Shown: positions 1 through 64,000 of the stretch, one piece after another
Numbering within the stretch: position 1 is the first letter of the stretch
How the letters are laid out: the number at the start of each line of letters is the position of its first letter
Origin: Candidatus Rifleibacteriota bacterium
GTDB taxonomy: Bacteria > Muiribacteriota > Ozemobacteria > Ozemobacterales > Ozemobacteraceae
DNA length: 64,000 nucleotides
Direction of reading: 5' to 3'
Assembly (NCBI GenBank): GCA_012520995.1
Contig: JAAYNI010000080.1
Coordinates: forward strand, 25,823 to 89,822
The notes under the pieces: generated by a model
What the model was told of the DNA's origin: nothing
The model's database searches: none
What the model saw: only the letters and a program-made list of their open reading frames with translations
Translations under genes and position numbers: made by a program

Positions 1-257
1 ACAGCTGCCGATAAAAGCCCTGCAATGAGAGCACCCAACTGAGGAGTCATCCATTTAATGCCGTAAGCGGAAGAAAGATACTTCGCTACGCCAATTCCTC
101 CAAGCAAAGAATGAGCCATAGCCGCAGCAATATAACTGATACGCCTCAAAACCACATAAGTGCCAACAATACCGCTGGTAACACTGCACAATAGGCTGGC
201 TATTAAAGCATTCTGTAAAAAAACAAGCTCAGGCAAATCGTAAAAAAAAGCCAACAT
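1..257 (-). CDS. znuB: Zn/Mn ABC transporter permease (N-terminal part; runs off the window start)
   Basis: Not in the ORF track. Manual translation from ATG at 257 gives MLAFFYDLPELVFLQNALIASLLCSVTSGIVGTYVVLRRISYIAAAMAHSLLGGIG, a typical ZnuB start, directly after the znuC stop at 259. Confidence 0.9.
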   Translation of the reverse strand, partial: MLAFFYDLPELVFLQNALIASLLCSVTSGIVGTYVVLRRISYIAAAMAHSLLGGIGVAKYLSSAYGIKWMTPQLGALIAGLLSAA

Positions 258-258
258 A

Positions 259-1032
259 TTATTCTTCCCTGCCGCAACTGTCATCGTGGCATACAAATTT
301 CATGTTGCCGCCGCCATAAAAACGACTAAGAACATCCGAATCTATCTCGTGAGCATGGTGAACATCCAGAGTTTTATGAACGCATAGAATATTATCAACC
401 GCTTTGGAAACAAAGTTTAAATCATGTGAAACCAGAAAAACAGTCATTTTTTCTTTTAAGCCCGCAATAAAGTCATGCAATTCTTCCGTTCCCAAAGGGT
501 CTATAGAGGCGTCAGGCTCATCCATAAGCAACAGTTTAGGTTCTGAAACCAAGGCTCTTGCTATAAGAACTCTTTGTCTTTGGCCACCTGAAAGCTCCGA
601 AAAGCTTGTTTCGCCTTTTCCTCGCAAACCGACCAGATCAAGAGTTTCCAAAGCCTTTTCCCGCTGAGCTTTCGAATAGCGGCCAAAGAAAAAATCCCGA
701 TCCAAAAATCCCATAAGAGTTACTTCCATAACGCTAACAGGAAAGGCGGGATCAAACTTGGCAAATTGAGGGACATAAGAAAGATATTTTCTGGCTTTTT
801 CAGGGTCGGTTCCCAAGACTGTAATTTCACCTTTCAGAGGTTTTTCTAACCCCAGCAAAAGCTTTATAAGAGTTGTTTTGCCTCCCCCATTAGGGCCTAC
901 TACAGCAGTAAAGGTTCCTGTTCCGGCAACAAAGGAAATGTCTTCTAAAACTGTTTCATTAGGTCTGTATCCGAATGTTACGCCTGAAAAAACTACGGCA
1001 TTATCTTTCGAAGCAGTGTCTTGTTCTGTCAT
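259..1032 (-). CDS. znuC: Zn/Mn ABC transporter ATP-binding protein
   Basis: Walker A GPNGGGKT, signature LSGGQRQR, Walker B LLLMDEP, Cys/His-containing tail; lies between znuA and znuB. Confidence 0.92.
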   Translation of the reverse strand: MTEQDTASKDNAVVFSGVTFGYRPNETVLEDISFVAGTGTFTAVVGPNGGGKTTLIKLLLGLEKPLKGEITVLGTDPEKARKYLSYVPQFAKFDPAFPVSVMEVTLMGFLDRDFFFGRYSKAQREKALETLDLVGLRGKGETSFSELSGGQRQRVLIARALVSEPKLLLMDEPDASIDPLGTEELHDFIAGLKEKMTVFLVSHDLNFVSKAVDNILCVHKTLDVHHAHEIDSDVLSRFYGGGNMKFVCHDDSCGREE

Positions 1033-2006
1033 TTACCTATATCCTGCTCTTTAAAGGAATTTATTAAATTGCCGGTTAAATCAAGTATTTCAGTAAAAAC
1101 GTTTTCAGGAAGAGGATCCGCATAGACTATATTTCCTTTAATCGCTTTTGCTAAAGTCTCTGTCGCTTTGGAAGCAAACTGCTTCTGCACAAACAGGGTT
1201 TTAACGCCTTCCTTCTTGGCAAATCTGATTATAGCGGCAAGCTGACGCGGAGTAGGCTCTTTTCCTTCATATTCAATTGCAATTTGCTTTAAACCAAACT
1301 TGTCAGAAAAATAGCCAAAAGAAGGATGGAAAGTCAAAAACTTACGACCTTTATATTTATCAAGATCATTTGCAACACTCACTTTGACTCTCAAAGCATC
1401 CTGTTGAAACTTTGACAATCTGCTTTTCAAAATATCTTCCGGAACTATTCCTGAAAGCTCCTTTGCCATATTCGATGCCATTTGAGAAAGATTGTCAGGA
1501 TCCATCCAAATGTGAGGATCAAGACCTTCTTCATGTCCATGATGATGTCCATGATGATGTCCATGTCTATGAGCCTTTTCAAAACCTGGTATAGGTACTG
1601 TATCACCTGACATGCTGCGTTTTTTTATTAAAGTGTCACTCGGAACAATTTTCAATTCAGGAGCTATGGAAATAAACCTTTGAGTAAGAGGCTTTTCAAA
1701 AGGAATACCCACAGTAAAGTAAATCTTTGCCTTGGCAATTGCTTTCATCTGTTGCGGCAAAGGCTCAAAAACGTGCGGATTCATGCCAGGCTCTATCAGA
1801 ACGGAAACATCGACATTGTCTCCTCCAAGAGCCTCTACAATATATTTTTGCGGCAAGATGGTCACAACAACTTTTACTTTCTCTGCAACTGCCGGCTCTT
1901 CCTCAATAGCAGGATCTGTGGAAACAACAGGAGCAGCAGACAAGAGAGTCGGAAACTGCAAAATAACAGCCAGAATCAGACAAAAATACTTAAAAGATGG
2001 CTTCAT
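1029..2006 (-). CDS. znuA: Zn ABC transporter substrate-binding protein with His-rich loop
   Basis: NPHVFEP, DPHIWM and FHPSFGYF motifs of cluster A-I metal-binding proteins; loop HRHGHHHGHHHGHEE. Confidence 0.92.
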   Translation of the reverse strand: MKPSFKYFCLILAVILQFPTLLSAAPVVSTDPAIEEEPAVAEKVKVVVTILPQKYIVEALGGDNVDVSVLIEPGMNPHVFEPLPQQMKAIAKAKIYFTVGIPFEKPLTQRFISIAPELKIVPSDTLIKKRSMSGDTVPIPGFEKAHRHGHHHGHHHGHEEGLDPHIWMDPDNLSQMASNMAKELSGIVPEDILKSRLSKFQQDALRVKVSVANDLDKYKGRKFLTFHPSFGYFSDKFGLKQIAIEYEGKEPTPRQLAAIIRFAKKEGVKTLFVQKQFASKATETLAKAIKGNIVYADPLPENVFTEILDLTGNLINSFKEQDIGK

Positions 2007-2018
2007 TAAAACATTCTC

Positions 2019-3380
2019 CTAAGCGCCTTTAAAAAAGGCATTTACCGCCTCTTTGAGGGTTTTCACTTTAATTATACCTTTACCTGCTTCTATATCCGAA
2101 TAAGAAGAAACCATAATCTTTTTAAATCCAAAACGTCTGGCTTCAGCTATGCGTCTCGATAGCTGGCTCACAGGACGGATTTCACCAGAGAGAGTAACTT
2201 CACCTGCGCATATAGTATCTTTTGGAAAAGGTTTATCCATAAGGCTGCCAGCAAGAGCAAGAGCCAAAGGCAAATCGCCGCCTGGTTCAGAAAGTCTCAA
2301 GCCTCCTGCGACATTGGCATAAACATCTTTGTTATAAAATTTTACTCCGCCATGTCTCTCCAAAACAGCTATAAGCAATCCAAGCTTATTGGGATCCATC
2401 CCGGAAACCACTCTTCTGGGCATAGGCAAATAAGATTGAGTCACCAAAGCCTGGATCTCTGCCAAAATACAGCGACTGCCCTGCAAAAGCGGAGCAACCA
2501 ACACGCCTGGAGACTCTGTTCTGTTTTGATTGATAAAAATATCAGAGGGATTTATTACAGAAGTAAGCCCGTTATCAGTCATTTGAAAAACACTCACTTC
2601 ACCCGTGGCTCCGTAGCGATTTTTAAAAACGCGTAAAATGCGGAAGTTGGAATTGGTCTCACCTTCAAAATATAAAACCGTATCTACTATGTGTTCCAGA
2701 ATCTTGGGGCCTGCAATATTGCCGTCTTTGGTAACATGGCCTACTATAAACACAGGCAATTGTCTTTCTTTGCCAAACTTTGTCAACATTGAGGCACATT
2801 CCCTGATTTGTCCAACAGAACCGGGAGAAGATTCCAAATTAGGCGTGTAAACAGTCTGAATAGAGTCAACAATCAAGACTCGAGGCAAATAGGAAGCCAA
2901 AGCGTTCAAAGCCGAGTTCAGATTTTGTTCCGCAAGCAGATATATATCACTGCCATTGCCTATGCCAAGCCTGTCTGCACGCAGTTTTATCTGAGTCGCA
3001 GATTCTTCGCCTGAAATGTAAGCCACAGGCTTTATATTGACTCCAAGGCGTGAAATCAGCTGAAGCATGAAAGTAGACTTGCCTACCCCAGGCTCGCCGC
3101 CTATCAAAGTTATTCCGCCTGGCACAAGACCGCCGCCAATCATCTCATCGAAAACGTCTATGCCTGTCATCCAACGCTGAGTGCGTTCAGTTTTAATATC
3201 CCCGAGATTTTCTACTATGGCCAAGGTGCCGCCAGCCATGATATCGCCCCGGGAACCCTTAGGAACTTCTACTTCCTCCGCCAATGTATTCCATTCCTGA
3301 CAAGAAGAACATTGTCCTGCCCATTTTGGAAAACTTTGCCCACAACTCTGACACACATAAACTGTTTTAACTTTTGCCAT
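2019..3380 (-). CDS. radA: DNA repair protein RadA/Sms
   Basis: N-terminal C4 zinc finger CQSCG...CSSC, GGEPGVGKST, KNRYG motif, Lon-like C-terminus. Confidence 0.97.
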   Translation of the reverse strand: MAKVKTVYVCQSCGQSFPKWAGQCSSCQEWNTLAEEVEVPKGSRGDIMAGGTLAIVENLGDIKTERTQRWMTGIDVFDEMIGGGLVPGGITLIGGEPGVGKSTFMLQLISRLGVNIKPVAYISGEESATQIKLRADRLGIGNGSDIYLLAEQNLNSALNALASYLPRVLIVDSIQTVYTPNLESSPGSVGQIRECASMLTKFGKERQLPVFIVGHVTKDGNIAGPKILEHIVDTVLYFEGETNSNFRILRVFKNRYGATGEVSVFQMTDNGLTSVINPSDIFINQNRTESPGVLVAPLLQGSRCILAEIQALVTQSYLPMPRRVVSGMDPNKLGLLIAVLERHGGVKFYNKDVYANVAGGLRLSEPGGDLPLALALAGSLMDKPFPKDTICAGEVTLSGEIRPVSQLSRRIAEARRFGFKKIMVSSYSDIEAGKGIIKVKTLKEAVNAFFKGA

Positions 3381-6234
3381 TGCCTTTTTTTGCTTTTTGC
3401 TTCAGCTCCTGTTTAAGATACTGTCCAGTTAAGGATTTTTTGTTAGCGGCCACCTTTTCAGGAGTTCCTTCTGCTACTATTTCACCGCCTAAATTGCCGC
3501 CTTTTGGACCAAGATCTATTATGTGATCCGCTACCTTTATTACATCAAGATTGTGCTCAATAATCAAGACAGTATTGCCTTTTTCCACAAGACGCTCCAA
3601 AATTGCCAATAAAGATTTTATGTCTTTAAAGTGCAAACCTGTAGTCGGTTCATCAAGCAAATAGAGAGTCGAGCCTGTCGCTATTTTGGAAAGCTCCGCA
3701 GCCAGCTTCATGCGTTGTGCCTCACCGCCTGAAAGAGTAGTAGCCGGTTGCCCCAAAGTCAGATAACCCAACCCCACGTCATGCAGTGCCTGAAGCCTGC
3801 GTTTTATGGCCGTAAAAGCCTCGAAAAACTCCAATGCTTCATCAACAGTCATAGCCAGCACTTCGGCAATACTTAAGCCTTTAAACTTGATTTTAAGGGT
3901 TTCCGAATTGAAACGCTGTCCCTTGCAATAATCACAAGTAACATAAACATCCGGCATAAAGTGCATTTCAATCTGCAATTCTCCCATGCCCTCGCAAGCA
4001 TCGCATCTGCCGCCTTTCACATTGAAACTGAATCGTCCTGGCGTATAACCTCGGGTTTTCGCCTCTTTGGTCTGCGCGAAAAGGTCTCTTATGTAAGAAA
4101 AAACGCCTGTATATGTTGCGGGATTAGATCGAGAACTCCTTCCGATCGGTGACTGGTCAATATTTACAACCTTGTCGATATTTTTAAGACCGGTTATCTT
4201 TTCGTAAGCTCCCACATCATATGTAGTCCGATAAACCATGTTGCTCAAAAGCGGAAATAAAGTATCATTAACCAAACTGGACTTTCCTGAGCCTGAAACA
4301 CCTGTAACAGCCACAAGTTTGCCCAGAGGAATATCCACATCAATATTTTTCAGATTGTTATGAGAAGCGCCTTTGAGCTTTATAAACTTCCCGCTTCCCT
4401 TACGTCTTTCTTTAGGAACTGGAATAAAATCTTCTCCGCTCAAAAAACTGCCCGTCACACTGTTTTTGTCTGCCGCTATTTCAGCAGGAGTACCTTGAGC
4501 TACGAGATAACCGCCTTCTTTGCCGGCAGCCGGCCCCAAGTCGATAATCTGGTCAGCCTCAAACATTATCTCTTTGTCATGCTCCACAACCAAAACAGTG
4601 TTCCCCAAGTCTCTAAGGCCTTTTAAAGTTTCTATCAACTTAGAGTTGTCGCTCGGATGAAGACCAATGCTAGGCTCATCCAAAACATAGGTAATGCCTA
4701 CCAGAGCTGATCCGATCTGAGTCGCCAGTCTGATTCGCTGTGCTTCACCGCCTGATAAAGTGCCGGAAGCTCTGTTTAAATCCAAATAATCCAAACCGAC
4801 ATCGTTCAGAAAATTTAAACGGTTTACAATTTGTGCCAAAACCTTGCCGCTAATTTGCCTTTCTTTTTCTGTCAGCTCCAAATTATTGAAAAAATCTACG
4901 AGTTCTTTGATGGTATGAGAAGAAAGCTCATAAATATTTTCTCCGGCTATTCTTACTGAAAGAGCAGCCGGATTCAAACGTCTGCCCTTGCAGTCATCAC
5001 AAGGAAGCATTTTCATAAATCTTTCATAAAAGCGCCTAGCCATATCCGAGCGAGTTTCCGCATGGCGTCTTGCGACTATATTCACTAAACCTTCGTAGGG
5101 TCTTGAAATCTCGCCTTTTACGCCTCTGCCGGAAAGAGCAACCTTTACAGGCTCATCACCCGTGCCGTAAAGAATAACATTTTGAGCCTTTTCCGAAAGA
5201 TCTTTAAAAGGCGTATCCAAAGAAAAGTCATATTGTTTAGACAATGCTTTGAGCCACCTGTTCGAAATAGAACCATCGAGCAAGAAGTTCTGAGCTCTGA
5301 TAGCTCCTTTGGATATAGGCAAAGACCAATCTTTAATAGTAAGTCCCGGATCCGGCACCAGTTTGTGGCCTATACCCGAGCAAGCAGAACAAGAACCATA
5401 AGGAGCATTAAAAGAAAACAGCCTTGGCTTTATATCGGGAAGAGAAATACCGCAATCGTTGCACATGTGGTTTTCATTGTACATTTTTTCGAAGGGTTCG
5501 TCAGAATCGGGCAAATTCACCATTGTCAGTACATGACCTTCCGACATTTTAAACGAAAGTTCCACAGCTTCCATTACCCGCTGAATATTATCTTCTTTGG
5601 AGGCTTTATCGGCCATAAGTCTGTCTATGACGACTTCTATATTGTGTTTCAGATTTCGATCCAGCTTAGGCATTTCTTCGTCCAAGAGCCACATATCGCC
5701 ATCGACTCTGACTCTGCTCATGCCTTCTTTTAAGAATTCCTCGAAAACCTTGCCGTATTCACCTTTACGGCCTCTTACAACAGGCGACATTAAAGTAATG
5801 GCAGTTCCGTCAGGATATTTCAAGATTTCTTGAGCAATTTGAATAGGGGAAGAAATCTCAACAGGCTTGCCGCACTCTGGACAATGAGGCTTTCCAATAG
5901 CGGCAAACAGCAGCCTGAAATAGTCATAAATTTCTGTAACTGTGCCCACAGTAGAGCGAGGGTTATTGGAGACCGTCTTTTGCTGTATAGCAATTGTCGG
6001 AGAAAGTCCCTCGATACTTACAACATCAGGTTTTTCAACTTTTTGCAGAAATTGGCGGGCATAGGAAGAAAGGGATTCCATGTATCGCCTTTGCCCTTCA
6101 GCATGAATAGTATCAAATGCCAAAGAAGACTTTCCTGAACCTGAAACCCCGGTTATGACTGTTAGAGCGTTTGAAGGAATAACAAGATCAATGCTTTTAA
6201 GGTTATGCACCTTAGCTTTTTCTATGCGAATCAT
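3367..6234 (-). CDS. uvrA: Excinuclease ABC subunit A
   Basis: Two ABC ATPase modules (GVSGSGKSS twice, LSGGEAQR twice), zinc fingers, 955 aa. Confidence 0.98.
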
Positions 6235-6252
6235 TTGCTTTGATAGGGGAAA

Positions 6253-7044
6253 TTATTCCCAAGTGTAACTGGTTATTGTTGCGTTTTCATGAGTGCCGAC
6301 TGTCACATGGCCATCAGAAGTGAACTTGAAGGGCAGTTTAAGAAAGCCTGATATAGGAAGCTTATCAGGAAGAGATGGATGATTGACCTCAACAAGTCCG
6401 CTTTTGACAACTATTTCGCCAGTCTCATCGCTCAAAATAAGCTTAAAAAGACTTCCAACAGAAGTGATTTTAAGATCTTTAAATTTTATAATGAGATCGT
6501 CTGTACCGCTTATTCTATAGGTAGTCATAGAAACCAGCAGACTGCCCTTTAACAGCTCAATTTCTTGGTATGAAACCTCTGCGGAATTTTCTTTCAGCAC
6601 AGGTACAGACACATGAACTTCACTGTTCGGCTCGACTTTAATGGATGTGTCTTTAGGCAAGAGTATTTTAAAAGTCGAATCTTCACCCGTGATAAAAGTC
6701 AGAGGTTCTGAGACAACTGACATATTCGCGAAATTAACATCCTCTTCGTAGATAGAATTTTCACGCCTAAACCTTGGAATTCCTGTAAAGCCGGACGACT
6801 CATCTGAAGCTATAGTATAAGTTTTAGCCGCTTTAATAGCCTCTTGGAATTTTGAACTTTTAACAGACAATATTATGATGACAACACCTATTGTTGCCAC
6901 TAAAAGCAATACAAGTAGAAACGCCCCGTACATCATCATCTTCTTTTTACGGGCTTCCGCTTGTTTTAAGCGTTCTTCTTCTTGCTTTTTCTTCAGAAAT
7001 GCTTTGTAATTAAGATTTTCTATCTGCTGCCATTGTTTAGCCAT
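6253..7044 (-). CDS. Membrane-anchored FecR-like domain protein
   Basis: Basic N-terminal helix, one TM segment, then a beta-rich domain with FecR-like pattern (EPNSEV, ELLKGSL, GSLFKL, VKSGLVEV). Confidence 0.55.
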   Translation of the reverse strand: MAKQWQQIENLNYKAFLKKKQEEERLKQAEARKKKMMMYGAFLLVLLLVATIGVVIIILSVKSSKFQEAIKAAKTYTIASDESSGFTGIPRFRRENSIYEEDVNFANMSVVSEPLTFITGEDSTFKILLPKDTSIKVEPNSEVHVSVPVLKENSAEVSYQEIELLKGSLLVSMTTYRISGTDDLIIKFKDLKITSVGSLFKLILSDETGEIVVKSGLVEVNHPSLPDKLPISGFLKLPFKFTSDGHVTVGTHENATITSYTWE

Positions 7045-7088
7045 ATTTGCACCTTAAGGTTTCCTGAGGGATAAGCCTCAAAAGAGAC

Positions 7089-7820
7089 CTAAATAAGAGT
7101 TATAGCCGTATGAGGTGTTGCCATAATTGATGTTTCTTTGCTGACTTTTGTATCCTTAGGATCAGTAGTCTTAATTTTAATAGACAAAGGGAAAAAGTCA
7201 AGAGCATTTCTGGCCGGACAATGTCCAGCCACAGTCAGAGTAACTCCTGTAACGTCTTTGATTAAAAGCTTTCTATGGGACTCTTTCGGAAGAGGCACCA
7301 AGTTCAAATCGCCAGATCTGGCATAACCTTGAGAAGGCTCTGTTCTAAAAGTGAAAGCTTCAGAGGATAAATAAAGATTTCCGGAAGGCACGCCGGAAAG
7401 CGATTCCGGCTCAAGAATCAGACTATAATTTATTATCTCGCCGACCCCTTCAGGCGGTTTTTCAGGTTTGCAAGCACACCAAGTCATTAGCGTCTGAGGA
7501 GCTGTAGTCGGCACTATTTCCTGATTATCTTTGAGAATTTTAGTATAAAACTTCTTTGCGACCTCTTTGTTTTTATTGGCCGGAGGTTCATAAATAGTAT
7601 CAGAAAAGAGAGTAGCCGGATAAGAGGAAGCTCCTATAGCCTTTTCAAGTATAGCACTTGCATTTCTCATTTCCTGCACGGTTTGATTTATCCATTGAGC
7701 CTTAGCCGCCGTTTTGCTTCCGCTGAAAAAGAGCTTGTAAACCCCAATTGAGAGCAACGAGAGCACGGCCAGAGTAACCATCAGCTCCAGCATAGTGAAA
7801 GCTTTCTTGCGGTTAAGCAT
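7089..7820 (-). CDS. Prepilin-type N-methylation domain protein (PilW/PulJ-like minor pilin)
   Basis: RKKA|FTMLELMVTLAVLSLL class III signal with F+1 and E+5. Confidence 0.8.
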   Translation of the reverse strand: MLNRKKAFTMLELMVTLAVLSLLSIGVYKLFFSGSKTAAKAQWINQTVQEMRNASAILEKAIGASSYPATLFSDTIYEPPANKNKEVAKKFYTKILKDNQEIVPTTAPQTLMTWCACKPEKPPEGVGEIINYSLILEPESLSGVPSGNLYLSSEAFTFRTEPSQGYARSGDLNLVPLPKESHRKLLIKDVTGVTLTVAGHCPARNALDFFPLSIKIKTTDPKDTKVSKETSIMATPHTAITLI

Positions 7821-7823
7821 AAT

Positions 7824-8693
7824 TCAGATTACCTGTCCCTTTCTGTCTATCTTTTGCAACTTTGTTTGCTCTTGCGCTTCTTCTTTGCCCTGGAAATTTT
7901 TAGCTTTTCCAGAAACTTTGATTTCAATAGCTTCTTCGCCATATTTACTCAAAGCTTGAATTGCTTGAATTTTAACTTCTTCAACCTTATAGCTCAAAGA
8001 ATATGGATAACCCGATTCTACGGCTATATCAAACTTTTTTATTCCGCCAGCCATAGATGAAGATTTTTCTATTTTTAATGCAGGCTGAATAGCGTCATCT
8101 TGATAATCAGATGCACAATCGCGAATAAAATAATCCAAATATTTTCCTGCATTTAAAGAAGCTGGAGGAGGTAACGGATAAAGATATTTTTTCGCAGGAT
8201 CCGAAGAAGCTATGCCTGACAGCAAAAACCTGTAATCAGGATTGTAATAAGAACCTATTCTGATATAAGCATCCTTGCCCGTCAGCTTTATATACATATA
8301 TCTAGGAGGATCGCCTGGTTGCCTTCGGCTTTCCTCTTTTGTATTGTAATAAATACCCGGAGCGGCAGCATAAGCTCGGAAATCAAAGTTTCCTGAAGGA
8401 TCATGCTCAAATTCTGTAAAGTTTACCAAGGGATTTTTACCCTGTTTTATTTCAACCGCGTCATAAAGTTCGGTCGGAAAAAGCTTTGCTTTCAGCAAGA
8501 AATGCTGCATACCTGAACGCGCAGCAAAATGAGCTTGTCTTTCCAGCAGGCGCATTTTATTTTGCGATTTAGTAGTAGACTGCCTGAAAGTCAAAGCCAT
8601 TACCAAAATACCAAAAATAACGCCAATAGCCAAAACTATGGGTATAGCTATACCGGAGCGTTTGTTATTAGTTTTTATTATATTTTTAATCAT
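7824..8693 (-). CDS. PilX/PulK-like minor pilin
   Basis: KRSG|IAIPIVLAIGVIFGILV class III-like signal lacking E+5, as is typical of PilX/GspK. Confidence 0.65.
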   Translation of the reverse strand: MIKNIIKTNNKRSGIAIPIVLAIGVIFGILVMALTFRQSTTKSQNKMRLLERQAHFAARSGMQHFLLKAKLFPTELYDAVEIKQGKNPLVNFTEFEHDPSGNFDFRAYAAAPGIYYNTKEESRRQPGDPPRYMYIKLTGKDAYIRIGSYYNPDYRFLLSGIASSDPAKKYLYPLPPPASLNAGKYLDYFIRDCASDYQDDAIQPALKIEKSSSMAGGIKKFDIAVESGYPYSLSYKVEEVKIQAIQALSKYGEEAIEIKVSGKAKNFQGKEEAQEQTKLQKIDRKGQVI

Positions 8694-8702
8694 ATTCCGC
8701 TC

Positions 8703-9623
8703 CTAATCCAAATCAGCTTTCAAAGCTATCAAATGAACTCTGGAAAGTTCAGGACTTAGATGTTCAGGATTGCTTTTGCCTGCTGCCGACGCATTCCATT
8801 GCACCTGAACCGTAATAATCTTCATTACGCTCTCGCCCATATTCGGAACAGTCTTCTCAGGCAAAAGTTGTATAGCTGTATATCTGGCAGCTGTAGGGTT
8901 CAGGAAAGAGTCGACATTTGGACCTGAGCCGCACATAGCGTTCATATCTTCATCGAGATAAACATTGTTTGGAGGCAACGCTATCTGCCCAGGCAGATCC
9001 ATTTCCGTTAGTGGTCTGCCTGCAGAAGGATCCGGGCGTTCCAAATAGTCAGGAAACCATTTGCTGCTCAAAAGCATTGAAGGGTTTTTAAGATAAGAAA
9101 AAGTCATCTCGTCAGACTTTGAAAAATCAGTTGGAGCTCCTCCTGGATAAGCAGTGCCTATTTTCATAAGCTCAGGCTTCCTATTTGCTTTTTTTGCTGC
9201 CTTTACATCTTCAACTCTTACATGAACAAGAAAAGACATGCCTTTGGCATCTTCAAAGATGCCGCGGCACTTAAAGCCTGGGCCTTCAACATCATCATGA
9301 TTGAACAGAACTTTGGACATCTTCTTAGCCCAATCAGAGTGACCGCCAGAAGAACGATAATCGGCATATTTGGGGAGATCGGGCAAATGAGATGTAGCTA
9401 TATAAGCAGGATTCCCTTGTCGCAAAGTTGCGAAAGGCACATTGTCCAGCAAAGCTGTCAAGACATCCGAAGCTTTATTAACGGCAAAAGCTTCAGCGGC
9501 ACTCTGCTCAGTATCAACTGTTTGTCTTGTCAGCAAAGTGAAAACCGGAATAGCCGATAAAGCCAATATGACCAAGGCTATAACTATTTCCAAGAGACCT
9601 AGAGCCGATTTTCCTCTATACAT
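8703..9623 (-). CDS. PilV/PulI-like minor pilin
   Basis: KSA|LGLLEIVIALVILAL with E+5; C-terminal KIITVQVQW strand typical of PilV-like proteins. Confidence 0.7.
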   Translation of the reverse strand: MYRGKSALGLLEIVIALVILALSAIPVFTLLTRQTVDTEQSAAEAFAVNKASDVLTALLDNVPFATLRQGNPAYIATSHLPDLPKYADYRSSGGHSDWAKKMSKVLFNHDDVEGPGFKCRGIFEDAKGMSFLVHVRVEDVKAAKKANRKPELMKIGTAYPGGAPTDFSKSDEMTFSYLKNPSMLLSSKWFPDYLERPDPSAGRPLTEMDLPGQIALPPNNVYLDEDMNAMCGSGPNVDSFLNPTAARYTAIQLLPEKTVPNMGESVMKIITVQVQWNASAAGKSNPEHLSPELSRVHLIALKADLD

Positions 9624-9667
9624 ATGTTTCTCTAATAAACATACCTGTCAAAACCTTATGGCAAAAC

Positions 9668-10984
9668 TCAAAGCAATTCAGAAGCTAAAGCTGAGAGTGA
9701 AGACCTTTCAGATTTATTCATTATAATATGACCGAAAATAGACTGATTTTTGAATCTTTCGATTACATAGTTCAATCCGTTTGAAGAGCTGTCAAGATAA
9801 GGATTGTCTATCTGATAAGGGTCGCCTGTCAAAACCACTTTGGTGCCTTCCCCCGCCCTGCTTATGATAGTTTTAACTTCATGCGGAGTCAGGTTTTGAG
9901 CTTCATCAACGATCAAATACTGCTTAGGTATGCTGCGACCTCTGATGTAAGTTATGGCTTCTATCTGAATCTTCTGTGACTCGATCAAAAAGCGGATCTT
10001 TTTGTCCACATCATCAGAGTTTTTATAAAGCTTGTCCATAACAAACTCTATGTTATCGAAAATAGGCTGCATCCAGTTACTCAGCTTTTCATCTTTAGTA
10101 CCGGGCAAATAACCGATATCTTTACCCAAGGGCATAATGGGTCTGCTTACCAGAAGCTTTCTGTAGAGATGCTCATCAATGGTTTTTTGCAAGCCGCAAG
10201 CCAAAGCCAGCAAAGTCTTTCCTGTTCCCGCTCTGCCCATAAGAGTAACCAGCTGGATCTCGTTGCAAAGCAAAAGCTCTACCGCAAACTTCTGCTGGAG
10301 ATTCATTGGTTCAACCCCCCAAGGTTTGGCATTTATATGAAAAAGAGGCAAAAGCTTGCCTTCATCACCGTCATATTTAGCTAAAGCAGTTTTGTTCTGG
10401 TTTTCTTCAGCTTTTAAAAGCAAAAATTCATTTTTATAGAGATCACGAGATTTTAAAGGCAAAAAAGAATCTCTCAAGAAGGCTTCTATATCAGCAGCAG
10501 GCAGAACAAGCTCTGTCCAGCCAGGATAAATCTCGTCAATATCAACCTTATTGGTTTCATAATCTTCCGCAGCTATTCCAAGAGCATCAGCTTTGATACG
10601 GCAGTTAATATCTTTGCTTACAAGAATCGGCTTAAGCCCCTTTTCTTTGAGAGTTAATGCGCAAGACAAAATACGATTATCTATCTTTTTTGATTCAAGA
10701 CCATAATCAGCCGCCGAGGAGGTATGTTCGTTATCGACCATTACCTGTAAAGTGCCACCTTCAGGCAACGGAACCCCTACTGCTAAATTTCCCTTTTCTC
10801 TCAGAGCGTCAAGCTCTCTGGAAGCCTGCCTGGCTTCTCTGCCTCGCTCGTCGTTGGTGCCCTTGAATTTGTCCAGTTCTTCTATAACGCCAAGAGGAAT
10901 CACTACGTCATGTTCCTCGAAAGAAAAAATAGACTGATGTGTATGTAAAATTACGTTGGTATCCAGTACGAAAGTTTTTTTCAT
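9668..10984 (-). CDS. PIN-PhoH (PhoH2/YlaK-like) protein
   Basis: N-terminal PIN (VLDTNVILH, DNRIL, SKDINCRIKA), C-terminal PhoH ATPase (GRAGTGKT, YIRGRS, DEAQN). Confidence 0.93.
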   Translation of the reverse strand: MKKTFVLDTNVILHTHQSIFSFEEHDVVIPLGVIEELDKFKGTNDERGREARQASRELDALREKGNLAVGVPLPEGGTLQVMVDNEHTSSAADYGLESKKIDNRILSCALTLKEKGLKPILVSKDINCRIKADALGIAAEDYETNKVDIDEIYPGWTELVLPAADIEAFLRDSFLPLKSRDLYKNEFLLLKAEENQNKTALAKYDGDEGKLLPLFHINAKPWGVEPMNLQQKFAVELLLCNEIQLVTLMGRAGTGKTLLALACGLQKTIDEHLYRKLLVSRPIMPLGKDIGYLPGTKDEKLSNWMQPIFDNIEFVMDKLYKNSDDVDKKIRFLIESQKIQIEAITYIRGRSIPKQYLIVDEAQNLTPHEVKTIISRAGEGTKVVLTGDPYQIDNPYLDSSSNGLNYVIERFKNQSIFGHIIMNKSERSSLSALASELL

Positions 10985-11026
10985 TTTTCCTTTAATTCCA
11001 TTTTTAATTGGCTAATCTGTACAATC

Positions 11027-12766
11027 TTAATCTCTTAATGGTGTTTCTGTCAAATTTCTGCCTGAAAAAGCACTCTCAAAGAGTTTTAAAACTTCATCGT
11101 AGGCATCCTTGCCGAGCCTTCCTGTTTCAGCTTCTCTCATCAGAGGGAAAAGAACTTCAGGCTCACCCGTTTTAGCAAGTTCTTTCAAAGCATTTAAATA
11201 AACCGAGTTTTCCTTGTCTTTCAGGAGTTTAAGCAAAATTTCCTTTTTTTCCTCATTTTTAAACCTTGCAAGAGCAAAAACCGCTGAACTTCGCACCCAC
11301 TTGCTTGGACTTTCCGTCATCTTTCTAAGCTTTGGCAACACATCTTTGCTGCCCAGTTTTTTTAGAGCCAAAGCAGCATTCACCCTGACTCTGTCATTTT
11401 TGTCCTCAAGATATTCTAAGAGTTCGGTCTCCTGAAAATCATCCAGCTTTGAAAGAGCCTCCAAGGTATTGGCTCTGACTCGGCCGTCAGGATGTTTCAA
11501 AAGCGGACGAATATCTTGAGCATATTCAGTTAAACCGGAACGGCCAAGAACTGCCGCCGCTGTAGCCATTATCCAAATATCGTTTTTTTCTTCTCTCAAA
11601 GTTTCTGCTATCTTTTCATAAAGCTCTTTCTTGTCATGCTTTCCAAGTGACAAAATAGCTGAAATTCTTAACCAGCGTTCATTGGAAGCCAAAGAGTCAA
11701 TAAGGAGTCTTTCTGAAATTTCAGAATCTATCTCAGCTAAGACTTCCTGTACAGCTTCCTTCATTCTGGAAGAGAGAGTTCCAAAGACACCCTTTATTTT
11801 TTCTGCAGCTTCTGAGCCCATTTTAACCAAAGCCTTAGCTGCCAGCTTTTTTACAGTGGCATCCTGTGAATTGACGTGATTGAATACAGCCGTAAAAAGC
11901 TCACTGCTTCCTATTTTGGCCGCCTCCTCCAAGAACTTAGCCAAAACCTGATTATCTGTTTCTTCCAACAAAAGCCTGTTTAAAAGAGAAATACGCTCTT
12001 CTTCTCTGAATATTCCCAGACAATTAGCCGCATTCAGCCTGACTTTTGGCAAAGTGTCTCTCAAAAGAACCAAAACAGTTTCGCAATCTTCTATCAACAA
12101 ATATTTAGGCAAAGCTTCAGAAATTCTGTTTCTGACATCAGGATTAGAAGATTTTGCAAGACGTTTGACTTGGAGCATGCCGCCTTCATCTTTAATTCTG
12201 GAAAGAGCCAGTTCAGCCCTCATAGCTATTTGCCAATTTGGACTGGACGAAATTCCTTTTAATGTCATTAAAAGTTCTGACTGTGGATTCTCAATGAAAT
12301 AATCAAGACAAAGCATAACTATTTCAGGCGCAGAAGCTTTAGGCAAAAGAGAAGCAAAGAAACTGCTGACTTCCTTGGAGGGATACGACATTAATATCTC
12401 CAAAGTCCGCTTTCTAATATAAACCGGCTGCTCAGGTGAAGCCAGCTTTTTCAGTTCAGTTATGTTTTCGGCAAGATTCATGCTTTCCAAAGCCGTAAAA
12501 GCTGCTTCAGAAATACTCTCGTCGGGGTTGCAGGCATATGAAGCTATATATTTTACTGATTTGGGAGAATTTATAGCCGCCAAAGAAGTTAGCAGATACG
12601 GCGTTAAAGCCGTATTATGAGTTCCAAGCAAGTCTATCAATAGGTCAGTATACTTTTTAGACTTAAGAATTCCCAAAGCTCTGACTGCAAGAATTTTTTC
12701 AGACAACTTTTGACTTTTAAGAGCTTCTAAAATCAAATTCTGCTTTTCCTTGGTTTCTTCGGACAT
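11027..12766 (-). CDS. HEAT-repeat protein
   Basis: Repeated motifs such as VRLNAANCLG, VRANTLEAL, VRVNAALAL, VRSSAVFAL. Confidence 0.85.
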   Translation of the reverse strand: MSEETKEKQNLILEALKSQKLSEKILAVRALGILKSKKYTDLLIDLLGTHNTALTPYLLTSLAAINSPKSVKYIASYACNPDESISEAAFTALESMNLAENITELKKLASPEQPVYIRKRTLEILMSYPSKEVSSFFASLLPKASAPEIVMLCLDYFIENPQSELLMTLKGISSSPNWQIAMRAELALSRIKDEGGMLQVKRLAKSSNPDVRNRISEALPKYLLIEDCETVLVLLRDTLPKVRLNAANCLGIFREEERISLLNRLLLEETDNQVLAKFLEEAAKIGSSELFTAVFNHVNSQDATVKKLAAKALVKMGSEAAEKIKGVFGTLSSRMKEAVQEVLAEIDSEISERLLIDSLASNERWLRISAILSLGKHDKKELYEKIAETLREEKNDIWIMATAAAVLGRSGLTEYAQDIRPLLKHPDGRVRANTLEALSKLDDFQETELLEYLEDKNDRVRVNAALALKKLGSKDVLPKLRKMTESPSKWVRSSAVFALARFKNEEKKEILLKLLKDKENSVYLNALKELAKTGEPEVLFPLMREAETGRLGKDAYDEVLKLFESAFSGRNLTETPLRD

Positions 12767-12782
12767 CTTTCTCTCCTAGTTA

Positions 12783-14045
12783 TTAATCTATTCTTTTTAT
12801 GTCAGCTCCAAGCATTGACATGCGCTCAGCAAGATGTTCGTATCCCCTGTCTATATGCTGAATTTCTGAAACTTCTGTTTCTCCTTCCGCCACAAGCCCA
12901 GCAAGCACAACAGCCGCGCCCGCCCTTAGATCTGTAGCAGACACAGGGGCGCCAACTAATTTAGGAACCCCTTTAATTATAGCTGTTTTTTTAGAATCAT
13001 TGTCTATATTTATTGATGCTCCCATCTTTACCAGCTCTGATACATGCATAAAGCGATTTTCAAAGATGTTTTCAACAATAATGGAAGTACCCTCAGCTAT
13101 GCTCATTGCCGCCATTAATTGTGCCTGCAAATCAGTAGCAAACCCCGGATAAGGCATAGTAGATGCGCTGGCGGCTCTCAAAGGACCATTTGAGGAAACT
13201 GTCACATAGTCCTCACCGACCTCCAACGTCGCTCCCATAGCAGTCAAGGTTTCCAACAAAGCATCTATATGCCCTGGATTACAATTTGTCACTGTTACAG
13301 GACCTTTTGCCATAGCGCCCAAAATCACAAAAGTGCCAGCTTCTATACGATCAGGCATTACACTGTAAGTGCCGCCGCCCAAGGACTTAACCCCTTTAAT
13401 AGTGACTATTGAAGTGCCAGCTCCTGAAATTTTGGCACCCAGCAGATTCAAAAAATTGCTCAAATCAACTATTTCAGGTTCTTTAGCAGCATTTCGTATG
13501 ACAGTCGTTCCTTCAGCTAAAACAGCAGCCATGATCAAGTTCTCTGTGGCTCCAACCGAGGGAAAAGAAAGCATTATGTCAGAACCTATAAGGCGTTCAG
13601 CTTGAGCCACAGCTCTTCCGTGTTCTATTGAAACCTCTGTGCCCATAGCCTTAAAGCCTTTAATATGTATATCTACAGGTCTGGCTCCGATAGCACAGCC
13701 GCCAGGAAGAGGAATTTTAGCTCTTCTGAGCCTTGAAAGCAATGGTCCCATTACAAAAAAACCTGCTCTCATACTGCTTACAAGGTTATAGGGAGGTTCA
13801 TCGGAGATATCACCGGAAGCATCGAAAACAAAAGAACCATCAGTGCCACGTTCAACCTTCACAGAAAGTGACTCCAGCATCTTGGCCATTGTCTCGACAT
13901 CGTCAAGTTGCGGCACATTATGCAAAGTCACAGGCTCGCTTGCCAAAATTACGCCTGCCATTATAGGCAAAGCAGCATTCTTTGCTCCGCTTACCTTCAC
14001 TTTTCCAGACAGAGGTTTGCCGCCATTTATAATAAATTTAGTCAT
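12783..14045 (-). CDS. murA: UDP-N-acetylglucosamine 1-carboxyvinyltransferase
   Basis: [20 protein letters not shown] (catalytic Cys), [25 protein letters not shown]. Confidence 0.98.
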
Positions 14046-14538
14046 CTTCGGATAACTCTTTCATCTGAATTTCTATTTTGCCCTCTTTGAGCATCTCAAG
14101 AGCAAAATCATCCGGATAAGAACCGGAAAAGACAACCTTCTCTATACCTGCGTTTATAAGCATTTTTGAACAGGTAATACAAGGCTGGTGAGTGCAATAA
14201 AGAACGCCGCCCTTCAAAGAAACGCCAAAAGCCGCTGCCTGAAGCATAGCATTCTGTTCGGCGTGTAAGCCCCTGCAAAGCTCTTGGCGCTCGCCGGAAG
14301 GAATTCCCTTGGCTTCTCTTAAGCAACCGCTTGGCAACTGATAGCAATGTCGGCACCCGTATGGAGCTCCATTGTAACCTGTCGCCAGAACTCTGTTGTC
14401 TCTTACTATTATGGCACCTACATGGCGGCGAAGGCAGGTAGATCTTTGAGCAGCCAGCTGAGCCATTCTCAGAAAATAGGTATCCCAATCTGGCCGTCTC
14501 TTCTCGATCTCATTTATTTGCTTTTCTGTTATTGTCAT
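14038..14538 (-). CDS. dCMP deaminase (ComEB family)
   Basis: [24 protein letters not shown] and PCITC zinc motifs. Confidence 0.92.
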
Positions 14539-14966
14539 ATTTCTATTTTAGCAATTCTGCCGCAATGTCTGCCGCCTTCAAATTCAGTGGCGTAAAACTT
14601 CTCAGCTATATTTTCAGCCAGCTGTATGCCTGTAAGCCTGCCGCCTAAAACCAGCACATTGGCATCATTATGCCTTCTGGACAGATCGGCATCCAAAGTA
14701 AAACGGCAAAGCGCGGCTCTTATGCCGGGATGTCTGTTTGCGGCCATTGAAATGCCAATACCTGAACCGCACACTAAAAGACCTCTGGAACCAGGATTAT
14801 TCAAAACAGCTTTTGCAACCTTGTGAGCATAATCAGGATAGTCACAGGATTCGTTTGTGTAAGTTCCAAGATCTTCAACTTGATAACCTGATTTTTCAAG
14901 ATACATGATCATGTTATTTTTTAGTTCCAAACCAGCGTGATCGGAACCTGCAAAAATCTTCATCAT
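14535..14966 (-). CDS. rpiB: Ribose-5-phosphate isomerase B
   Basis: [31 protein letters not shown]. Confidence 0.96.
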
Positions 14967-15039
14967 TTATTCCTCCATAGCATCAGACAATAATACATGG
15001 CTCCAGTCTCAAGATGCAACAATGTTATTGAGAACCAAA

Positions 15040-15208
15040 CTATCCACAGATGGACACAGATTCATACAGATGAGGGCACAGAAAGATATACAACGGTTAT
15101 TTATCGACTTCTTGAAGCAGTTGACAGTCCCATGTTGAATTCTAAACAATTCAACTCGCCACGCACCACTCGCCACTCATCACTGATTTTTAACCTGCGG
15201 TTAAAAAT
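15040..15208. repeat. Intergenic repeat-arm locus A
   Basis: Left 9-mer arm ctatccacagatggacacagattcatacagat (15040-15071); right 7-mer arm ctaaacaattcaactcgccacgcaccactcgccactcatcactg (15142-15185); then palindrome atttttaacc-tgc-ggttaaaaat (15186-15208). Confidence 0.85.
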
Positions 15209-17618
15209 CCCGCGTTTTACGCGGCTTTAGTCCTTTGTCTTTAAAATATTGTTCAGCCTTTTTGTGCCACTCGTCTCTCGCCGCCTCATCCACAGCTATT
15301 TGCAAATAGCCCACAGCGTGAACAGCTGTCACAAAATCAGACAAGAAAGAGAAAGTGTCATTGGCGACAGCTTCCTGAGCTAGCAATGAGGTATTCTGAG
15401 CGTCTATCAAGTCCAAGATTCCTATAGCGCCGTTTGAATAAGCATTTTTCACTATTTCCAAAGTTTTTTCCGCAAAAGCTGCACGACTTTCAGAAAGAGC
15501 TATTGAGAGATAGGAAGCCTTCACATCCTCTAAAGCAGCCCTGGTTGCCAACTCCAGCTTATTCATTACGCTTTGTCTTGTCGACTCGACAGCTTTCTGA
15601 GCAGCTTTAGCAGCTCTGATTTTGGCACCTCTTTCTCCGCCCTCATAGATCGGGAAAGACACTTCCAAGCCTACAGACCAGTCATTTCTGTCCGAATAGC
15701 TGATAAAATTATTAATTGGCGACGGCAAAGCGGGATTATCTTTTCCTGCGCCAGCTTTATAAGCCGTTCTTGCATATTCGCCTTTGAGAGCGACAGTAGG
15801 CGAAGTCTTAGCGGCAACTTCTGTTTTCGTATACCTTGAAGTGCTTTCAACCATTTTATCCAACTGAGCAAGCAATGGAGAATGTTCAAAAGTTTCCTTA
15901 ACCAGAAAATCTTTTAAAAACTTGTACCCTCCAGGGTTATCAATATAAGCTGACAGCCTGTCTTTCTCTAAAAACAGAAAACTGGAAAAAATATCGGGAT
16001 CTTTGGGACAAAAGATTGTTTCCTGATCTCGGCACAATACCGCATTCAAAGCCATATTTGCTTTTTTACAGACAGCAGAAGACTGGAGAAGAGCCTGCTT
16101 AGCGCTGGCCATTTCAATTTCCCAGCGATAAACATCAGAAGCCGAACTCATGCCTATATTTTCTCTAAAACGAGCTATTTCAAGGTTCGCCCTGATCACT
16201 TCCAGATTGTCTTTCTTTATATTTAAAAGAGTATTGGCCTTGAGCAAGTTCAAATAACTGTTGGCAGCTTCTTTTGCTACATCATAAAGCAAAGCGCGCT
16301 CTTCTTCTTGTTTAGCGGCATGCAGAATTTTCTTGATATCTCCGGCAGCCATAGCCTCACGATTGTAGAGCAAAGCTTTTATTTCAGCACCGAATTTAAC
16401 CGTGCGCTCTGCAGGAGCAACCAAGGTTTCGGCTCTGTCATCATCAATAACAAGCCCTCTGGCAAAAGCTGATAGTCTGGGAGACAAAAGACTTGCCGCT
16501 TCATCTGCTTCAGCTGCGGCTTTTTTCGTCTCAAGCCGTTTGGCTTTCAAAGCGTAGCTTTTGCTCACAGCCTCAGAAACAACTTCATAAATAGACATTT
16601 TTGCGCCTGTTCCGGCTGCCAGCTCTTCATTAATGAGATCGGCTTCTATCATCTGTTTCCAGCTGGGATAAAGTCCTATCTTTTCCGCCGTTTTCATATC
16701 TATAGTGAATTTGTCACTTTGATCAAAGTTCACCGGGAAAGACGCGGGGTTTTCCCCCAAATAAATTCTTTGTATGAACGTAACAACTCTTCGGCTGAGT
16801 TTCCTGATATCTATTTTGGGAAAAACGCTGCAATAAACTCCCTCACTGGAAGTTCCAGAGTCAATCATAGCCATAGAAGGGATCTTTAGAGCATTTATCA
16901 TCTTAATTATCTGCTGCATTTTTGAATGTGACAAATCAGAGAGAGGTGCCAAATAAACCGCATCCGAAGAGGCTATTTCTTTTTCTATCGCCGACAAATC
17001 GTTGGCAGCGGGAACTATTTTAAGCTTGAATCCCTGTTCAGAAGCCTGCTTTTGCAAAGCGTCATGGAGTTCGGGAAGACCATCTATCAAATAGGGACTC
17101 ATCAAAAGACTGACAGTCTTGATATCTGTTATTTCTCCCAGCCTTCTCATGTGCTCGCCCAACTCCAGAGCAAAATCGATATAGGCCAAATTAGAAATGC
17201 CGCTTCTGCCTTTTTCAGAAGGCACAGACAACAAATCTGCATTGTAGATATGAGTAGCGATAACAGGCTTTCTATGGAATTTCATACCTACAGCGTTTTT
17301 TGAAGAAACAGCTCCAATAGCCAGAATAAGATCAATAGCAGAATCTTTTTCAAATTTGTCCAGCAAACGTTTTGAGTTCTGACGATTCCAATCAGCAGAA
17401 ACAATATTCTCGGGCTTCAGGTAAAGCCCTTGTCCGTCTGGAAGAAGCTTGGCGCTTTCCTGCTCGATCAACCTGCGCAGAGCCACAAAGCTTTCGTGAG
17501 GGCCGTCATATACTATCGCAGTGTTCAAGGGCCTAGCCAAAAGAGGCGAATGTGAGAGAAAAAGTAAAAAGAAAAAGACAAGCACTCCGTATAGAGTGCT
17601 TCTGCAAGGATAAGTCAT
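15201..17618 (-). CDS. TolC-family outer membrane protein with extra N-terminal periplasmic-binding-like domain
   Basis: Signal peptide; about 320-aa alpha/beta N-terminal region; C-terminal about 460 aa with two OEP-type repeats (SFPIYEGGERGAKIRAAKA, YSNGAIGILDLIDAQ). Confidence 0.8.
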   Translation of the reverse strand: MTYPCRSTLYGVLVFFFLLFLSHSPLLARPLNTAIVYDGPHESFVALRRLIEQESAKLLPDGQGLYLKPENIVSADWNRQNSKRLLDKFEKDSAIDLILAIGAVSSKNAVGMKFHRKPVIATHIYNADLLSVPSEKGRSGISNLAYIDFALELGEHMRRLGEITDIKTVSLLMSPYLIDGLPELHDALQKQASEQGFKLKIVPAANDLSAIEKEIASSDAVYLAPLSDLSHSKMQQIIKMINALKIPSMAMIDSGTSSEGVYCSVFPKIDIRKLSRRVVTFIQRIYLGENPASFPVNFDQSDKFTIDMKTAEKIGLYPSWKQMIEADLINEELAAGTGAKMSIYEVVSEAVSKSYALKAKRLETKKAAAEADEAASLLSPRLSAFARGLVIDDDRAETLVAPAERTVKFGAEIKALLYNREAMAAGDIKKILHAAKQEEERALLYDVAKEAANSYLNLLKANTLLNIKKDNLEVIRANLEIARFRENIGMSSASDVYRWEIEMASAKQALLQSSAVCKKANMALNAVLCRDQETIFCPKDPDIFSSFLFLEKDRLSAYIDNPGGYKFLKDFLVKETFEHSPLLAQLDKMVESTSRYTKTEVAAKTSPTVALKGEYARTAYKAGAGKDNPALPSPINNFISYSDRNDWSVGLEVSFPIYEGGERGAKIRAAKAAQKAVESTRQSVMNKLELATRAALEDVKASYLSIALSESRAAFAEKTLEIVKNAYSNGAIGILDLIDAQNTSLLAQEAVANDTFSFLSDFVTAVHAVGYLQIAVDEAARDEWHKKAEQYFKDKGLKPRKTRDF

Positions 17619-17637
17619 TTTTCAGCTCCCGTTTAAA

Positions 17638-18333
17638 TTAAATACCAGGGCCAGTAGATGATACAGCCTTCAGCTCCGGATAACTGCGCAGAACCTTTAC
17701 AATTTCAACAAAGGTAGAGGTTCCCGGGAAGAGTATATTCAACTCGAAATTGGAATATTTCTTGTCTTGGTCGATTGTAACGGAAATTTCAACTATCTCA
17801 ACGTCATGTTTCGCCAAAAGCTGTCTTATTTCATCAACTGTCACTTCGCGAGCAACTGTCACAAAAATGGTTCTGGCAACCGGAAACTGTCTGCGATAAA
17901 TAGCGCTGTGAGATATTATGTTGAGAAGAACTATCATCAAAGTTGCAACAGAACCCATCATATATTGCCCCGCACCTATGGCCATGCCAACACCGCAAGT
18001 TGTCCATACTCCTGCAGCAGTGGTTAAACCGCGCACTGTTGCTGTTCTTATAAAAATAGTGCCTGCTCCGAGAAAGGCCACGCCACTGATAGTTCCATAA
18101 GCTATACGCGAAGGATCCAGCCTCACGCCTTCAACACACAAAAGGTCAAAAAATCCATATTTGGATATAATCATCAACAGTGCCGAAGCTAGAGCCACTA
18201 TAGCATGGGTACGCAACCCAGCCGACTTAAGCTGATTTTCTCTCTCCAAACCTATGCACATACCGCAAGCCATAGCTATGAGGAGTTTTATAATAGCTTC
18301 AGTTTCGTTAAATGCAGGGGTCACAGGATTCAT
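17638..18333 (-). CDS. MgtC/SapB family protein with C-terminal ACT-like domain
   Basis: IGLERE, AGLRTH, DPSRIAYG, GLTTAAGVW motifs. Confidence 0.92.
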   Translation of the reverse strand: MNPVTPAFNETEAIIKLLIAMACGMCIGLERENQLKSAGLRTHAIVALASALLMIISKYGFFDLLCVEGVRLDPSRIAYGTISGVAFLGAGTIFIRTATVRGLTTAAGVWTTCGVGMAIGAGQYMMGSVATLMIVLLNIISHSAIYRRQFPVARTIFVTVAREVTVDEIRQLLAKHDVEIVEISVTIDQDKKYSNFELNILFPGTSTFVEIVKVLRSYPELKAVSSTGPGI

Positions 18334-18437
18334 AAAAAGAGCACCTTAGAGGGAATGGTTTAATACAGCTTCGCTCATTGTAATGCAAACTTTGAAATCA
18401 ATCAAGCACACAGAAGAGAAAAACCACAACAGCCGAT

Positions 18438-18528
18438 CTATCCGCAGATTACACAGACGGGATTTTAAGCATAGCTTTAAATCAGGGCACAGGGAGTTAG
18501 TAAGCCACCCCTACGCCCTACTCCCTAA
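18438..18528. repeat. Intergenic repeat-arm locus B
   Basis: ctatccgcagattacacagac (18438-18458), then cagggcacagggagttag and an inverted 7-mer arm ccacccctacgccctactccctaa (18505-18528). Confidence 0.7.
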
Positions 18529-18534
18529 ATCAAG

Positions 18535-20694
18535 TTACCAGCGTTCAGTATCCTTTCGCTCCTTCTTCTTCATTGAAAGGGCAATTCTGTTTCTAGGTAT
18601 ATCCACTTCTGTCACCCGCACTTGAACCTTTTGGCGAACCTTTACTACGTCAGACGGGTCTTTTACAAACTTGTCAGAAAGCTGGCTTATATGTACAAGC
18701 CCATCTTGATGAACTCCTATATCAACAAATGCGCCGAAATTAGTGACGTTTGTGACTATGCCAGGCAATACCATACCTACTTTGAGATCTTTTATCTCAG
18801 TTACGCCCTCTGCAAAAGAGAAGGTCTCAAATTTTTCACGAGGATCCAGACCGGGTTTTGCAAGCTCTGTCATAATATCGTTCAGAGTAGGCATGCCTGT
18901 TTCTTCAGTACAATATTGTTTGAGATTCACTTTCTTTCTCAAATCTTCATCATCCAGAAGATCTTGAACATCGCAATCCATGTCTTTCGCCATCTGCTCA
19001 ACAATCTGATAGCTTTCAGGGTGAACTGCGCTGTTATCCAGCGGATTATCGCTGTTTCTTACGCGTAAAAAGCCCGCACATTGTTCGAAGGCCTTGTTTC
19101 CAAGACGAGGCACTTTAAGCAGTTGCTTTCTGTTCTTGAAAGCGCCGTTTTCTTCTCGATAAGTTACTATATTCTTAGCAAGAGCATCGCCTAACCCTGA
19201 AACATAGCTCAAAAGCTGTTTGCTTGCAGTGTTAACTTCAACCCCGACCTTGTTAACGCAGCTTATAACCACGTCATCCAAGCCTTTTTTCAACATATTC
19301 TGATCCACGTCATGCTGATATTGACCGACTCCTATAGACTTAGGGTCTATCTTTACAAGCTCTGCAAGGGGATCCATAAGTCTTCTTCCTATTGAAACAG
19401 CGCCTCTTACCGTAACATCATGGTCAGGAAACTCTTCTCTGGCGACTTCCGAGGCGCTGTAAATTGAAGCTCCGCTTTCATTCACCATCACTATAGGTAT
19501 GGAAGCAGGCAAATTGAGCTTTCTTACAAACGCTTCTGTTTCTCGGCTGGCAGTGCCGTTTCCTATGGCTATAGCTTCGATCGAATGCTTTTTAACAAGC
19601 CTCAAAATCAATATTGCAGAAGCTTCTAAGGCTCTATCCGACTGGCTTATGAAAATAACATCGTTTTCAAGCAATTTGCCTTGCCTGTCCAAGCAGACAA
19701 CTTTGCAGCCTGTTCTGAAGCCAGGGTCTATAGCCAGCACGGACTTTTGTCCAAGCGGAGGAGCCATTAAAAGCTCTCTTAAGTTTTCAGCGAAAACTCT
19801 GATAGCTTCCGCATCGGCTCTTTCTCTTAAAATTTTTCTGTATTCATTCTCTATAGAAGGTTCTATAAGGCGTTTATAGGAATCTTCTATAGCAGCTCTT
19901 ACTTGTTCCCAAGCTGCGCAGAAGTTCTCTCTGTAGAACTTGTGAATAAGCTTTGAGGCTTTGTCAGCATCAGGCAGAATAGTAACTTTCAAAATGCCTT
20001 CGTTCTCGCCTCTAAAAACAGCCAAGAGTCTATGAGAAGGCACTTTTACGGCAGGCTCCTGCCAATCAAAATAATCTCTGAACTTTTCGCCTTCTTTTTC
20101 TTTGTCTTTGATTACAGTCGAATTCAAAACTGCATCCAATTCGAAAAATTCTCTGACAGCGTTTCTGACATCGGCGTTTTCGCTGACTCGTTCAGCTATT
20201 ATATCGCGAGCGCCTTGCAAAGCTTCATCTGCTGTTTTAACGCCCTTTTCTTCGCTGATAAATTTTTCAGCTTCATCAGTAGGCACAGTGGCCAGCTTTT
20301 GAGCAAGCAATATCTCAGCCAAGGGCTCCAAACCTTTTTCTTTGGCGACAGCAGCTTTTGTGCGTTTTTTGGGTCTGAAAGGCAGATAAATATCTTCAAG
20401 CTCAGTCAAAGTTTCAGCCTTGGCAAGCTTTTCTGAAAGCTCTTCAGTTAAAAGATCTCGGCTTTCCAAAGATTTGACTATAGCCGCTCTGCGTTTGTCA
20501 CATTCTTTAAGCTGCTCCAGCTTGTCTCTGATTGCCGTAATGGCCACTTCGTCAAGAGAGCCGGTCCTTTCTTTTCTGTATCTGGCGATAAAAGGCACTG
20601 TGCCGCCTTCTTCTAGAAGTTGGTTCACAGACATTACCTGCAATGGATGTATATCCAGTTCTTTAGCTATTTTATTAAAATATTGATCATTCAT
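18535..20694 (-). CDS. tex: Tex-family RNA-binding transcriptional accessory protein
   Basis: GTVPFIARYRKE, AIDPGFRTGCK, KIDPKSIGVGQYQHD, C-terminal S1 domain. Start moved to ATG 20694 (GGAG RBS) from the track's 20736. Confidence 0.96.
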   Translation of the reverse strand: MNDQYFNKIAKELDIHPLQVMSVNQLLEEGGTVPFIARYRKERTGSLDEVAITAIRDKLEQLKECDKRRAAIVKSLESRDLLTEELSEKLAKAETLTELEDIYLPFRPKKRTKAAVAKEKGLEPLAEILLAQKLATVPTDEAEKFISEEKGVKTADEALQGARDIIAERVSENADVRNAVREFFELDAVLNSTVIKDKEKEGEKFRDYFDWQEPAVKVPSHRLLAVFRGENEGILKVTILPDADKASKLIHKFYRENFCAAWEQVRAAIEDSYKRLIEPSIENEYRKILRERADAEAIRVFAENLRELLMAPPLGQKSVLAIDPGFRTGCKVVCLDRQGKLLENDVIFISQSDRALEASAILILRLVKKHSIEAIAIGNGTASRETEAFVRKLNLPASIPIVMVNESGASIYSASEVAREEFPDHDVTVRGAVSIGRRLMDPLAELVKIDPKSIGVGQYQHDVDQNMLKKGLDDVVISCVNKVGVEVNTASKQLLSYVSGLGDALAKNIVTYREENGAFKNRKQLLKVPRLGNKAFEQCAGFLRVRNSDNPLDNSAVHPESYQIVEQMAKDMDCDVQDLLDDEDLRKKVNLKQYCTEETGMPTLNDIMTELAKPGLDPREKFETFSFAEGVTEIKDLKVGMVLPGIVTNVTNFGAFVDIGVHQDGLVHISQLSDKFVKDPSDVVKVRQKVQVRVTEVDIPRNRIALSMKKKERKDTERW

Positions 20695-20735
20695 TGTTTT
20701 ATCTCCATTTAAAAGGCATAGGAAACAGAAAGGCA

Positions 20736-21073
20736 AAAACCTTTTTTAAACCACGGAACACACAGAATACACGGAAAGGCAGAAAAACTTTTCATTTATT
20801 TTATTTATTTCTCTATAGTTTTTATATTCGCATTAATTTAACTGCTTATCAATAACAGATAAATTTCAAATTTTGTAATATTTTCTCTGATTGATATGCC
20901 GTCAGGGTTTTAATCAGCAACGGGGACAAAATTCTATAAGATAGAATTTTGTAATTGATTTCTTCATCTTCAGAATCTGCGGATGAAATATTTTGTCTTT
21001 TTCCGTGTATTCTGTGTATTCTGTGGTCAAAAGCTTCTTAGTTCGTGTTTTTCGTGTGTTTCGTGGTTTAAAG
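20736..21073. repeat. Intergenic repeat-arm locus C (inverted 9-mer arms about 300 bp apart)
   Basis: Left aaaaccttttttaaaccacggaacacacagaatacacggaaa (20736-20777); right tttccgtgtattctgtgtattctgtggt (21000-21027) and ttcgtgtttttcgtgtgtttcgtggtttaaag (21042-21073); central perfect hairpin acaaaattctat-aag-atagaattttgt (20926-20952). Confidence 0.9.
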
Positions 21074-22945
21074 AAATGCGATGATTTGCGCGCAAATCTG
21101 ATCAGGCAATAGACCTTCCAAGTGCAGCAGTTCTTTTCTGGTACCATGAGTAATAAATTCATCAGGCAAACCCAAACGCAGAAGCCTGTTGGAAGCTCCC
21201 ATATCAGAAAGTTCTTCCAGAATAGCTGAACCGAATCCGCCCTTCAAAATATTTTCTTCCATGGTGACTATAGGAATTTTCCGCTCTTTTAAGCTTTCCA
21301 GCATAGCTTTATCTAAGGGTTTCAAAAACCTCGGATTTATTATCGCCGCATCAATATTTTTTTCTTTTTTGAGCTTTTCTGCCACTTTGATTGCCGAAGA
21401 AAGCATATTGCCTGCCGCTATCATGGCTAGACAATCACCGTCTTTAAGCATCACGGATTTGCCGTATTCAATCTCTGTATCAGTTTTTGCAGAAGAAGAC
21501 AAAAACTCGACTTTCCCTCGCGGATATCTTATAGCTATAGGTCCTTCAGCCTTTTTGGCAGCAAACTCAAGCATAAGTCTCAGTTCTTTGTCATCGCAAG
21601 GTGACATTATGGTCATATTGGGAATCATGCGCAAATAAGAAATATCAAAAACTCCCTGATGAGTTTTACCGTCCTCGCCTACTATTCCAGACCTATCAAT
21701 ACAGAAAATTACTGGAAGATTATTTAAAGCGACATCATGAATGATCTGGTCAAAAGCTCTCTGCAAGAAACTCGAGTATATAGCGAGCACAGGCTTAAGA
21801 CCTGAGTTAGCCATAGCCGCAGCCATGCAGACCGCGTGCTGTTCCGCTATGCCCACGTCAAAAAAGCGAGAAGGATAAAGCCTGGCAAACTCTTGCAATC
21901 CGGTGCCTTCTTTCATTGCAGCAGTAATAGCCAGCACTTCGGAATCTTCTTCTGCAAGCTTGCAGATTGCTTCACTGAACACTTCAGTATAGGTAGGAGC
22001 AGCAGAGGGAGTTTTAAGAGAATGTCCGGTTTCAATCTCAAAACTGCCGACTCCGTGGAACTTGTCACTAGCTGAAATAGCAGGTTCATATCCCCTGCCC
22101 TTTTCAGTAAGCACATGCAAAAATATGGGACCTGGATGCTCTTTGGCTCTTTGCAAAGACTTTTCGAGCATATCGAAATCATAACCGTCAACGGGGCCTA
22201 TATATGTATATCCCAGCTCTTCAAACATAATTCCTGGAGTCAGCAAGTATTTGAAAACACCTTTGAAGCGGCTCAATATATTATAAAGACGGTTTCCAAA
22301 ACCAGGCAGACTTTTCGCCGCATAAGCCAGATAATCTTTCGGAGTAGTGTATATAGGCTCCAAGCGCAACTTGTGCAAATAGTCCGCCATGCCGCCGATA
22401 TTCTTAGAAATAGACATCTCATTGTCATTTAAAATGACTATAAGATTTCTCATTTTGAGGTGACCTGAATAATTTAAAGCTTCCAGAGCCATACCGCTTG
22501 TCATAGCGCCATCGCCTATTACAGCTATTGTTTTCCTGTCTTCGCCTTTCAGCTCGTTTGATATAGCCATACCTTGAGCCAAAGAAATAGAAGTGGAACT
22601 GTGTCCTGTCACAAAAGTATCGTGAACGCTTTCTTCTGGACTCGGAAAACCGCTCATGCCTCTAAAACGCCGCAAAGTTTCAAATTCTTTCAGGCGACCG
22701 GTCAAAATCTTGTGAGTATAGCACTGATGGCCCACATCCCAGATTATTTGATCATAAGGAGAATTAAAAATCCTGTGCAAAGCTATAGTCAGCTCTACAA
22801 CACCCAAATTGCCAGACAGATGCCCTCCATTTTTGGAAACTCTGTTTATTATTTCTTTGCGTATCTCGTCTGAGAGTTTAGCAAGCTGTTCATAAGAGAG
22901 TTTTCTCAAATCTGCCGGGGCTTTAATGGAATCAAGCAATCGCAC
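21068..22945 (-). CDS. dxs: 1-deoxy-D-xylulose-5-phosphate synthase
   Basis: GGHLSGNLG, WDVGHQCY, GDGAMTSG...NDN ThDP motif, DVGIAEQH, IRYPRG. Confidence 0.98.
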   Translation of the reverse strand: MRLLDSIKAPADLRKLSYEQLAKLSDEIRKEIINRVSKNGGHLSGNLGVVELTIALHRIFNSPYDQIIWDVGHQCYTHKILTGRLKEFETLRRFRGMSGFPSPEESVHDTFVTGHSSTSISLAQGMAISNELKGEDRKTIAVIGDGAMTSGMALEALNYSGHLKMRNLIVILNDNEMSISKNIGGMADYLHKLRLEPIYTTPKDYLAYAAKSLPGFGNRLYNILSRFKGVFKYLLTPGIMFEELGYTYIGPVDGYDFDMLEKSLQRAKEHPGPIFLHVLTEKGRGYEPAISASDKFHGVGSFEIETGHSLKTPSAAPTYTEVFSEAICKLAEEDSEVLAITAAMKEGTGLQEFARLYPSRFFDVGIAEQHAVCMAAAMANSGLKPVLAIYSSFLQRAFDQIIHDVALNNLPVIFCIDRSGIVGEDGKTHQGVFDISYLRMIPNMTIMSPCDDKELRLMLEFAAKKAEGPIAIRYPRGKVEFLSSSAKTDTEIEYGKSVMLKDGDCLAMIAAGNMLSSAIKVAEKLKKEKNIDAAIINPRFLKPLDKAMLESLKERKIPIVTMEENILKGGFGSAILEELSDMGASNRLLRLGLPDEFITHGTRKELLHLEGLLPDQICAQIIAFL

Positions 22946-23159
22946 TAACTAAGACCTCCAGAGTCTTAAGTTTATTTTATATTTCACTCAACAATAAGGA
23001 GTCGAAACTATTTAAAAGCTGCTGAAAAGAGAGCTTGCCAGAAGCTGTTATTATCTTTAGGAGCTTATTTTTTTAAATATGCTCCTAAAATATGCCACGA
23101 CAATATAACACATTTTGCTTTTCCAGTCTCAATAACATCTGTATACCTAAAGAAGTAAA

Positions 23160-23266
23160 GGGGGAGACAGGGATTAGGGGGAGTTAGAGCAGCGAGAACA
23201 AATCTCCAAGACAAATAGCAAAACCTTTTTTAAAACCACAGATTACACTACCCACTCTAGTGCGGC
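23160..23266. repeat. Intergenic repeat-arm locus D
   Basis: aaaaccttttttaaaaccacagattacac fused to cactacccactctagtgcggc (23246-23266), which recurs with one mismatch at 27584-27604. Confidence 0.7.
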
Positions 23267-23340
23267 GGCAAATCTGTCACGCAACATTTAGTTTATTAAA
23301 TTGGAGAATATGATAAGAAACTTTTAGATGTTTCACAGCG

Positions 23341-24729
23341 CTAGGCTTTCGTGCCGTAGCCGAATAGAAGAATCCAGACAGTCTGAAATATAATTTTAAT
23401 ATCCAGCATCAGACTGTAATTATCTATGTAATACAAATCATAAAGAACCTTATCAGTCATCTCTGTGTAAAATCTGGAGTTGACTACTGCAAGTCCCGTC
23501 ACTCCCGGCTTAACAGAAAGCCTTCTCCCCTGAAATTCCGGCATTTGATCCGCAAAAAATGCACGCTCCGGCCTAGGTCCTACAACCGACATTTCTCCAG
23601 CCAGCACTAGAAAGAACTGTGGCAGCTCATCAAAACCGTAATTGCGAAGTTTTTTGAAAAATGGCGTTATTCTAGGATCATCCTCACCTGAGACTTGAGG
23701 ACCGCTTTCGTTTTCGCTTCCAAGTTTCATAGTTCTGAATTTAATCAGATCGTATTCTTTGCCAAACCTGCCAATTCTTTTTTGCTTATAAAAAATCGAA
23801 CCATTTAAACGAAGCTTCACAGCCAAAGCAGTAAATATCATAGCCGGAGCTGATATTACAATAGCAGCGGCAGAAAATACTATATCAAAAAGCCGTTTAC
23901 CGAAAGCTCTGATTCCAGTAATAGGCCTTGAAGAAAGAGTCACCATCGGATAGCCGTCCAATGTTTTCATAGCAGTAAGACCGCCAGATACTGCTTTATT
24001 TACTGCAAAACGAACCCTAAAATGATGAGGCTCCTCTTTTCTGGCATAAAATATTTGAGACCAAAATGAATCAAGATTGAGTTCATGGTCAGCCACTATA
24101 ATTTCATCTACATGATGAAAAACTACAAAAGAAGCCAAATTCTCTATATCAGACGCATCATAATGTTTGAGGATTATAACGCGAACAGGCATATGGCGAT
24201 GAAACCAACGAACCATTTGCCCTGCTGTCTGAACATCACCTATAGTGACAGCCTTAAGAAGTTTTTTATGGGGCAAAAAGAAAGTGAAAAGAAATATTCT
24301 CACAAAGAAAAGAGTAAAAAGACCTATAAAAAGTGCTATAAGAAAAACCGCACGCGGGAAATTGTGAGACATTTCCGCAATATGCCTGGAAAGAAAAGCT
24401 ATGAGGTTAAAAGAAAGAAATGAAGCCCCCAAAGCCGTTAAAAGCTGAAAAAACAAATCGGATGCGCCCTTTTTAGCTTTTATATTGAATATGCCTGCCA
24501 AAGAACCCCAAAAAATATAAATACCCAACAGCAGGCATCTTACCCTTAGATAGGAAGTTACATAAAGATACTCATCCGGTATTTCAACAAGCCAAAAGTT
24601 GAAAACCTTAAGAAAAATCAGGTTTAACAAAAAGGCATCTACAGCAAGCAGAACCAAAGCAAAAAAAGGTTCAAAGCCTTTTGGCAAACGAACAAGCAGA
24701 CCGTGGAGTTTTCTATTTAGCCCAGCCAA
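23341..24729 (-). CDS. Polyprenyl glycosylphosphotransferase (WcaJ/WbaP-type priming sugar transferase)
   Basis: Four N-terminal TM helices; C-terminal Bac_transf motifs KRLFDI, KFRTM, DELPQ, GEMSVVGPRPE, KPGVTG, YDLYYI. Confidence 0.93.
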   Translation of the reverse strand: MAGLNRKLHGLLVRLPKGFEPFFALVLLAVDAFLLNLIFLKVFNFWLVEIPDEYLYVTSYLRVRCLLLGIYIFWGSLAGIFNIKAKKGASDLFFQLLTALGASFLSFNLIAFLSRHIAEMSHNFPRAVFLIALFIGLFTLFFVRIFLFTFFLPHKKLLKAVTIGDVQTAGQMVRWFHRHMPVRVIILKHYDASDIENLASFVVFHHVDEIIVADHELNLDSFWSQIFYARKEEPHHFRVRFAVNKAVSGGLTAMKTLDGYPMVTLSSRPITGIRAFGKRLFDIVFSAAAIVISAPAMIFTALAVKLRLNGSIFYKQKRIGRFGKEYDLIKFRTMKLGSENESGPQVSGEDDPRITPFFKKLRNYGFDELPQFFLVLAGEMSVVGPRPERAFFADQMPEFQGRRLSVKPGVTGLAVVNSRFYTEMTDKVLYDLYYIDNYSLMLDIKIIFQTVWILLFGYGTKA

Positions 24730-25809
24730 TCAAAGCAATCCAAGTTTTATTTCTTCTGCAAAGTCATTTAAAGGAAGAATTCTAGAAACAGCTTGCATTT
24801 CTATAGCAGCTCTGGGAATACCAAAAACAACAGAGGTTTCCTTGTCTTGAGCCATAGTAAGCCCGCCCACCAAGAATATGTTTTTAAGACCTCTGGCGCC
24901 GTCATCTCCCATTCCTGTAAGCAAAATACCTATTGCATTGGCTCCAAATTCTTTTGCAGCAGAAAACATCAAAACGTCGATAGAAGGGGCAAATTTGTTA
25001 CTGGAAAAATCTTCGGAGACAATTTTAAATTTGTATTCACCTTTAATACTCTTTTCAACTGTTGTTTGCATATCGCCAGGACAAATGTATACAACAGAGT
25101 TTTGCAAAAGCTCTCTGTCAACCGCTTCTTTAACTTTTATATTGCATATGCGATTCAGGCGATCCGCAAATGCCTTAGTAAAAGAGCTCGGCATATGTTG
25201 GGCAATTATTATAGGGGCATTAAGATTGGCCGGCAATTCGGACAATATTCTCTGAATCGCAGGAGGACCTCCTGTTGAAGCTCCTATGAAGACTGCTTTT
25301 TTAATGGCGTGAAATTTAGCATGCTTTCTTTGAGGCACAGAAGGGGTTATCGCTTTGGCAAGATCAAGACGCTGTATGAGAGGCTTGCTTTCAGCCAAAT
25401 GACGAACCTTTGTCACCAACTCTTTCTGAATTGAGAACATTTTGGTGCTGATACCGGAGCCAGGTTTTGGCAAATAGTCCACTGCACCCAACTCCAAAGC
25501 ATCCAAAGTGACTTGAGCGCCTTCTTTGGTCAGAGAGCTCACTATGAGAACCGGCAATGGAGCAACCCTCATGATTTCTTTTAAAGCGTGCAAGCCGTCC
25601 ATTACTGGCATTTCTATATCTAATGTGATCACGTCAGGCTTTAGACGCAAGGTTCTCTCAATGGCTTCCAGACCATTTGAAGCTGTGCCTATCACCCTGA
25701 TACAGGGATCGGCTTTCATCATGCGCTCCAGAGCAGTGCGCATAAATGCGGAATCATCGACTATCAAGACATTTATTACATTTCTAGATGTTTTTTCCAC
25801 ATTTATCAC
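24730..25809 (-). CDS. cheB: Chemotaxis response regulator / protein-glutamate methylesterase
   Basis: REC domain (VDDS, TLDIEMP) plus catalytic GASTGG, QHM, GMGDDG. Confidence 0.96.
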   Translation of the reverse strand: MINVEKTSRNVINVLIVDDSAFMRTALERMMKADPCIRVIGTASNGLEAIERTLRLKPDVITLDIEMPVMDGLHALKEIMRVAPLPVLIVSSLTKEGAQVTLDALELGAVDYLPKPGSGISTKMFSIQKELVTKVRHLAESKPLIQRLDLAKAITPSVPQRKHAKFHAIKKAVFIGASTGGPPAIQRILSELPANLNAPIIIAQHMPSSFTKAFADRLNRICNIKVKEAVDRELLQNSVVYICPGDMQTTVEKSIKGEYKFKIVSEDFSSNKFAPSIDVLMFSAAKEFGANAIGILLTGMGDDGARGLKNIFLVGGLTMAQDKETSVVFGIPRAAIEMQAVSRILPLNDFAEEIKLGLL

Positions 25810-26665
25810 CCTGAATATCAGCTTTTTTATAGATATAAGAATTTTTCATATTGTTTAAATCAAATCCTTGAGCTGATCCATTAGATAAAGACTCTGTTTC
25901 GCCTAAAAACAGGCTTCCAGATGGAAATAGCGAGTCATAAAACTTTTCCGCCAAAGCATCTCTCAAGTCTGAATCAAAGTAAATTAAAACGTTTCTGCAA
26001 AAGATAATATCTGAGTATTTCAAGATATGCAAGGAATCCAGATCTTTGAGATTCAGATAATCATATTTGACCGCATTAAGCAAAGTACGAGACGGTTTAA
26101 ACTCTGTGTGGTAAAGACCGTATCGGCTAACAGCAAAACCCAAAGCGTTTTCGATTTCCTCTAGCGGAATACGAAAAGACCTCTGTGTATATTCAGCGTT
26201 CTTGGCGGCTTCTAAACTCTTATTGCTTATATCGCAAGCTCTGAGATCAAAATCAAAGGCAACATTTCTGCTTTGAAAAGCTTTCAAAATTATAGCAAGA
26301 GAATAAGCCTCCTCACCTGTTGAACAACCTAAACTCCAGATTTTGCAAGGTCTGGAAAGACCATGAAGACGCACAAACTCAGGCAAAATCTGCTTATAGA
26401 GATATTCAAATTGCGACAAGTTGCGGAAGAAATAGCTTTCTCCGACTGTTAATGATTCTACAAGGCTCTTCATGCAAGCCTGTTCTTCTTTGTAGTTCTC
26501 AAGTTTATGAATATATTCGCTCGGCAGATCTATGTTGAAAAGCCTCATCTGTTCAGAAATCTTTTTAGCGATTTTTCTTCTGTTGCCAAGACGCTCCAAA
26601 AGAACACCAGCATAGTTTTCAACTAATTCTTCAATAAAGTATATATGAGTTTCGTTTATTTCCAT
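25784..26665 (-). CDS. cheR: Chemotaxis protein methyltransferase
   Basis: TVGESYFFR, WSLGCSTGEEAYSLA, DIIFCRNVLIYF. Confidence 0.95.
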   Translation of the reverse strand: MEINETHIYFIEELVENYAGVLLERLGNRRKIAKKISEQMRLFNIDLPSEYIHKLENYKEEQACMKSLVESLTVGESYFFRNLSQFEYLYKQILPEFVRLHGLSRPCKIWSLGCSTGEEAYSLAIILKAFQSRNVAFDFDLRACDISNKSLEAAKNAEYTQRSFRIPLEEIENALGFAVSRYGLYHTEFKPSRTLLNAVKYDYLNLKDLDSLHILKYSDIIFCRNVLIYFDSDLRDALAEKFYDSLFPSGSLFLGETESLSNGSAQGFDLNNMKNSYIYKKADIQGDKCGKNI

Positions 26666-26666
26666 A

Positions 26667-27464
26667 TCAAACGCTGAGAGGCAAGTTCAGAGAAACAGGC
26701 AAAGGCTCGTCTTGTTTGGCCACGCTTATTCTCATTTTTGAAGAAGCCTCTTGATATTCTGAGGTGAAATCGCGCATAGCATCCAAAACCAAGTCTTCGC
26801 GATTAGAATTGCGGCTTACGTGTACCAATATAAGCTCGCTTGGCAGCTTATTCATCCTTTCAAGAAGCTTACCGGCCTCGCCGTTAGGAAGATGTCCGCT
26901 GGAGCTTCTGATTCTGTTTTTAAGCCAGTACGGATAATCGCAAGTAGTAAGCATATCTTCATCATAATTGCTTTCAATACAGAGCATGTCTGAATCTTCA
27001 ACATATCTGAAGACTTTGTCAGTAAGCTTGCCCAAGTCAGTAGCAACAGCTATGGTTCCAGAGCGACCTTCGACTCTGAATCCAAGCGGTTCGGCAGCAT
27101 CATGAGGTGTCTCAAACGGGTAAACCCAAAAATCCGCTATTCGGTATGAATGTTCATCACTGACACAGCAGAAGCTTTCTATTTCAATGCCTTTGTCAGC
27201 AAGACTGTCATAAGTGCCCAGCGAAGCATATACAGGCAATTCAGGTGCCTTCTTGAGCAAAGTTTTCAGACCTTTTATATGATCCGAATGCTCGTGAGTT
27301 AGCAATATGCCTTCTAAATCTTCCAGATTCAAACCTTCAGACTTCAAAAAATCCGTTATTTTTTTGCATGAAAGTCCCGCATCCAGTAAAAAGCTGCTTT
27401 GATTAACTCGGAGCAAGGCAGAATTGCCATCACTGCCCGAACCTATGAATGTGATAGATAGCAA
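26667..27464 (-). CDS. MBL-fold metallohydrolase (YycJ/WalJ-like)
   Basis: GSGSDGN, DAGLS, THEHSDH, TPHDA, ATDLG, ESNYD, LVHVS. Confidence 0.9.
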   Translation of the reverse strand: MLSITFIGSGSDGNSALLRVNQSSFLLDAGLSCKKITDFLKSEGLNLEDLEGILLTHEHSDHIKGLKTLLKKAPELPVYASLGTYDSLADKGIEIESFCCVSDEHSYRIADFWVYPFETPHDAAEPLGFRVEGRSGTIAVATDLGKLTDKVFRYVEDSDMLCIESNYDEDMLTTCDYPYWLKNRIRSSSGHLPNGEAGKLLERMNKLPSELILVHVSRNSNREDLVLDAMRDFTSEYQEASSKMRISVAKQDEPLPVSLNLPLSV

Positions 27465-27553
27465 GATCTGTTTCCGTCCGTTCTAACTGATTTCGCTACA
27501 TTATGCACGATTTTTCACTTCATGACAAGCACAGGAGTTAAGCTCGAAAAAAC

Positions 27554-27604
27554 AAACAATTTCACTACCCGCCACCCACCAACCACTACCCTCTCTAGTG
27601 CGGC
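27554..27604. repeat. Intergenic repeat-arm locus E
   Basis: aaacaatttcactacccgccacccaccaaccactaccctctctagtgcggc: right-type 7-mer arm with the aaacaatt subterminal motif. Confidence 0.7.
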
Positions 27605-27678
27605 TCTAGCATTTGAACAAACTAATTATTGAAAAGCAGCATAAGATTTTATAGGTAACTTTTAATGAAAATGCCGCA

Positions 27679-28947
27679 CTAGCGTAGTGCGCTTTGAGCC
27701 AAGATTATGTAGGAACTGCCAGGAAAATAGCGTTCTAAGGCTCCTAAAACTCTATAAGCCTCGTTGATATTTCCAAGCTCACGCAATATTCTTACAGCGT
27801 AGTAAAGAGAGCCTTCTTTTACCGCCTTGTCATTCGAATTCTCAAAGGCTGCCTTAAAGCCGTGATAAGCTTCTATCGTCATCCCTACCGCATATTGTGA
27901 ATAAGCGTTTAAAAAGACGTATCTATCATAAGGAACAATAGAAGGATCAGGAGTAAGATTTGCCAAAAGATCCAAAGCTATATGCGGATTTCTCTCCTGA
28001 ATATAACATTCAGCAAGCAGGTAAGCAGCTTTCTGGCGTTCTCTTACAGGCAAATTCGGCGAATTCAATGCTTCCGTAAAAGCTATCCTGGCAGAGATAT
28101 ATTCTCCGTCGCCAAAGTATTTTGCTCCGCGGTGAACATTTTCAGTCGCTGAAATAACTCGGGAATTATCCTGCAAAGTCTTTCTGATAAAAGAACTGGA
28201 ATATTTATTCAGGGTATCTTCCACAAGACCGCTATAACAGATTGAAAGTTCTCTTTGGACGTTACCGCTTGCCATAATCCGTTTGATAAAACGATGCAAG
28301 AGCTTATCGCCATAAGTTTCTACCAAATATTTGATCTTAAGATAATTTTCCACGTATTTTTCCAAAGAAATAGGATTGCCTTTGGGATTTTCGTCTTCAG
28401 AACCGAAACGTTCCAAACTGAATCCCTTTTGATTCAAAGCCTTTATTCTGGCCAAGCCCTGATCAGCCGCATGAACCGCCGTACCCTCTTTGATCCACAT
28501 GGGGAGAGCCTCATATTCTCTTAAGCCCATTATGTCAGCCATGACAGCATGGGTCATTTCGTGAGTCATTTCTTCAAGAAGTGTAGCCTCACCCTTCATG
28601 AGAAATTCCAAGTCCAAAAAGACATAGTGAACCAAGACGCCTTCTTGAGTTTTTATAGATTGCCTCTTGCCGCGTAATCTGACACCGCCGTGCATTAGTT
28701 TGTCATCAAAGATAACCACAAGATTCATGCCTCTTCTCGGGGGAATTCCCAGAGTTTGTTGAATTTTGGCTAAGGCTTCTTCATAGACATAGGGCAAATC
28801 AGCCATAATCTTTTCGAATTTTGCTGTACCCAAGTAGCGTCCTTGATAAGAGCTATCTACGTAAAAAGATGCAGAGCAATCAAAGGAAATTGCAAAAAAA
28901 AGCGTTACTAAAAATAGAAGCGGCAAGTTTTTCTTATTTTTTTCCAT
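27679..28947 (-). CDS. Secreted zinc metallopeptidase (MA-clan-like) with C-terminal TPR region
   Basis: Signal peptide; HEMTH (HExxH) plus downstream WIKEGTA Glu ligand; TPR-like helices (AAYLLAECY, LYYAVRI). Confidence 0.7.
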   Translation of the reverse strand: MEKNKKNLPLLFLVTLFFAISFDCSASFYVDSSYQGRYLGTAKFEKIMADLPYVYEEALAKIQQTLGIPPRRGMNLVVIFDDKLMHGGVRLRGKRQSIKTQEGVLVHYVFLDLEFLMKGEATLLEEMTHEMTHAVMADIMGLREYEALPMWIKEGTAVHAADQGLARIKALNQKGFSLERFGSEDENPKGNPISLEKYVENYLKIKYLVETYGDKLLHRFIKRIMASGNVQRELSICYSGLVEDTLNKYSSSFIRKTLQDNSRVISATENVHRGAKYFGDGEYISARIAFTEALNSPNLPVRERQKAAYLLAECYIQERNPHIALDLLANLTPDPSIVPYDRYVFLNAYSQYAVGMTIEAYHGFKAAFENSNDKAVKEGSLYYAVRILRELGNINEAYRVLGALERYFPGSSYIILAQSALR

Positions 28948-29064
28948 ATCTTTTATAGCTCCTGTTTTGAAACTAAAAAAATATGAAGAAAAATCAAGAA
29001 ATTATTTATAAACAGATGAAGACAGGTTTGTTGTTGTCAAAAAATAATTAAGAAAGTCATATAA

Positions 29065-29634
29065 AAAGTTGTTTCGGAAGAAAGGCGTATAAGAGTTGAC
29101 AACTACCCCACAGGACGCCTTTTGGAGGAGTTTTTCAGCACAGCTTACAAAGCACATCCATATGGTCAGCCAACTCTTGGGCATATGTCTGACATAGAAA
29201 ACTATAACAGACAAGATGCCGAAGCCTTTTACCGTAAATATTATACGCCTGCCAATATGACTATAGCTATAGTCGGAGATGCAGAGCCTGAAAAAACGAT
29301 TGAGCTTGTGAAAAAATATTGGATTCGCATACCGGCTGGGAAGGCAGCACGCAGAATTACAACTGTAGAGCCTCCTCAAAAGGCTGAACGCACGGTAAAT
29401 CTATATGACAAAACTCAGCCTTTCTGCCTTGTTGGATGGCATATTCCTGAAGTTGAAAAGATTATACTTCCTAACGGCTTACGCCTTTATATACTTGAAG
29501 ACAGTACTCTGCCGCTTTTCAGAGCTTCAGTAAGAGTTCATGGAGGTTCCTATCTTGAATCTCCCGAACAAACAGGCCTTTCAAAACGGTTCTCCGCTAA
29601 TAAAACAATTTTAACGCAACCTTTATCTCTATAA
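29065..29634 (+). pseudogene. Chimeric remnant of two M16 (pitrilysin-family) peptidase genes
   Basis: After an in-frame TAA (29062-29064): KVVSEERRIRVDN...AHPYGQPTLG...FYRKYYTPANMTIAIVGD...EPPQKAER...GWHIP (mid M16 chain), joined to EVEKIILPNGLRLYILED..LPL....VHGGSYLE..EQTGLS (start of a second M16 chain), then unrelated sequence. Confidence 0.8.
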
Positions 29635-29652
29635 AAACGAAGTAAAAGGAAA

Positions 29653-29716
29653 GCGGATGAAAAATCTTTTGTCCTTTTCCGTGTATTCTGTGTGTTCCGT
29701 GGTTTAAAAAGGTTTT
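29653..29716. repeat. Intergenic repeat-arm locus F
   Basis: 29676-29710 is an exact 35-bp inverted copy of 20743-20777. Confidence 0.9.
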
Positions 29717-29720
29717 GGGG

Positions 29721-31826
29721 TTATTTTTTCTTGCCTTGTTTCATGGCTTGAAAAAGCAAGCTTTTAAAGCTCTCCAGCATGGCTGAGTAATCGTTGAGCT
29801 TTTTGAAGCTTTCAAAGGCACCTTTGCTCAATTCATTGTAAACTTCGGGCTTGGATATCTCTAATAGGCTTTTACGAAGAGCTTCTGCATTTTCAGAAGG
29901 AACCAAAAAGCCGGAAATGCTGTCTTCTACGATCTCTTTCACCCCGCCGACATCCGTGGCCACGCATGGAATACCAAAACGCATCGCCTCCAACAAACTC
30001 AGAGGAATTCCCTCCCCCAGTGACGGCAAAAGCGCCACATCCATATCTTTTAAAATGGTATCCGGATCTGTTACAAACCCGTGAAATATCAATTTATCTG
30101 CCAATGGACCTGAAGAAAAAAGCTCTTTTAGATATTTTTCTTCGGGACCAGAGCCTAGAATATGGATTTTATTAATTTTATCCAATAAAACATCATCCGA
30201 TTCAATAGCCTTAAGAGCCCATTCATGCCCCTTGTTTTTATGAAGCTTAGCCGTTATTGAAATATCCAGCTTGTCTTTTTTGAGATTTTTGAAACCTACG
30301 GGCAGTTTATCTATGCAATTTTTGATGACAGTAATTTTTGCAGCAGCCCCACCTTGCTGCTCCATATGCTTTTTAATAGCATCTGAAACGGCTATCAAAT
30401 GGTCGCAGTTCTCGTAATAGCTTTTTTTATTAAGACCATGTATATGAGCCAAAACAGGAGTTGCGGTCATTTTACCGGATAAAGAAGAGAAAAGAGCCGC
30501 CCTGTTGAGATGCGCGCTTATTATATCGGGACTGAAACGCAAAATATCAGTCAAAAGCCTCAATAAAAAGAAAATACCGCCTGCTTTGCCAGAAACGGCT
30601 GACACCTCTGCTCCAACAGCTTCCAAAGCTGACTTCAGAGGTTCTCCTTGGCAAGTTGCAGAAACATTAAAGCGACCATCATTTACAAGAGCTTTTATAA
30701 GACCAAGGGCAAGTCTTTCGCCTCCGCCCAGCTCTTTTGAAGAAATAGCAAAATGCACATTATATTTTTTGTCCGTCATTGCAACGTAAACTTCCCTGAT
30801 TCGTTTTATGGATTTTTCCCTGTCAAATTTTTCAACGAGAACTCTAAAAGCTTCATCAACAATGTGAGGCAAAAAGCTTTTGTTTTCAAGCGCAAAAATC
30901 AAAGTTTCTGCCATTGGAAGAGGCAGAGGCTCAAACAAGAGACCTGTTTTTCTGTCCGATATTATCTCTTTTATCCCGCCCAGATCTGATGCCGCAACAG
31001 GAACTCCAGACAAAATCGCCTCGCAAATATTTATGCCAAAACCTTCGTCGCGAGAAGGCGAGACCAATAAATCCAGACTTTTCAAAAATGCTGTTTTTTC
31101 AGAAACATGTCCCGCAAAAAAACAGTTTTCTTGTAATTTCAGATCGGCAACAAGGTCTTTCAAGGAAGCAAGCTCCTTGCCTTCACCTGCAATGACACAG
31201 CGAAATACATAGCCTCGCTCTTTGAGAATAGAACAAGCTTTTATCAAAATGTCCAAGCCTTTGACTTTGTGAAGCCTTGAGAGAGTTCCAAAAGTAAAAG
31301 GCTCCCCTGCCATCTCAGGTGATACAGCGGAAATATTTTCTATAAAAACTCCCGGATAAGTTACCTCATACTTATTGTCAGGCAAAAAGCTGGAAGTTGT
31401 AAAATAGGCTTGCCGCAAATAGTCGCTTGAAAAGAAAAAGTAGTCAGAATCTTTTCTGGTTAAGCTCTCCACAGTTTCATAAAGTTTGCTTTCTTTGCCG
31501 TGAATAGAAACGATATGTGGAATATCAAGAATCTTAGCGGCAAAACGGCTCAACAATGTGGCTCTGTAAAGATGCGAATGAATTATATCTGGCTTAAATT
31601 CTGTTAAAAGGCGTAAAAGCTTGAAAAAACTTGGAATATCGAGATATTTCTCGCCCAAGAGTTCAAAGGAAATTCCATTTTCAAGAAGAAAAGGCTCATA
31701 AGCTCCTCCTCTGAAAGCTATTACCAGAAGCTTATCGCCTCTGTCATGAAAGGCTTTAACCGCGGAGAGAGCAAAATCCTGAGCTCCGCCTGTTGTCAGG
31801 GCGTTAATTACAACAACAATACGCAT
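29721..31826 (-). CDS. Tandem double GT4 (GT-B) glycosyltransferase
   Basis: Two complete GT4 modules, each starting GGA/GGE and each with an E-x7-E motif (EGFGINICE; EGIPLSLLE). Confidence 0.9.
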   Translation of the reverse strand: MRIVVVINALTTGGAQDFALSAVKAFHDRGDKLLVIAFRGGAYEPFLLENGISFELLGEKYLDIPSFFKLLRLLTEFKPDIIHSHLYRATLLSRFAAKILDIPHIVSIHGKESKLYETVESLTRKDSDYFFFSSDYLRQAYFTTSSFLPDNKYEVTYPGVFIENISAVSPEMAGEPFTFGTLSRLHKVKGLDILIKACSILKERGYVFRCVIAGEGKELASLKDLVADLKLQENCFFAGHVSEKTAFLKSLDLLVSPSRDEGFGINICEAILSGVPVAASDLGGIKEIISDRKTGLLFEPLPLPMAETLIFALENKSFLPHIVDEAFRVLVEKFDREKSIKRIREVYVAMTDKKYNVHFAISSKELGGGERLALGLIKALVNDGRFNVSATCQGEPLKSALEAVGAEVSAVSGKAGGIFFLLRLLTDILRFSPDIISAHLNRAALFSSLSGKMTATPVLAHIHGLNKKSYYENCDHLIAVSDAIKKHMEQQGGAAAKITVIKNCIDKLPVGFKNLKKDKLDISITAKLHKNKGHEWALKAIESDDVLLDKINKIHILGSGPEEKYLKELFSSGPLADKLIFHGFVTDPDTILKDMDVALLPSLGEGIPLSLLEAMRFGIPCVATDVGGVKEIVEDSISGFLVPSENAEALRKSLLEISKPEVYNELSKGAFESFKKLNDYSAMLESFKSLLFQAMKQGKKK

Positions 31827-31900
31827 ATTACTATCATTCTGTGGTTACTAAATACTGCATTCATTTTTTTTATTCTAAGATTACGCGAACTTTTGAAAGA

Positions 31901-32427
31901 AGTGATGAGTGGCGGGTGACGAGTGGCGAGTGAAATTGTTTAGACAAACTTATTTATGTTTTTCAAACTTGCGATTAGCCTGTTCAATAATCGACTCACT
32001 TCCTCTGAAAGCCCCAATAGCTCCTGAACTGTAGCGGGATTAAGATACCCCAAACGCTTGGCTATAAAAATTTGGGTCTCTAGCTCTGCTTTGGGCCTCT
32101 AGCAATTGACAAAAAATTAAGAAATTCTGCTGTTGATTGTCTTGCCTGACCTTCTGCTATATTGGATGGAATAGAAATTGCTGAACGCCTGAGTTGACTG
32201 GTCAACACATAACGTTCTTCATCTGGATTTTTTTACTTGCCTTATATACTAGTTGCACTAAATCCATTGCCTTTTGCCAAACGATCAAATCTTGATAACT
32301 CTTAATTGCCACTATTTGGCTCCTCTCAACAAGGGATTTAATATTGATTTGATTTTTCCGTCAAGTCTTTGATTAATACAAGTTAAAACATTCCAACTCG
32401 CCACTCGCCACTCATCACTCGCCACTG
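31901..32427. mobile_element. Putative small cassette: inverted 7-mer repeat arms enclosing a four-helix-bundle gene (locus G)
   Basis: Left arm agtgatgagtggcgggtgacgagtggcgagtgaaattgtttag (31901-31943) and inverted right arm aaaacattccaactcgccactcgccactcatcactcgccactg (32385-32427). Mobility is inferred. Confidence 0.55.
31940..32312 (-). pseudogene. Four-helix-bundle protein (TIGR02436 / 23S rRNA-IVS protein / Avd-like) with two -1 frameshifts
   Basis: Not in the ORF track. AGGAG RBS and GTG at 32312. Manual reconstruction: [89 protein letters not shown]...LSEEVSRLLNRLIASL. Shifts near 32228 (T7 run) and near 32094; 373 bp plus 2 gives 125 codons. Confidence 0.9.
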
Positions 32428-32453
32428 ATGCAATGGCTACCGCCATTGCATCA
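32426..32453. terminator. Perfect 12-bp hairpin containing the dnaB stop codon
   Basis: tgatgcaatggc-tacc-gccattgcatca. No U-tract follows, so terminator function is uncertain. Confidence 0.45.
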
Positions 32454-33797
32454 TGGTTCCGTGTAGAAGGTTTCCAGAGTGTCGAACCTTGCGCAGGAAG
32501 AGTTAAAAGCCAATCTTACCGTTCCCACAGGGCCGTTTCTCTGTTTAGCTATAATAGCTTCTGCTTGGCCTTTTATGTCTTCTTTTTTTGGATTGTAATA
32601 TTCTTCTCTATACAAGAACATGACTACGTCGGCGTCCTGTTCTATAGCTCCTGATTCGCGCAAGTCTGAAAGCATCGGTCTTTTATCAGGGCGCGACTCC
32701 ACAGCTCTGGAAAGCTGCGAAAGACAAATAACAGGAACATTAAGCTCTCTCGCCAAACCTTTGAGGCTTCTGGAAATTGCTGATACCTCTTGCTGACGGC
32801 TCTCAGGCCTGTCTTGTCCAGACCAGGTAATGAGCTGCAAATAGTCTATTATTATAAGACCGATTTTCTCTTGAGCGAAAGCTCTTCTAGCCTTGCTTCG
32901 TATTTCCATCATGCTTGCGTTTGGCGTATCATCCAAAATAATTGGCGCTTCCGAAAGCACGCCCGAAGCCATAGAAAGTTTTCTCCACTCTTCATCGCTG
33001 ATATAGCCTCTGCGCAGCTTGGAACCGTCTACTCTGGCCTCGGAAGATAAAAGCCTTGTTACCAGTTGAGAATGCGACATTTCCAGAGAAAAAATCATTA
33101 CGGGAACATCTTTATAAGCGGCGTTGGCAGCTATATTCATAGCCATAGCGGTTTTTCCCATTGAAGGTCTTGCCGCAAGTATTACTAAATCAGAGGGCTG
33201 AAACCCTGCCGTATATTCATCTAAACGAGGAAAACCGCTAGTAACACCTGTAACGCTGGTTTTATTGTCATGCAGCTGCTCCAAGTGGTTAAAAGTCGGA
33301 ATGAGCAAATCCTTCAGTTTTTGATAAGGCTTAGTTACCTTGAATCTGCTCAGCTGCAATATTCGTTGTTCAGCCGTATCTATCAAAGGCTCGGCTTCAG
33401 CTTGAGGGTCATAAGCGGAATCTACTATTTCCGAAGAGACTGTTATCAGCCTGCGAAGCATTGCTTTTTCTTTTACAATCTTAGCATAGAACTCCGCATT
33501 CTTTGAGGTGGGTACAGCATTCAAAAGCTGTGAAAGATAGCTCAGTCCGCCAACCTCGGCCAGTTTTCCATTGGCTTTGAGCTGCTCTTGCAGAGTAACT
33601 ATATCACAAGGCTTTTGGGCAGCATAAAGAGCTGCAAGAGCCTTAAAAATTTCTCTATGAGAGACTTGATAAAAATCATCTTCAGAAATTACATCAAAAG
33701 CAGTTATAAAAGCCTCTTCACTCAGCATCATGGAGCCCAAGAGGGATTGCTCTGCATCCAGATTTTGAGGCGGAACCTTTTGAAAAAAATCAGCCAA
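32451..33797 (-). CDS. dnaB: Replicative DNA helicase
   Basis: PPQNLDAEQ, AARPSMGKT, IDYLQL, SQLSR, SDLRESGAIEQDAD, KQRNGP; no intein. Confidence 0.98.
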   Translation of the reverse strand: MADFFQKVPPQNLDAEQSLLGSMMLSEEAFITAFDVISEDDFYQVSHREIFKALAALYAAQKPCDIVTLQEQLKANGKLAEVGGLSYLSQLLNAVPTSKNAEFYAKIVKEKAMLRRLITVSSEIVDSAYDPQAEAEPLIDTAEQRILQLSRFKVTKPYQKLKDLLIPTFNHLEQLHDNKTSVTGVTSGFPRLDEYTAGFQPSDLVILAARPSMGKTAMAMNIAANAAYKDVPVMIFSLEMSHSQLVTRLLSSEARVDGSKLRRGYISDEEWRKLSMASGVLSEAPIILDDTPNASMMEIRSKARRAFAQEKIGLIIIDYLQLITWSGQDRPESRQQEVSAISRSLKGLARELNVPVICLSQLSRAVESRPDKRPMLSDLRESGAIEQDADVVMFLYREEYYNPKKEDIKGQAEAIIAKQRNGPVGTVRLAFNSSCARFDTLETFYTEP

Positions 33798-33825
33798 AAT
33801 TTAAACTCCCGCTAAATACATTGAA

Positions 33826-34020
33826 CAGTGAACAGTGGACTGAATGAACCAGTGATGAGTGGCGAGTGGTGCGTGAGAACCAACCAACAGCTATAACAGC
33901 CCGTTCTATCCACAGATTACACAGATGACACAGATAAAAAAGCAACAACCTTTACACACACAGAACACACGGACAGACTCCAACAGGCTAAAAATTACGC
34001 CAAAACTTCGTTTTTTGCCA
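33826..34020. repeat. Intergenic repeat-arm locus H
   Basis: cagtgatgagtggcgagtggtgcgtg (33850-33875) is an exact 26-bp inverted copy of 15160-15185. Also ctatccacagattacacagatgacacagat (33906-33935), cacacagaacacacgga, and ctaaaaattacgccaaaacttcgttttttgcca (33988-34020), whose inverted near-copy is at 37145-37183. Confidence 0.9.
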
Positions 34021-34081
34021 GTCTCCGATTAAAGCGAGGTCTTTATTAAATAAATTTGCTGAAGACCTGCATTTCAAGGAA

Positions 34082-34118
34082 AAGCCCTCTATTGCCTAAA
34101 AAAGACTTAAGAGGGCTT
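34082..34118. terminator. Possible hairpin downstream of rplI
   Basis: aagccctct-N19-agagggctt, followed on the minus strand by a short T run. Confidence 0.35.
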
Positions 34119-34145
34119 GATTAGTACTGTCAGAAAAGAATGATG

Positions 34146-34595
34146 TTAATCTTCTTCCGCAACTACTACTAAGTTGAAATCAGCCTTAACATCGCCAGGC
34201 AATCTGAGTGAAATCTCATGTATGCCGACTTCTTTAATGTGGTCAGCAGCTATGAGCTTCTTATCTAAGATTGCTCCGGTAGCTTTGTTGATAGCTTCAG
34301 CCAGTTCAGCGTTGGTGACAGAACCGAAAAGTTTGCCTTTTTCGCCGGCTTTTTTGGCTATTGTAATGTTTAAGCCATTAAGCTTTTCAGCCAATGTTTC
34401 ATACTGTTTATGAACTGCTTCAGCTTGTTTTTCCCATGATTTTCTGACCAGCTCCAAATTGCGTTTGGCGCCTTCAGTAGCGGGAACAGCATAATTTCTG
34501 GGGAAAAGAAAATTTCTTGCGTAACCGGGGGCGACTCTCTTAATTTCGCCTTTTTCTGCAACCCGGGGAACTGTATTTACAAACAGGACTTCCAT
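34146..34595 (-). CDS. rplI: 50S ribosomal protein L9
   Basis: VAPGYARNFLFP, KLFGSVT motifs. Confidence 0.97.
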   Translation of the reverse strand: MEVLFVNTVPRVAEKGEIKRVAPGYARNFLFPRNYAVPATEGAKRNLELVRKSWEKQAEAVHKQYETLAEKLNGLNITIAKKAGEKGKLFGSVTNAELAEAINKATGAILDKKLIAADHIKEVGIHEISLRLPGDVKADFNLVVVAEED

Positions 34596-34615
34596 TTTTA
34601 TTCTCCTAAGTCGTG

Positions 34616-35680
34616 TTAATAATAAAAGTTATCAGGGTAATTGCCGCTGTTGTCTTCCAGAGGAGGCTCCGGCAAAGCGGGCTTCCTGAAATTCAACCAA
34701 ATATCCATTATTCCAACCATAGGAAAAATGGAAGCAGCAAAAGGTAATATAGCCACAACTATAGCGACCCTGAGGAAAAAGTGTCTGATAATTTTGCTCA
34801 AACCGTAAAGCACAATAGAAAAACCGGCAACCTCGAAAACAATCATGCCCATAGCAATCATGTTCATAGCAGCGATTCCTGTATGAGTATCTCTTTCAGG
34901 AGAAGTTTTGGAAGCGTATAAATAAACAGCCATGCCTACAATAACAAACCATACGAAATTCCAATTGAATTCCCAATTTTGAAACATACTCAAAGGCTTG
35001 ATACCAGCAAGCTGCGATTTGGCCGCTGCCAAAACCATGAGATTATAAAGCAGATATATTCCCAAGGCATAAAATATAAAGAAAGCCGAAGGCAACATTT
35101 TCAAAGCCATAGTCAATACGTTATCAGTCTTAGCAACCATCTCAGCATGTTCTTTTTCTATTTCGGAAGAGCGTTCAGGATAAAGCTTCAAAGCCTGATC
35201 CCTGGTCTTTTCCATACTGGCCAAAACACTGAGCCCCATGGATTCTCTCTGTTTCTTCATGCCCTGCTCGCCTTCCGACAAAAAGAGCAAAAGGGAAACT
35301 GCAACCGCGGAAACAATAGCAGCCCCCGCAATAGCATCCAATGGTTCAAGTTTGACCCGTAAAAAGAACAAAAGAGAAGTTGCAGGAACAAAAACAAAAT
35401 TTAAAAGAAAGCCCAGTCCGCCAAAACCTTCTGTCGCTTTAAGCGAAGCAAAAAAAGCCACTATGGCGAAAAAGCCGTAATAGTAAATTCCGTTTTTTTC
35501 GGTAACAGCATTAACAAGAACAGTGGTGATCACCACCAGCATAACTCCTACACCCAAAATTCCTGCCAGCATCGCATCGCTAAAACAGACTTTGTATCCT
35601 AATGCGAAAAGCAATGCTTTGAGCAATATTGTCAGAAAAATTTGGACTTTGTCGTTCTGCATTTTTATAGCCTTCAGCAA
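34616..35680 (-). CDS. YybS/DUF2232-family membrane protein
   Basis: Multi-TM protein ending GIMDIWLNFRK; canonical position between rpsR and rplI. ATG 35662 is an alternative start. Confidence 0.75.
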   Translation of the reverse strand: MLKAIKMQNDKVQIFLTILLKALLFALGYKVCFSDAMLAGILGVGVMLVVITTVLVNAVTEKNGIYYYGFFAIVAFFASLKATEGFGGLGFLLNFVFVPATSLLFFLRVKLEPLDAIAGAAIVSAVAVSLLLFLSEGEQGMKKQRESMGLSVLASMEKTRDQALKLYPERSSEIEKEHAEMVAKTDNVLTMALKMLPSAFFIFYALGIYLLYNLMVLAAAKSQLAGIKPLSMFQNWEFNWNFVWFVIVGMAVYLYASKTSPERDTHTGIAAMNMIAMGMIVFEVAGFSIVLYGLSKIIRHFFLRVAIVVAILPFAASIFPMVGIMDIWLNFRKPALPEPPLEDNSGNYPDNFYY

Positions 35681-35735
35681 GAATCAAAACTCAAAGAAAC
35701 TTCAAATTCTAATTCTTGTTCTTTAAATCAACCAG

Positions 35736-35966
35736 TTAGATATTGCCTGTAAAGGGCAACAGAGCCATATTTCTAGCACGCTTGATTGCGGTTGTCAGAT
35801 GTTTCTGATGAGCTGAGCAAGTTCCCGTGGAGCGTCTCCCGGAGATTTTGCCTCTGTCGTTAATATACCTTTTAAGGCGGTTTGTGTCTTTGTAATCAAT
35901 GAATTCTACTTTATCTTTGCAAAAGTGACATATTTTTCTATGTCTTCTTCTTCTAAATTCTGCCAT
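35736..35966 (-). CDS. rpsR: 30S ribosomal protein S18 (zinc-binding form)
   Basis: [31 protein letters not shown]. Confidence 0.98.
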
Positions 35967-35999
35967 TTTTTATTTTTCCTCCATAAATAAGCTGCTTAA

Positions 36000-36425
36000 T
36001 CAGAAGGGGACTGTATCGTCGTCTTCTTCAGCAGCAACAAAATCGGCGGCAAATCCGGCCGAATCGTCATCGCGATAATCGCCTCTGTCCGAAGCTGAAG
36101 ACAGGAACTGAACATTGTCTGCGACAATTTCAGTGAAGGTGCGCTTCTGCCCGTCCTGAGTTTCGTAACTTCTGTTTTGCAATCTTCCTTCCACGAGAGC
36201 GGAACGACCCTTGGAGAGATATTTCGCGCAGTTCTCGCCCGCTCTGCCCCATACTACTATGTTGAAGAAGTTGGTGTCGCGCTTGAACTCACCGTCAGCT
36301 CCTTTATAGCTGCGATTAACAGCCAAAGAAAAGTGGGCGACAGAAGTGCCCTGAGCTGTATGTCTCAATTCAGGATCTCTGGTTAGATTGCCAATAAGAA
36401 AAACCTTGTTCAAATTTGCGGCCAT
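36000..36425 (-). CDS. ssb: Single-stranded DNA-binding protein
   Basis: NKVFLIGNLTRDPELR, VEGRLQNRSY, acidic tail ending VPF. Confidence 0.98.
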   Translation of the reverse strand: MAANLNKVFLIGNLTRDPELRHTAQGTSVAHFSLAVNRSYKGADGEFKRDTNFFNIVVWGRAGENCAKYLSKGRSALVEGRLQNRSYETQDGQKRTFTEIVADNVQFLSSASDRGDYRDDDSAGFAADFVAAEEDDDTVPF

Positions 36426-36426
36426 G

Positions 36427-36714
36427 TCATTCGCCTCTGACAGTGGTCATGAATCTAAGAATCGTCTGGTTGATAAGGTAGGTGCGCTCCAGTTCTTTGA
36501 GAGAATCAGGATTGCCTTTGAAGTTGACGAGAACGTAATTGCCTTCGTTGAATTTGTTAACAGGATAAGCCAAAGGTCTTTTGCCCCACTTGTCAACCTT
36601 CTCGATCTGACCGCCGTTTTTAGTTATGGCGGTTTCCACTTTGGAAATCAATTGTTCCAGATTTTCTTCGCTCATTTCCGGATCTGTGAAAAATAAAGTT
36701 TCATAAGGTTTCAC
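36427..36714 (-). CDS. rpsF: 30S ribosomal protein S6
   Basis: KPYETLFF, WGKRPLAYPV, ILRFMT. Start moved to GTG 36714 behind a GGAGG RBS. Confidence 0.96.
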   Translation of the reverse strand: MKPYETLFFTDPEMSEENLEQLISKVETAITKNGGQIEKVDKWGKRPLAYPVNKFNEGNYVLVNFKGNPDSLKELERTYLINQTILRFMTTVRGE

Positions 36715-36723
36715 TTGTTTGAA

Positions 36724-36778
36724 AACCTCCCTTCGGATAATTTCAGCCTTCGGCAATAAGCCGAAAGCAGGGTAGCGA
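36724..36778 (-). ncRNA. Candidate S6:S18 ribosomal leader (cis-regulatory RNA)
   Basis: Minus strand ...gcta-CCC-t-gctttcggc-ttatt-gccgaaggc...-GGGAGG: a CCC element, a 9-bp hairpin (36746-36768) and the rpsF RBS, the known layout of S6:S18 leaders. Confidence 0.55.
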
Positions 36779-36780
36779 AT

Positions 36781-36809
36781 ATTCTATCATGAATTTTCGG
36801 CAAAATCAA
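36781..36809 (-). promoter_or_regulatory. Sigma70-type promoter of the rpsF operon
   Basis: TTGATT-N17-TAGAAT with extended -10 TGn on the minus strand, just upstream of the leader. Confidence 0.6.
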
Positions 36810-36825
36810 TATGTACATAAAAGAA

Positions 36826-37393
36826 AGGGCGTAGTGGCTAGGGAGTAGAGAGTAGAAAATACGACAACTATCCACAGATTACACAGATGAAAGACCAAAA
36901 ACTTCTAAAAACCACGTAACAAAAAGAACGAAAAAATTTTCAAAACCCTTTTATAAACCACAGAACACACCTTAAAAACAGCGATTGTAGATAGAAAGGG
37001 CAACGAACAAGCAGTGGTGAGTGGCGAGCAAAAAACATCAAGACGTAGGGCTTCAATGAATTAGAAATTAGAAATTAGAAATGAATGTTTAAAACTCAAT
37101 TGCTAGACTAATAAATGCTTTGCAATTACTTTTCTAGTTTTTAATGGCAAAATCGAAAACGAAGTTTTGGCTTATTTTTTAGCATTGTCAATGCTGACTC
37201 CCGGATATTGCTTCTAACCCGCCACTCGCCACGCGGCACTGCTTTTTAAGCTAGCTTAAAAAGACTATCTGTGTAATCTGTGGATAATATGTCTTTGGAG
37301 TTTTTCCGTGTATTCCGTGTGTTCTGTGGTTCAATAAAGGTTTCTGAGGTTTTTCGTATTTTTCGTGTGTTTCGTGTGTTTCGTGGTTGAAAA
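36826..37393. repeat. Intergenic repeat-arm locus I (largest; five left arms, central TTAGAAA array, four right arms)
   Basis: For example tatccacagattacacagat (36869-36888) and its exact 20-bp inverse (37267-37286); ttagaaattagaaattagaaat (37061-37082); 22-bp palindrome at 37242-37263. Confidence 0.92.
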
Positions 37394-37401
37394 AAAGGCC
37401 T

Positions 37402-37863
37402 TCAGAGTTGTTTGACCACCAAGTGCCGGGTTTCTTTCTTAACCGGATGGCTGCCCAAATCAGCTTTTTTTTCAAAGCCGAATTTACGGATATACAATTC
37501 CTTGAGAGCAACATTCTCAGGATTCATAGTCAAGGAAAGCGACGCAAAACCCTTATCTTTCAAAATCTCCACAACCTTGTTCAAGAGAAAAGTGGCACAG
37601 CCACGTCTGGAAAAATCAGGATGTACTGCCAAACTGAAAAGAACCGCATCCAGCTTTTCCGAAGGCAACGCGTAAAGCACAATAGCCTCAGCCACAATGC
37701 GGCCATCAATGGAAACACAATAAAGCGAATCGCCACGGGCGAAAAGCGAAATATTGAAAACTGACAGACCATCGACACCAAAAGCCGCCTGCTCAATCTC
37801 TTCAACCTGCTCAAGCTTTGCCCAATCCTGAGGAGCAGGCATTATCAGACGCATTTCGCTCAT
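37402..37863 (-). CDS. GNAT-family N-acetyltransferase
   Basis: SLAVHPDFSRRGCATFLL acetyl-CoA motif, N-x-x-A-like segment, KFGF. Confidence 0.8.
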   Translation of the reverse strand: MSEMRLIMPAPQDWAKLEQVEEIEQAAFGVDGLSVFNISLFARGDSLYCVSIDGRIVAEAIVLYALPSEKLDAVLFSLAVHPDFSRRGCATFLLNKVVEILKDKGFASLSLTMNPENVALKELYIRKFGFEKKADLGSHPVKKETRHLVVKQL

Positions 37864-37864
37864 G

Positions 37865-39778
37865 TCAATTCTGCCTGTCCAGTGCCGCGTAACAGATTAA
37901 ATCATCGTCTGTCAAAGCCAAGAAGCACAATTGTCGTCTGCATTTAACTATTTTATGAATTTTTGCAGGCGATAAATAATCGGCCAGAATGCCTCCTTTT
38001 TCGCCGAGAAGCCGCAGGTTATCCAGGGCATCCGAAAAAAGAGCTCCCTTTTCATGGGAAATCAGCTTGACCGGCGGGGCTCCCACACGAACCCTAGTCA
38101 TAGTGCCAGTTCGTCTGTTTAGAAGCACAGCTCCGCCTTCTCTGGAAAGAGCGAAAAGGGTTTCAGATTCACGGCAATAAGCCAGAGATGTTGCATAAAC
38201 ACCTGTATCATGTTCAAACAGAACTTTGAGATGCTTGTCCAACAAAAAGACTTTGCCCGATTCAGCTGAAGCAAGAAGACCGCCAGATGATTCTTCCAGG
38301 CTCATGAAAACTACGCCTGAACCCAACGATTCACGAGTCAAAATTTCGCCGTTGTTGTTCACTAAATAAAGAAAGTCAGTTGTTGCCACAGCAACATTTT
38401 CTCCCAAAGAAACCATAGAAACAACTGCAGAATCTAAGGTCAGTTTATGAGAAAAATTAGATAGATTATAATAAAACTTGCATCCGCCCTGCTCGTCAAC
38501 AATCAAAAGCTCACCCGTATCGAAAAGAGCGGCCTCACGGAAAGAACCGAATAAGATCTCCTGACGGTTCCCAGAAAGATCCAGAGTAACTATTTCGCTG
38601 TCTGTTATCACAAATATAAGATCCGCAGGAACAGAAACGCCTGCCGTTATCGGCGTGCCGCTGACAGGCATGCGCCTCATCCAGACTTCCTCGCCAAGAT
38701 CATTCAAGCAGTAGAGGTTGCGTTCATTATCCCAAATCAAGGTATATTCCACCCCGTCCTCGCCTAGCCAAGGCAAAAGCTCCGCATGCTTAATTCCAGC
38801 GCATGGAATAGGTTTATTCCAAATTCGTTGCAAAACAGATCTCTCAGTCTCTTTTGGCGGTTGCGGATCATAAAGAGAAAAAACTTTCTTCCTGCTTAAA
38901 ATATTGCCTGATTGTTTCAGCATACCAATTTCGCCGCGTTCGGTTGCATAGAGAATACTGGTTCCTGTAGGGTCTATAGCTGCCTTAACCAATCGTTCAG
39001 GGAATATATAAAACCATATGACTTCGCCGTTTACATCAGTTTTCTCCATATAGCCCTGCTCTGAATAGAACAAAATCTCATCAGAACCTGCAGCATAAGA
39101 AACAGCGTCAAATTTTTCGCCCGCTTCCCTTTGCCAAACGATATTCCCATCTTTCAAGTTTATCACAACAGGATATCCTGAATGCAAAACAGCAACCGCA
39201 TTAGAAGCTGACAAATCAAGTTCTATGCTTTTGACTCTTGCGTCAAGAAAAATAGGACGTTGTTGATGTCCAAGCAAATCCACAACAACTATTCCGTCTT
39301 TATAGTCTCTGGAATAAGGAATTACAGTAGCAGATGCGTTATGAGCCACTGCAAAATCAGAAGGAAACTTCAGAAGGTTTCTGTACGACCAGTTAACAAG
39401 AAAAGAAGGAGCGGTACAAACCACAGAAGGATCGGGCGTAAGGAAAAAGAGCATGCTGCCGTCTGCGAGAGCCTTTACTCGCAAAACAGGAAAAGGCCTT
39501 TTTCTCCACATAAGAACGCCTTCAGCCGAAAGCAAGAGAGTAAACTTGTCTTTGTCTGTGGCATAGACTTCACCGCTGGCAAGCACATCGGCCGATGTCA
39601 AAGCCAGATTAAGATTTTTCCGCCATACAGGCTTGCCGCTAGAAGCATATATAGCCGCATCGCCGTTTTTTGAGTAAGCAAAGATGCCTCCTCCGCCTGG
39701 AAGAAAGGCTACTGTCTCGAATGGATGCAGATGGGCGCTCCAAGCTATTTCTACTGGTCTGCTCATATTGTCCTTCAA
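37865..39778 (-). CDS. Beta-propeller (PQQ/WD40-like repeat) protein
   Basis: Recurrent G-x-x-x-W blade motifs (GKPVW, GVLMW, GNIVW, GEVIW, GEEVW). Confidence 0.65.
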   Translation of the reverse strand: MKDNMSRPVEIAWSAHLHPFETVAFLPGGGGIFAYSKNGDAAIYASSGKPVWRKNLNLALTSADVLASGEVYATDKDKFTLLLSAEGVLMWRKRPFPVLRVKALADGSMLFFLTPDPSVVCTAPSFLVNWSYRNLLKFPSDFAVAHNASATVIPYSRDYKDGIVVVDLLGHQQRPIFLDARVKSIELDLSASNAVAVLHSGYPVVINLKDGNIVWQREAGEKFDAVSYAAGSDEILFYSEQGYMEKTDVNGEVIWFYIFPERLVKAAIDPTGTSILYATERGEIGMLKQSGNILSRKKVFSLYDPQPPKETERSVLQRIWNKPIPCAGIKHAELLPWLGEDGVEYTLIWDNERNLYCLNDLGEEVWMRRMPVSGTPITAGVSVPADLIFVITDSEIVTLDLSGNRQEILFGSFREAALFDTGELLIVDEQGGCKFYYNLSNFSHKLTLDSAVVSMVSLGENVAVATTDFLYLVNNNGEILTRESLGSGVVFMSLEESSGGLLASAESGKVFLLDKHLKVLFEHDTGVYATSLAYCRESETLFALSREGGAVLLNRRTGTMTRVRVGAPPVKLISHEKGALFSDALDNLRLLGEKGGILADYLSPAKIHKIVKCRRQLCFLALTDDDLICYAALDRQN

Positions 39779-40992
39779 ATAATTTTTGCTATATTCAATA
39801 TAGTTTTAACAGCTTTTGTCATAATGTCCAGCGAAATATATTCAAGTTTGCCGTGAAAATTATGACCGCCAGTAAAAATATTCGGACAAGGCAAACCCAT
39901 AAAAGAAAGCCTTGCTCCGTCAGTACCGCCTCTGATGGGCACTATCATAGGCGTAACCCCCGCATTGGTTATGGCAATTTTGGCCTTGTCAATCATATCT
40001 TTGTGCTTATCTATGATTTCCTTCATATTTCTGTAGCTGTCTTTTATTTCCAAGCTGACAGAAGCTCCCAGAGGCATGCAAGCCTTAAGTCCCTGAACCT
40101 TTTCCCGCATATAGTTTTTGCGCTCTTCAAAACCTGACTCGCTGAAATCTCTGATAATATAATGTAACTCGCTTCTCTCAACATTTCCGCTCATAGAAGT
40201 CAGATGATAAAAACCTTCATATTCTTCGGTATTTTCAGGCACTTCATACTTGGGCATAGAGCAATGGAAAGCCGCAGCCATTCCTTGGCTGTTGATCATA
40301 ATATCTTTGGCGCTTCCCGGGTGAACACTTACGCCTTTGAAAATAACTTTGGCTGAAGCAGCATTGAAATTTTCAAATTGAAGCTCGCCAGGCGCTCCGC
40401 CGTCAATCGTATAAGCAATTTCAGCTTTGAAGCGATCCAACGGAAACTTGTCGGCCCCTCGGCCTATTTCTTCATCAGGCGTGAAGCCTATGTAAATATC
40501 GCCATGCTTTATAGAAGGATCAGCCTTCAGCATCTCAACAGCTGTTACTATCTCAGCTACGCCAGCTTTGTCATCAGCTCCTAGCAGAGTCGTGCCGTCC
40601 GTGGTTATAAGATCATGGCCTATATATTTTTCCAGATAAGGTTCTTTAGCAAAGTTCAAAGATATTCCGCTTGTTCCAAGAGGAATATCGCCTCCCTTGT
40701 ATCCTCTTATAACTTGAGGTTTAACATCTTTACCTGAACAATCAGGAGCCGTATCAAAGTGGGCTATAAAACCGACAGGAATCCTTCCTTCTTCGTTGGC
40801 AGGCAATTTGGCAGTGAGATAGCAATTGTCATCCAAGACAACTTCTTCCAGGCCAATCTTTTTCAGTTCAGCTTCAACAAGCTTAGCCAGTTCAAACTGC
40901 CCCTGCGTTGAGGGACATGCTTCATTTGTTTCATCAGACATAGTGTCAACTGTTACATACGAGAGAAAGCGATTCAATAATTTTTCTTTCAT
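39775..40992 (-). CDS. pepT: Peptidase T (tripeptidase)
   Basis: AHFDT, LGADDKAG, FTPDEEIGRG, YTIDGG, RGGTDGA, NFHGKLE. Confidence 0.97.
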   Translation of the reverse strand: MKEKLLNRFLSYVTVDTMSDETNEACPSTQGQFELAKLVEAELKKIGLEEVVLDDNCYLTAKLPANEEGRIPVGFIAHFDTAPDCSGKDVKPQVIRGYKGGDIPLGTSGISLNFAKEPYLEKYIGHDLITTDGTTLLGADDKAGVAEIVTAVEMLKADPSIKHGDIYIGFTPDEEIGRGADKFPLDRFKAEIAYTIDGGAPGELQFENFNAASAKVIFKGVSVHPGSAKDIMINSQGMAAAFHCSMPKYEVPENTEEYEGFYHLTSMSGNVERSELHYIIRDFSESGFEERKNYMREKVQGLKACMPLGASVSLEIKDSYRNMKEIIDKHKDMIDKAKIAITNAGVTPMIVPIRGGTDGARLSFMGLPCPNIFTGGHNFHGKLEYISLDIMTKAVKTILNIAKII

Positions 40993-41046
40993 TTAAATTT
41001 CCTATAGCTGTAAAATACTGTTGTCCGTAAGATTATATAAAAGTTG

Positions 41047-41060
41047 TAGATTATAATCAA
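41047..41060. promoter_or_regulatory. FNR/CRP-family-like palindrome between divergent pepT and pntA
   Basis: TAGAT-TATA-ATCAA, a 9/10 match to TTGAT-N4-ATCAA; it also contains TATAAT on both strands. Confidence 0.3.
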
Positions 41061-41118
41061 ACCTGTTAGCATATTCCTGTAGTTTATATAAATTTTATAG
41101 TGTTCCGGAGGGGAAAAC

Positions 41119-42282
41119 ATGATTGTTGTTGGCATACCAAAAGAAATTATGCCTGGAGAAGACCGCGTATCGGCCACTCCCGAAACTGTCAAAAAAATGG
41201 TTGACTTAGGCTTCAAAGTAGTATTTGAAGCAGGCGCAGGCGAAGGTTCCTATTACCATGACCCTGAGTACAAAGCGGCAGGCGCTGAAATAGTCGATTG
41301 CGCCTCAAAGGTCTTTGAAAAGGCCAATGTCATACTCAAAGTCAAAGAACCGCTTTTCAACGAAAAGCTGCAAAAACATGAAATAGATTTAATGCATGAA
41401 GGCGAATATCTAATCACCTTCATACATCCTGCAGCTCCAGTAAACCACGAGATGGTCAAAAAGATGGCCGAAAGAGGAATCATCAGCATTACGCTCGATG
41501 GTATTCCCAGAATCACAAGAGCCCAGAAAATGGACGCTCTCACGTCTATGAGTACCTGTGCAGGATACAAAGGCATAATAATGGCGACGGATACTCTGCC
41601 GAAATTTGCGCCTCAAATTTTCACCGCTGTAGGGCAAATAAAACCTATAAACGTGCTTGTAGTAGGCACTGGCGTTGGCGGTCTGCAAGCTATAGCGACA
41701 GCTAAAAGGCTGGGCGCGGTAACTTATGCTGCCGACATCAGACCTGATGCTGCTGAACAAGCTGCTTCTCTCGGGGCCAAAGTCATAGACCTCGGTGTTC
41801 CCAAAGAAGCTGCAATAGGCGAAGGCGGATATGCTCAGGCTCTCTCTGAAGACCTGCTCAAAAAGGAAAGAGCAATACTTAAAGAACATGTCAAAGACAT
41901 GGATATTATATTCCTTTCTGCATTGGTTCCCGGTGAACTGGCTCCCGTTCTGATTACCGAAGAAATGGTTAAGAGCATGAAACCTGGCTCAGTAATAGTC
42001 GACATTTCCATTGACCAAGGCGGAAACTGTGAAATTACCACGCCTGGAAAAACCGAAGAAAAACACCACGTCACAATCTTCGGCATAAAAAACATACCCG
42101 GTCTTCTGCCCACAAGCTCCACCTGGATGTTTTCCAGAAACATTCTCGCCCTGCTTGAATACTTGGTAAAAGACGGTAAAATCGTCCTCGACATGGAAGA
42201 CGAAATAATCAAAAAGTCGCTTACCACCAAGGACGGCAAGATTGTTCACAAGGGCGCGAAAAAAGCCATGGGTCTTGCTTAA
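41119..42282 (+). CDS. pntA: NAD(P) transhydrogenase subunit alpha part 1 (domain I, NAD(H)-binding)
   Basis: GIPKE, RVSATPE, RITRAQKMD (RQD loop), GTGVGGL, GGYA mobile loop, VDISIDQGGNCE. Confidence 0.95.
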   Translation: MIVVGIPKEIMPGEDRVSATPETVKKMVDLGFKVVFEAGAGEGSYYHDPEYKAAGAEIVDCASKVFEKANVILKVKEPLFNEKLQKHEIDLMHEGEYLITFIHPAAPVNHEMVKKMAERGIISITLDGIPRITRAQKMDALTSMSTCAGYKGIIMATDTLPKFAPQIFTAVGQIKPINVLVVGTGVGGLQAIATAKRLGAVTYAADIRPDAAEQAASLGAKVIDLGVPKEAAIGEGGYAQALSEDLLKKERAILKEHVKDMDIIFLSALVPGELAPVLITEEMVKSMKPGSVIVDISIDQGGNCEITTPGKTEEKHHVTIFGIKNIPGLLPTSSTWMFSRNILALLEYLVKDGKIVLDMEDEIIKKSLTTKDGKIVHKGAKKAMGLA

Positions 42283-42320
42283 AAGCCAGATTCGAGTCCA
42301 TTAACGTCTAAAAACAACGG

Positions 42321-42353
42321 AGGCCGCATGTGACTTTTTGCCGCATGCGGCCT
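42321..42353. other. Intra-operon hairpin between pntA parts
   Basis: aggccgcatg-N13-catgcggcct, a perfect 10-bp stem. Confidence 0.45.
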
Positions 42354-42372
42354 TAATCTTAGGAGAATATCA

Positions 42373-42690
42373 ATGACTGTTTACAACTGGGCTGCGCTGG
42401 TAGTCTTCGCAGTTGCCACATTTTTAGGCTACAAGGTAATAAACACTGTACCAAGCCTTTTACACACCCCCTTAATGTCCGGCATGAACGCCTTTTCAGG
42501 CGTAACACTGCTAGGTTGTCTCACCGCAACCGCCACAGCTGTTGCGGTCGGCGGATGGCTAGGTCGTCTGCTTGGCGCTATAGCAATTATACTTGCAATG
42601 ATAAATCTTGTAGGCGGCTTTGCCGTGACTCACAGAATGCTTAAAATGTTCAGGTCAAAAGATGACCATAAAAAAGAAGGAGACAATTAA
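42373..42690 (+). CDS. NAD(P) transhydrogenase subunit alpha part 2 (membrane)
   Basis: LHTPLMSGMNAFSG and GGFAVTHRMLKMF motifs. Confidence 0.95.
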   Translation: MTVYNWAALVVFAVATFLGYKVINTVPSLLHTPLMSGMNAFSGVTLLGCLTATATAVAVGGWLGRLLGAIAIILAMINLVGGFAVTHRMLKMFRSKDDHKKEGDN

Positions 42691-42692
42691 TC

Positions 42693-45600
42693 ATGCAGCC
42701 TGAACATATATATTATTATTTAGTCTCAATAATTTTCTCTGTCATAGTCCTTTGGGGCATAAGCATGATGAGCAAGGTCAAAACTGCCGTAAAAGGCAAC
42801 CTCATAGGCTCGGCCATCATGGTTCTCGCTATTGGCCTAACTCTCTGGAATTTCAATATTTTCTCAGTAGCAGATTTATGGATAGCTATGCTAATAGGCA
42901 CAGCTCTGGGACTCTGGATGGCCAACAAAGTAAAAATGATCCAAATGCCTCAAATGGTTGGGCTTTTAAACGGATTTGGCGGCGGAGCTTCCATGATAGC
43001 TGGCATCTTAAGCCTTTCAAACCATTACCATTCTCTTGCAACAGAAGCTGTCAAAGGAGCCACTCTAAACAGTTTCGGTCTTTTAACAGCTGCTTTAGCT
43101 GTCTTTACAGGAGCTTTTACTCTTTCGGGCAGTATAGTGGCAGCAGGCAAGCTCCATGGAAAAATCTCGCAAAAACCTAAGTTTTTCCAAGACAACCCTG
43201 ATCGTCATGCCCTGTTATTCACCATAACCCTTATCATCGCCTTGGTAAGCGTTGTTATGATAGCTTTCACGCAAACAGGCGGAATGATCGCATTGATCAC
43301 TGTCTGCACTATTGTAAGTCTTGTATTTGGCGTATTGTTTGCAACACCCGTAGGCGGTGCCGATATGCCCATAACTATCTCACTGCTTAACTCGATGTCA
43401 GGGGTTGCAGGCTCTATAGCAGGTATGGCTATTGATGACTTCCTGCTCGTAGCAGTCGGCGGAATAGTCGGAGCTTCTGGTCTCTTCTTGACGCAAATTA
43501 TGAGCAAGGCAATGAACAGGCCTCTTAAATCTATCCTCTTCCCTAGAGGTTCTAAAAAGAAAACCGATAAAGAAGAGAAAAAATCCGCTCCTGCTCAAAA
43601 ATCAGAACCTCCGAAAACCAAAGAAACTGAAAAAACCGCCGATTCCAAAGATCCGGCTCAATGGCTTAAAGACGCGAAAACCGTTATTATCACTCCTGGT
43701 TACGGCATGGCGGTAGCTCAAGCCCAATCCCTTGTAAAACAGCTTTCAGACAAGCTTGAAGGCATGGGCAAAAAAGTCGAATTCGCGATCCACTCGGTTG
43801 CGGGAAGAATGCCTGGCCACATGAACATACTTCTCGCGGAAGTTGACGTGCCTTATGAAAAGCTTCACGAAATGGATGACATCAACCCGAAATTCAAAGA
43901 AACAGATGTCGCAATAGTGATCGGCGCAAACGACGTTGTAAATCCGGCTGCAAATACCGTTGAAAACACACCTCTCTCGGGAGTTCCTATACTCAACGTA
44001 TCCGAAGCCAAAAAGGTGATTATCTGCAACTTTGATAAAAAACCTGGCTACGCAGGAGTCGATAACCCGCTTTATGAAGAAGGCAAAAAGAATGTCGCTT
44101 TGATGCTGGGAGACGCAAAAGACTCACTCAAAACTTTGCTCGAAGGCCTAAGCTCAGCTTCAAAACCTGCTGCTGAAAGCCAAAAGGCAGCGAATAAAGA
44201 TAATCCTGCCGAATGGCTCAAAGAAGCCAAAACCGTCATTATCACCCCAGGCTACGGCATGGCAGTTGCACAAGCCCAATCCCTTGTAAAACAGCTTTCA
44301 GATAAGCTTGAAAGCATGGGCAAAAAAGTCGAATTTGCGATTCACTCGGTTGCAGGCAGAATGCCTGGCCACATGAACATACTGCTCGCTGAAGTTGACG
44401 TGCCTTACGAAAAGCTCCACGAGATGGACGATATAAATCCGAAATTTAAAGAAACAGATGTAGCAATAGTAATCGGCGCAAACGATGTTGTGAACCCGGC
44501 TGCTAATACAGTAGCGGATACTCCGCTCTCTGGAGTGCCAATACTTAACGTCTCCGAAGCCAAAAAGGTCATTATCTGCAACTTTGATAAAAAGCCTGGT
44601 TACGCAGGAGTGGATAATCCGCTTTATGAAGAAGGCAAAAAGAATGTCGCTTTGATGCTGGGAGACGCGAAAGACTCACTCAAAACCTTGCTTGAAGGCC
44701 TAAGCTCAACTCCCAAACCCGCCGCTGAAAGCAAAAAAGCAGAAGCCGATGACAACAATCCTGCCGAATGGCTTAAAGACGCGAAAACTGTTATTATCAC
44801 CCCAGGTTACGGCATGGCGGTAGCTCAAGCCCAGTCACTTGTAAAACAGCTTTCAGATAAGCTTGAAGGCATGGGCAAAAAGGTCGAATTCGCGATCCAC
44901 TCGGTCGCGGGAAGAATGCCTGGCCACATGAACATACTTCTCGCGGAAGTTGACGTTCCTTACGAAAAACTTCACGAAATGGATGATATAAACCCGAAAT
45001 TCAAAGAAACAGATGTCGCAATAGTAATCGGCGCAAACGATGTTGTGAACCCGGCTGCCAATACAGTAGAAGACACCCCGCTCTCAGGAGTTCCCATACT
45101 TAACGTATCGGAAGCCAAAAAGGTCATTATCTGCAACTTCGATAAAAAGCCAGGTTACGCAGGAGTTGATAACCCGCTTTATGAAGAAGGCAAAAAAAAT
45201 GTCGCTTTGATGCTGGGAGACGCAAAAGACTCACTCAAATCTCTCTTGGAAGGTTTAAGCTCTACTGCAAAACCTGCCACAACTGACAAGAAAGCCGCTT
45301 CTTCAACGAAAGATCCGGCCAAGTGGCTGAAAGATGCTAAAAGTGTTATAATTACTCCTGGCTACGGCATGGCAGTCGCGCAAGCCCAGTCGCTTGTAAA
45401 ACAGTTAGCCGACAAGCTTGAAGGCATGGGCAAAAAAGTCGAATTCGCGATCCACTCGGTCGCGGGAAGAATGCCTGGCCATATGAACATACTTCTCGCA
45501 GAAGTTGACGTGCCTTATGAAAAACTTCACGAAATGGACGATATAAACCCCGAGTTCAAAAACACGGATGTAGCTATAGTTATAGGTGCAAACGACGTTG

Positions 45601-45815
45601 TGAACCCGGCCGCCAACACAGTTGAAGATACGCCGCTTTCGGGAGTTCCCATACTCAACGTCTCTGAAGCGAAAAAAGTGATAATTTGCAACTTCGACAA
45701 AAAACCCGGTTATGCCGGAGTAGATAACCCGCTCTACGAAGACGGGCAAGAAAATGTAGCCCTTATGCTTGGAGATGCGAAAGACTCACTTAAATCACTT
45801 TTGGAAAAACTCTAA
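42693..45815 (+). CDS. pntB: NAD(P) transhydrogenase subunit beta with four tandem domain III copies
   Basis: Membrane part with MPQMVGLLNGFGG, GGADMP, LLNS, KAMNR; then four copies of PGYGMAVAQ / HSVAGRMPGHMN / GANDVVNPAA / GYAGVDNPL / GDAK. Confidence 0.95.
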   Translation: MQPEHIYYYLVSIIFSVIVLWGISMMSKVKTAVKGNLIGSAIMVLAIGLTLWNFNIFSVADLWIAMLIGTALGLWMANKVKMIQMPQMVGLLNGFGGGASMIAGILSLSNHYHSLATEAVKGATLNSFGLLTAALAVFTGAFTLSGSIVAAGKLHGKISQKPKFFQDNPDRHALLFTITLIIALVSVVMIAFTQTGGMIALITVCTIVSLVFGVLFATPVGGADMPITISLLNSMSGVAGSIAGMAIDDFLLVAVGGIVGASGLFLTQIMSKAMNRPLKSILFPRGSKKKTDKEEKKSAPAQKSEPPKTKETEKTADSKDPAQWLKDAKTVIITPGYGMAVAQAQSLVKQLSDKLEGMGKKVEFAIHSVAGRMPGHMNILLAEVDVPYEKLHEMDDINPKFKETDVAIVIGANDVVNPAANTVENTPLSGVPILNVSEAKKVIICNFDKKPGYAGVDNPLYEEGKKNVALMLGDAKDSLKTLLEGLSSASKPAAESQKAANKDNPAEWLKEAKTVIITPGYGMAVAQAQSLVKQLSDKLESMGKKVEFAIHSVAGRMPGHMNILLAEVDVPYEKLHEMDDINPKFKETDVAIVIGANDVVNPAANTVADTPLSGVPILNVSEAKKVIICNFDKKPGYAGVDNPLYEEGKKNVALMLGDAKDSLKTLLEGLSSTPKPAAESKKAEADDNNPAEWLKDAKTVIITPGYGMAVAQAQSLVKQLSDKLEGMGKKVEFAIHSVAGRMPGHMNILLAEVDVPYEKLHEMDDINPKFKETDVAIVIGANDVVNPAANTVEDTPLSGVPILNVSEAKKVIICNFDKKPGYAGVDNPLYEEGKKNVALMLGDAKDSLKSLLEGLSSTAKPATTDKKAASSTKDPAKWLKDAKSVIITPGYGMAVAQAQSLVKQLADKLEGMGKKVEFAIHSVAGRMPGHMNILLAEVDVPYEKLHEMDDINPEFKNTDVAIVIGANDVVNPAANTVEDTPLSGVPILNVSEAKKVIICNFDKKPGYAGVDNPLYEDGQENVALMLGDAKDSLKSLLEKL
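43650..45815 (+). repeat. Four tandem repeats of about 553 bp encoding PntB domain III
   Basis: Units start at 43650, 44202, 44757 and 45312 (periods 552, 555, 555 bp); many synonymous differences; distinct linkers. Confidence 0.97.
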
Positions 45816-46534
45816 TGACTATAGCGAATAAATATGCGGACAGGACAGTTCCTTCAATAACTGAACAGATTATGCAGCTAAGACAAATTTACACAGATCT
45901 CTTTTTCAAACTTATATCTTTCACTCTAGATGATGAATTTTTCCAATATATGGGCGAAGCCTTGGAATTTTTCTACAATCTGGAAGAAGGCGACGAATAC
46001 GAGTTTGATGCTGAAAATGAACTGCTCTTTCTTTCATGGTATCTGCTTGATGACGCTGACGCATATGGAAACGCTCTCATTGATGAGTTTCTTAGAAGAC
46101 ACGCTGGCAGCGATCTGCTTTCCGTCACGGAAAAGCAGATCGCCGTAGCTTTGAAGCAAACCTATTTATCAGTTTATACTGTTGAAGAAGTGACTCCAGG
46201 AGAATCAATGATTCTTAAGGATCTGTTCAGCGGCAAGACTTATAAAGTATTAGAAGCTTCCGGAACAAAAGTGATTGAAAAGGGCTCTACAGTTCATACC
46301 AGACTTCTGCTATTAGGCAAAACCTCTTTCATGGTAGGCGCCGCAGTGGTAATGACTCCGGAAATGGGTCCGGCAATAGCGGAGTTTATAACAGAACAAT
46401 ACAAAGAACAGTGTGAAGAAGGTTATAAGGCTTCTTTCAAAGACTTTCTGAAAAACAGCGGTGAATTAGTCACTTGGTGGCTGAGAGCCAATGAATATAA
46501 AGATGTGCCTAACGCGTCCACAGAACTCTTATGA
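45815..46534 (+). CDS. Hypothetical acidic protein translationally coupled to pntB
   Basis: TAATG overlap with the pntB stop; 239-aa ORF with normal composition; no family recognised with confidence. Confidence 0.75.
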   Translation: MTIANKYADRTVPSITEQIMQLRQIYTDLFFKLISFTLDDEFFQYMGEALEFFYNLEEGDEYEFDAENELLFLSWYLLDDADAYGNALIDEFLRRHAGSDLLSVTEKQIAVALKQTYLSVYTVEEVTPGESMILKDLFSGKTYKVLEASGTKVIEKGSTVHTRLLLLGKTSFMVGAAVVMTPEMGPAIAEFITEQYKEQCEEGYKASFKDFLKNSGELVTWWLRANEYKDVPNASTELL

Positions 46535-47088
46535 AGGAAAAAAACACCAAGACAGTAACTGTATTTTGTGCCTCTTCAGACAATCTTTCTGAGCAAATAA
46601 AGCTCTTATCAGCAAGATTCGCTGAGCTTTTGGCTAAAAAAAATTGCCACATGATATACGGCGGTACTTCTACAGGCCTTATGGGAACAATAGCAAACGC
46701 TTATAAAGAAGCGGGAGGCCATCTTATAGGAATTGTGCCTGAATATTTCATCAAAAGAGGCGAAAAATACAGCCTCTTGGATGAAACTCACTACGTTTCC
46801 TCTGTAAGCGAACGCAAACAGATGATGGTAAAACTCTCTGACGCTCTGATTATGCTGCCAGGCGGAATAGGAACCTATGACGAGTTCTTTGACGCGCTAG
46901 CGCGAAAACAGCTCGGACAATGCGTGGCCTCCATTTACATTTTTAATGCCTGCGGCTTTTATGACAAGTTTCTGGAAATGCTTGCTTATGGAGTAGAAAA
47001 TGGAGCCATAACGAGTGAAACAATGCAGCTTTTCAAGGTATTCGACTCTCCCGAGAAACTGGCGGAAGACATTAACTTAAAACAGTGA
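46531..47088 (+). CDS. LOG-family (TIGR00730) nucleoside monophosphate phosphoribohydrolase
   Basis: VFCASS, YGG...GLMG, ERKQMM, PGGIGTYDE. Confidence 0.92.
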   Translation: MKEKNTKTVTVFCASSDNLSEQIKLLSARFAELLAKKNCHMIYGGTSTGLMGTIANAYKEAGGHLIGIVPEYFIKRGEKYSLLDETHYVSSVSERKQMMVKLSDALIMLPGGIGTYDEFFDALARKQLGQCVASIYIFNACGFYDKFLEMLAYGVENGAITSETMQLFKVFDSPEKLAEDINLKQ

Positions 47089-47463
47089 TTAGTGGTCAGT
47101 GGACAGAAACAGCTAGCGATAAGTGGCGAGTTAAATAGTTAAATTGTTTAGGACTCAATATTACAGCCAACAACTGCTTTGAGATGCTAATAAACAACAG
47201 AAACTCTTGGAATTTTTATCCACAGATTACACAGATAGCCACAGATGAGGACAAAATGGTCAAAAATTGCATTCTGCTACCGCATAATCACGATTTTTGC
47301 CCTAGCCTCTGATTAAGAACAGACACATAACAACAATGGCTTGTGGGTAGCGGATAATTGGCAAAGAGGACAATTAACAGCCAGTGATGAGTGGTGGCAG
47401 GCGGCGAGTTATATTCAAGCCCGCCACCCACCACGAATAGTAATTTTTAAGCAGCTTAAAAAT
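47083..47463. repeat. Intergenic repeat-arm locus J
   Basis: cagtgattagtggtcagtgg (overlaps the LOG stop), agtggcgag...aaattgtttag, ttatccacagattacacagatagccacagat (47216-47246), cagtgatgagtggtggcaggcggcgag, cccgccacccaccacg, palindrome at 47443-47463. Confidence 0.85.
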
Positions 47464-47469
47464 CAGTAT

Positions 47470-48198
47470 TTATATTTTATAGACGAGACTTACCATGACA
47501 GAGGAGTCATTCTTTTTAGCTCCAGCTGCAGGCTGCTTTTTATAATTCAATTCATATTTAATTTCAGCATCGAAATTTTCTGCAAGATCGAAAGAGAGGC
47601 CTACTCCAGTTTCAGCTCTGTAAGAATCTTCAAGCTCATCAGGCTGTGCAAGAAGCTTAAAGTCAACAAAGCTTTTAATTCTGTCATTAAGTTTTTTATC
47701 GGCGTCTAAACCAAGACGCAGCCAAGCATTAGTGTCATCTGTGTTATCAGTATATTCTTCTTTTATCCAGTCAAAACCTGCAGAAACTCGCAGATTCTGT
47801 TCCGTACTCTTAATACAATATCTCATGACACCGCCGCCGACAGTATATTGTCTATCATAGCCAGCAAATTCGTCATTGAGATAGCCGCCTGTTAAATAGT
47901 ATGATTCGCGCTCTGTCCTGACGAATTCGTTTAAAATAGAGAAAGAATGTTTATCCGCTGTGACTACTTCGTCAGCCTTATTTTTTCTGTAAGTCGCTCT
48001 GTATTCCATTTTTTGTCTATCTGAAATTTTTTGAGAAAGCCTCAGATCCATATTAATCTTAGACTCATCAGTGTTTCCAGAAGACTCATAGTAACCCAGA
48101 GAAAATCTTCCCACAGGTTTTTCCGCCGCCTGTACAGCAAAAGGAGCAACAGCTGACAGAAAAAGAATTGCAAAAAGTGTTACAGCTAGTTGTTTCAT
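47470..48198 (-). CDS. DUF481-family outer membrane beta-barrel protein
   Basis: Signal peptide; SGNTDE, GYLNDEFAGYD, alternating beta strands. Start moved to ATG 48198 (AGGAG RBS). Confidence 0.8.
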   Translation of the reverse strand: MKQLAVTLFAILFLSAVAPFAVQAAEKPVGRFSLGYYESSGNTDESKINMDLRLSQKISDRQKMEYRATYRKNKADEVVTADKHSFSILNEFVRTERESYYLTGGYLNDEFAGYDRQYTVGGGVMRYCIKSTEQNLRVSAGFDWIKEEYTDNTDDTNAWLRLGLDADKKLNDRIKSFVDFKLLAQPDELEDSYRAETGVGLSFDLAENFDAEIKYELNYKKQPAAGAKKNDSSVMVSLVYKI

Positions 48199-48334
48199 GT
48201 ACCATCTCCTTCTCAAATTTCGCAGTATCTGTACCATAAATTCAAGAAAAAGTCCACTCTTAATTTATCAGTGTCCATCGGATTACGGATATATACAATA
48301 AATTAAAAATTTTAAGGTTCTTAAAAACAAAGCA

Positions 48335-49255
48335 CTAGCGCAGGATTTTCTTTCTGTTGAATATGAGCAATGAAATCGCAAAAAAAGCTATAGTCCAAAT
48401 GCTAAGAGTTATCAGCAAATCTTTTGTGAGAGGCGAATCTTTTGTTGCCATAAGCGGGTCGAAGACAGAAATATGTTTTACTATCGCTTTAATCAGATTA
48501 ACAAGCAAATCATAAGATTTAGTAATAAAGTTGTTTGTTAGCAATATTCTAATAAAAGACTCTTTTTTCAAAAACAGCTTAGCCATCGGTGAAGCTATCA
48601 GAAACGAACCCATGCTTATAACACAGCTTACAGACATTGGCATAGTTGATGTAAAAAAGAGAGAAATCAACACTATAAAAGAAACATTGCAAGCTATCAG
48701 AACTACAAAAACAAACAAATAACGACAAAGATCGCCGAAATTAAACAACAAAAGAGAATTCCAAGGCAGTGAGAAAAATGTGTTGTTTGCAGGTAAAAGC
48801 ACATCTGAAAGCAACACCTGGGCTATAAATATATTCAACTGAATCAAAATAAGCCCAGTACAGAGAGAAAGCACCGCAAATAACATAACCGTAAGCCACT
48901 TAGTAAAAAGCAGCATGCTTCTGCTCACAGGAGTCAAAAGCAACATTCTCATGTAACCGTTCGAAAATTCTTCAGAAAACATATCTCCTGTAAAAAGAGA
49001 TATGAAAAAAGGCGCCAAAGCCGCGAAGAACACAGAATAGGCTATCAAAGTGTATTCGCCTATTATTTTATTAAACTCGGCAGGAAAGTTGACATCATTG
49101 GTTATTGAATCTTTGTAGAAAAATGTCAAAAGTATCATTAAGAACATGAAAACAGGCAAAGCATTCAAGGCAAATATAAAGAAATAAGCCTTTTTTGTGC
49201 TCATAAGTTTTTTGAATTCAAACCTCAGCAGGTTAAAGTATCTGGATATATACAT
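48335..49255 (-). CDS. ABC-2-type transporter permease
   Basis: Six TM segments; EEFSNGYMRMLLLTPVSRSMLLFTK motif. Confidence 0.85.
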   Translation of the reverse strand: MYISRYFNLLRFEFKKLMSTKKAYFFIFALNALPVFMFLMILLTFFYKDSITNDVNFPAEFNKIIGEYTLIAYSVFFAALAPFFISLFTGDMFSEEFSNGYMRMLLLTPVSRSMLLFTKWLTVMLFAVLSLCTGLILIQLNIFIAQVLLSDVLLPANNTFFSLPWNSLLLFNFGDLCRYLFVFVVLIACNVSFIVLISLFFTSTMPMSVSCVISMGSFLIASPMAKLFLKKESFIRILLTNNFITKSYDLLVNLIKAIVKHISVFDPLMATKDSPLTKDLLITLSIWTIAFFAISLLIFNRKKILR

Positions 49256-49259
49256 CAGT

Positions 49260-50210
49260 TCAACTTTCCTTACGTTCTGTCAGCTTAATGAACTTATCTT
49301 CTAAAGAGGATTGCAATGGAATCAAAGCTTCCACAGGCAATGAAGCCTTATTGAGCTCCATATTCACTTTAGCTGCCGTGCCTTTCTCTATTTTAATTTC
49401 AAAGCCGGTAGGACGTTCTTTTATTTCGCTGATCATATCCCGCATATTTCTCATCGCTTCCAAACCCTTTTCGCTGAAGCCATCACTGAAACGCAGCTCA
49501 TAGATCTCAGAATTGTCCAAGAGCAAATTGCTGATACTTGTTTCTGTGACTGTCTTGCCCTCGTCTATAATTACCACATAGTCACACAGCTTCTGTATTT
49601 CGTCTAACAAATGGCTGGAAAGGAATATCCCTGTCCCCTCTGATTTGTGTATGTTTGTCAGTATCTCTCTGACATGAACTCTTCCCGCAGGATCCATTCC
49701 GCTCGTGGGCTCATCCAAAAGCATCATTTCAGGTTCGTGAAGCATGCAAAGAGCTATAGCAAGCCTTTGTTTCATACCTGTAGAGAAGGCTGAAAATTTT
49801 TTATTTTTTTCCTTTGACAGATCTACCAGATTTAAAACATGATCAATACGGCTTTCTTTCACAGGTTTATAGATACTGCCTATATATTTCAAATTATCTC
49901 CTGCCGTCAGAGAATCCACCAAAGTCGGACGCTCTATCATAGCCCCGATTCGCTCCCTGGCTTTTGTTCCTTCTTTCGGGATTTTGCAACCCAAAAGGTC
50001 AATGGAACCGGAACAGAAAGGCAAAAGACCCAAAATAGCTCTCATTGCAGTTGTTTTACCCGCTCCGTTAGGACCAAGAAAACCTGTAATAGAGTCTTTA
50101 GGAACAGAAAATGAAAGTTTTTTCAATATCTCCTTGCCAGAAAGGCTGACGACCAGATCTTTTACGCAAATAGCCTTTTCATAAACAACTTTCCCGTTGT
50201 CTGCTGCCAT
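49260..50210 (-). CDS. ABC transporter ATP-binding protein (BcrA/NatA-like)
   Basis: GPNGAGKT, FSTGMKQR, LLDEPTSG. Confidence 0.93.
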   Translation of the reverse strand: MAADNGKVVYEKAICVKDLVVSLSGKEILKKLSFSVPKDSITGFLGPNGAGKTTAMRAILGLLPFCSGSIDLLGCKIPKEGTKARERIGAMIERPTLVDSLTAGDNLKYIGSIYKPVKESRIDHVLNLVDLSKEKNKKFSAFSTGMKQRLAIALCMLHEPEMMLLDEPTSGMDPAGRVHVREILTNIHKSEGTGIFLSSHLLDEIQKLCDYVVIIDEGKTVTETSISNLLLDNSEIYELRFSDGFSEKGLEAMRNMRDMISEIKERPTGFEIKIEKGTAAKVNMELNKASLPVEALIPLQSSLEDKFIKLTERKES

Positions 50211-50218
50211 CTAAGACC

Positions 50219-51331
50219 TCACTCCTCGTAAAGCATGTCGTAGAGTTCTTCAAACAAAACTTTCAGAATAACCGTTACAGGCATAGCCAAAAGCATACCG
50301 GTAATTCCTGCAAAGCTCCCTGCCAAAGTCAACGCCAGCAATATAATTAACGGATGCAGTCTGGTTTGATCGCCTACTATCTTGGGCTGAAGAATCCATC
50401 CTTCGATACCTTGAGCTATGGCTACGGCAATTATTAATTTAAGCAAAGCTATAGCAAAAGCCTTAGTAAAAGCGAATTGAATCAAGGCAACCAAAAAAGC
50501 CAATACAAAAGTCGCCAATCCGCCTAAATAAGGTATAAAGTTGGCAATTCCAGCAAATGGACCCAAGAAAAATGAGTATTTTAAACCTGTCATAAGCAGA
50601 AGAAGTGTCATTATAATAGCAAAAATACCATTTGAAAGAAACTGACCTCTAAGCAAGCTTGAAAGCTGAACATCAATTTTGGAAAAAAGTCCAACACTCT
50701 GAAATCTGTAGGCTTTGGGAATCAATTTGATAAAACTCGCGAAAATGCTGTTTATATCTAAAAGTATATAAAACAACAAAATAGGCACCATAATAAACGT
50801 ATAAAGCTTTGAAAATGCCAACTTGGACATTGAAAGAATAGAAGCTCCGCCGGCAAGTAAATTATCTTTTGTCCAAAGTATAATGCTGGACAATACTTCT
50901 TGAAGTTTCGGGCTGTTTAAAAACTTATCCAGATGGTCTTTGGCCCAAGGTATCTCAAGCAATTTACTGCTTAAAAAATTGTTAGCGGACTTAACTCCAT
51001 CTTTAGCTTGCGTTATCAATTTTACAGGTTCAAAAGCTTCCAAATTTCTGAACAAATCAAGGGTTTCATTTGAAATAGTTATAACAGCGGGAACCAGCAC
51101 AAGGAATGTAAGCACAAAGGCAAACAGATAAAGAAGCACAATTGCCCAAACACGCGGCAGCTTCTTAGATTCCAACCAGTTTACTATGGGATTGACAAGA
51201 TAAGCGCAGACAAGAGCAATTAAAAAAGGAGCAATTACCGGATAAAGTTGATAAGCAGCGAAAAGAGTAAAAGCAATTAGAGCAAAAATCAAAAAATTTT
51301 TAACCCTTGGAGATAGAGTTTTGATTGACAT
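50219..51331 (-). CDS. AI-2E family transporter
   Basis: APFLIA..AYLVNP, NFIPYLG, LHPLIILLA motifs. Confidence 0.9.
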   Translation of the reverse strand: MSIKTLSPRVKNFLIFALIAFTLFAAYQLYPVIAPFLIALVCAYLVNPIVNWLESKKLPRVWAIVLLYLFAFVLTFLVLVPAVITISNETLDLFRNLEAFEPVKLITQAKDGVKSANNFLSSKLLEIPWAKDHLDKFLNSPKLQEVLSSIILWTKDNLLAGGASILSMSKLAFSKLYTFIMVPILLFYILLDINSIFASFIKLIPKAYRFQSVGLFSKIDVQLSSLLRGQFLSNGIFAIIMTLLLLMTGLKYSFFLGPFAGIANFIPYLGGLATFVLAFLVALIQFAFTKAFAIALLKLIIAVAIAQGIEGWILQPKIVGDQTRLHPLIILLALTLAGSFAGITGMLLAMPVTVILKVLFEELYDMLYEE

Positions 51332-52419
51332 TAAAGAATAGCCCCTCGTCTTTCTGGAGTATTAGGCTGATTATAGAATTTCAATATAAGATCAACCTTC
51401 GCTTTGCTAATTTCCAGATTGCTCGCAATCTGAGGGATGCTCACGCCTTTTTTATGTTGAGAAAGTATCTCTTCCACACAATAATTTTTTTCGGCTAGTT
51501 TTGACTTATCAACCTTGGCAACGTATGACAACGAGTTCTCTTTATTCTTAAGATCAGAAAAACTGTTATCAGATAGAAGAACATTTTCCTTAGAGGGGGA
51601 TGATGCAACAAAGATAGGCAGAGTATTAACCGAAGCGCCCTTTTGAGTAGAAGACGTATAGGATGGTGATGATGTAGAAGATGATATAAGATCCGCGTTC
51701 AAAAATTCCGACATATCGCCAAGCTCATTATCCAAGACTTCTGACATGCCATCCAGTTCATCAACCAAGCCTGATATCTGATTGGAAATTTCTGCGGAAA
51801 CCAATTCTTTGATCAGGTTTTTATCAAATTTTTGCACCTCAGACCCGTTGTCAGATAAAAGCTCAGAAACCCTTTGATCCAAGATTTTAAAAGCTTCTTC
51901 CAATGTGGAAATTCGGTCTCTAAGCATTAAACTGTTTTGATAAGTGGACTCAAAAGACTCGATTACTTCTGCCCTGAAATGATCATTGTCTGTTTGTGCT
52001 GAGTCTTGTTTTGAGTTCATAGCAGCTTTGATTTCTTCGTTTTTTTCATTTAACATAGCAGTTGTTTTTGCTAGTATAGAAGCTAATGTATCAGCTTTGG
52101 CACATTTTTCTTCTAAGGCTTCTGTCAGTTTACGAATCTCATCCGCTTGATCTTTGATTATTTCCAAGTTTTCTTCTCGCACCCTCTCCATAGCTAAGGT
52201 AAAATCACCCAAAGCCGATTGAAGTGCTTGATTGCGTTCATCAGTCTGAGCAACCTTAAGAGCTTTAGCCGCTTTATTTCTGCGAGTTTTTTTGAAAACT
52301 GCGGCAAAAACAAGCAGTGCCATACCGAAAAGAGCTAACAGTTTAAATATCAACCAAAGATCAGGCAAAAGTAAACTCCGATTTGTTTTTTGAACTGCAT
52401 AATAGTACCATGCAAACAT
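51331..52419 (-). CDS. Hypothetical membrane-anchored coiled-coil protein with C-terminal HTH-like end
   Basis: One TM, long coiled coil, C-terminus GVSIPQIASNLEISKAKVDLIL. Start is uncertain (52431 TTG, 52419 ATG or later). Confidence 0.65.
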   Translation of the reverse strand: MFAWYYYAVQKTNRSLLLPDLWLIFKLLALFGMALLVFAAVFKKTRRNKAAKALKVAQTDERNQALQSALGDFTLAMERVREENLEIIKDQADEIRKLTEALEEKCAKADTLASILAKTTAMLNEKNEEIKAAMNSKQDSAQTDNDHFRAEVIESFESTYQNSLMLRDRISTLEEAFKILDQRVSELLSDNGSEVQKFDKNLIKELVSAEISNQISGLVDELDGMSEVLDNELGDMSEFLNADLISSSTSSPSYTSSTQKGASVNTLPIFVASSPSKENVLLSDNSFSDLKNKENSLSYVAKVDKSKLAEKNYCVEEILSQHKKGVSIPQIASNLEISKAKVDLILKFYNQPNTPERRGAIL

Positions 52420-53479
52420 GCTAAAATCCAAAAAATTTTATTCTATTATTCTTTGTGCACTTTTACTCTATTTTGCCTTAAACAATGTAGATTTAAAACT
52501 CCTCAAAGAAACCCTTGCCACTGCGAATATCCGCTTTTTTTGGCTCACCTTTTTCTCCTACACAACAGAATACATTTTCAGAAGTTTACGATTTAAAATT
52601 TTACTTAAAGGAGACAAATCCTTCATAGAATATTTTTCTAATGTGGTTTTCGGCTATTTTATAAATTATCTTCTCCCGGGAAGAGCCGGAGAAGTTGCAC
52701 GCACTCTATATTCTGAGAGAAAAGGACTTGCGCAATCAGGCAATGTGATAGCTTCGATTATAGCAGAGAGGTTTTTGGATATAAGCATACTCTTAGTTTT
52801 TATTTTAATCTCTTTCAATAAAGCCGTTACTGAATTAAATATTAAAGCTGTCGTTATAGGTGCATTAACATTGTATACAGCTATTTTTCTTTTCTTTACG
52901 CTTCTGATAAAAAAACGAGATTTTATGCTTAAAATATTCGATAAACTCTCGCTCTGTATAGCCAAAACTGCCGCTTGGTTTCTAAGGGTATTTTACAAAA
53001 TCAAAGGTAAAGAGCCAGAAGAATCCTCTCAAAAATCTGAAAATCTTCATGATAAAATCATGTCTTTTTTACAAGCAACAGGAGAAAACATGGCAGATAA
53101 AACTGCTGAGCTGTTCAACCTCCCCACCCTTTTCTTGCTTATTATCGTTACCGCTCTTTCATGGGGAGCAACTATATGCACCCAATCTTTTGCACTCAAA
53201 ATGTTCGGAATCTCTCCAGGAGTAACATCCGTAATCTTTCTTATGACGCTCTTATCATTTGCCGGGCTGGTACCAGTCACTCCCGGCTCTATCGGTGTAT
53301 ATCAAGTCATATGCATTGCTGTCATACACTCATCTTTTGGCTACAGTAGAGAACAGGGTGCAGCTTATGCTATAATTTCGCACGCCTTGGTTTACTTATA
53401 TCTCGCCATTGCTGGTAGTATAATTATCTTGAAGGAGGGTATATCACTCAAAGAAATAAAAACAATTTCTAAAGAGTGA
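52418..53479 (+). CDS. Lysylphosphatidylglycerol synthase TM-domain (UPF0104 flippase-like) protein
   Basis: NYLLPGRAGEVAR, ERFLD, PVTPGSIGVY motifs. Confidence 0.88.
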   Translation: MLKSKKFYSIILCALLLYFALNNVDLKLLKETLATANIRFFWLTFFSYTTEYIFRSLRFKILLKGDKSFIEYFSNVVFGYFINYLLPGRAGEVARTLYSERKGLAQSGNVIASIIAERFLDISILLVFILISFNKAVTELNIKAVVIGALTLYTAIFLFFTLLIKKRDFMLKIFDKLSLCIAKTAAWFLRVFYKIKGKEPEESSQKSENLHDKIMSFLQATGENMADKTAELFNLPTLFLLIIVTALSWGATICTQSFALKMFGISPGVTSVIFLMTLLSFAGLVPVTPGSIGVYQVICIAVIHSSFGYSREQGAAYAIISHALVYLYLAIAGSIIILKEGISLKEIKTISKE

Positions 53480-53524
53480 GGCATTTTTTGCCGATGTGCT
53501 CAGTGCGCACTGGGAGGTTTATTT

Positions 53525-54088
53525 ATGAATACAAATAAAAATCAATTAGCGGCAAACACAAAACCGCAAAAAAGTCTCTTCCTGTTCTTTCTATTAGGTC
53601 TTTTTGTACTTCAAATAGCATTCGCTTTCACTATTCACGGTGATATAGGCAATCACTCGGACTTCGTTCCTGGATTCGATAAAACCGCCTCTCCTCTTTT
53701 GATAGGCCAAATCAATTCCTGTTTGGATCCGGCTAACATTAAAACCTCTTCTATCGTAGCTCCTGAAGGAGCTTTTGCACCCGCAGAAAAGACTCTTACA
53801 GCTAGCTTTGCAACAGAACCTCTCCCCGAAGGAGCCAAAATTGACACGAGAGAAGCAGACGATGAAGAAGAACTGAAACAGGCTGAAGAAGATAGATTTG
53901 TTCAGTATGAAATTCAGCCAGGCGACACACTCGGCAAAATTTCCAACAAACTCTACGGCAATGTCAATATGGTTGTTCCTATAATAAGAATCAATCGCAT
54001 TCAAAATGAAAGAGCCATACAGCCAGGCACACATCTTAAACTGCCCAAAGCAGGACTTCTTATCACTTCACTTACAGTTCAGCAATAA
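53525..54088 (+). CDS. LysM-domain protein
   Basis: N-terminal TM/signal; C-terminal YEIQPGDTLGKIS...IQPGTHLKLP. Confidence 0.88.
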   Translation: MNTNKNQLAANTKPQKSLFLFFLLGLFVLQIAFAFTIHGDIGNHSDFVPGFDKTASPLLIGQINSCLDPANIKTSSIVAPEGAFAPAEKTLTASFATEPLPEGAKIDTREADDEEELKQAEEDRFVQYEIQPGDTLGKISNKLYGNVNMVVPIIRINRIQNERAIQPGTHLKLPKAGLLITSLTVQQ

Positions 54089-54109
54089 TTTTTTCTCAGC
54101 CCTCTTCAA

Positions 54110-55654
54110 ATGCAAGGTAAAAGCAAACTCAGAACTCTATTCGGAATAGCATCTTACTTGGTTTTTATGAGCATGATGCTCAACTCAAAAACAGTTGATA
54201 GCCTATTCGCAAAAGTCATCGGCAAAAAAACGATAGCAACCGCTTATTCCGACAGCTCATCAGTAAGCCTGAAACCGCTGAAAATGGATGAATCTGTTTC
54301 AGCTGAATCAGAAGAGCCCATGGTCGCAATAACCTATGCAAATAAGCCGGAAGCTCTCACACATCAAAGCAAAGCTGAAAAAACTTTACTGAATTCCAAC
54401 GAACTTCTGAAAGAAAACGCAAAAAACTTTGCTGCCAAAGAAAAGGCTGACAGAAAACCCAATTCTCGAAATTCGCAAAATCACGCGAAATCTTCCGAAC
54501 CTCTCAAAACCGAAAATACGGGGCAAAATGCAAACTCAGCTGCTGCCCCTTCTTCCGCCTCTCTAGCTGTAAAATATATTACCGGCGTTTCAAAATACCC
54601 TTGGGAATATGTACCTTCTCTGGATAAATATGTTGTCAGATATGATAAAAATACCTATGGCATTCTGACAATTAAACCCAAACTTCAAAAAATGCTTGAA
54701 GGAGTTTTGGAAAAATACGACACAAGATTCGGAGTCGCCATTATTCAAGACCCCGCCAGCGGTGCAATCCTCGCGATGGCCACATCTCACAAAAATCAGA
54801 TAACAGATATACTCTCAGAAGAGTACAAAACATCTAACTGGGCTTTAAAAGCCACCTTTCCAGCCGCTTCCCTCTTTAAAATCATAACTGCCGCGGCAGC
54901 AATAGACACAGGCAAAGGCACACCGAACACTCCATATCTGGCTTACGGAAAAACTTACATGAAAATGTGGAAAGCTTTCGCCAATTCTCATAACGGAGTT
55001 TTTGGCAGAATAGCCAAATCTGTCGGAATAGACGTGGTTATGAAATATGCCAGAGACTTTGGATTCAACAAAAGCTTTTTCTTTGATCTGCCTGTAAGCA
55101 ATTCAATAGCAAAAATGCCTGAAGAAGAAGCCAAGCAGATGCAGGCTTGCGCAGGCCTCAACAAGAACTTCTTGCTAAGTCCTATTCACGCTGTTTCTCT
55201 GACATCCACGGTTATCAACTTGGGAAAAACTATGAAACCCTATCTGCTGGACTCTGTCATTTCTTCAGGCAAAACAGTTTACAGACGCCAACCATTCCAG
55301 CTGGCTCAGCCGATAAAAGCCAAAACAGCCAAAGAACTTTATAAAATGATGTATTCCACAACCGCAATAGGAACAGGTAAAAAAGGTTTCAGCGGCTACA
55401 GAAAAACCCCTGAACTGGCAAAAATTTCAGGCGGAAAAACAGGAACCCTGACAGGCGAATCACCGCACTATCTTTTTACATGGTTCGCAGGTTTCACAAA
55501 AGCAACAGGCCGTGACTTGACGATTTTGACTCTCTCCGGCCAACAAGACCACTCAGGCACAAAAGCGGCTTCCATAGCAGGCCAAGTAGCTTATGAGCTT
55601 AGACTCAAGCGATGGAATGACTACAGCACACAGGATATCATAGCTAAAAACTAG
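54110..55654 (+). CDS. Penicillin-binding protein transpeptidase-domain protein
   Basis: SxxK (SLFK), SxN (SHN) and KTG (KTGT) all present; low-complexity linker instead of a dimerisation or GT domain. Confidence 0.85.
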   Translation: MQGKSKLRTLFGIASYLVFMSMMLNSKTVDSLFAKVIGKKTIATAYSDSSSVSLKPLKMDESVSAESEEPMVAITYANKPEALTHQSKAEKTLLNSNELLKENAKNFAAKEKADRKPNSRNSQNHAKSSEPLKTENTGQNANSAAAPSSASLAVKYITGVSKYPWEYVPSLDKYVVRYDKNTYGILTIKPKLQKMLEGVLEKYDTRFGVAIIQDPASGAILAMATSHKNQITDILSEEYKTSNWALKATFPAASLFKIITAAAAIDTGKGTPNTPYLAYGKTYMKMWKAFANSHNGVFGRIAKSVGIDVVMKYARDFGFNKSFFFDLPVSNSIAKMPEEEAKQMQACAGLNKNFLLSPIHAVSLTSTVINLGKTMKPYLLDSVISSGKTVYRRQPFQLAQPIKAKTAKELYKMMYSTTAIGTGKKGFSGYRKTPELAKISGGKTGTLTGESPHYLFTWFAGFTKATGRDLTILTLSGQQDHSGTKAASIAGQVAYELRLKRWNDYSTQDIIAKN

Positions 55655-55729
55655 TGCTTTGTTTTGCCTAAAACTTTCCTGTCAGCCTTTCAAAATTCAC
55701 AAGACAATATCCGCTCATAAGATCGCACC

Positions 55730-55785
55730 GTGATGAGTGATGATGAGTGATGAGTGATGAGTGGTGCGTGGCGGGCGGCGAGTTG
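55730..55785. repeat. Intergenic repeat-arm locus K (expanded GTGATGA array)
   Basis: gtgatgagtgatgatgagtgatgagtgatgagtggtgcgtggcgggcggcgagttg between convergent genes. Confidence 0.85.
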
Positions 55786-55804
55786 AGCACTGACCGCCAG
55801 CTTT

Positions 55805-57055
55805 TCAATGTAGGAGTTTCTTCCTCTGCATGCTTCTGAGCCTTTGATCCAGTATGCGTCTTTGCATTTGCAGATCTTTGACTTCTTTCTGAGCTTCTAT
55901 TATTTTTCGTTGAAACGCTGGAGCAGAGTTATTTTGAGCAATCATAGCTCTGATTTCCGACTCAAGTCCTCTTATCCGATTTTCAAGCCTACGCAACTGT
56001 GCTCTGCCTGTTTCATATTCACGTTCTTTGTCTGCAAGATTTTTAACGGATTTCTCAGTAAATTTGCTCTCGCCGAAATGTTTTGAGCTTGCAACCCTTT
56101 TCAAAACATCTTCCTGAGACTTAGAAGCTGCAATAACAGGATCTTTGTCAGGCTTACCAGCTTGAATCATGCGATCATAAGAATCTTTTTCTCTGGCCAT
56201 CGTTTCAGCAGCCCTGGTTTTCTCTGCTTCCATCCTCTGCCCAGACATTTCTCTTTGCCGAGCCAGTTTTTGTCTTAAAGAGTCCATACCTGTTCCAACC
56301 CTCTCACGCTGCATTTCCATTCTGGCCTTTGTCGAATCCATTGCTGATGAGCCGCTGTCACTTTTTATTAAAGGCAAAAATCCGCCTTCTGAGCTCTGTT
56401 CTTCTCCAGGCAAATATCTGCCCGAAATAACGGGCTGAGTATAGGAAATATGTCTTGTATCCCATTCTGAATCCAGCTTTGCCAGTTCAGTGACATGCTG
56501 AAACCTGTCAGGTTTCTCTGGCAAAGAAGACTTGCCTGCCAAATAGGTCGACATACCTGCTTGTAAAACCAGCTGTTTGGAAATTTTGCTATCAGCCGCT
56601 CTCACAGCTACAATTCCACTCATAGTGCGAACTTTTGTTTTTCCGTATTTATCTATATCAACATCAAAGGAAGTGCCCAAAACATGGCAAGAACCAAAAG
56701 GAAAGGATATTTTAAAAATCTCTCCGCTTTTGCGAATGTCTGCCCATGCATAGCCGACTCTCATGCCTATTCCGTATCTGTCCAGAGTAACTATTGCACC
56801 GTTTTTTATCTTGACTGTGCTTCCATTCGGAAAACGCAGTTCACCTCTTCCGCCTTCCAGAGCAATGATATCGCCAGGTTTAACTTCCACTATTTCGCCT
56901 TGAGCCAATGTAAGCCAAGTGCTGCCGCTTGTGCGTGAAAGTTGAGCTCTGCCCGAAAAATTGTTAAAATAAAACTTGTTCTGCTGCTGAGCAAAACCCG
57001 CAAAAGGCAAAAAACAAAAAATAGCGAAAAGAGCTAAAATTCGTAACAACTTCAT
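55805..57055 (-). CDS. Secreted FecR-domain protein with C-terminal coiled coil
   Basis: Signal peptide; ELRFPNGSTVKI, HVLGTSFDV, SGIVAV. Start moved to ATG 57055. Confidence 0.7.
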   Translation of the reverse strand: MKLLRILALFAIFCFLPFAGFAQQQNKFYFNNFSGRAQLSRTSGSTWLTLAQGEIVEVKPGDIIALEGGRGELRFPNGSTVKIKNGAIVTLDRYGIGMRVGYAWADIRKSGEIFKISFPFGSCHVLGTSFDVDIDKYGKTKVRTMSGIVAVRAADSKISKQLVLQAGMSTYLAGKSSLPEKPDRFQHVTELAKLDSEWDTRHISYTQPVISGRYLPGEEQSSEGGFLPLIKSDSGSSAMDSTKARMEMQRERVGTGMDSLRQKLARQREMSGQRMEAEKTRAAETMAREKDSYDRMIQAGKPDKDPVIAASKSQEDVLKRVASSKHFGESKFTEKSVKNLADKEREYETGRAQLRRLENRIRGLESEIRAMIAQNNSAPAFQRKIIEAQKEVKDLQMQRRILDQRLRSMQRKKLLH

Positions 57056-57154
57056 CCCGTTCCCCTTCAAAAAAGGTTTTCAAATCAGTAAAATTATAGA
57101 GCTGTCTAAACCGCATTTAGAAATAAATTGTAACATTCAAATGACAAAGATCCA

Positions 57155-58555
57155 ATGAAAAACTATTATCAGATGCTCGGAGTCCATGATTTTGCCAACT
57201 TTGACGACTTAATAACCGCTTTCGAAAGAAAGCGCGATGAACTTTTTAAAAGCGATTCGCCATTAGCAAGCATACCCAAACTTCTGGAGATGAAAGCCGC
57301 TCTGGAAGAATTGGCAGACAGCGAAAAGCGTAAAGTCTATGATGAAAAACTAGAAGAATTCCTAAAAGAAACTGACGAAATTTTTTCTCAAGCCATAGCC
57401 GCTATTTCGGAAAAAGATTACGAAAAAGCTCTAGAACTCTTGAATCAGTGCATTAAGTTGAACCCGGGCGAACCCTCCTATTATGATGCGCAAGGTCTCA
57501 TATTCAGACTTCAGGAAAAATACAGAGAATCAATCGCCGCATACAGACAAGGCCTTGCCACAGGTATGCAAAAAGCTTTTTTTAACAAAAGTCTCGCTGA
57601 AATCTACACTTTAATGCAAGATCAAGACAATGCTGAAAGTTGCTATCTTGAAGCCATAGAAGGCTTCAAAACTATCTTGGAAACTGAACCGGGCGAACCG
57701 GAAGCCACAGAAGCCCTCTTAGACGTATATATGGCAACCGGCTTCAAAGAAGAAGCATTAGAACAAGCACAAATTCTTTTAAAAAGCGACCCTGACAACT
57801 GCTCTTATCTTATGAAACATGCCATAGCCTCTTATCGCATTGACGACTATGAAAAAGCTGAGCAAATCTTCGAAAAACTCTTACAGGCAGGATATGACAG
57901 ACCTGCTGCCTATCTTTATATTGGATTGATAAACTTTAACAAACGGCTATTGGCAAAAGCGGCTGAAGCCTTTGAAAAAAGTTTGGAACTCGCTCCGCAG
58001 CAAAAAGGCGTAGCAGAGCTCTCAGCTAAAATAGAAGAAATCCGAAAACGAATAGGAAAAACAGTCGAGGAAATTACCGACAAAGGAATCTATGATTTCT
58101 ATACAGACGGCTACGTGAAATGGTATAACGATGAAAGAGGCTTAGGAATGGCCGCATGCAAAGAATGTCCTGATGTGCTTTTGCACTACACGGCCATACC
58201 TGCAGAATTATCTGACAAGCTGAAAAGAGGAGACTTAATCAAATTCGGAGTATTCAAGGACGAAGAAACTCCTGTAGCCGTAAAAGTGGAACTTATTTCC
58301 AGCGAAGAAGACTTGGAAACCTTGCCCGGAAAAATTTTCTCTTTGGACAGAGAAAGAGCCACTGGCCTTATAAAAGGCCCCGAAGACGAAGATATACTCT
58401 TCAGTTTTTCAGAATTGAACCAAAATGCGGCTGAGGTCTTAACCGAAGGCTTGGATGTCATCTTTGAAGCAGCCAAAACCAAGACTTTAGATGACAAATT
58501 TGCTTGGACAGCAAGAAATATCAGGCTTAGAAAGCCTGTAAAAATTCCAAGCTAA
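57155..58555 (+). CDS. J-domain-like / TPR / tandem cold-shock-domain protein
   Basis: NYYQMLGV...LADSEKRKVYD (J-like, no HPD); about six TPRs; GYVKWYNDERGLG...DVLLHYTAI and a second degenerate CSD. Confidence 0.75.
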   Translation: MKNYYQMLGVHDFANFDDLITAFERKRDELFKSDSPLASIPKLLEMKAALEELADSEKRKVYDEKLEEFLKETDEIFSQAIAAISEKDYEKALELLNQCIKLNPGEPSYYDAQGLIFRLQEKYRESIAAYRQGLATGMQKAFFNKSLAEIYTLMQDQDNAESCYLEAIEGFKTILETEPGEPEATEALLDVYMATGFKEEALEQAQILLKSDPDNCSYLMKHAIASYRIDDYEKAEQIFEKLLQAGYDRPAAYLYIGLINFNKRLLAKAAEAFEKSLELAPQQKGVAELSAKIEEIRKRIGKTVEEITDKGIYDFYTDGYVKWYNDERGLGMAACKECPDVLLHYTAIPAELSDKLKRGDLIKFGVFKDEETPVAVKVELISSEEDLETLPGKIFSLDRERATGLIKGPEDEDILFSFSELNQNAAEVLTEGLDVIFEAAKTKTLDDKFAWTARNIRLRKPVKIPS

Positions 58556-58570
58556 AATTGAAAATTTGTC

Positions 58571-58599
58571 TTGTCAGAGCGGGAGGCATGTGATACAAT
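58571..58599 (+). promoter_or_regulatory. Sigma70-type promoter of tRNA-Leu
   Basis: TTGTCA-N17-TACAAT with extended -10 TGn, 11 bp before the tRNA. Confidence 0.75.
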
Positions 58600-58610
58600 G
58601 AACGAACATT

Positions 58611-58695
58611 GCCAGAATGGCGGAATTGGCAGACGCACGGGACTCAAAATCCCGCGCCCCATAAAGGCGTGTCGGTTCAACCCCGACTTCTGGCA
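58611..58695 (+). tRNA. tRNA-Leu (CAA)
   Basis: Acceptor GCCAGAA/TTCTGGC, anticodon arm CGGGA-CTCAAAA-TCCCG, long variable arm, T arm GTCGG-TTCAACC-CCGAC, discriminator A; CCA not encoded. Confidence 0.95.
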
Positions 58696-58702
58696 TTTTT
58701 TT

Positions 58703-59665
58703 ATGCCTAATTTCCACGGATTCTTAAAGCTTTTAAAAAAGAATTCGGCAATCCCGCTCTTAGCCTTATCTTTCCTGTTCTTCACAATTCCTCTTTTATC
58801 TAAACCTATTGAAGTAGCTGTTTTCAGCGATCTAAACTTTGCTCCCCAGCTTTTCGATATGATAAAATCTGAGCTGGAAACCACACTGAAAGCAAGATGC
58901 ACCCTGAGAATATATCCAATTTCAGAAATGACGAAAGAAAAAGATTTTTCGCATCTTTCCTGCTTGATGTATGAAGAACATAAGGCAAAAGCTCCCTCAA
59001 ACCTGACAGAAAACTTTATAAAAAGTAATTTTTATATAGACCTTTTGTGGCTTCTGACAGGCTCCGAAAAAAAACTCCGATATATATACTTTAACCATAT
59101 GTCTCTAGACTACGAAGGCTTTTTGAATATTCTAAGAGAACTTAGAAAAAGAGACAGCGACCATTTTCCTTGGCTTGAATCACTCGGTTCAACAAACACT
59201 CTGTTCAATTTTCATATAATATTTAACGACAATCTTTCACTGGAAGAGCAAGCAGAAGCAGAAATTCCTCTCAAACAGATATTTGAAAAAGCCGCCGAAG
59301 AAAACTTGCTTAACCCGATATCAACAAAAGCGGATCTTTTTCTTGCCGCTGAAGCCTTTAATAACGAAGATGCCGTGTTTGTTTCTCAATGGCTCCCAGC
59401 GAAAATGATATTTGATAAAAAAACAGCTGAAATCTTTCTGCCGCCTTCCATAATTATCCCCTTCCCTAGTCCAAAAGGCTTAAGAACAGTTCCTTTTGTA
59501 AGATTAAGTTTGTGGATAAATAAAGACTCTGACAGCTTTCATAATCTCCCCATTGGCTTTTCCCCGCCAGACACATTTAAACTCAGAAAATTACACCAGG
59601 ATCCGGATGAACTAAAAAAATGGATCTTGAAGTCCATCAGAAAATATGGAGAAACACGTCCATGA
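58703..59665 (+). CDS. Hypothetical exported protein, possibly a degenerate solute-binding-like partner of the kinase
   Basis: Signal/TM segment; stop overlaps the kinase ATG (ATGA). Start moved to 58703 because the track's start runs through the tRNA. Confidence 0.55.
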   Translation: MPNFHGFLKLLKKNSAIPLLALSFLFFTIPLLSKPIEVAVFSDLNFAPQLFDMIKSELETTLKARCTLRIYPISEMTKEKDFSHLSCLMYEEHKAKAPSNLTENFIKSNFYIDLLWLLTGSEKKLRYIYFNHMSLDYEGFLNILRELRKRDSDHFPWLESLGSTNTLFNFHIIFNDNLSLEEQAEAEIPLKQIFEKAAEENLLNPISTKADLFLAAEAFNNEDAVFVSQWLPAKMIFDKKTAEIFLPPSIIIPFPSPKGLRTVPFVRLSLWINKDSDSFHNLPIGFSPPDTFKLRKLHQDPDELKKWILKSIRKYGETRP

Positions 59666-61386
59666 AGCGTTTTTTTTCTCCCCTAGCCTTAAAAGTAATA
59701 CTCCTTTTCATACTTTTAATGACTGTCTTAGCTATGGCTATTAATGCCACTTCCACAGAGTTGATTAAAGAAAAAACTGGAGAAACCTTTCAAAAAAGCC
59801 TTCAAAACCTCTCAAAAGCTCTCTATTCCACTTGGAAATCAGAAAAACATCAAACTCTGAAAAATGCCATGCTCCTCGCGGAATCAGAAAAAATAATAAA
59901 TTATTCCGCATACAGCATGGACAATCTATTGAAAAACGAACTTCTCAGGTCGCACAGGAAAACAGATTTCAGCGAAATAGAAGTTAAAATGAAAAACGGT
60001 CTGAACGTTTCTACAAAGCATTATAAAACAAGAAACCTGCTTCCGATTGATACCAAAAACAGCGATTACAACCTTGCAAGAGTCGAGCCCGTAATAGAAA
60101 AAGGAGAGCTCACAATAACAGCTGCCACTCCCTTATACAAGCAAGGCGAATTCATAGGCAGACTTTGTCTGAAAAAAAGACTGGATCAAGCTATGGTCAA
60201 ACGATTTTCAGAAAATCTGCAAACAGAGCTGATTTTCATATCTGGTACTGAAATATTGGCTTCAACCCTATCATCTGAAGAAACAAGAATTGCTGAAAAG
60301 CATCTGAAAAGAAAAGATTTTCCCAGAAAAGAATTTTTCGACTTGGAGACTGGGAGCAACATCTACACATTTACGCAAACTGTTTTGGACACAACCGATA
60401 AAGGAGAGCTTCTCTTTTGTCTTTTGGGTATTTCAAAAGCTTCAACGCTAAGCATGATCAAGGAAGCAAGAACCAGAAATCTTTCAGTATCCCTGGCTTT
60501 ACTTACTCTTAGCCTCTTAGCAGCTTTCGTATTTACACATTTTGTATTTCTTTCCAGAATCAGAAAATTGGCTCAAGGTGCTCACAATCTGGCTGAAAAT
60601 AAAGAAAACTGCCATATACCAGACTTAGGACAAGACGAACTGGGAGATTTGGGCAGAGCCTTTAACAATATGTTTGAGAAAATCGCAGAAAGCAAAGAAA
60701 TGGAGAAACAGCTTTTCAGAGCCGAAAAGCTCAGCTCTGTCGGACAATTGGCAGCAAGCGTAGCTCACGAAATAAAAAATCCTTTGGCCTCAATTAAAAC
60801 CTTGGCGCAACTGATTCAAGAGGAAACCCCTAAGGATGACACCAGACGAGAATACGCTGACATAGTGGTCAACGAGGTGAACAGACTAAACTCTGTAGTG
60901 GAACAGCTCTTGAATTTCGCCAGACACGAAGAATCAAAAATAGAAGAGACACCTTTCAAGCCAATAGCAGAACATGTCTTGGCGCTTATAAAGCATGAAG
61001 GCGAAAGAAACAAAGTTACTTTAGAAGCTTCTTATGAACCTGATTTAATAATTTTTGCAGATTCAGAGAAGCTCAAACAAGTTATTTTAAACCTCTTCTT
61101 TAACGGCATGCAGTCGGTGAAAAAAGACGGATATGTTAAGCTGGAAGCTTCTAAAACTGATTCCGGATGCCTAATAGAAATTTCCGATTCCGGCAAAGGC
61201 ATTCCTCAAGAATTAGCAGAAAAAATCTTTGAACCCTTTTACACTACAAAACAAAGAGGAACAGGCCTAGGACTTGCTATTGTAAAGAAAATCATAGATC
61301 TGCACGAAGGCAAAATAAGCATTTCAAAAAGCACTTCCGGAGGAGCTAAAGTCTCCATTTTTCTGCCAAACGCGAAAAAACAGTAA
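59662..61386 (+). CDS. Sensor histidine kinase (periplasmic domain, HAMP, HisKA, HATPase)
   Basis: Two TMs, DELGDLGRAFN, VAHEIKNPL, QVILNL, DSGKGI, PFYTTK..GTGLGL. Confidence 0.95.
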   Translation: MKRFFSPLALKVILLFILLMTVLAMAINATSTELIKEKTGETFQKSLQNLSKALYSTWKSEKHQTLKNAMLLAESEKIINYSAYSMDNLLKNELLRSHRKTDFSEIEVKMKNGLNVSTKHYKTRNLLPIDTKNSDYNLARVEPVIEKGELTITAATPLYKQGEFIGRLCLKKRLDQAMVKRFSENLQTELIFISGTEILASTLSSEETRIAEKHLKRKDFPRKEFFDLETGSNIYTFTQTVLDTTDKGELLFCLLGISKASTLSMIKEARTRNLSVSLALLTLSLLAAFVFTHFVFLSRIRKLAQGAHNLAENKENCHIPDLGQDELGDLGRAFNNMFEKIAESKEMEKQLFRAEKLSSVGQLAASVAHEIKNPLASIKTLAQLIQEETPKDDTRREYADIVVNEVNRLNSVVEQLLNFARHEESKIEETPFKPIAEHVLALIKHEGERNKVTLEASYEPDLIIFADSEKLKQVILNLFFNGMQSVKKDGYVKLEASKTDSGCLIEISDSGKGIPQELAEKIFEPFYTTKQRGTGLGLAIVKKIIDLHEGKISISKSTSGGAKVSIFLPNAKKQ

Positions 61387-61533
61387 GCAGCAGACGGAGG
61401 GCAGCGAACTGCATAACAGGTGGTCATTAGATACAGCAAGCTTCAATAAATTAGAAACCTGATCTCCAAAAAGAAAGGCTGCGACAATTTGATCTGGTTG
61501 CTAAAAGCTGTTGTCAGTTGTAATATGAAGTTG

Positions 61534-61600
61534 CTAAACATTTCCGCTTGCCACTCATCACTCACCACTGTTTTTAATAATCTGTGAAATCTGTGGATAA
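61534..61600. repeat. Intergenic repeat-arm locus L
   Basis: ctaaacatttccgcttgccactcatcactcaccactg (61534-61570) and atctgtgaaatctgtggataa (61580-61600), both right-type. Confidence 0.8.
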
Positions 61601-61605
61601 AAAGA

Positions 61606-63003
61606 ATGACATTCAAAAACCATAACATACTGATAGTTGACGACGAAAAAGCTATTTTATTCAGCTTAAAAGCCGCATTGGCAAAAGAAGGCTACCGGAT
61701 AAAAACATGCGATACGCCAGAAGAAGCTCTCAAAACTGTTGAGCCTGGAGTTTTCCAAGTAATAATTTCAGATTACAACATGCCAGGAATGAACGGTATG
61801 GAATTAATGGAAAAAATCCGCCAAATAGACAAAGAAGCCGTCTTTATACTCATGACAGCTTATGGTTCTGAAAAACTAGCTATCGAAGCCGTAAAAGCGG
61901 GTGCCTACGACTACTTCTCGAAGCCATTCGACATTGACGAAATGCGTCTGATAGTGGCAAAAGCCTGCGAAAGATTCAACCTCGCTTATGAAAAGAAAAA
62001 CCTTCAGGAGCGATTGCAGAAAGAACAGGAAGAGAATCGCCTGATCGGCGTTTCAGAGCAAATGGAACGGGTCAAAAACATGATCAGCACAGTCGCCAAA
62101 AGCGATATAACAGTCTTAATACAAGGCGAGTCAGGCACTGGCAAAGAACTTGTAGCTGATGCCATTCAAAGACAAAGCCTCAGGGCTTCGGGACCCTATG
62201 TCGCTTTAAACTGTGCTGCTTTGCCAGAAAACCTTATAGAAAGCGAACTTTTCGGCTACGAAAAAGGCGCTTTCACTGGAGCCAACACAACCAAGCGCGG
62301 AAAATTCGAACTTGCAAACCGCGGCACTATACTGCTCGATGAAATAGGCGATATGGCTCTTGCAACTCAAGCAAAGGTTTTAAGAGTCATTCAAGAAAAA
62401 GAAGTAGAGCGTCTGGGCGGTTCAAAACCTATAAAAGTAGACGTGCGCATCTTAGCCGCTACCCATAAAAACCTTAAACAGCTCATTGAGCAAGGACTCT
62501 TCAGAGAAGATCTGTTCTACAGAATCAATGTTGTCAACATACCTGTGGCTCCATTGCGAGAAAGAAAAGCCGACCTGAAACCTTTAATAGAACACTTTAT
62601 AGCTATAGCTTCAAAAAAGACCAATAAAAACATCAAAGGTGTTTCCGAAAAAGCTATGGAAATCCTGGAAAATTACGATTGGCCTGGCAATGTTCGCCAG
62701 CTTCAGAACATAATTGAAGGTGCCGCCGTCTTTATGAAAGACGACATAATAGAAGTTTCCAATCTGCCGCCTGAACTCAGAAAGCCTCAAGGCGAAGAAG
62801 AAACAGGTGAAAGAAACGCCTGTTCTGAAATAATTGAACGCATCAAAGGCGGAGAAGCTTTAGACGCTGTTTTGAGCGACCTTGAAAAGCAAGTGATTGA
62901 AGCTGCTCTCAAAGCAAATGACTCTAATCAATCGAAAACAGCTGAAATGCTCGGCATAAAACGCGGCACTCTGCAATACAAGATGAAAAACCACAATTTA
63001 TGA
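61606..63003 (+). CDS. Sigma-54-dependent response regulator (NtrC/AtoC/ZraR family)
   Basis: REC (VDDE, SDYNMP), GESGTGKE, GAFTGA, LLDEIG, WPGNVRQL, C-terminal Fis HTH. Confidence 0.96.
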   Translation: MTFKNHNILIVDDEKAILFSLKAALAKEGYRIKTCDTPEEALKTVEPGVFQVIISDYNMPGMNGMELMEKIRQIDKEAVFILMTAYGSEKLAIEAVKAGAYDYFSKPFDIDEMRLIVAKACERFNLAYEKKNLQERLQKEQEENRLIGVSEQMERVKNMISTVAKSDITVLIQGESGTGKELVADAIQRQSLRASGPYVALNCAALPENLIESELFGYEKGAFTGANTTKRGKFELANRGTILLDEIGDMALATQAKVLRVIQEKEVERLGGSKPIKVDVRILAATHKNLKQLIEQGLFREDLFYRINVVNIPVAPLRERKADLKPLIEHFIAIASKKTNKNIKGVSEKAMEILENYDWPGNVRQLQNIIEGAAVFMKDDIIEVSNLPPELRKPQGEEETGERNACSEIIERIKGGEALDAVLSDLEKQVIEAALKANDSNQSKTAEMLGIKRGTLQYKMKNHNL

Positions 63004-63027
63004 CATCATAGTGCTTTTAATCTAAGA

Positions 63028-64000
63028 TTACAAACTAAAAGCGTATTTCTGCATTGCCGTTTTCAACTCTTCCGCTTCTGAAGGCAACAGAGCAGCCATC
63101 TTCTTAGCTATAGTTTTATTATATGGCCTTGCCAAAAAAACCTCCGCCAAGAGGTCAGCAATAGTTTCTCTGTCGTTTTCCGCCGCTTTCAGCTGCATCA
63201 TCGCATTATAAAGATTCATTGAGGGCTCATCCAGACGTAAAAGCCTTTGCAACATTACATCCGCGCCGCTTCCTCTTAAACTGGAGGAAATTCTGAGACA
63301 TTCATCATGCAAATCTTTATACAGAGCTTTTGCGCGTTTTCCTATTTCTTTCGTTTCTTCAAAAAGTCCAAGCTTTATAGAAAGCCGGTATAAATCAAGC
63401 AGGTCTGCCAAAATAGCAGAGTTTTCTCCAACCAGAGGATTCAAAATAGCATGAGCCTCTTCATATTCCCCTGCCGCATCGTAAAAAGAAGCTCTAATTC
63501 TCTGAATGGTTCTGGAAGCCGGAAAGCGTTTAGACTTTTCTTCCATGATTTTGTTTATTCTATTTAAATCGCCTTTTGCTTCTGATATGGCAATAAAAAC
63601 CTCAGGTATCTCAGGCGAAGCAAAATGCGACGGAGCTTTCTTTAAACGTTTTTTAACCGCATTGCGGCTGCGTCTGAGCAAAGCAACAGGCAAAGGAGCC
63701 TCTTCCGAAAAAAGCGGAGGAGGAGTTCTGAACAAGCTTCCTGCCGCATAGCAGCCTGCCAGAACCGAAACAGCATCCTGAGCCAGCAACATGCGATTTA
63801 TAATTGCAACCACCTCAAGTTGCCCAGTCATAAAAAGATTTTTTGCTCCCGCTGCCCTAACGCGAGGCGCAGGATCCTTCAAGGCTTCAGCAAAATAAGG
63901 TGAAGCCGAGTTTCCGCAAAGTATCATGGCCTCAAGCATGTTAGCTCTGACTCTCGCATCAGGATGATTTCTGAAAGAGGAATAGACCAAGAGACTGTCA
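63028..64000 (-). CDS. HEAT-repeat protein (C-terminal part; start lies beyond the window)
   Basis: HPDARVRANMLEA, DPAPRVRAAGA; the frame stays open to the window end. Confidence 0.75.
   Translation of the reverse strand, partial: DSLLVYSSFRNHPDARVRANMLEAMILCGNSASPYFAEALKDPAPRVRAAGAKNLFMTGQLEVVAIINRMLLAQDAVSVLAGCYAAGSLFRTPPPLFSEEAPLPVALLRRSRNAVKKRLKKAPSHFASPEIPEVFIAISEAKGDLNRINKIMEEKSKRFPASRTIQRIRASFYDAAGEYEEAHAILNPLVGENSAILADLLDLYRLSIKLGLFEETKEIGKRAKALYKDLHDECLRISSSLRGSGADVMLQRLLRLDEPSMNLYNAMMQLKAAENDRETIADLLAEVFLARPYNKTIAKKMAALLPSEAEELKTAMQKYAFSL

Follow-up and report, generated by a model that had tools for sequence, protein, structure and literature searches.

What are the short repeated arms that occupy the spaces between genes in this stretch of bacterial DNA? 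The window, by which we mean the whole 64,000-nt stretch that was analysed, comes from Candidatus Rifleibacteriota bacterium (GCA_012520995.1, contig JAAYNI010000080.1, positions 25,823-89,822, forward strand), an uncultured digester bacterium. A sequence-only reading had described arms of degenerate 7-mers or 9-mers in 12 spacers and taken them for a REP/REPIN- or MITE-like system. We believe, with a probability of about 0.65, that small palindromic DNA cassettes, together with derivatives of them that lack a gene, have these arms as their terminal inverted repeats. To our knowledge the two gene families that will matter here, PF05635 ('23S rRNA IVS protein', Avd-like) and GxxExxY, are very large and have no known function, and heptamer repeats between genes have been on record for decades, likewise with no mechanism.

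The arms and their spacers

All 12 spacers do contain arms, built of tandem 7-mers (classes A and E) or 9-mers (B, C and D). The heptamer super-family comprises A (CAGTGAT/GAGTGGC) and E (TAGGGAG), and the nonamer super-family B (CCACAGATT), C (CCACGGAAC/ACACAGAAT) and D (CCACGAAAC). The arms start with CCAC (B, C, D) or CAGTG (A), and additional repeated modules, the F, G and H palindromes, accompany them. The loci are as follows.

Locus 1, left: 15040..15085, plus strand; degenerate B-type 9-mer left arm (CTATCCACAGATGGACACAGAT...).
Locus 1, right: 15152..15208, minus strand; A heptamer right arm 15152-15185 and F palindrome 15186-15208 (ATTTTTAACC-TGCG-GGTTAAAAAT), which abuts the stop of an 805-aa gene.
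Locus 2: 18438..18529, unstranded; B left 18438-18458, F palindrome 18462-18482, short E left 18483-18496, E right 18505-18529 (CCACCCCTACGCCCTACTCCCTAAA).
Locus 3: 20736..21072, unstranded; gene-less C cassette with C left 20736-20777, AT-rich core, C right 21000-21034.
Locus 3, D right arm: 21042-21072; runs into the dxs stop codon.
Locus 4: 23157..23269, unstranded; E left 23157-23189, B/C-type left 23220-23248 with a AAAACCTTTTTTAAAACCAC flank, right-type/H stub 23249-23269 (TACCCACTCTAGTGCGGCGGC).
Locus 5: 27554..27682, unstranded; solo right-type A/E arm after a AAACAATTTCAC motif (27554-27594), then H hairpin 27595-27682 (CTAGTGCGGC...GCCGCACTAG), whose distal stem contains the stop codon of a 422-aa gene.
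Locus 6: 29655..29716, minus strand; a single C right arm, its inner and outer flanks both conserved, at a distance of 18 nt from a glycosyltransferase stop.
Locus 7: 31901..32427, minus strand; full heptamer cassette, A arms 31901-31932 and 32394-32427 around a PF05635/TIGR02436 gene.
Locus 8 (rplI/dnaB spacer): 33825..34032, plus strand; ACAGTGA run 33825-33849, A left 33850-33877, B left 33906-33936.
Locus 8, continued: degenerate C left 33954-33976, G core module 33987-34032.
Locus 9: 36827..37389, unstranded; stacked array upstream of the rpsF promoter.
Locus 9, left arms: E 36827-36857, B 36868-36889, D 36908-36936, C 36942-36971, A 37012-37028.
Locus 9, core: (AATTAGA)x3 at 37059-37082, inverted G module 37156-37183.
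Locus 9, right side: A 37218-37241, F palindrome 37242-37263, B 37265-37288, C 37303-37343, D 37352-37389.
Locus 10 (convergent spacer): 47083..47463, unstranded; A left 47083-47106 (over the LOG stop codon) and 47115-47151 (with the AAATTGTTTAG motif).
Locus 10, continued: B left 47215-47253, G-like module 47291-47316, small A hairpin 47382-47408 with 47420-47435, F palindrome 47443-47463.
Locus 11 (convergent spacer): 55729..55785, plus strand; a single A left arm, about 8 heptamers long (GTGATGA/GTGGTGC...).
Locus 12: 61544..61602, minus strand; A right 61544-61570, half F palindrome, B right 61580-61602, ending 3 nt ahead of the next gene's ATG.

The arms at 27554 and 23160 are degenerate, and the locus at 29653 has one arm only.

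Words were counted with up to 3 mismatches and set against dinucleotide-preserving shuffles. The A word has 15 matches against 0.02 expected, the B word 8 against 0.10, and the C and D words 4 and 3 against 0 each. Non-coding DNA makes up 10.7% of the window and holds every one of the 21 arrays of at least 2 units. The exact inverted matches of 26 and 35 nt that had been claimed between distant loci are both real: 15160-15185 pairs with 33850-33875 (29 nt at 97% when extended), and 20743-20777 with the locus 6 arm at 29676-29710 (56 nt at 88%).

The claim that left-type arms precede right-type arms holds in all seven spacers with both. These contain 16 left and 11 right arms, with no case of right before left, which by our own calculation has a probability of about 1.5e-5 under random ordering within loci. 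Left arms are purine-rich, right arms are their complements, and one pair encloses the next instead of standing beside it; the order is not random.

The cassettes lie at gene 3' ends, often touching or supplying the stop codon. Two reported overlaps with stop codons are both there: the LOG gene's TGA (47086-47088) sits within the first CAGTGAT unit, and the dxs TAA (21068-21070) coincides with that in the TTTAAACCAC flank of arm D. It had also been said that all arms lie downstream of a gene, which is true but trivial for spacers between co-oriented genes, and that divergent spacers lack them, which is true as well, but arm-less spacers in general are 126 nt or shorter (58697-59619 aside), the divergent ones among them. 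Every spacer of at least 150 nt bears arms except 58697-59619, so the arms and their cores behave as DNA inserted into a compact genome. Our best reading is that most long spacers in the window are filled with nested, mostly gene-less cassette remnants.

Cargo genes and sister strains

At locus 7, between dnaB and a GT4 glycosyltransferase gene, arms of 24-41 nt at 76-92% complementarity enclose a minus-strand four-helix-bundle (4HB) gene at about 32312-31943. It has two frameshifts, and when read through them it matches PF05635 (E = 9.8e-39) and TIGR02436 (E = 1.9e-36). Three allelic states of this gene exist: the two frameshifts of the window, a nonsense codon that truncates the product to 103 aa in sister strains (L124/L131), and, likewise in sister strains, an intact form of 124 aa (P0025). 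A second 4HB gene (P0047), from the same samples and organism, has an E left arm on one side and, on the other, an E right arm with F behind it; a B arm stands outside the E arms. The full heptamer cassette consists of a purine-rich arm, a short leader, the PF05635 gene, a pyrimidine-rich arm and the F palindrome. The loci at 15.1k, 27.5k and 47.1k retain a relic of it, in which AAATTGTTTAG, the 4HB stop-codon region in reverse, comes after an arm. When 4HB proteins about 70% identical to the window's are compared, their arm words are GAGTGGC, GAAGTGG, TAGTGGC and TAGGGAG, so a simple model in which the protein reads its own arm is unsupported.

The sequence-only reading had pointed to similar arms beside both four-helix-bundle and GxxExxY genes in other anaerobes. 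The first link stands in this organism, with one PF05635 gene inside A arms and another flanked by E arms; the second stands elsewhere, but has left no relic in the window. TIGR04256 GxxExxY genes with the exact C word at their flanks occur in three stretches among the matches listed (L236, L237 and L282; E = 1.6e-42 and 4.2e-40). L236 reads C-word arm, 10 nt, a 124-aa TIGR04256 gene, 7 nt and the inverse arm, and in L282 the gene lies between two C hairpins. The full nonamer form, for the C word and in other contigs, carries a GxxExxY (PD-(D/E)XK-type) gene. Neither the window nor about 60 kb of sister-strain contigs yielded a GxxExxY gene or relic, tblastn with two GxxExxY proteins included. 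No GxxExxY or 4HB ORF stands beside the B word at the 134 genome sites and 94 viral-contig sites listed, and no GxxExxY gene was seen next to D arms; the nonamer cargo link rests on the C word in other organisms. Protein relics in the other spacers were sought with NCBIfam on stop-to-stop pieces of at least 28 aa and by tblastn with the 4HB protein, and just an M16 peptidase fragment was found. Empty hairpins make up more than 95% of nonamer-armed copies. There is not a single system here: the cargo comes from at least two families.

Between strains about 1-3% apart, arm-bearing spacers show three kinds of difference: replaced blocks that have arms or stop codons as their boundaries, gain or loss of one repeat unit, and rearrangements. 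At locus 1 the core is swapped exactly between the A and B arms; variant strain L135 keeps the B arm and has the adjoining core replaced. At locus 4 the E/B block gives way to an A block from the stop codon onward, block 23154-23347 being exchanged in variant L132 for one of 100 nt with an A-type arm. The C arm of locus 6 is missing in a variant strain, where the spacer is 56 nt. A gene inversion and a different neighbour gene also occur, with the junctions within arm-bearing spacers; at locus 3 a variant strain has a different upstream gene joined within the core. Locus 2 keeps an identical layout in L135 with two unit letters swapped, and the H module occurs a second time in L135, after another gene. 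Indels in arms and core repeats measure 7, 7 and 8 nt, the last in a D-type 9-mer arm; sister strains have one heptamer fewer at locus 7, and variant strains differ in unit number at locus 9. A cassette swap at 36993 was considered and rejected: the sister contig diverges there through an IS630-like insertion, at 36993/4.

Ordinary homologous recombination between dispersed repeats could explain these strain differences. No target-site duplication is visible around the A cassette (31890-31900 versus 32428-32440) or the C cassette, and among the strains compared no insertion with an empty site and a target duplication was caught. A 25-nt duplicated flank in L282 belongs to the duplicated hairpin.

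Distribution and likeness to known systems

The exact B and C words reach more than 15 phyla and phage-like contigs, mostly as short hairpins. The B word occurs in at least 120 stretches from more than 15 phyla and in at least 80 further stretches of viral contigs; it is also present in ANME-1 archaeal contigs. Among the matches listed, its partner arm is downstream at 76 of 134 sites versus upstream at 16, 121 of the 134 sites are intergenic, and convergent spacers outnumber divergent ones by 29 to 10. The C word occurs in at least 120 metagenome stretches, and 53 of 134 arms among the matches listed have an inverted partner, mostly across a loop of 20-120 nt. In other contigs B or C arms are joined straight to the G module, as at locus 8.

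The closest gene-bearing comparison is with the intervening sequences (IVS) of 23S rRNA, whose ORF-bearing forms in Coxiella burnetii (helix 45) and Leptospira encode S23p, which is PF05635, and whose stem is cleaved by RNase III (PMC4990558). Both they and the locus 7 cassette are about 430-530 nt long, and in both a PF05635 ORF is enclosed by terminal inverted repeats that pair into a stem of ~28-35 bp; each is transcribed within a host RNA, and in each the ORF is apparently dispensable and decaying. The cassette here, however, lies between protein genes (dnaB and a glycosyltransferase) rather than in helix 25 or 45 of 23S rRNA, its arms are tandem heptamers, and the same arms recur gene-less at 9 other spacers, stacked with other arm classes.

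REP/REPIN-RAYT systems and BIMEs (PMC3116915, PMC3337134) likewise consist of many short intergenic palindromes at gene 3' ends, with inverted doublets and mosaics of several unit types (here 12 spacers in 47 kb); in both, rare copies carry a gene between the same repeats (here L282). In this case, though, the arms consist of tandem 7- or 9-mers and begin with CAGTG or CCAC, whereas the REP head is GTAG, and the cargo is PF05635 or GxxExxY; no RAYT (Y1/HUH) gene was found among the Pfam-annotated genes of 25.7-46 kb, in the sister contigs or among spacer ORF pieces. REPIN families are lineage-specific and vertically inherited (PMC3116915, PMC3337134), but the words described here cross phyla. 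As with MITEs, gene-less inverted-repeat elements far outnumber gene-bearing relatives and strains differ at their sites; on the other hand, no target-site duplication was found at the A and C cassettes, there is no related IS transposase, and the arms are internally repetitive and variable in length. Many gene-less hairpins with rare gene-bearing copies is the pattern of REPIN/RAYT or of MITE and autonomous element. We read the stacks, as the best account available, as non-autonomous derivatives of 23S rRNA IVS-like cassettes, which is why they resemble REPIN or MITE elements.

Intergenic heptamer repeats form the last comparison. These include the cyanobacterial STRR, the GGGNATC G4 repeats of Xanthomonas and Nostoc (PMC4692102), and the TAACTGA repeats of Beggiatoaceae, Cyanobacteria and Bacteroidetes (PMC4679880). 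They too are tandem 7-mers in co-oriented spacers near stop or start codons, transcribed and variable in unit number, with the same word in distant phyla and a transfer mechanism that is not known. They are described as direct arrays, and the abstracts mention no partner arm or cargo, whereas ours are polarised inverted pairs, nested, and enclose PF05635 or GxxExxY genes. The E arms, with GGG every 7 nt, may be able to form a G-quadruplex. A CRISPR array is ruled out: the 7- and 9-mers are contiguous without spacers and no cas gene occurs among the annotated neighbours. At gathering and permissive thresholds Rfam has no match at any arm, and there is no rRNA in the window. We found no published description of the arms or cassettes; the B word and a CGCAGAT variant are absent from the literature searched, where GxxExxY is mentioned only in passing. 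The view that this is not a standard IS, REP or CRISPR agrees with these searches, and the REPIN- or MITE-like reading itself gains support from orientation, cargo, strain differences and the want of a known-family match.

Transcripts, rival explanations and a possible wider class

It could be argued that the arms are RNA elements that serve the host at gene 3' ends (terminators, stabilisers or RNase III sites), selected and immobile, with the small genes as passengers. Their 3'-end position and avoidance of divergent spacers speak for this, as does the same positional bias in published G-rich heptamer repeats (PMC4692102), and comparable roles have been proposed for REP/BIME elements. The cassette is co-transcribed with its upstream gene: RNA contigs span dnaB and the whole cassette at dnaB depth and leave the next gene nearly uncovered, and coverage also drops within the stacked array, in data that are assembled contigs, breaking at repeats, in which processing sites are invisible. 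The predicted hairpins are very stable. Locus 3 folds at -84.3 kcal/mol (z = -9.0) with its arms paired, the arms of locus 7 pair in both MFE and centroid structures (z = -3.9), and at locus 9 D/D', C/C' and A/A' nest in one long multi-segment hairpin (z = -4.2). But the hairpins are not followed by a U-tract, and sense and antisense RNA are equally stable in 26 hairpins from co-directional spacers, so there is no sign of RNA-specific selection. Solo arms and unmatched pairs, such as B left with A right at locus 1, are unable to form a hairpin, a given spacer has one arm class exchanged for another in sister strains, and the cargo genes are decaying. Nor can a structural role account for identical words of 17-24 nt that are shared by more than 15 phyla and by GC-rich phage-like contigs. 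We consider a purely host-serving role unlikely.

Still less probable, in our opinion, is that the word arrays are binding sites of a conserved host protein that binds DNA or RNA, whether DnaA or a post-transcriptional regulator. The words are letter-identical across phyla and strictly periodic at 7 and 9 nt, and cross-phylum heptamer repeats were earlier read in this way, a post-transcriptional regulator being proposed for the TAACTGA repeats (PMC4679880). A consensus TTAT upstream of the B word would make a DnaA-box 9-mer, TTATCCACA, and B arms hold 3 of the 4 perfect TTATCCACA sites in the window. The TTAT flank, however, is present at only 16 of the 134 B sites among the matches listed; the conserved word starts at CCAC, the C, D, A and E arms have no likeness to a DnaA box, and the B words extend to the archaeal contigs mentioned above. 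We rejected the DnaA-box reading of the B terminus because just 12% of sites carry that flank. Nor does a single regulator fit five unrelated word classes stacked at one locus with cargo between the arms. Local polymerase slippage in AT-rich spacers, producing simple-sequence repeats with the inverted matches as a by-product, would account for degenerate arrays and for strains that differ by exactly one unit, but we find it scarcely credible given exact matches of 26-56 nt with non-repetitive flanks between loci 9-40 kb apart, fixed polarity and nesting, inner modules (F, G, AAATTGTTTAG) common to loci, the recurrence of one 24-mer in unrelated metagenome contigs, at least 120 of them, and cargo genes between arms.

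If the arms are instead the ends of inserted cassettes, the following scenario is plausible. Cassettes, as candidate mobile elements, would enter at the DNA level into gene-terminal spacers, preferably into the core of a resident cassette, which would yield nested stacks in which every left arm lies on the same side. Deletion would then remove the cargo and leave arms in pairs or alone; tandem units would grow and shrink by slippage, and dispersed arms would foster recombination between spacers. By analogy with the ORF-bearing 23S rRNA IVS, paired arms may be substrates of RNase III, and this putative processing would remove the insert from the host transcript or end the transcript, so that insertion could be tolerated.

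A broader idea, which we hold tentatively and at somewhat under even odds, is that PF05635 and GxxExxY genes with polarised 7- or 9-mer arms form one undescribed, bacteria-wide class of exchangeable cassettes that dock at stop codons, nest, and spread between phyla, possibly via phages, with letter-identical words. On this view the 23S rRNA IVS would be a special case of the class or its debris, and so would the unexplained heptamer repeats known from cyanobacteria, Beggiatoaceae and xanthomonads. The window brings together in one organism a decaying full cassette in three allelic states, gene-less debris at most long spacers, the rules of arm nesting, and sister strains whose differences fall exactly at the arms. 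For the same digesters, metagenomes and metatranscriptomes are publicly available, and in metagenome-assembled genomes the arms mark hot spots of rearrangement and of assembly breaks.

Arm classes, polarity and nesting

All of our observations are most simply accounted for by small palindromic cassettes with two types of cargo, together with far more numerous derivatives that carry no gene. All 12 arm-bearing spacers were read and every module was placed by exact string. Left arms are purine-rich and right arms are their pyrimidine-rich complement, and three extra modules, F, G and H, accompany them.

A arm: heptamers CAGTGAT, GAGTGGC, GAGTGGT
E arm: heptamers TAGGGAG, TAGGGCG
B arm: nonamers CCACAGATT, ACACAGAT
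C arm: nonamers CCACGGAAC, ACACAGAAT, ACACGGAAA
D arm: nonamers CCACGAAAC, ACACGAAAA
F module: palindrome TTTTTAAGC-N-GCTTAAAAA, immediately beside a pyrimidine-rich A or E arm at 5 loci
G module: GCTAAAAATTACGCCAAAACTTCG, coming after left arms
H module: hairpin CTAGTGCGGC...GCCGCACTAG, whose stem supplies a TAG stop codon

At 18.4k (spacers are named here by their start) the F palindrome lies on the opposite side of the adjoining arm, unlike at the other loci. Measured against dinucleotide-preserving shuffles, the A word occurs 15 times where 0.02 are expected, the B word 8 times (0.10 expected), the C word 4 times and the D word 3 times (0 expected for each). Non-coding DNA is 10.7% of the window and holds 21 of the 21 arrays of at least two units. 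Arms are present in all spacers of at least 150 nt but one, and besides that one the arm-less spacers are all 126 nt or shorter. The arms and their intervening DNA account for the long spacers of this compact genome. The sole long spacer without arms is 58697-59619 (923 nt, after tRNA-Leu), where a TTG-start ORF call overlaps the tRNA. It is also worth recording that E arms (18505-18529, and 9130-9165 of the sister contig L135) repeat GGG at a 7-nt interval, L135 having up to five such runs. Their purine-rich strand therefore fits the standard G-quadruplex pattern, as do the GGGNATC repeats of PMC4692102.

The sequence-only reading described two exact inverted matches between distant loci. Both are real and longer than it stated, at 29 nt (97%) and 56 nt (88%). 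It also held that left arms precede right arms wherever both occur, and they do: in the 7 spacers with both types, all 16 purine-rich arms stand ahead of all 11 pyrimidine-rich ones, an order that by our own calculation from the module map would arise at random with a probability of about 1.5e-5. The rule is independent of gene direction because X...X' is identical on both strands. We consider it more informative than polarity itself that the pairs are nested and not side by side. The array stacked upstream of the rpsF promoter (36827-37389) runs E B D C A, core, A F B C D, and the predicted fold stacks D/D', C/C' and A/A' as one long hairpin (z = -4.2). Such nesting would come about by insertion into the cores of resident cassettes. 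Solo arms are mostly found at the matching end of the spacer and are oriented to its middle, as paired arms are. The reported overlap with stop codons is borne out as well. The TGA of LOG lies within the first CAGTGAT unit, the TAA of dxs belongs to the TTTAAACCAC sequence flanking arm D, and the TAG of a 422-aa gene lies within the H stem. We infer that the cassettes are mobile and were inserted at the 3' ends of genes.

Cargo inside and outside the window

The core of the A cassette at 31901-32427 is 444 nt long and codes, on the minus strand, for a PF05635/TIGR02436 four-helix-bundle (4HB) protein with two frameshifts. This broken form is real, because it is unchanged in Illumina RNA contigs. 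Both frameshift sites have single-base length differences among sister strains. The allele in contigs L124 and L131 has a nonsense codon instead (103 aa), and an allele from an RNA contig, P0025, is intact at 124 aa. With several allelic states present, the 4HB cargo is therefore decaying differently among strains about 1% apart. An arm followed by AAATTGTTTAG, the reverse of the 4HB gene's stop-codon region, is kept at three other loci, which look like deletion derivatives. Cassettes would erode by deletion and slippage. No protein relics besides 4HB were found in the window's spacers. A second 4HB gene from the same samples, P0047, is 73% identical to that of the window and has an E left arm and leader on one side, an E right arm and F on the other, and a B arm outside. 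From this context the E arms are part of another cassette of the same kind.

Relatives of the 4HB protein at about 70% identity occur in Nitrospirota, Chlorobiota, Desulfobacterota and others, with arm words that are related to the window's and not identical. In contigs of Nitrospirota, a Chlorobium-like organism and Desulfobulbus, close 4HB relatives and their heptamer arms lie within a large gene's coding sequence (L341:1290-1900, L342:1300-1900, L344:1500-1960). Read by eye, motifs such as ITLTCNPHYRY and VPDEDNVIP suggest that this host gene is a PglX-like (BREX-type) DNA methyltransferase. One arm in L342 is partly in the host gene's reading frame, translating as EECEVGSEKWEE.

Species-representative genomes of more than 15 phyla contain the exact B 17-mer in at least 120 stretches; by chance alone, roughly 70 would be expected across the whole collection. 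Cultured carriers of the B word include Flavobacterium flevense DSM 1076 and Chryseobacterium sp. Leaf201. The surroundings of these sites are not chance. Among the matches listed, an inverse B word lies downstream in 76 of 134 sites (73 within 250 nt) versus 16 upstream, and the arrays often include a third 9-mer unit. Of the same 134 sites, 121 are intergenic, with 29 in convergent spacers and 10 in divergent ones. We rejected the idea that the B terminus is a DnaA box, a likeness seen in 12% of the listed sites. The viral collection has the B 17-mer in 80 stretches. The GC-rich phage-like contig IMGVR_UViG_3300037264_001851 (L201, L207) contains 11 exact B words, the AT-rich word being unaltered despite the GC-rich background, and its arm pairs bracket whole genes of 109-242 aa; one fragment looks like a DNA methyltransferase.

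For the C 24-mer the count is at least 120 metagenome stretches, against a chance expectation of about 0. Among the matches listed these are mostly hairpins with loops of 20-120 nt, and a TIGR04256 GxxExxY gene is present in three. The clearest of the three is contig L236, where an upstream stop codon is followed by three C units, then 10 nt, a 124-aa GxxExxY gene, 7 nt and inverse C units. Gene-less copies exceed gene-bearing ones by about 50:1.

Strain differences and competing explanations

We compared a strain 1-3% divergent, whose contigs were reached via variant proteins and cover 9 arm-bearing spacers. The sequence-only reading had looked to orthologous spacers for differences, and near strains do differ there, by block replacement, one-unit changes and rearrangement. 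At 15k both strains share the outer A and B arms, the whole stretch in between is replaced, and the sister strain additionally has an E arm and F palindrome; the replaced core in L135 has AATTAGAAAT words similar to the AATTAGA repeat of the stacked array. The block replaced at 23.2k runs from the stop codon upstream to a conserved promoter-side module, with E and B arms in the window strain and an A arm in the sister strain. Between 27.5k and 29.7k (27679-29720) the 422-aa Peptidase_MA_2/TPR-like gene is inverted and 13.6% divergent in L131/L132, with flanks at about 1%, and a fragment of an M16 peptidase gene (plus strand, 28948-29634) and the C arm are found in the window strain only, being absent from the sister strain. 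At 20.7k (20695-21067; L135:1-3511) the gene upstream of tex is dxs in the window and a 938-aa RCC1/WD40-like gene in the sister strain. The junction falls within the C cassette core, and an H hairpin follows the stop codon of the RCC1 gene. Cassettes may act as recombination hot spots. Unit number differs by one in one A arm and one D arm, and also in the AATTAGA repeat at the centre of the stacked array, which is (AATTAGA)x3 at 37059-37082 and one unit shorter in the sister strain. In the GCA_040364315.1 strain an IS630-like element (ORF start MAYSVNFRKKVLDEV) lies beside the stacked array's A arm, at 36993/36994; another copy lies within the E left arm of the second 4HB cassette (IS630-like sequence at L133:6876-7000, L124:1-118 and L340:1-94). 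The spacers at 18.4k and 33.8k have point changes alone. A GCA_040364315.1 contig (L124:3314-4660) has dnaB as two ORFs of 135 aa and 311 aa, a strain frameshift or an assembly error.

One could argue instead that the arms serve the host, which explains their position, or that the words are binding sites for a protein, which explains their conservation. However, neither idea accounts at once for the cargo, the solo arms, the swapping of arm classes and the stacking, all of which are covered by cassettes and their derivatives. Among known systems, the ORF-bearing IVS of 23S rRNA comes nearest in architecture, with a 28-bp stem that is cut by RNase III and a PF05635 ORF (PMC4990558). In population structure the nearest is REPIN/RAYT or a MITE with its autonomous element. 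The cassettes appear to belong to none of these. The IVS lies in 23S rRNA, whereas the window's cassettes are not in rRNA; the window's arms are without the GTAG head of REPINs and no RAYT was found among the Pfam-annotated genes at 25.7-46 kb or in the sister contigs; and for a MITE, no transposase was found and no target duplication is seen around the A or C cassette. IVS elements and REPINs are already published, and so are intergenic heptamer arrays (PMC4692102, PMC4679880). Our literature search found no published mention of the arm words themselves, nor of polarised inverted tandem-word arrays enclosing 4HB/GxxExxY genes.

Transcription across the arms

The arms are covered by metatranscriptome contigs from digesters of the same kind, one of which contains dnaB and the whole A cassette at dnaB's depth, with the following gene almost uncovered. 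Across the stacked array ahead of the rpsF promoter, depth falls from about 9 to about 2. Assembled RNA contigs break at repeats, so co-transcription is visible and processing sites are not. RNase III processing of the cassettes is our inference, as is any role of their cargo proteins. The predicted stability of B- and C-word hairpins does not differ between sense and antisense folding. A further RNA contig links an inverted G module (33983-34015), a C arm (29675-29710) and a D arm (37361-37388) at a depth of about 1494 in RNA run X14 and 330 in X12, whereas the ribosomal-protein operon reaches 37. A different locus with such an arm stack is therefore expressed at a very high level.

Follow-up and report, generated by a model that had tools for sequence, protein, structure and literature searches.

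The 64-kb window analysed in this study (the whole stretch of 64,000 nucleotides from a Candidatus Rifleibacteriota contig) contains, between dnaB and a double-GT4 glycosyltransferase gene, a 624-bp spacer in which a small broken gene lies between two inverted repeat arms. The locus raises the question of whether the gene and the arms form a unit and, if so, where this unit came from and how it relates to similar repeats elsewhere in the window. In our interpretation, the junction probably holds a promoterless cassette of the intervening sequence (IVS) type, which was acquired horizontally by one uncultured Riflebacteria species and is now decaying. That gene and arms are a real unit, foreign to the lineage, built like an rRNA intervening sequence and in decay, is well supported. 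The junction is organized as follows:

29721-31826, minus strand: double-GT4 glycosyltransferase gene, neighbour of the spacer
31901-31943, minus strand: 3' arm, CTAAACAATT and then five units, TCACTCG CCACTCG TCACCCG CCACTCA TCACT
31940-32312, minus strand: PF05635/TIGR02436 four-helix-bundle (4HB) gene, 124 codons when intact, here with two single-base deletions
32313-32382, minus strand: gene leader, with the ribosome-binding site GAGAGGAG at 32320-32327, 7 nt ahead of the GTG start
32383-32429, minus strand: 5' arm, on the coding strand five heptamer units, CAGTGGC GAGTGAT GAGTGGC GAGTGGC GAGTTGG, and then AATGTTTTAAC
32426-32453, minus strand: perfect 12-bp hairpin (inverted repeat) that overlaps the stop codon of dnaB, directly precedes the 5' arm and forms a hairpin of its own in the folds
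32451-33797, minus strand: dnaB, neighbour of the spacer

The cassette has a size of ∼530 bp and comprises the gene and its two inverted heptamer arms. Both arms are period-7 arrays of five CCACTCG-type heptamers with a CTAAACAATT-like inner end, in line with the first-pass annotation, which described inverted heptamer arms sharing a motif. The arm pair (31901-31941 and 32386-32426, 41 nt each) is 76% complementary, with the best sub-alignments covering 24 nt at 92% and 28 nt at 89%. The TAA stop codon of the 4HB gene (31940-31942) lies inside CTAAACAATT (31934-31943), and the placement of the stop codon within the left-arm motif, also proposed at that stage, was thus borne out. The outer ends of the arms of this dnaB-side cassette showed no direct repeat.

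A consensus scan of the cassette strand called neither a promoter nor a terminator. The hairpin at 32426-32453 lacks a U-tract, was not called as a terminator, and is passed through by RNA contigs. The scan gave no support to a promoter read by hand, TTGACG-17-TTAAAT, which deviates from the consensus. No Rfam family was found at the cassette locus, the sole Rfam match in the window being a tRNA; the window contains no rRNA. PADLOC identified no defence family.

The S23p/IVS protein family, to which the gene belongs, has been known since 1993; to our knowledge, no function has been assigned to it. At this locus, three minus-strand ORF pieces in three different frames (32202-32312, 32080-32208 and 31940-32053) join to a 124-aa protein, which matches PF05635 with 135.5 bits (cut-off 33.8) over profile positions 1-105 of 106, and TIGR02436 with 127.1 bits (cut-off 24). 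Alignment to an intact, 98%-identical orthologue placed the lesions in a homopolymer run at ∼32222-32228 and at ∼32094, each being a single-base deletion. These matches and the alignment confirmed the earlier reading of a minus-strand gene at 31940-32312 with two single-base deletions. It is the only 4HB gene in the 64-kb window. The conserved motif of the family, quoted as GxxRxxxSxxxNxxE in a passage of PMC3936711, is represented by a fitting RxxxSxxxNxxE, with Q and not G three residues before the R, in both the window gene and its intact orthologue P0001. No known catalytic motif is present in the protein. The nearest 4HB proteins outside the species do not exceed 71% identity and belong to Spirochaetota, Chlorobiota and Pseudomonadota, among other phyla, and the entries of two solved relatives, 2gsc and 2rld, contain five chains each. 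For annotation, it is of consequence that gene callers miss the broken gene here and nested copies elsewhere.

The two deletions recur in independent data. One contig from each of the DNA runs X1-X3 (biogas/digester metagenomes) spans the whole site and matches the window letter for letter; in X4 the window sequence extends across two abutting contigs, and contigs of X13 and X16 cover the gene piecewise with zero differences. Since both deletions are reproduced by these independent contigs, they are not assembly errors, and the frameshifts that had been singled out for checking are genuine. Three haplotypes, ∼99% identical in DNA, were found at the site within one species, one with an intact gene and two with independently broken copies: (i) the double-deletion haplotype of the window, present in X1-X4, X13, X16 and the RNA runs X8-X10, (ii) the intact haplotype, present in the RNA run X12, whose 2068-nt contig L001 has the same dnaB-gene-glycosyltransferase site, and (iii) a third haplotype with a nonsense change and a 2-nt insertion, present in X11, X14, X19, L002 and L003 (GCA_040364315.1). 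An intact copy therefore exists in the population (the 124-aa orthologue P0001 of this X12 contig, 98% identical to the window protein). Short contigs of X17, X18 and X20 have the diagnostic bases of the intact haplotype, although none of them spans the whole gene. The contigs of the 12 DNA and four RNA runs contained no empty allele or joint at the site and gave no sign of movement; mobilisation in trans or through an RNA intermediate, as first put forward, would be hypothetical.

The two different sets of lesions indicate that the gene was inactivated twice, independently, within one species, and we infer that the host can do without it. In the window haplotype the 5' arm consists of five units, against four in the other two, a one-unit difference in length which shows that the arrays slip on the time scale of the haplotypes.

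The corresponding site was compared in four related Riflebacteria genera (L164-L167), whose DnaB proteins, the next closest, are 70-74% identical to that of the window. Their gene order, rpsF-ssb-rpsR-DUF2232-rplI-dnaB-PAP2, is common to the window up to dnaB. In L166 and L167 an orthologue of the glycosyltransferase gene (42% identity) comes next after the PAP2 gene on the same strand; in L164 and L165 the orthologue is on the opposite strand, beyond three other genes. Neither the 4HB gene nor period-7 arrays were found in the 9 kb around the site in any of the four genomes. The gene is thus not syntenically fixed, and its absence from the relatives identifies the cassette as a lineage-specific arrival. 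Of what had been marked for checking in relatives, the lack of the insert was observed; a clean adjacency of dnaB and the glycosyltransferase gene was not, because in all four genomes a PAP2 gene, absent from the window, directly follows dnaB. The relatives' site is therefore not cleanly empty. A metagenome scan with DnaB returned nothing above 61% identity and was of no use for synteny.

The layout of the cassette was then compared with that of its relatives in other phyla, using the flanks of the 80 nearest relatives on contigs taken from one genome per species, which provided 76 loci with usable flanks. Nearly all of the 80 printed flanks displayed inverted heptamer arrays. Complementarity between the flanks (150 nt on each side) reached z>5 in 55 of the 76 loci (72%, a figure that applies to nearest relatives only). 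The median complementarity score was 37, compared to 15.5 for direct comparison and for shuffles, and to 16 for 707 control ORFs of 90-200 aa from the same and unrelated loci, 0.8% of which reached 30. The relatives' loci contained 149 period-7 arrays, against 0-10 for periods 5-11. Close to the gene (within 250 nt), arrays reached a density of 1.47 per kb, whereas the remainder of these loci had 0.13 per kb and the control loci from the DnaB metagenome scan, 409 kb in total, had 0.024 per kb.

Within a locus, the two arms tend to have the same unit (43 of 49 loci, allowing one mismatch), while 39 distinct units were recorded overall, and the trinucleotide ACT (AGT in the 5' arm) is kept in 78% of units. 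The arms therefore co-vary while period and complementarity are kept, as a pairing constraint predicts. Arrays have a median length of 4.4-4.6 units, and the 3' array starts at a median of 15 nt past the stop codon, being at or inside the stop in 12 loci. Some protein clades have one unit type across phyla (L023/L038/L064/L069 and L012/L082), which is expected if gene and arms travel together. The sister proteins L037 and L051 have differing units, and the units also differ at an orthologous PglX site in L005, L006, L015 and L019. Certain relatives are embedded in ORFs of defence methyltransferases, and these ORFs are still read through. Co-orientation of the gene with its neighbours (++) was seen at 47 of 72 loci; this is taken as near the usual bacterial rate and not as evidence.

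A filled and an empty version of one site could be compared directly. The arms and the gene lie between nuoI and nuoJ in Nevskia soli (L071) and in a relative at 93% (L168), whereas in L170, with a NuoJ protein 86% identical, the nuoI stop and the nuoJ start are 8 nt apart. The filled version has gained the complete unit, which extends from immediately past the stop codon through the outer end of the 3' arm. No array is present at the empty site of L170, and the filled/empty comparison showed no target duplication. L169 likewise has the cassette and nuoJ, but the sequence ahead of the 5' arm is unrelated. Since the whole unit was added and the empty site has no array, the arms, at least at nuoI-nuoJ, arrive with the gene and are not a pre-existing landing pad. 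The recurring layout, the arrival of the arms with the gene and the absence of both from related genera together indicate that the gene-plus-arms unit is real and was acquired horizontally.

The junction is represented by contigs from RNA libraries. In X8 and X9, dnaB, the hairpin, the 5' arm and the first part of the gene are joined in one contig each, and a contig of X12 traverses the entire cassette. No cleavage at the arms is visible in these contigs. These contigs are most simply read as co-transcription of the cassette with dnaB, bearing in mind that DNA carry-over is possible in RNA libraries and that assembled contigs cannot reveal processing or cleavage. In the fold of the 551-nt transcript, the arms pair as a long-range stem of ∼25-30 bp around the gene; the stem is present in the minimum-energy structure as well as in the centroid one, with z = -4.2 for the window haplotype and z = -5.5 for the intact one. 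This pairing, the cross-phylum layout and the filled/empty pair agree with the initial suggestion of a ∼530-bp unit without a transposase. For the nested cassette of L019, no joint that would indicate removal at the RNA level was found, and contigs break only in the heptamer arm.

The organization of the cassette resembles that of the IVS of 23S rRNA. In Coxiella burnetii the IVS has an S23p ORF of the same gene family, which is decaying, and a 28-bp terminal stem, and is excised by RNase III (PMC4990558). Like the 23S rRNA IVSs (Coxiella S23p, Leptospira), which measure 428-759 nt, the ∼530-bp cassette combines a protein of this family with terminal inverted repeats that pair into a stem around the ORF, and it shares their sporadic, horizontal distribution and an ORF decaying in the host. 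It differs in location, since it separates two protein-coding genes whereas the IVSs interrupt helix 9, 25 or 45 of 23S rRNA, and in having arms that are arrays of about five heptamers, also present without the gene elsewhere in the genome. ORF-bearing 23S rRNA IVSs are the closest known kin of the cassette, which we class as working like an IVS without being one. The arm stem may, by analogy, set the cassette apart in the host transcript as a probable RNase III substrate, as in 23S rRNA IVSs, and processing of the stem would leave the insert harmless to its neighbours; for this function of the stem our confidence stays somewhat short of even. Should gene and arrays prove to be one system, hairpin-enclosed cassettes would form a much larger class, of which the rRNA IVSs were merely noticed first and which would also settle in operon junctions and inside defence methyltransferase genes.

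Heptamer arrays like the arms are found in at least eight further spacers within the window. The arm family, to which both cassette arms belong, has a length of ∼45 nt and consists of CTAAACAATT, about five units and a CACTG end. The gene-less arrays and arms include the following:

15142-15185, plus strand: single gene-less arm (CTAAACAATT and five units ending in CACTG), followed by a hairpin overlapping the stop codon of the neighbouring gene
27554-27600, plus strand: degenerate gene-less arm with a weaker motif (CAAACAATT and CCACC-type units)
33845-33875, minus strand: gene-less array upstream of dnaB, with a 19-nt stretch identical, in inverted orientation, to the 5' arm (32401-32419)
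37010-37238, no strand assigned: gene-less inverted array pair (37010-37030 and 37205-37238), separated by ∼190 nt that bear no resemblance to the 4HB gene
47083-47151, minus strand: gene-less arm with exact CTAAACAATT, beginning at the stop codon of the upstream gene
55731-55790, minus strand: long gene-less period-7 array of about eight CACTCAT/CCACGCA-type units
61534-61571, plus strand: gene-less arm with a near copy of the motif (CTAAACATT and four units ending in CACTG), 35 nt ahead of the start of the next gene

The copy at 15142 is 84% identical to the 3' arm over 44 nt, and the inverted 19 nt shared by the 33845 array and the 5' arm place dnaB itself between inverted arrays. With arrays in other spacers and around dnaB, the arms are not unique to the gene. 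The exact CTAAACAATT 10-mer occurs three times in the window (15142, 31934 and 47142), each time abutting a heptamer array. Seven occurrences with one mismatch were seen against 10.6 expected, which is not above chance; the signal is therefore the adjacency to arrays and not the count of the motif. The survival of the motif in empty copies, as first reported, holds exactly for 15142 and 47142, while 61534 has a near copy and 27554 a weaker version. The accompanying idea that these loci are relics of the cassette did not stand: no gene traces were found at the gene-less copies by tblastn or by alignment to the cassette interior, and the copies match the arms alone. Most of them are single arms joined to other repeat modules (a hairpin, CACAGAT boxes). 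With matches confined to the arms and a single-arm structure, we do not read them as decayed cassettes; they seem instead to belong to a dispersed repeat family, as members without the gene.

The 42 window ORFs scanned with Pfam, all located before position 58571, are housekeeping, transport and envelope genes. No reverse transcriptase (RT), HUH nuclease, transposase or integrase was detected among them, and a linked RT or HUH nuclease, which had been considered initially, was accordingly not encountered in this set. The cassette does not have the features of an insertion sequence or MITE, as there is no transposase among the 42 ORFs and no target duplication either here or at nuoI-nuoJ. Its protein resembles the diversity-generating retroelement (DGR) accessory protein Avd in the four-helix-bundle fold, in pentameric assembly and in distant sequence similarity, and low-scoring hits to PF22296 (bAvd, 29.8 bits) and NF033474 (the Avd equivalog, 23.6 bits) might suggest that the gene is the Avd remnant of a DGR. 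However, both scores fall below the respective cut-offs of 40 and 80, no RT is present among the 42 ORFs, and no template/variable repeat pair was found in the window. On these grounds the DGR reading was rejected, its probability being close to nil. Judged from sequence, the link to Avd is one of fold and family only: the protein is a relative by fold and not a member.

Two further readings take the gene as a resident or host gene. If a resident small gene happened to lie between two copies of a ubiquitous intergenic repeat, there would be no unit, and the arrays in many window spacers, together with the inverted pair flanking dnaB, fit such a coincidence. It is nevertheless made very unlikely indeed by several observations: 55 of 76 relatives, as against 0.8% of controls, show the same layout, the arm incorporates the stop codon, arms and gene arrive jointly at nuoI-nuoJ, and the related genera have neither gene nor arrays at this site. 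The 4HB protein could otherwise be a domesticated RNA-binding regulator of the HutP/TRAP type that acts on the junction arrays and whose gene the host is now losing. The position of arrays on the transcribed strand, just past stops or just ahead of starts, would suit this proposal, as would passages in which paired five-heptamer sites of Geobacter are proposed as targets of an unknown global regulator (PMC2700814) and TAACTGA arrays of Beggiatoaceae as post-transcriptional signals (PMC4679880). A host regulator is, however, hard to reconcile with a patchy distribution in which the nearest relatives are in other phyla, with the absence of the gene from four related genera, with its independent inactivation in two haplotypes and with relatives nested inside defence methyltransferase ORFs, and we consider it very unlikely.

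A third reading overlaps our preferred one. In REP/RAYT and NTS/ssnA systems a small gene is framed by inverted copies of a repeat that is also dispersed without the gene (PMC11893778), and the cassette has the same layout: its arms belong to the same ∼45-nt family as at least eight gene-less copies within 64 kb. If the locus belonged to a partner system like REP/RAYT or Ssn/NTS, the dispersed heptamer arm units would be read in trans by the 4HB protein; the cassette would then serve as the master copy on which the gene-less units depend, and these would not be relics. The fixed trinucleotide with four variable bases, the array length of about five units and the five-chain relatives fit such a reader, and so do the unit types maintained across phyla in L023/L038/L064/L069 and L012/L082. 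Against it stand the lack of a known catalytic motif in the protein, the breakage of the gene in two of three haplotypes with no visible loss of arrays, and the differing units of sister proteins (L037 vs L051) and of the orthologous PglX site. The cassette also departs from the known examples in detail. Both arms and the gene-less copies have a common unit, as in the framing of REPINs, but the framed gene matches PF05635 only and is not Y1 HUH transposase-like; in contrast to REP/RAYT and NTS/ssnA, what is framed here is a four-helix bundle in which neither a nuclease nor an HUH motif is known, and the repeats are tandem heptamer arrays and not a single palindrome. Taken together, these points make a partner system of this kind unlikely as the explanation of the locus.

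Dispersed heptamer arrays and members of the 4HB family have been described separately. The passages concerned report GGGAATC arrays in Xanthomonas and GGGGA(C/T)T arrays in Nostoc (PMC4692102), TAACTGA arrays in Beggiatoaceae (PMC4679880), and heptanucleotide sites of four or five units in Geobacter metallireducens (PMC2700814). As far as these passages go, the arrays share with those of the window a period of 7, a length of about four to five units, a location in spacers and a frequent arrangement as convergent inverted pairs, while here the arrays are the arms of a 4HB gene. Term searches of the three papers yielded no mention of the 4HB gene family. [quoted passage not shown] Within the openly accessible full-text literature, we found no published link between the 4HB gene family and heptamer arms.

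Returning to the IVS-type cassette, the protein may tentatively be given a role at the arms. With solved relatives of five chains, it would bind arrays of about five units, each made up of AGT/ACT and four variable bases, an activity that we propose with reserve. A stricter version, in which a 4HB pentamer reads five-unit arrays with one subunit per 7-nt unit (AGT/ACT and four specificity bases), the cassette being autonomous and the dispersed spacer arrays its gene-less members, is based on the RAYT/ssnA-like framing of the gene by inverted copies of a dispersed repeat and seems rather doubtful. Were gene and arrays linked in any such way, the S23p/IVS family, which lacks a function, and the so far unexplained excess of heptamer arrays in bacterial spacers would be tied together. 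The locus itself offers material on this point, with an intact and two dead alleles in one species and arms that match many gene-less copies. Because the population combines these alleles with cognate gene-less units, it offers a natural experiment on the fate of arrays (persistence, slippage or decay) after the loss of their putative reader, and the RNA libraries with contigs extending from dnaB into the gene add to the practical value of the locus.

A clean filled/empty pair was identified at the nuoI-nuoJ junction of Nevskia-like bacteria, in which the four-helix-bundle (4HB) gene and its inverted heptamer arms were added as one insertion directly after the nuoI stop codon. The following sites were compared:

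L071:2943-3402, nuoI-nuoJ site of Nevskia soli
L168:1-472, nuoI-nuoJ site of a relative
L170:1492-1501, nuoI-nuoJ site of a relative
L169:1047-1501, cassette with nuoJ

Comparison of the filled and empty sites revealed no target duplication at the insertion. L169 retains nuoJ and the cassette, but upstream of the 5' arm lies unrelated DNA with a PrmA-like gene on the opposite strand.

Among the 80 nearest 4HB relatives, ten carry the cassette within a large DNA methyltransferase ORF (L004, L005, L006, L014, L015, L019, L032, L039, L059 and L083), of either the BREX PglX/Eco57I type or the N6_N4 Mod type. In all ten, without exception, the host is read in frame -1 relative to the 4HB gene, and this frame has no stop codons across the arms and the gene. 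This -1 frame is open in 15 of 81 4HB genes, compared to 0.3-0.4% expected from codon shuffles. When set against the solved PglX structure 8zek, the insert was found to be a clean addition of ∼140 aa, located after the N-terminal domain and ahead of motif I.

One PglX ORF, that of Chlorobium sp. KB01 (L005:2130-6353), contains two nested 4HB genes:

3001-3354, nested 4HB gene
5563-5913, nested 4HB gene

The same ORF also carries at least one in-frame insert consisting of arms alone (VVSGQWPVVSEEK...LTTGHYPLATK), which is missing from the Nitrosomonas orthologue (L006). Another arms-only insert was found in L015, at a location other than that of L005.

In the window, an inverted array pair encloses dnaB itself (32396-32426 and 33845-33875). 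Both arrays share an identical 19-nt stretch, and the two sites are cross-linked by assemblers. In all four related genera a PAP2 phosphatase gene overlaps the dnaB stop codon (L164-L167:5350); this gene was not found in the 64-kb window, where the cassette takes its place after the end of dnaB (32451).

Two haplotypes of the species (window 27530-29763 and L002:2685-4225) differ by inversion of a 422-aa gene (27679-28947), which is 86% identical between them, compared to ∼99% for its flanks. The breakpoints are located in spacers carrying dispersed repeat modules. L002 also lacks the peptidase-M16 fragment region (window 29002-29634), including the following ORF, which is probably a gene fragment:

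29122-29634, + strand, ORF of 170 aa whose sole match is to the C-terminal, inactive domain of peptidase M16

Several heptamer arrays of the window have beside them a second dispersed repeat, ATCCACAGATTACACAGATGA, which has a period of 9 nt:

33911-33935, ATCCACAGATTACACAGATGA copy
36880-36905, ATCCACAGATTACACAGATGA copy
37255-37280, ATCCACAGATTACACAGATGA copy
61575-61600, ATCCACAGATTACACAGATGA copy

A gene-less inverted array pair, with arrays ∼190 nt apart, is present at 37010-37238, and contains a AATGTTTAAAAC motif similar to the 5' arm of the cassette at its inner end. This pair, in which no coding similarity was detected, could represent either a small RNA locus or a remnant consisting of arms and leader.

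Follow-up and report, generated by a model that had tools for sequence, protein, structure and literature searches.

Structural and kinetic models of membrane transhydrogenase, drawn from the E. coli, T. thermophilus, and mitochondrial (NNT) enzymes, assume one dIII per protomer and an anti-phase flipping between dI and dII. In the three-subunit type, represented by the structures from T. thermophilus (PDB 4O9U, 4O9P, 4J16) and R. rubrum (PDB 1HZZ, 1F8G), a soluble dI (PntAA), a 4-TM alpha2 subunit (PntAB), and a beta subunit of nine TM helices plus dIII (PntB) are encoded in that operon order. In the E. coli PntAB (PDB 9L76, 9UUY, and others; PMC13635403), by contrast with the locus described here, dI is fused to TM1-4 and is tethered to the membrane part, with one head per beta. 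All described enzymes share a 1:1:1 domain stoichiometry with one dIII per beta.

We analyzed a stretch of 64,000 nucleotides (the window) from a Candidatus Rifleibacteriota bacterium, which contains a transhydrogenase operon with the same subunits and gene order as the T. thermophilus and R. rubrum enzymes and with the catalytic dI and dIII motifs of both. Unlike any of these enzymes, the beta subunit carries four dIII heads rather than one.

Operon organization and channel residues

The pntAA-pntAB-pntB operon (Table 1) is best read as encoding a three-subunit membrane transhydrogenase, in which the beta subunit bears four dIII heads on flexible Ala-rich tethers. As in other enzymes of this type, dI and the 4-TM alpha2 subunit each have a separate gene in the operon. 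The pntAA product scored 299 bits against the R. rubrum dI (297–299 bits over the T. thermophilus and R. rubrum structures) and keeps the Arg, Gln, Asp, and Ser of the RxxRAQxMDxxxS motif, as well as the NAD-specifying Asp (AADIR). The spacer that follows it folds into a hairpin, with an MFE of -27.7 kcal/mol (z = -3.0) that was equalled by 0 of 200 shuffles, and most multi-head operons likewise have a structured spacer 3′ of pntAA; conceivably, the hairpin sets the dI:beta expression ratio. At the other end of the operon, a 239-aa ORF overlapping the pntB stop was considered as a conserved accessory gene and rejected, given that no homologue lies beside pntB in 80 loci.

Table 1. Features of the transhydrogenase operon, with positions in the window.
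Feature	Position	Strand	Basis or remark
pntAA, free soluble dI, NAD(H)-binding, 387 aa	41119..42282	+	Pfam AlaDh_PNT_N + AlaDh_PNT_C
RNA hairpin, 13-bp stem, in 90-nt pntAA/pntAB spacer	42320..42354	+	Folding energy
pntAB, alpha2 membrane subunit, 4 TM, 105 aa	42373..42690	+	Pfam PNTB_4TM; aligns to T. thermophilus alpha2
pntB, whole gene, 1040 aa plus stop, 110.9 kDa	42693..45815	+	Single ORF, Pfam PNTB
dII membrane domain, residues 1-286, nine predicted TM helices	42693..43550	+	AF2, alignment to E. coli PntB
Linker dII-head 1, residues 287-319, Lys/Glu/Pro/Thr-rich	43551..43649	+	pLDDT <50 at 287-318
dIII head 1, residues 320-486	43650..44150	+	Loop E N-F-D-K-K; ~165-171 bits vs solved dIII structures
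Linker 1, residues 487-503	44151..44201	+	pLDDT <50 at 489-502
dIII head 2, residues 504-670	44202..44702	+	4 core differences from head 1
Linker 2, residues 671-688	44703..44756	+	pLDDT <50 at 673-687
dIII head 3, residues 689-855	44757..45257	+	2 core differences from head 1
Linker 3, residues 856-873	45258..45311	+	pLDDT <50 at 858-871
dIII head 4, residues 874-1040, most diverged	45312..45812	+	10 core differences from head 1; dS to others 1.2-2.1

The Pfam PNTB profile (PF02233) matched the pntB product in four stretches, for a total of 1282.6 bits (cut-off 31.7), the best of which covers profile positions 3–454 of 456. The best-scoring solved relative of this subunit is the E. coli PntB (322 bits, over residues 11–461 of the E. 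coli protein), and the match to the T. thermophilus PntB scored 264 bits. An earlier, sequence-only reading of this DNA had described a PntB of about 110 kDa whose membrane domain is normal and is followed by four dIII modules, all complete; the Pfam, repeat, and alignment data agree with this description, as does the mass computed from the ORF (Table 1).

The AF2 model of dII comprises nine long helices (H3-26 through H250-273). Aligned to the E. coli PntB, the stretch 'GGADMPITISLLNSMSG' matches the dII motifs GGADMP and LNSxSG, which are shared with the E. coli PntAB along with the dIII fold, and the E. coli Asp213 and Asn222 are also kept. The channel histidine is absent at both of its known positions. 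The beta-His91 present in E. coli is replaced by Asn, as it is in T. thermophilus, and alpha2 position 42, which holds the channel His in T. thermophilus, is Ser here. The same pair of beta-Asn and alpha2-Ser occurs in 72 of the 80 related loci.

The four dIII heads and their linkers

The DNA repeat unit starts at 43638, 44190, 44745, and 45300 (period 552/555/555); Tandem Repeats Finder returned nothing, its longest period (500) being below the 555-nt unit. The head starts proposed in the sequence-only reading coincide with the 'D/N-P-A-x-W-L-K' start of each dIII, and a recount of core differences from the first copy (residues 324–486 and the equivalent stretches) gave numbers identical to those reported in it (Table 1). 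In pairwise comparisons, the heads are 79–91% identical in DNA, with 48–108 of 513 positions differing, and differ at 6–18 of 171 residues in protein. With dS of 0.45–2.1 across the pairs and dN/dS of 0.034–0.051, decaying duplicates are ruled out, and purifying selection acts strongly on every head. The repeat is free of stop codons and frameshifts.

All four heads contain the dIII core motifs PGYGMA, HPVAGRMPGHMN (His345, Arg350), GAND (Asp392), and the GYAG of loop E, with a Ser in place of Pro346. GYG, HxVAGRMPGHMN, GAND (E. coli Asp392), and loop E are retained throughout. Among 39 four-head proteins, these motifs are invariant, conservation per head is equal (0.78–0.79), and no alignment column contains head-specific residues, which rules out sub-functionalised heads. 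By this comparison, the heads are equivalent rather than specialised by position. The same equal conservation and lack of head-specific residues disfavour the role of nucleotide sink or sensor that had been suggested for the chain of heads. Equal conservation could partly stem from gene conversion instead of equal function.

Purifying selection or gene conversion had been invoked earlier to explain the similarity of the copies, and both were found to contribute, selection strongly and conversion to a small extent. In a Sawyer-type test, one of the six head pairs was significant, by one patch between copies 1 and 2 (P=0.003), and mosaic site patterns among the heads indicate that some exchange has occurred. 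The identical patches noted previously do exist but are short, with no identical run longer than 50 nt. Gene conversion was accordingly rejected as the main source of head similarity in the window protein.

The linkers between heads span 17–18 aa when measured between the D/N-P-A-x-W-L-K and L-E-G-L head boundaries, or 21–22 aa by the profile core from W-L-K, either of which is close to the earlier estimate of about 20 aa. Ala, Ser, Lys, and Pro are abundant in them, and in homologues the median linker is 18 aa long, with 24% Ala. The whole AF2 model has a pTM of 0.39, and pLDDT is <50 in each of the four linkers; by this prediction, the tethers are disordered or flexible.

Given that the source is a metagenome, that Logan contigs break within the repeat, and that no Nanopore run is listed, the four copies might be attributed to misassembly, to mixed strains, or to a recent duplication now in decay, with only one head that matters. 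We regard this as extremely improbable. Copy-specific contig pieces bridge the junctions between heads 1 and 2 (44103-44300), 2 and 3 (44639-44912), and 3 and 4 (45210-45440) with 0 mismatches, and all three junctions are covered in two DNA runs, one from a 2016 and one from a separate 2024 study, as well as in RNA run X4. RNA run X10 is without the 2/3 junction piece, and the linker 1 junction is bridged in two DNA and two RNA runs. The depth of the junction pieces approximates that of the single-copy flanks, no deletion joints were observed, and an identical PntB protein is present on a separately assembled metagenome contig. Each copy also has its own sequence, with one difference every ~5–10 nt, the frame is intact with dN/dS of 0.04 at dS up to 2, and the architecture is common to hundreds of homologues. 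The gene is real and transcribed, including in biogas reactors (metatranscriptomes), and the earlier argument against an assembly duplication is upheld.

Multi-head PntB and loop E in other organisms

The sequence-only reading had implied that a four-head PntB is rare, which is not the case in public data: among the best 120 homologues, 112 are four-headed and 7 five-headed. It had also raised the prospect that such proteins are both common and already described. The former proved correct; as to the latter, full-text searches of openly accessible papers turned up no description of a multi-dIII PntB, and there is none in PMC7614955. Proteins with 2–5 heads are found across Bacteroidales, Desulfovibrio, many Clostridia, and the present Riflebacteria-like organism, with 2–4 heads in named species of Porphyromonas, Dysgonomonas, Petrimonas, and Desulfovibrio and in many Clostridia, and the heads are positional orthologues between close species. 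Annotation pipelines label these multi-head proteins as ordinary PntB.

In all solved dIII structures, the Lys424-Arg425-Ser426 motif of loop E makes the 2′-phosphate contact that marks NADP(H) binding. This motif is present in E. coli and takes the form K-R-G/S in T. thermophilus and R. rubrum, whereas all four heads of the present protein have N-F-D in its place (N-F-D-K-K). Neither this replacement nor the missing channel histidine was mentioned in the sequence-only reading. The N-x-D form occurs in 477 of 484 heads of homologues, and N-[FYL]-D versus K-R-[SG] divides the representatives cleanly into two classes (72 versus 83). At E. coli position 428, 83% of N-x-D heads have a Lys or Arg, which is rare there in K-R-S heads and could replace the charge lost from the 2′-phosphate motif. 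The holders of N-x-D, histidine-less PntAB are strict anaerobes. Entamoeba may be the source of a characterised N-x-D enzyme.

The clean split in loop E, the Asn and Ser at the two histidine positions here and in most related loci, and the strictly anaerobic holders would all fit a distinct functional class, with another cofactor, another mode of NADP(H) binding, or a Na+ channel, and with head multiplication adapted to that chemistry. We consider this unlikely, given that dI is canonical and of the NAD(H) type, so that a second NAD(H) site would lead to no net reaction, and that the residue at 428 could compensate for the charge. The three traits are, moreover, separable: N-x-D occurs with a single head in some PntBs, Desulfovibrio combines N-x-D and 3–4 heads with His91, and an independent set of two-head PntBs has the canonical K-R-S motif together with His91. 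These separate occurrences led us to reject the idea that head multiplication results from N-x-D or from loss of the histidine. Head multiplication arose at least twice in PntB evolution.

A separate dI accompanies the multiplied heads. It is a separate ORF in 79 of 79 loci that include upstream sequence, in all three K-R-S two-head operons, and likewise in the operon with five heads; dI is separate and untethered here and in every multi-head operon examined. All of the N-x-D clade is of the three-subunit type, as are the K-R-S relatives, single-head members included, so that this link may be a matter of phylogenetic inertia.

Possible working modes of the heads

The E2 chain of 2-oxo-acid dehydrogenases carries 1–3 tandem lipoyl domains. 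The tandem ACPs of PUFA synthase are arranged as beads on a string (PMC3585217), and PUFA output rises with their number (PMC5067506). The dIII heads resemble these domains as near-identical mobile carriers on Ala/Pro-rich flexible linkers, with a copy number that varies between species. There is no homology between them, and the likeness is one of working mode, not of family; in addition, ACP and lipoyl carriers hold a covalent prosthetic group, whereas dIII holds a non-covalently occluded nucleotide and gates an ion channel.

Our leading reading, which we propose tentatively and without calling it probable, is that the four heads could be equivalent functional units that act as interchangeable swinging carriers, sharing one ion channel and retaining free dI dimers. 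For hydride transfer, each head would dock face-up on a free dI dimer, and for ion-coupled nucleotide exchange it would dock face-down on the single dII channel of its own or the partner protomer. While some heads occupy dII, the spare ones would hold the free (dI)2 on the complex, lifting the constraint in three-subunit enzymes that one of two heads is always on (dI)2. They would also keep the dI and dII sites more fully occupied, and hence raise the flux per membrane complex. In principle, the heads would work as tandem ACP or lipoyl domains do. In canonical enzymes, turnover is considered to be limited by NADP(H) release and not by carrier availability, so that more carriers need not speed the cycle.

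A different division of labor would have head 1 alone coupled to the channel, with heads 2–4 and free dI dimers forming tethered dI2-dIII complexes for uncoupled transhydrogenation or as a nucleotide buffer, the N-x-D loop E having loosened the grip on NADP(H) such that exchange needs no dII. Isolated dI2-dIII complexes (PDB 1HZZ, 2BRU, 4J16) are competent in hydride transfer, all heads are without Lys424, Arg425, and Ser426, and the distal heads are furthest from dII. Nevertheless, this arrangement seems improbable to us, as uncoupled activity would short-circuit the ion-coupled one on the same enzyme, no position shows head-specific relaxation or specialisation, and the existence of two-head forms with the tight-binding K-R-S indicates that head multiplication needs no loosened site.

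Extending the proposal of interchangeable carriers to the other organisms, it is possible, if somewhat doubtful, that multi-head PntABs are an unrecognised mechanistic class of ion-translocating transhydrogenase in anaerobes, in which 2–5 equivalent dIII carriers would take turns at one channel and keep several free dI dimers bound, and in whose N-x-D, histidine-less majority (including the present protein) the cofactor handling or the coupling ion (e.g., Na+) would also be unlike that of any enzyme studied to date. If true, this class would break the strict 1:1:1 anti-phase two-head cycle behind all current models. As these models assume a single dIII per protomer, the natural, widespread, and strongly selected family with 2–5 heads per channel does not fit them and tests them directly. 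It bears on whether a head is bound to 'its' channel, on what limits turnover, and on how the attachment of free dI dimers is maintained, and its close relatives with two, three, or four heads provide a near ready-made head-number series.

Multi-head enzymes are probably a main link between NADH and NADPH in gut, oral, and digester anaerobes (Porphyromonas, Dysgonomonas, Desulfovibrio, Christensenella). Because of this probable role, and because the present gene is transcribed in biogas reactors, the altered 2′-phosphate motif and the absence of the channel histidine are relevant to models of redox and energy in anaerobe communities.

The four-head pntB gene and its distribution

The pnt operon of the window encodes the NAD(H)-binding domain dI (pntAA), the four-helix alpha2 subunit (pntAB) and the beta subunit (pntB). 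Four stretches of the pntB product are matched by Pfam PNTB (1282 bits in total), and a repeat search returned four DNA units in the gene, starting at 43638, 44190, 44745 and 45300 (spacing 552/555/555). The starts that the sequence-only reading had assigned to the copies of dIII, the mobile NADP(H)-carrying domain (hereafter head, numbered 1–4 along PntB), fall on the D/N-P-A-x-W-L-K motif that opens each head; over residues 324–486 that reading had counted the core differences (4, 2 and 10) correctly. Downstream, a 239-aa open reading frame assigned to DUF7986 (45815–46534) has its start codon overlapping the pntB stop (TAATG), and a LOG/SLOG-family gene (46531–47088) overlaps its end; neither adjoins pntB in 80 other loci.

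Coordinates of the pnt operon and of features in its products
Feature	Window position	Strand	Residues	Remark
pntAA	41119–42282	+		first operon gene
Hairpin, 13-bp stem	42320–42354			within spacer 42283–42372, between pntAA and pntAB
pntAB	42373–42690	+		second operon gene
alpha2 residue 42	42496–42498		42	Ser
pntB	42693–45815	+		single open frame, 1040 codons, 110.9 kDa
beta residue 91	42964–42966		91	Asn
dIII cores			324–486, 508–670, 693–855, 878–1039	heads 1–4
Loop E, N-F-D-K-K	44037–44051 (head 1)		449–453, 633–637, 818–822, 1003–1007	equivalent sites in heads 2–4

The stretch is present in at least 15 biogas or anaerobic-digester metagenome runs, dated 2015–2024, and in five metatranscriptome runs. 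Junctions were checked in two DNA runs, each from its own study (X1, 2016; X5, 2024), and two RNA runs (X4; X10, without the junction 2/3 piece). Each head was covered by copy-specific contig pieces with zero mismatches, and the inter-head junctions by pieces at 44103–44300, 44639–44912 and 45210–45440. Depth over the repeat pieces was 18–30 in X1 (single-copy flanks 25–28) and 6–14 in X5 (flanks 8). No deletion joints were seen in contigs of the two DNA and two RNA runs, and a separately assembled 21-kb contig encodes an identical PntB. The zero-mismatch junction pieces, flank-like depth and lack of deletion joints confirm the earlier argument against assembly duplication; the four-head finding is real.

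The rarity of four heads implied by that reading did not hold, as the 120 best homologues comprise 112 with four heads, 7 with five and 1 with three. A five-head gene sits in the same operon setting on five long contigs. Named holders, all annotated as plain PntB, include Porphyromonas cangingivalis, P. uenonis, P. bennonis, Dysgonomonas massiliensis and Desulfovibrio. GTDB species genomes yielded 80 loci with 1–4 heads, from Bacteroidales (Porphyromonas, Dysgonomonadaceae, Petrimonas, Prevotella), Desulfovibrio and many Clostridia (Mageeibacillus, Christensenella, others). In the literature covered by full-text searches and targeted reading, no multi-dIII PntB was described. Multi-head PntB is a widespread variant of a well-known enzyme, not unique to the window genome, and is apparently undescribed. 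In L020, L022, L024, L029, L031, L050, L054, L060, L061 and L075, alpha2 and beta are fused in one open frame, with dI still separate.

The window organism is diderm, as its TolC and BamB-like genes show, and is one more lineage with multi-head PntB. Its UvrA (3367–6234) is closest to Candidatus Riflebacteria (66–69% identity), whereas its PntB heads branch beside those of Clostridia (Mageeibacillus, Saccharofermentanales). Given these affinities and GC content (45.5% in pntB, 41.5% in the window), the pnt operon may have been acquired laterally.

Loop E and the channel histidines

Where E. coli contacts the 2′-phosphate through K424-R425-S426, followed by M-N, all four window heads have N-F-D-K-K in loop E. 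The N-[FYL]-D and K-R-[SG] classes split cleanly (72 versus 83 representatives), and E. coli position 428 is Lys/Arg in 83% of N-x-D heads but rarely in K-R-S heads, where Ser, Asn and Gly predominate, making it a candidate replacement charge. With Asn at beta residue 91 and Ser at alpha2 residue 42, neither known channel histidine (E. coli beta-His91, T. thermophilus alpha2-His42) is present in the window; both are likewise missing in 72 of 80 related loci. These residues might be taken to mark a class that uses another cofactor or ion, or binds NADP(H) differently, which we consider unlikely. The window dI is canonical, scoring 299 bits against R. rubrum dI and keeping both the Asp that specifies NAD and the four catalytic residues Arg, Gln, Asp and Ser. 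Multiple heads, the N-x-D loop and loss of the channel histidines are separable, because N-x-D also occurs in single-head PntBs and Desulfovibrio multi-head PntBs keep His91.

Selection and turnover among heads

Pairwise, the window's heads share 79–91% DNA identity and differ at 6–18 of 171 amino acids, with Nei-Gojobori dS from 0.45 (heads 1 and 3) up to 2.1 (heads 2 and 4) and dN/dS of 0.034–0.051. They form one clade (support 0.998), head 4 being the most diverged. A Sawyer-type permutation test gave one significant concordant run (heads 1 and 2, unit positions 435–477, P=0.003), and informative sites conflict (12|34, 9 sites; 13|24, 7; 14|23, 12), therefore some exchange has occurred between copies; the longest identical DNA run is only 50 nt. 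Of the purifying selection or gene conversion proposed earlier, selection is the main force and conversion minor: head likeness stems mainly from protein-level constraint on every head, not homogenisation. That the array is an artefact or a decaying duplication is extremely improbable.

When close species are compared, heads at the same position share 90–100% identity, more than the heads within one protein do, and are positional orthologues. At larger distances heads cluster by protein (23 of 61 proteins monophyletic), those of the window sharing 93–99% identity versus 78% to the closest other protein. Head number is evolutionarily dynamic, since it changes among close relatives (three in L014, two in L039) and within one Desulfovibrio genome (four in L011, three in L034). 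The latter two are pnt operons 48 kb apart in Desulfovibrio falkowii NZ_BAAFSG010000001; their heads 1–3 are 100% identical in protein, which may reflect a recent operon duplication plus head gain or loss. A separate two-head set of ~30 protein clusters has canonical K-R-S and beta-His91, thus head multiplication arose at least twice. In the K-R-S two-head proteins P0136, P0391–P0393 and P0395 (L081, 2554–4548), head 2 is only 45–49% identical to head 1 and has altered motifs (HPLAGHMPGHMN; KRGLGAGVAG); unlike the equivalent heads elsewhere, it may be specialised or degenerate.

Tethered heads and subunit expression

Across 39 four-head proteins, per-head conservation is equal (0.78–0.79), and no alignment column holds head-specific residues. 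Set beside this uniformity, a reading in which the distal heads are uncoupled seems rather improbable. Linkers in homologues span 14–27 aa (median 18); Ala makes up 24% of their residues, and Ser, Thr, Pro, Lys, Asp and Glu also occur. The AF2 model of the window PntB (pLDDT 76.5, pTM 0.39) predicts nine TM helices and four identical dIII folds, with pLDDT <50 in all four linkers, hence a beads-on-a-string model.

In current models, dIII shuttles occluded NADP(H) between dI, the site of hydride transfer, and the membrane domain dII, the site of ion-coupled nucleotide exchange. dI has its own gene in 79/79 related loci having upstream sequence, and the same is true of 3/3 two-head operons of the K-R-S class and of the five-head operon. 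According to a 2026 E. coli cryo-EM study, nothing links (dI)2 covalently to the rest of a three-subunit enzyme. With additional equivalent heads on flexible tethers, such an enzyme would no longer have to keep one of two heads on (dI)2 at all times, and occupancy of both docking sites, dI and dII, would rise. E2 chains, which carry tandem lipoyl domains, offer one parallel. The extra heads are also proposed to work like the tandem ACPs of PUFA synthases, which increase output (PMC5067506, PMC3585217). By analogy, PntB may tentatively be read as a multi-head carrier, a mechanism that we infer and hold as quite possible.

The hairpin in the pntAA-pntAB spacer (MFE −27.7 kcal/mol, z = −3.0) might set the dI:beta expression ratio. 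In counts uncorrected for phylogeny, a structured spacer of 75 nt or more lies downstream of pntAA in 6/6 four-head, 30/34 three-head and 13/20 two-head loci; in several complete single-head operons the spacer is only −4 to +23 nt.

Follow-up and report, generated by a model that had tools for sequence, protein, structure and literature searches.

Membrane transhydrogenases with a K-R-S motif

To our knowledge, all mechanistic work on membrane transhydrogenase, carried out on the enzymes of E. coli, R. rubrum and T. thermophilus and on mitochondrial NNT, concerns enzymes with a K-R-S motif in the dIII domain. The proton-translocating NAD(P) transhydrogenase PntAB (EC 7.1.1.1) couples hydride transfer between NADH and NADP+ to H+ translocation. 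In all of the enzymes studied, the K-R-S loop clamps the 2'-phosphate of NADP(H), and the motif is taken to be the cause both of NADP selectivity and of the very tight NADP(H) binding on which the binding-change mechanism rests. In the two-subunit E. coli PntAB (2BRU, 9L76), the motif K424-R425-S426 is part of the NADPH site (PMC9529548), and Arg425 and Pro346 are among the listed NADP+ contacts (PMC13635403). The enzymes of T. thermophilus and R. rubrum (4O9U, 4J16, 1HZZ, 1PNO) are divided into three subunits, PntAA, PntAB and PntB, the last of which carries one dIII.

A three-subunit locus with four dIII domains

The window analysed here, a stretch of 64,000 nucleotides from a Candidatus Rifleibacteriota bacterium (contig JAAYNI010000080.1, positions 25,823 to 89,822), differs from E. 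coli in encoding a three-subunit enzyme, and shares gene order and subunit split with T. thermophilus and R. rubrum. Its forward strand carries pntAA (41119..42282; 387 aa), encoding the NAD(H)-binding subunit dI (Pfam AlaDh_PNT_N and AlaDh_PNT_C, E 1e-59 and 3e-43), pntAB (42373..42690; 105 aa), encoding the 4-TM part of dII (Pfam PNTB_4TM, E 9e-30), and pntB (42693..45815), whose ORF translation of 1040 aa comprises the dII membrane domain and four tandem dIII, with PF02233 (Pfam) and NF006974 (NCBIfam) each matched in four stretches. The locus is best explained as a complete three-subunit, ion-coupled transhydrogenase, as predicted from its sequence.

The determinants of dI and dII are those of the characterised enzymes. 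In dI, the R-x4-Q-x2-D (RQD) loop, GxGxxG and Asp206, which ends beta2 ('DIRP'), are conserved, the RQD loop and the NAD Rossmann Asp being common to T. thermophilus, R. rubrum and the window. Because Asp206 and the whole dI NAD site are unchanged, a swap of specificity onto dI was rejected. The dII part of PntB (42693..43550, with its helices seen in the AF2 model) contains GGADMP (the Asp equivalent to E. coli D213), LLNS (N222) and AMNR (R265), and PntAB contributes the His of LHTPLMS; the D213, N222 and R265 equivalents and the His in the small alpha2 subunit are again shared with the three-subunit enzymes, as is an Asn at the position of E. coli H91, found in some of them.

The window enzyme differs from these enzymes in the number of dIII per beta subunit, four in place of one, joined by flexible linkers of about 15-20 residues. 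A Lys/Glu/Pro-rich linker (43551..43643; pLDDT <50 over residues 287-318) leads from dII to copy 1 (43644..44147, residues 318-485; AF2 pLDDT 88), which is followed by copy 2 (44196..44699, residues 502-669), copy 3 (44751..45254, residues 687-854) and copy 4 (45306..45809, residues 872-1039). At the DNA level the repeat has a period of 552-555 nt and an identity of 85-93%, and it gave no match in Tandem Repeats Finder because the period exceeds 500 nt. The window dIII is 52% identical to that of E. coli (copy 1) and 49-52% identical to those of T. thermophilus and R. rubrum (fold TM ~0.9), and superposition of a single-domain AF2 model on solved dIII with bound NADP gives TM 0.89-0.93 and an rmsd of 1.3-1.6 A.

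The operon pntAA-pntAB-pntB is kept in 78-79 of 80 related loci. Clustering of the flanking ORFs of these 80 loci returned pntAA and pntAB as the only conserved neighbours, and a conserved partner enzyme adjoining the operon was rejected on this basis. The DUF7986 and LOG genes that lie downstream of the operon in the window are not conserved across the same loci.

Replacement of K-R-S by N-F-D

Each of the four dIII reads VIICNFDKKPGYAG at the site of E. coli VIVFKRSMNTGYAG. The phmmer alignment against PDB sequences is gapless here, with 'kviicnfdkkpgyag' facing 'nvivfkrsmntgyag' in E. coli, 'ikrgqgkgfag' in T. thermophilus and 'ikrsmasgyag' in R. rubrum, so that K424, R425 and S426 correspond to N, F and D (44028-44036, 44580-44588, 45135-45143 and 45690-45698 in copies 1-4). 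This bears out a preliminary description of the sequence, in which K-R-S was noted as replaced by N-F-D in all four copies. By contrast, the comparison set is K-R-x throughout: 11 of 11 reference dIII (8 plasmid-borne and 3 from the PDB alignments) and 77 domains of a representative library. The AF2 model of dIII has a beta strand that terminates exactly at the Asn of N-F-D. Judged from this alignment, the K-R-S/G motif, and with it the canonical 2'-phosphate clamp, is gone from the window dIII.

The remaining observations of the preliminary description were likewise recovered. HPVAGR has become HSVAGR (P346S) in all four copies (43791-43808, 44343-44360, 44898-44915 and 45453-45470), a change unique to the window PntB, since all other 841 dIII copies among the matches have HPVAGR; the E. 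coli contacts Arg425 and Pro346 are thus Phe and Ser in the window. The motifs listed as intact are all present, GYGMAVAQ and GANDVVN four times each, and the dII motifs and dI RQD loop as described above. GYAG, too, is present in all four copies. The nicotinamide, pyrophosphate and adenine contacts, including Y315, R350, D392, G430-G433 and D450, are common to the E. coli and window dIII. Loop D reads 'TPLSGVP', compared with 'TPIYGMP' in the family (43968-43988, 44520-44540, 45075-45095 and 45630-45650). The four copies are paralogues, so their agreement does not amount to four independent events, and the meaningful statistic is the count across the family.

An N-x-D branch of the PntB family

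Across 880 distinct N-x-D dIII domains, drawn from PntB with 1 to 5 dIII in Clostridia, Bacteroidales, Desulfovibrio and other anaerobes, N424 and D426 are ~100% conserved (invariant to rounding) and, of the positions specific to the clade, are conserved most strictly. P429 and Y439 are likewise ~100% conserved, and Cys423 is usual. Within the loop, residue 425 is variable and mostly hydrophobic (Y/F/L/I/M/W, occasionally R), and the Asp is usually followed two residues on by a Lys, and then by the invariant Pro. Further changes specific to the clade are D401A, P402E, S404T, the invariant F439Y and one residue inserted after position 440. Y315, H345-R350, G389-D392, G430-G433 and D450 are kept in these domains, leaving the nicotinamide, pyrophosphate and adenine contacts intact. 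Outside dIII, the residues D213, N222, R265 and S139 of dII are conserved across the N-x-D clade, and in dI the RQD loop and the Asp closing beta2 show 100% conservation in the two clades alike.

The dIII tree contains a single split between a K-R-x clade and the N-x-D clade (SH-aLRT 100 in two trees), with the window dIII placed in the latter beside Clostridia-type three-copy enzymes. On these trees, N-x-D PntB is a deep, widespread and monophyletic subfamily of anaerobes, which is defined here and is not a named family. Full-text literature searches returned neither a description of N-x-D or multi-dIII PntB nor an assay of any member of the clade.

Nearly all intact proteins with more than one dIII belong to the N-x-D clade, and a correlation of the motif with dIII multiplication had been suggested for phylogenetic checking. 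The tree does not tie the two together: about 90 full-length single-dIII PntB bear N-x-D and form clades of their own, and copy number shifts at least 34 times. A link between motif and multiplication was accordingly rejected, and the N-x-D motif, as read from the tree, arose once and predates the multiplications. For all pairs of the four window copies dN/dS is 0.03-0.05 (dS 0.45-2.0), pointing to strong purifying selection on every copy. The replacement of K-R-S is real, ancient and of single origin, is kept under strong purifying selection and does not depend on how many dIII a protein has.

The adjacent lysine pair had been put forward as a possible substitute for K-R-S, an idea that fails as a mechanism for the family: position 428 is Lys in 70% of the 880 domains, position 427 is mostly Leu or Thr, and 21% of the domains have no Lys or Arg at 427/428. 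A Lys or Arg at 427/428 is present in 79% of domains, a share that rises to 97% with 440-442 counted in, leaving 3% with none in either flanking segment. A compensating basic residue elsewhere was also rejected; a comparison of domains with and without K428 showed no more than modest enrichments at 380, 399 and 440/441, and none of these positions is invariant.

Resemblance to sirtuins

Sirtuins cleave NAD+ and are recognised by a catalytic His, a zinc-binding module and a GAGxS NAD motif. dIII, which transfers hydride, lacks the His and the zinc module, yet it is a remote fold neighbour of sirtuins (Sir2-Af1 1ICI, CobB 1S5P and human SIRT2), in which the equivalent beta strand likewise ends in an Asn with an acidic residue two positions further on. 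The motif reads N-L-E in CobB, N-P-D in Sir2-Af1 and N-K-E in SIRT2. The SIRT2 Asn has a conservation of 93% across the sirtuins, and the Glu that lies two residues after it hydrogen-bonds both adenine-ribose hydroxyls of NAD+. A profile-profile alignment of weak statistics (Prob 54%, E 1e-4) places 'VIICNFD' on CobB 'VELNLE'. After the dIII structures themselves, the dIII model comes closest in fold to sirtuin and ThDP-enzyme middle domains (SIRT2 TMq 0.56), and Sir2 profiles give weak local matches to dIII (46 bits against a cut-off of 243).

The dIII N-x-D thus appears to match the sirtuin N-x-D/E in form and in position at the end of the equivalent strand, a likeness newly reported here. 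This likeness does not extend beyond the fold and the N-x-D/E sub-site and does not make dIII a sirtuin; it concerns the adenosine sub-site alone, and may be ancestral or convergent. By analogy, since the sirtuin Glu binds an unphosphorylated ribose, it would provide a structural argument for a 2'-OH ligand at dIII.

Cofactor specificity of the N-x-D dIII

Our best guess, with a probability of about 0.5, is that N-x-D enzymes still bind NADP(H) at dIII, in a non-canonical way. With NAD(H) on dI and NADP(H) on dIII, hydride would pass between the two; the Asn and Asp would hold the nucleotide by its ribose (3'-OH), and the 2'-phosphate would be met only by backbone amides, Tyr439 and whichever Lys or Arg is near, or via a bound cation, the nucleotide being held more weakly and exchanged faster than in K-R-S enzymes. 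[quoted passage not shown] The conserved operon, the retained contacts in dI, dII and dIII, the low dN/dS, the fit of the model and the frequency of Lys/Arg at 427/428, alone (79%) or with 440-442 (97%), are consistent with this reading. Against it stand the lack of an invariant basic residue (21% with none at 427/428, 3% with none in either flank), the match in form and position to the sirtuin motif, and the invariant Asp in place of the phosphate-binding Ser, as an Asp at such a position is a classic determinant against NADP. In E. coli, moreover, mutagenesis that removes K424 or R425 severely impairs NADP(H) binding. The earlier proposal that the replacement disfavours NADP stands in part: the loss of the clamp, the strict conservation of Asn and Asp, the failure of the lysine pair as a family feature and the sirtuin-like motif speak for it, but the NAD-type dI, the retained dII coupling and the undriven reaction that NAD(H) at dIII would entail speak against it.

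More tentatively, the N-x-D dIII may hold a nicotinamide adenine dinucleotide whose 2'-OH is free, either NAD(H) or an unrecognised relative, in a sirtuin-like ribose-diol clamp. N-x-D 'PntAB' would then not be NAD/NADP transhydrogenases, and would catalyze another ion-coupled hydride transfer or use dIII-NAD(H) as a tethered hydride carrier. The loss of both K424 and R425 together with the invariance of N424 and D426, the strand predicted by AF2 to stop exactly on the Asn, and the sirtuin alignment, motif readings, ribose contacts, fold neighbours and profile matches described above all point this way. However, the alignment is weak, the nicotinamide half-site is the same as in NADP enzymes, no conserved partner gene hints at another acceptor, and with an NAD(H)-type dI an NAD/NAD exchange would merely dissipate the ion gradient. 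A loop blind to the 2' position, accepting both NAD(H) and NADP(H), with cellular ratios deciding the direction and a number of low-affinity heads making up for weak binding, would suit the variable residue 425 (Y/F/W/L/I/M/R), the variable basic residues nearby and the near restriction of intact multi-copy dIII to the N-x-D clade. It is nonetheless unlikely, as the strict lack of variation at Asn and Asp speaks for a ligand bound in a defined geometry, and selection should oppose an NAD(H) that short-circuits the pump. That the extra copies, or all of them, are non-binding modules whose odd motif reflects lost function is highly improbable: degenerate second dIII do occur in some relatives, both of K-R-x type (P0375) and of N-x-D type (P0377), but the remaining ligand-contact motifs are intact in each window copy, the motif is invariant over hundreds of lineages, single-copy enzymes included, and decay of the window copies is contradicted by their dN/dS.

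Implications and distribution

Should NADP(H) be kept at the N-x-D dIII, its selection would follow a quite different mode, with a bearing on affinity, gating and the tolerance of several heads. Should the cofactor be changed, automatic annotation and metabolic models would be crediting NADPH production to enzymes with some other function; a large share of the 'PntAB' of anaerobes, about four-tenths of the best 150 representative clusters, would be ion-coupled hydride-transfer enzymes of another chemistry, and tethered dIII-NAD(H) heads would possibly act as mobile hydride carriers. The N-x-D proteins constitute a second, equally deep branch of transhydrogenases without K-R-S, which is frequent among anaerobes of the gut, the mouth and digesters, with Porphyromonas, Prevotella, Christensenella and Desulfovibrio as example genera. 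A protein identical to the window PntB is encoded on a contig from a biogas fermenter.

Operon and domain architecture

The transhydrogenase operon comprises three co-directional genes on the forward strand, pntAA (41119-42282; dI domain), pntAB (42373-42690; the 4-TM part of dII) and pntB (42693-45815), the last encoding a 1040-aa protein in which four dIII domains follow a single membrane domain. Pfam and NCBIfam each return four matched stretches in PntB, the dIII repeat recurs in the DNA every 552-555 nt with 85-93% identity across a 300-nt core, and no further dIII is encoded within the 64-kb window. An identical protein is encoded on a biogas-fermenter metagenome contig. The AlphaFold2 model of whole PntB has confident domains and low-confidence linkers (residues 287-318, 489-502, 673-687 and 858-872), and a single-dIII model (pLDDT 88) matches solved NADP-bound dIII with TM 0.89-0.93. 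Compared pairwise, the copies share 90-96% amino-acid and 80-91% nucleotide identity, with dS of 0.45-2.0 and dN/dS of 0.03-0.05; judged from sequence and model, all four are predicted to be functional.

A 239-aa DUF7986 gene (45815-46534) starts on the pntB stop codon and shares a 4-nt overlap with a LOG/SLOG-family gene (46531-47088), which suggests that the three are co-transcribed. In 80 related loci neither gene lies beside pntB, whose only conserved neighbours there are pntAA and pntAB.

Replacement of the KRS motif

In E. coli PntB, K424, R425 and S426 are named the 'KRS motif' of the NADPH site (PMC9529548), and the NADP+ contacts include Arg425 and Pro346 (PMC13635403). A phmmer search against PDB sequences gave a gap-free dIII alignment around the motif, with the window KVIICNFDKKPGYAG placed on E. 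coli NVIVFKRSMNTGYAG, T. thermophilus 'IKRGQGKGFAG' and R. rubrum 'IKRSMASGYAG'. N-F-D therefore occupies the K424-R425-S426 position in 4/4 copies, as the preliminary description had claimed; its reading of HPVAGR as HSVAGR also holds in all four, and the other motifs it named are all present.

Distribution and phylogeny of the N-x-D type

With the full protein as query, the 120 top homologues are PntB of ~880-1230 aa that carry 3-5 dIII, each dIII reading N-[Y/F/L]-D; with a one-dIII query, almost all of the 120 top homologues have three dIII, again with the N-x-D motif. A shorter query, with multi-copy proteins excluded by size, recovered ~90 full-length single-dIII PntB (459-483 aa), which likewise carry C-N-[Y/F]-D-x-K-P-G-Y-A-G. 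All 80 genome loci, with one to four dIII copies, are N-x-D; they represent Bacteroidales (Porphyromonas, Dysgonomonadaceae, Prevotella), many Clostridia, Desulfovibrio, Limnochordia and Atribacteria. When a library clustered at 50% identity was searched exhaustively, the best 150 proteins included about 85 with K-R-x and 55-60 with N-x-D. The dIII tree of these 150 has one split between K-R-x (80 rows) and N-x-D (67 rows; SH-aLRT 100). The same split recurs in a second tree, built on dII and dIII copy 1 of 116 representatives with six K-R-x outgroups; both trees were quick searches with SH-aLRT as their only support. Within the N-x-D clade, the second tree has at least 34 copy-number changes and also purely single-copy subclades. 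N-x-D is thus a clade trait and no peculiarity of the window gene, and on these trees it had a single origin, before the dIII multiplications. The association of motif with dIII multiplication raised in the preliminary description is not borne out, the motif being older. Window PntB is placed among Clostridia-type three-copy enzymes (best identity 64%). A literature search turned up neither a description of N-x-D or multi-dIII PntB nor an assay on any clade member.

Several variants are of note. Desulfovibrio falkowii carries two N-x-D pnt operons on one contig (loci L011 and L034, ~48 kb apart), one with four dIII and the other with three. Five library proteins (P0372, P0373, P0399, P0400, P0491) are N-R-D, so that the K-R-S Arg is retained and flanked by the invariant Asn and Asp, and they are scattered over the clade, not basal; 'N-L-D-x-R-P' is frequent in single-copy forms of the library. 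In P0375 (664 aa, K-R-S type) and P0377 (659 aa, N-L-D type), the first dIII is intact and the second clearly degenerate (e.g. HPLAGHMPGH / GYGAGRAQAQ, and HPYAGRILGH / N-L-A); dIII duplication is therefore not confined to the N-x-D clade, and additional copies can degenerate. The short K-R-S 'two-dIII' proteins P0374 and P0378 are fragment-like with partial internal repeats, and are possibly assembly artefacts, not true tandem domains.

Residues changed and retained

Conservation was compared between 880 distinct N-x-D dIII domains and 11 K-R-x domains (8 plasmid-borne genes, 3 PDB sequences); even with the 77 library representatives, the K-R-x set is small. In the 880, conservation is ~100% at N424, D426, P429 and Y439 (Phe in K-R-x enzymes) and 88% at Cys423. 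Position 425 has Y (50%), F (41%) or L (9%), and also I, M, W or R in the wider library. Other clade-specific changes are V319L, E328Q, D401A, P402E, S404T, V422I, T444V, M446L, F448L and a one-residue insert after position 440. The remaining dIII ligand contacts are the same (Y315, H345-R350, G389-D392, G430-G433, D450). The RQD loop, GxGxxG and the Asp ending beta2 of dI are invariant in both clades, and D213, N222, R265 and S139 of dII are conserved in the N-x-D clade. At the E. coli betaH91 position (window 42963-42965, residue 91, by alignment to Klebsiella PntB), 96% of N-x-D PntB have Asn, as do some three-subunit K-R-x enzymes; the LHTPLMS histidine is retained in the small PntAB subunit.

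The suggestion that a shifted KK substitutes for KRS fails, on conservation, as a mechanism for the family. Lys428 is present in 70% of N-x-D domains, but 21% (e.g. C-N-Y-D-L-N-P) have no Lys/Arg at 427/428, and in 3% the 440-442 segment lacks them as well. Across the 880 domains, the lost K424 and R425 have no invariant positively charged substitute.

Candidate ligands of the N-x-D dIII

After transhydrogenases, the fold neighbours of the dIII model are ThDP-enzyme middle domains and human SIRT2, and Sir2/CobB profiles match dIII weakly. In a profile comparison with eight real sirtuin genes, AKKVIICNFDKKPGY fell on CobB AHTVELNLEPSQVG, with Asn over Asn and Asp over Glu (a weak match, Prob 54%, E 1e-4); the K-R-x profile did not hold the same register against the sirtuin profile. 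CobB 'ELNLEP' in turn aligns in PDB sequences with Sir2-Af1 'EINPDE', that is N-P-D. SIRT2 Asn286 and Lys287 contact adenine and its ribose (PMC12439037), and the Asn is reported to be 93% conserved across all sirtuins. The Glu two positions after this Asn is reported to hydrogen-bond both hydroxyls of the NAD+ adenine ribose. In the AlphaFold2 model, a beta strand terminates exactly on the Asn of N-F-D. The sirtuin clamp for unphosphorylated adenosine ribose resembles N-x-D in form and position, and this weak alignment and fold-level homology suggest that N-x-D may be the clamp that related folds use for such a ribose. The parallel is the strongest structural argument that canonical phosphate recognition has gone from the 2' sub-site.

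The nicotinamide half-site has not changed and no partner gene points to a different acceptor, so the ligand is probably NAD(H) or NADP(H). We give a probability of about 0.5 to dIII still using NADP(H), bound non-canonically and probably more weakly: Asn and Asp would hold the ribose 3'-OH, and the phosphate would face backbone amides, Tyr439 and variable Lys/Arg, or a cation. A real change in the cofactor or role of N-x-D dIII is a more tentative reading, favoured by the sirtuin-type clamp, which points to a 2'-OH ligand; however, dI is still NAD(H)-specific, so NAD(H) at dIII would leave the conserved ion-coupling machinery with no net reaction, and the structural reading is in conflict with the energetics. 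Relaxed specificity at dIII is unlikely, and decay of the domain highly improbable.

Changes peculiar to the window gene

Two elements within the nucleotide site (PMC9529548, PMC13635403) are altered in the window copies: HSVAGR (P346S; copy 1 at 43791-43808, forward strand) and loop D, which reads TPLSGVP for the family TPIYGMP (I406L, Y407S, M409V; copy 1 at 43968-43988, forward strand), each with equivalent places in copies 2-4. P346S is found in 4/4 window copies, whereas the best-homologue sets from the full-protein and one-dIII queries have Pro in all of their 841 other dIII copies; the rest of the clade has P in 100%, I in 99%, Y in 95% and M in 98% at the changed positions. Since the changes are common to the copies despite the dS between them, they either arose before the copies were duplicated or have spread among them through gene conversion.
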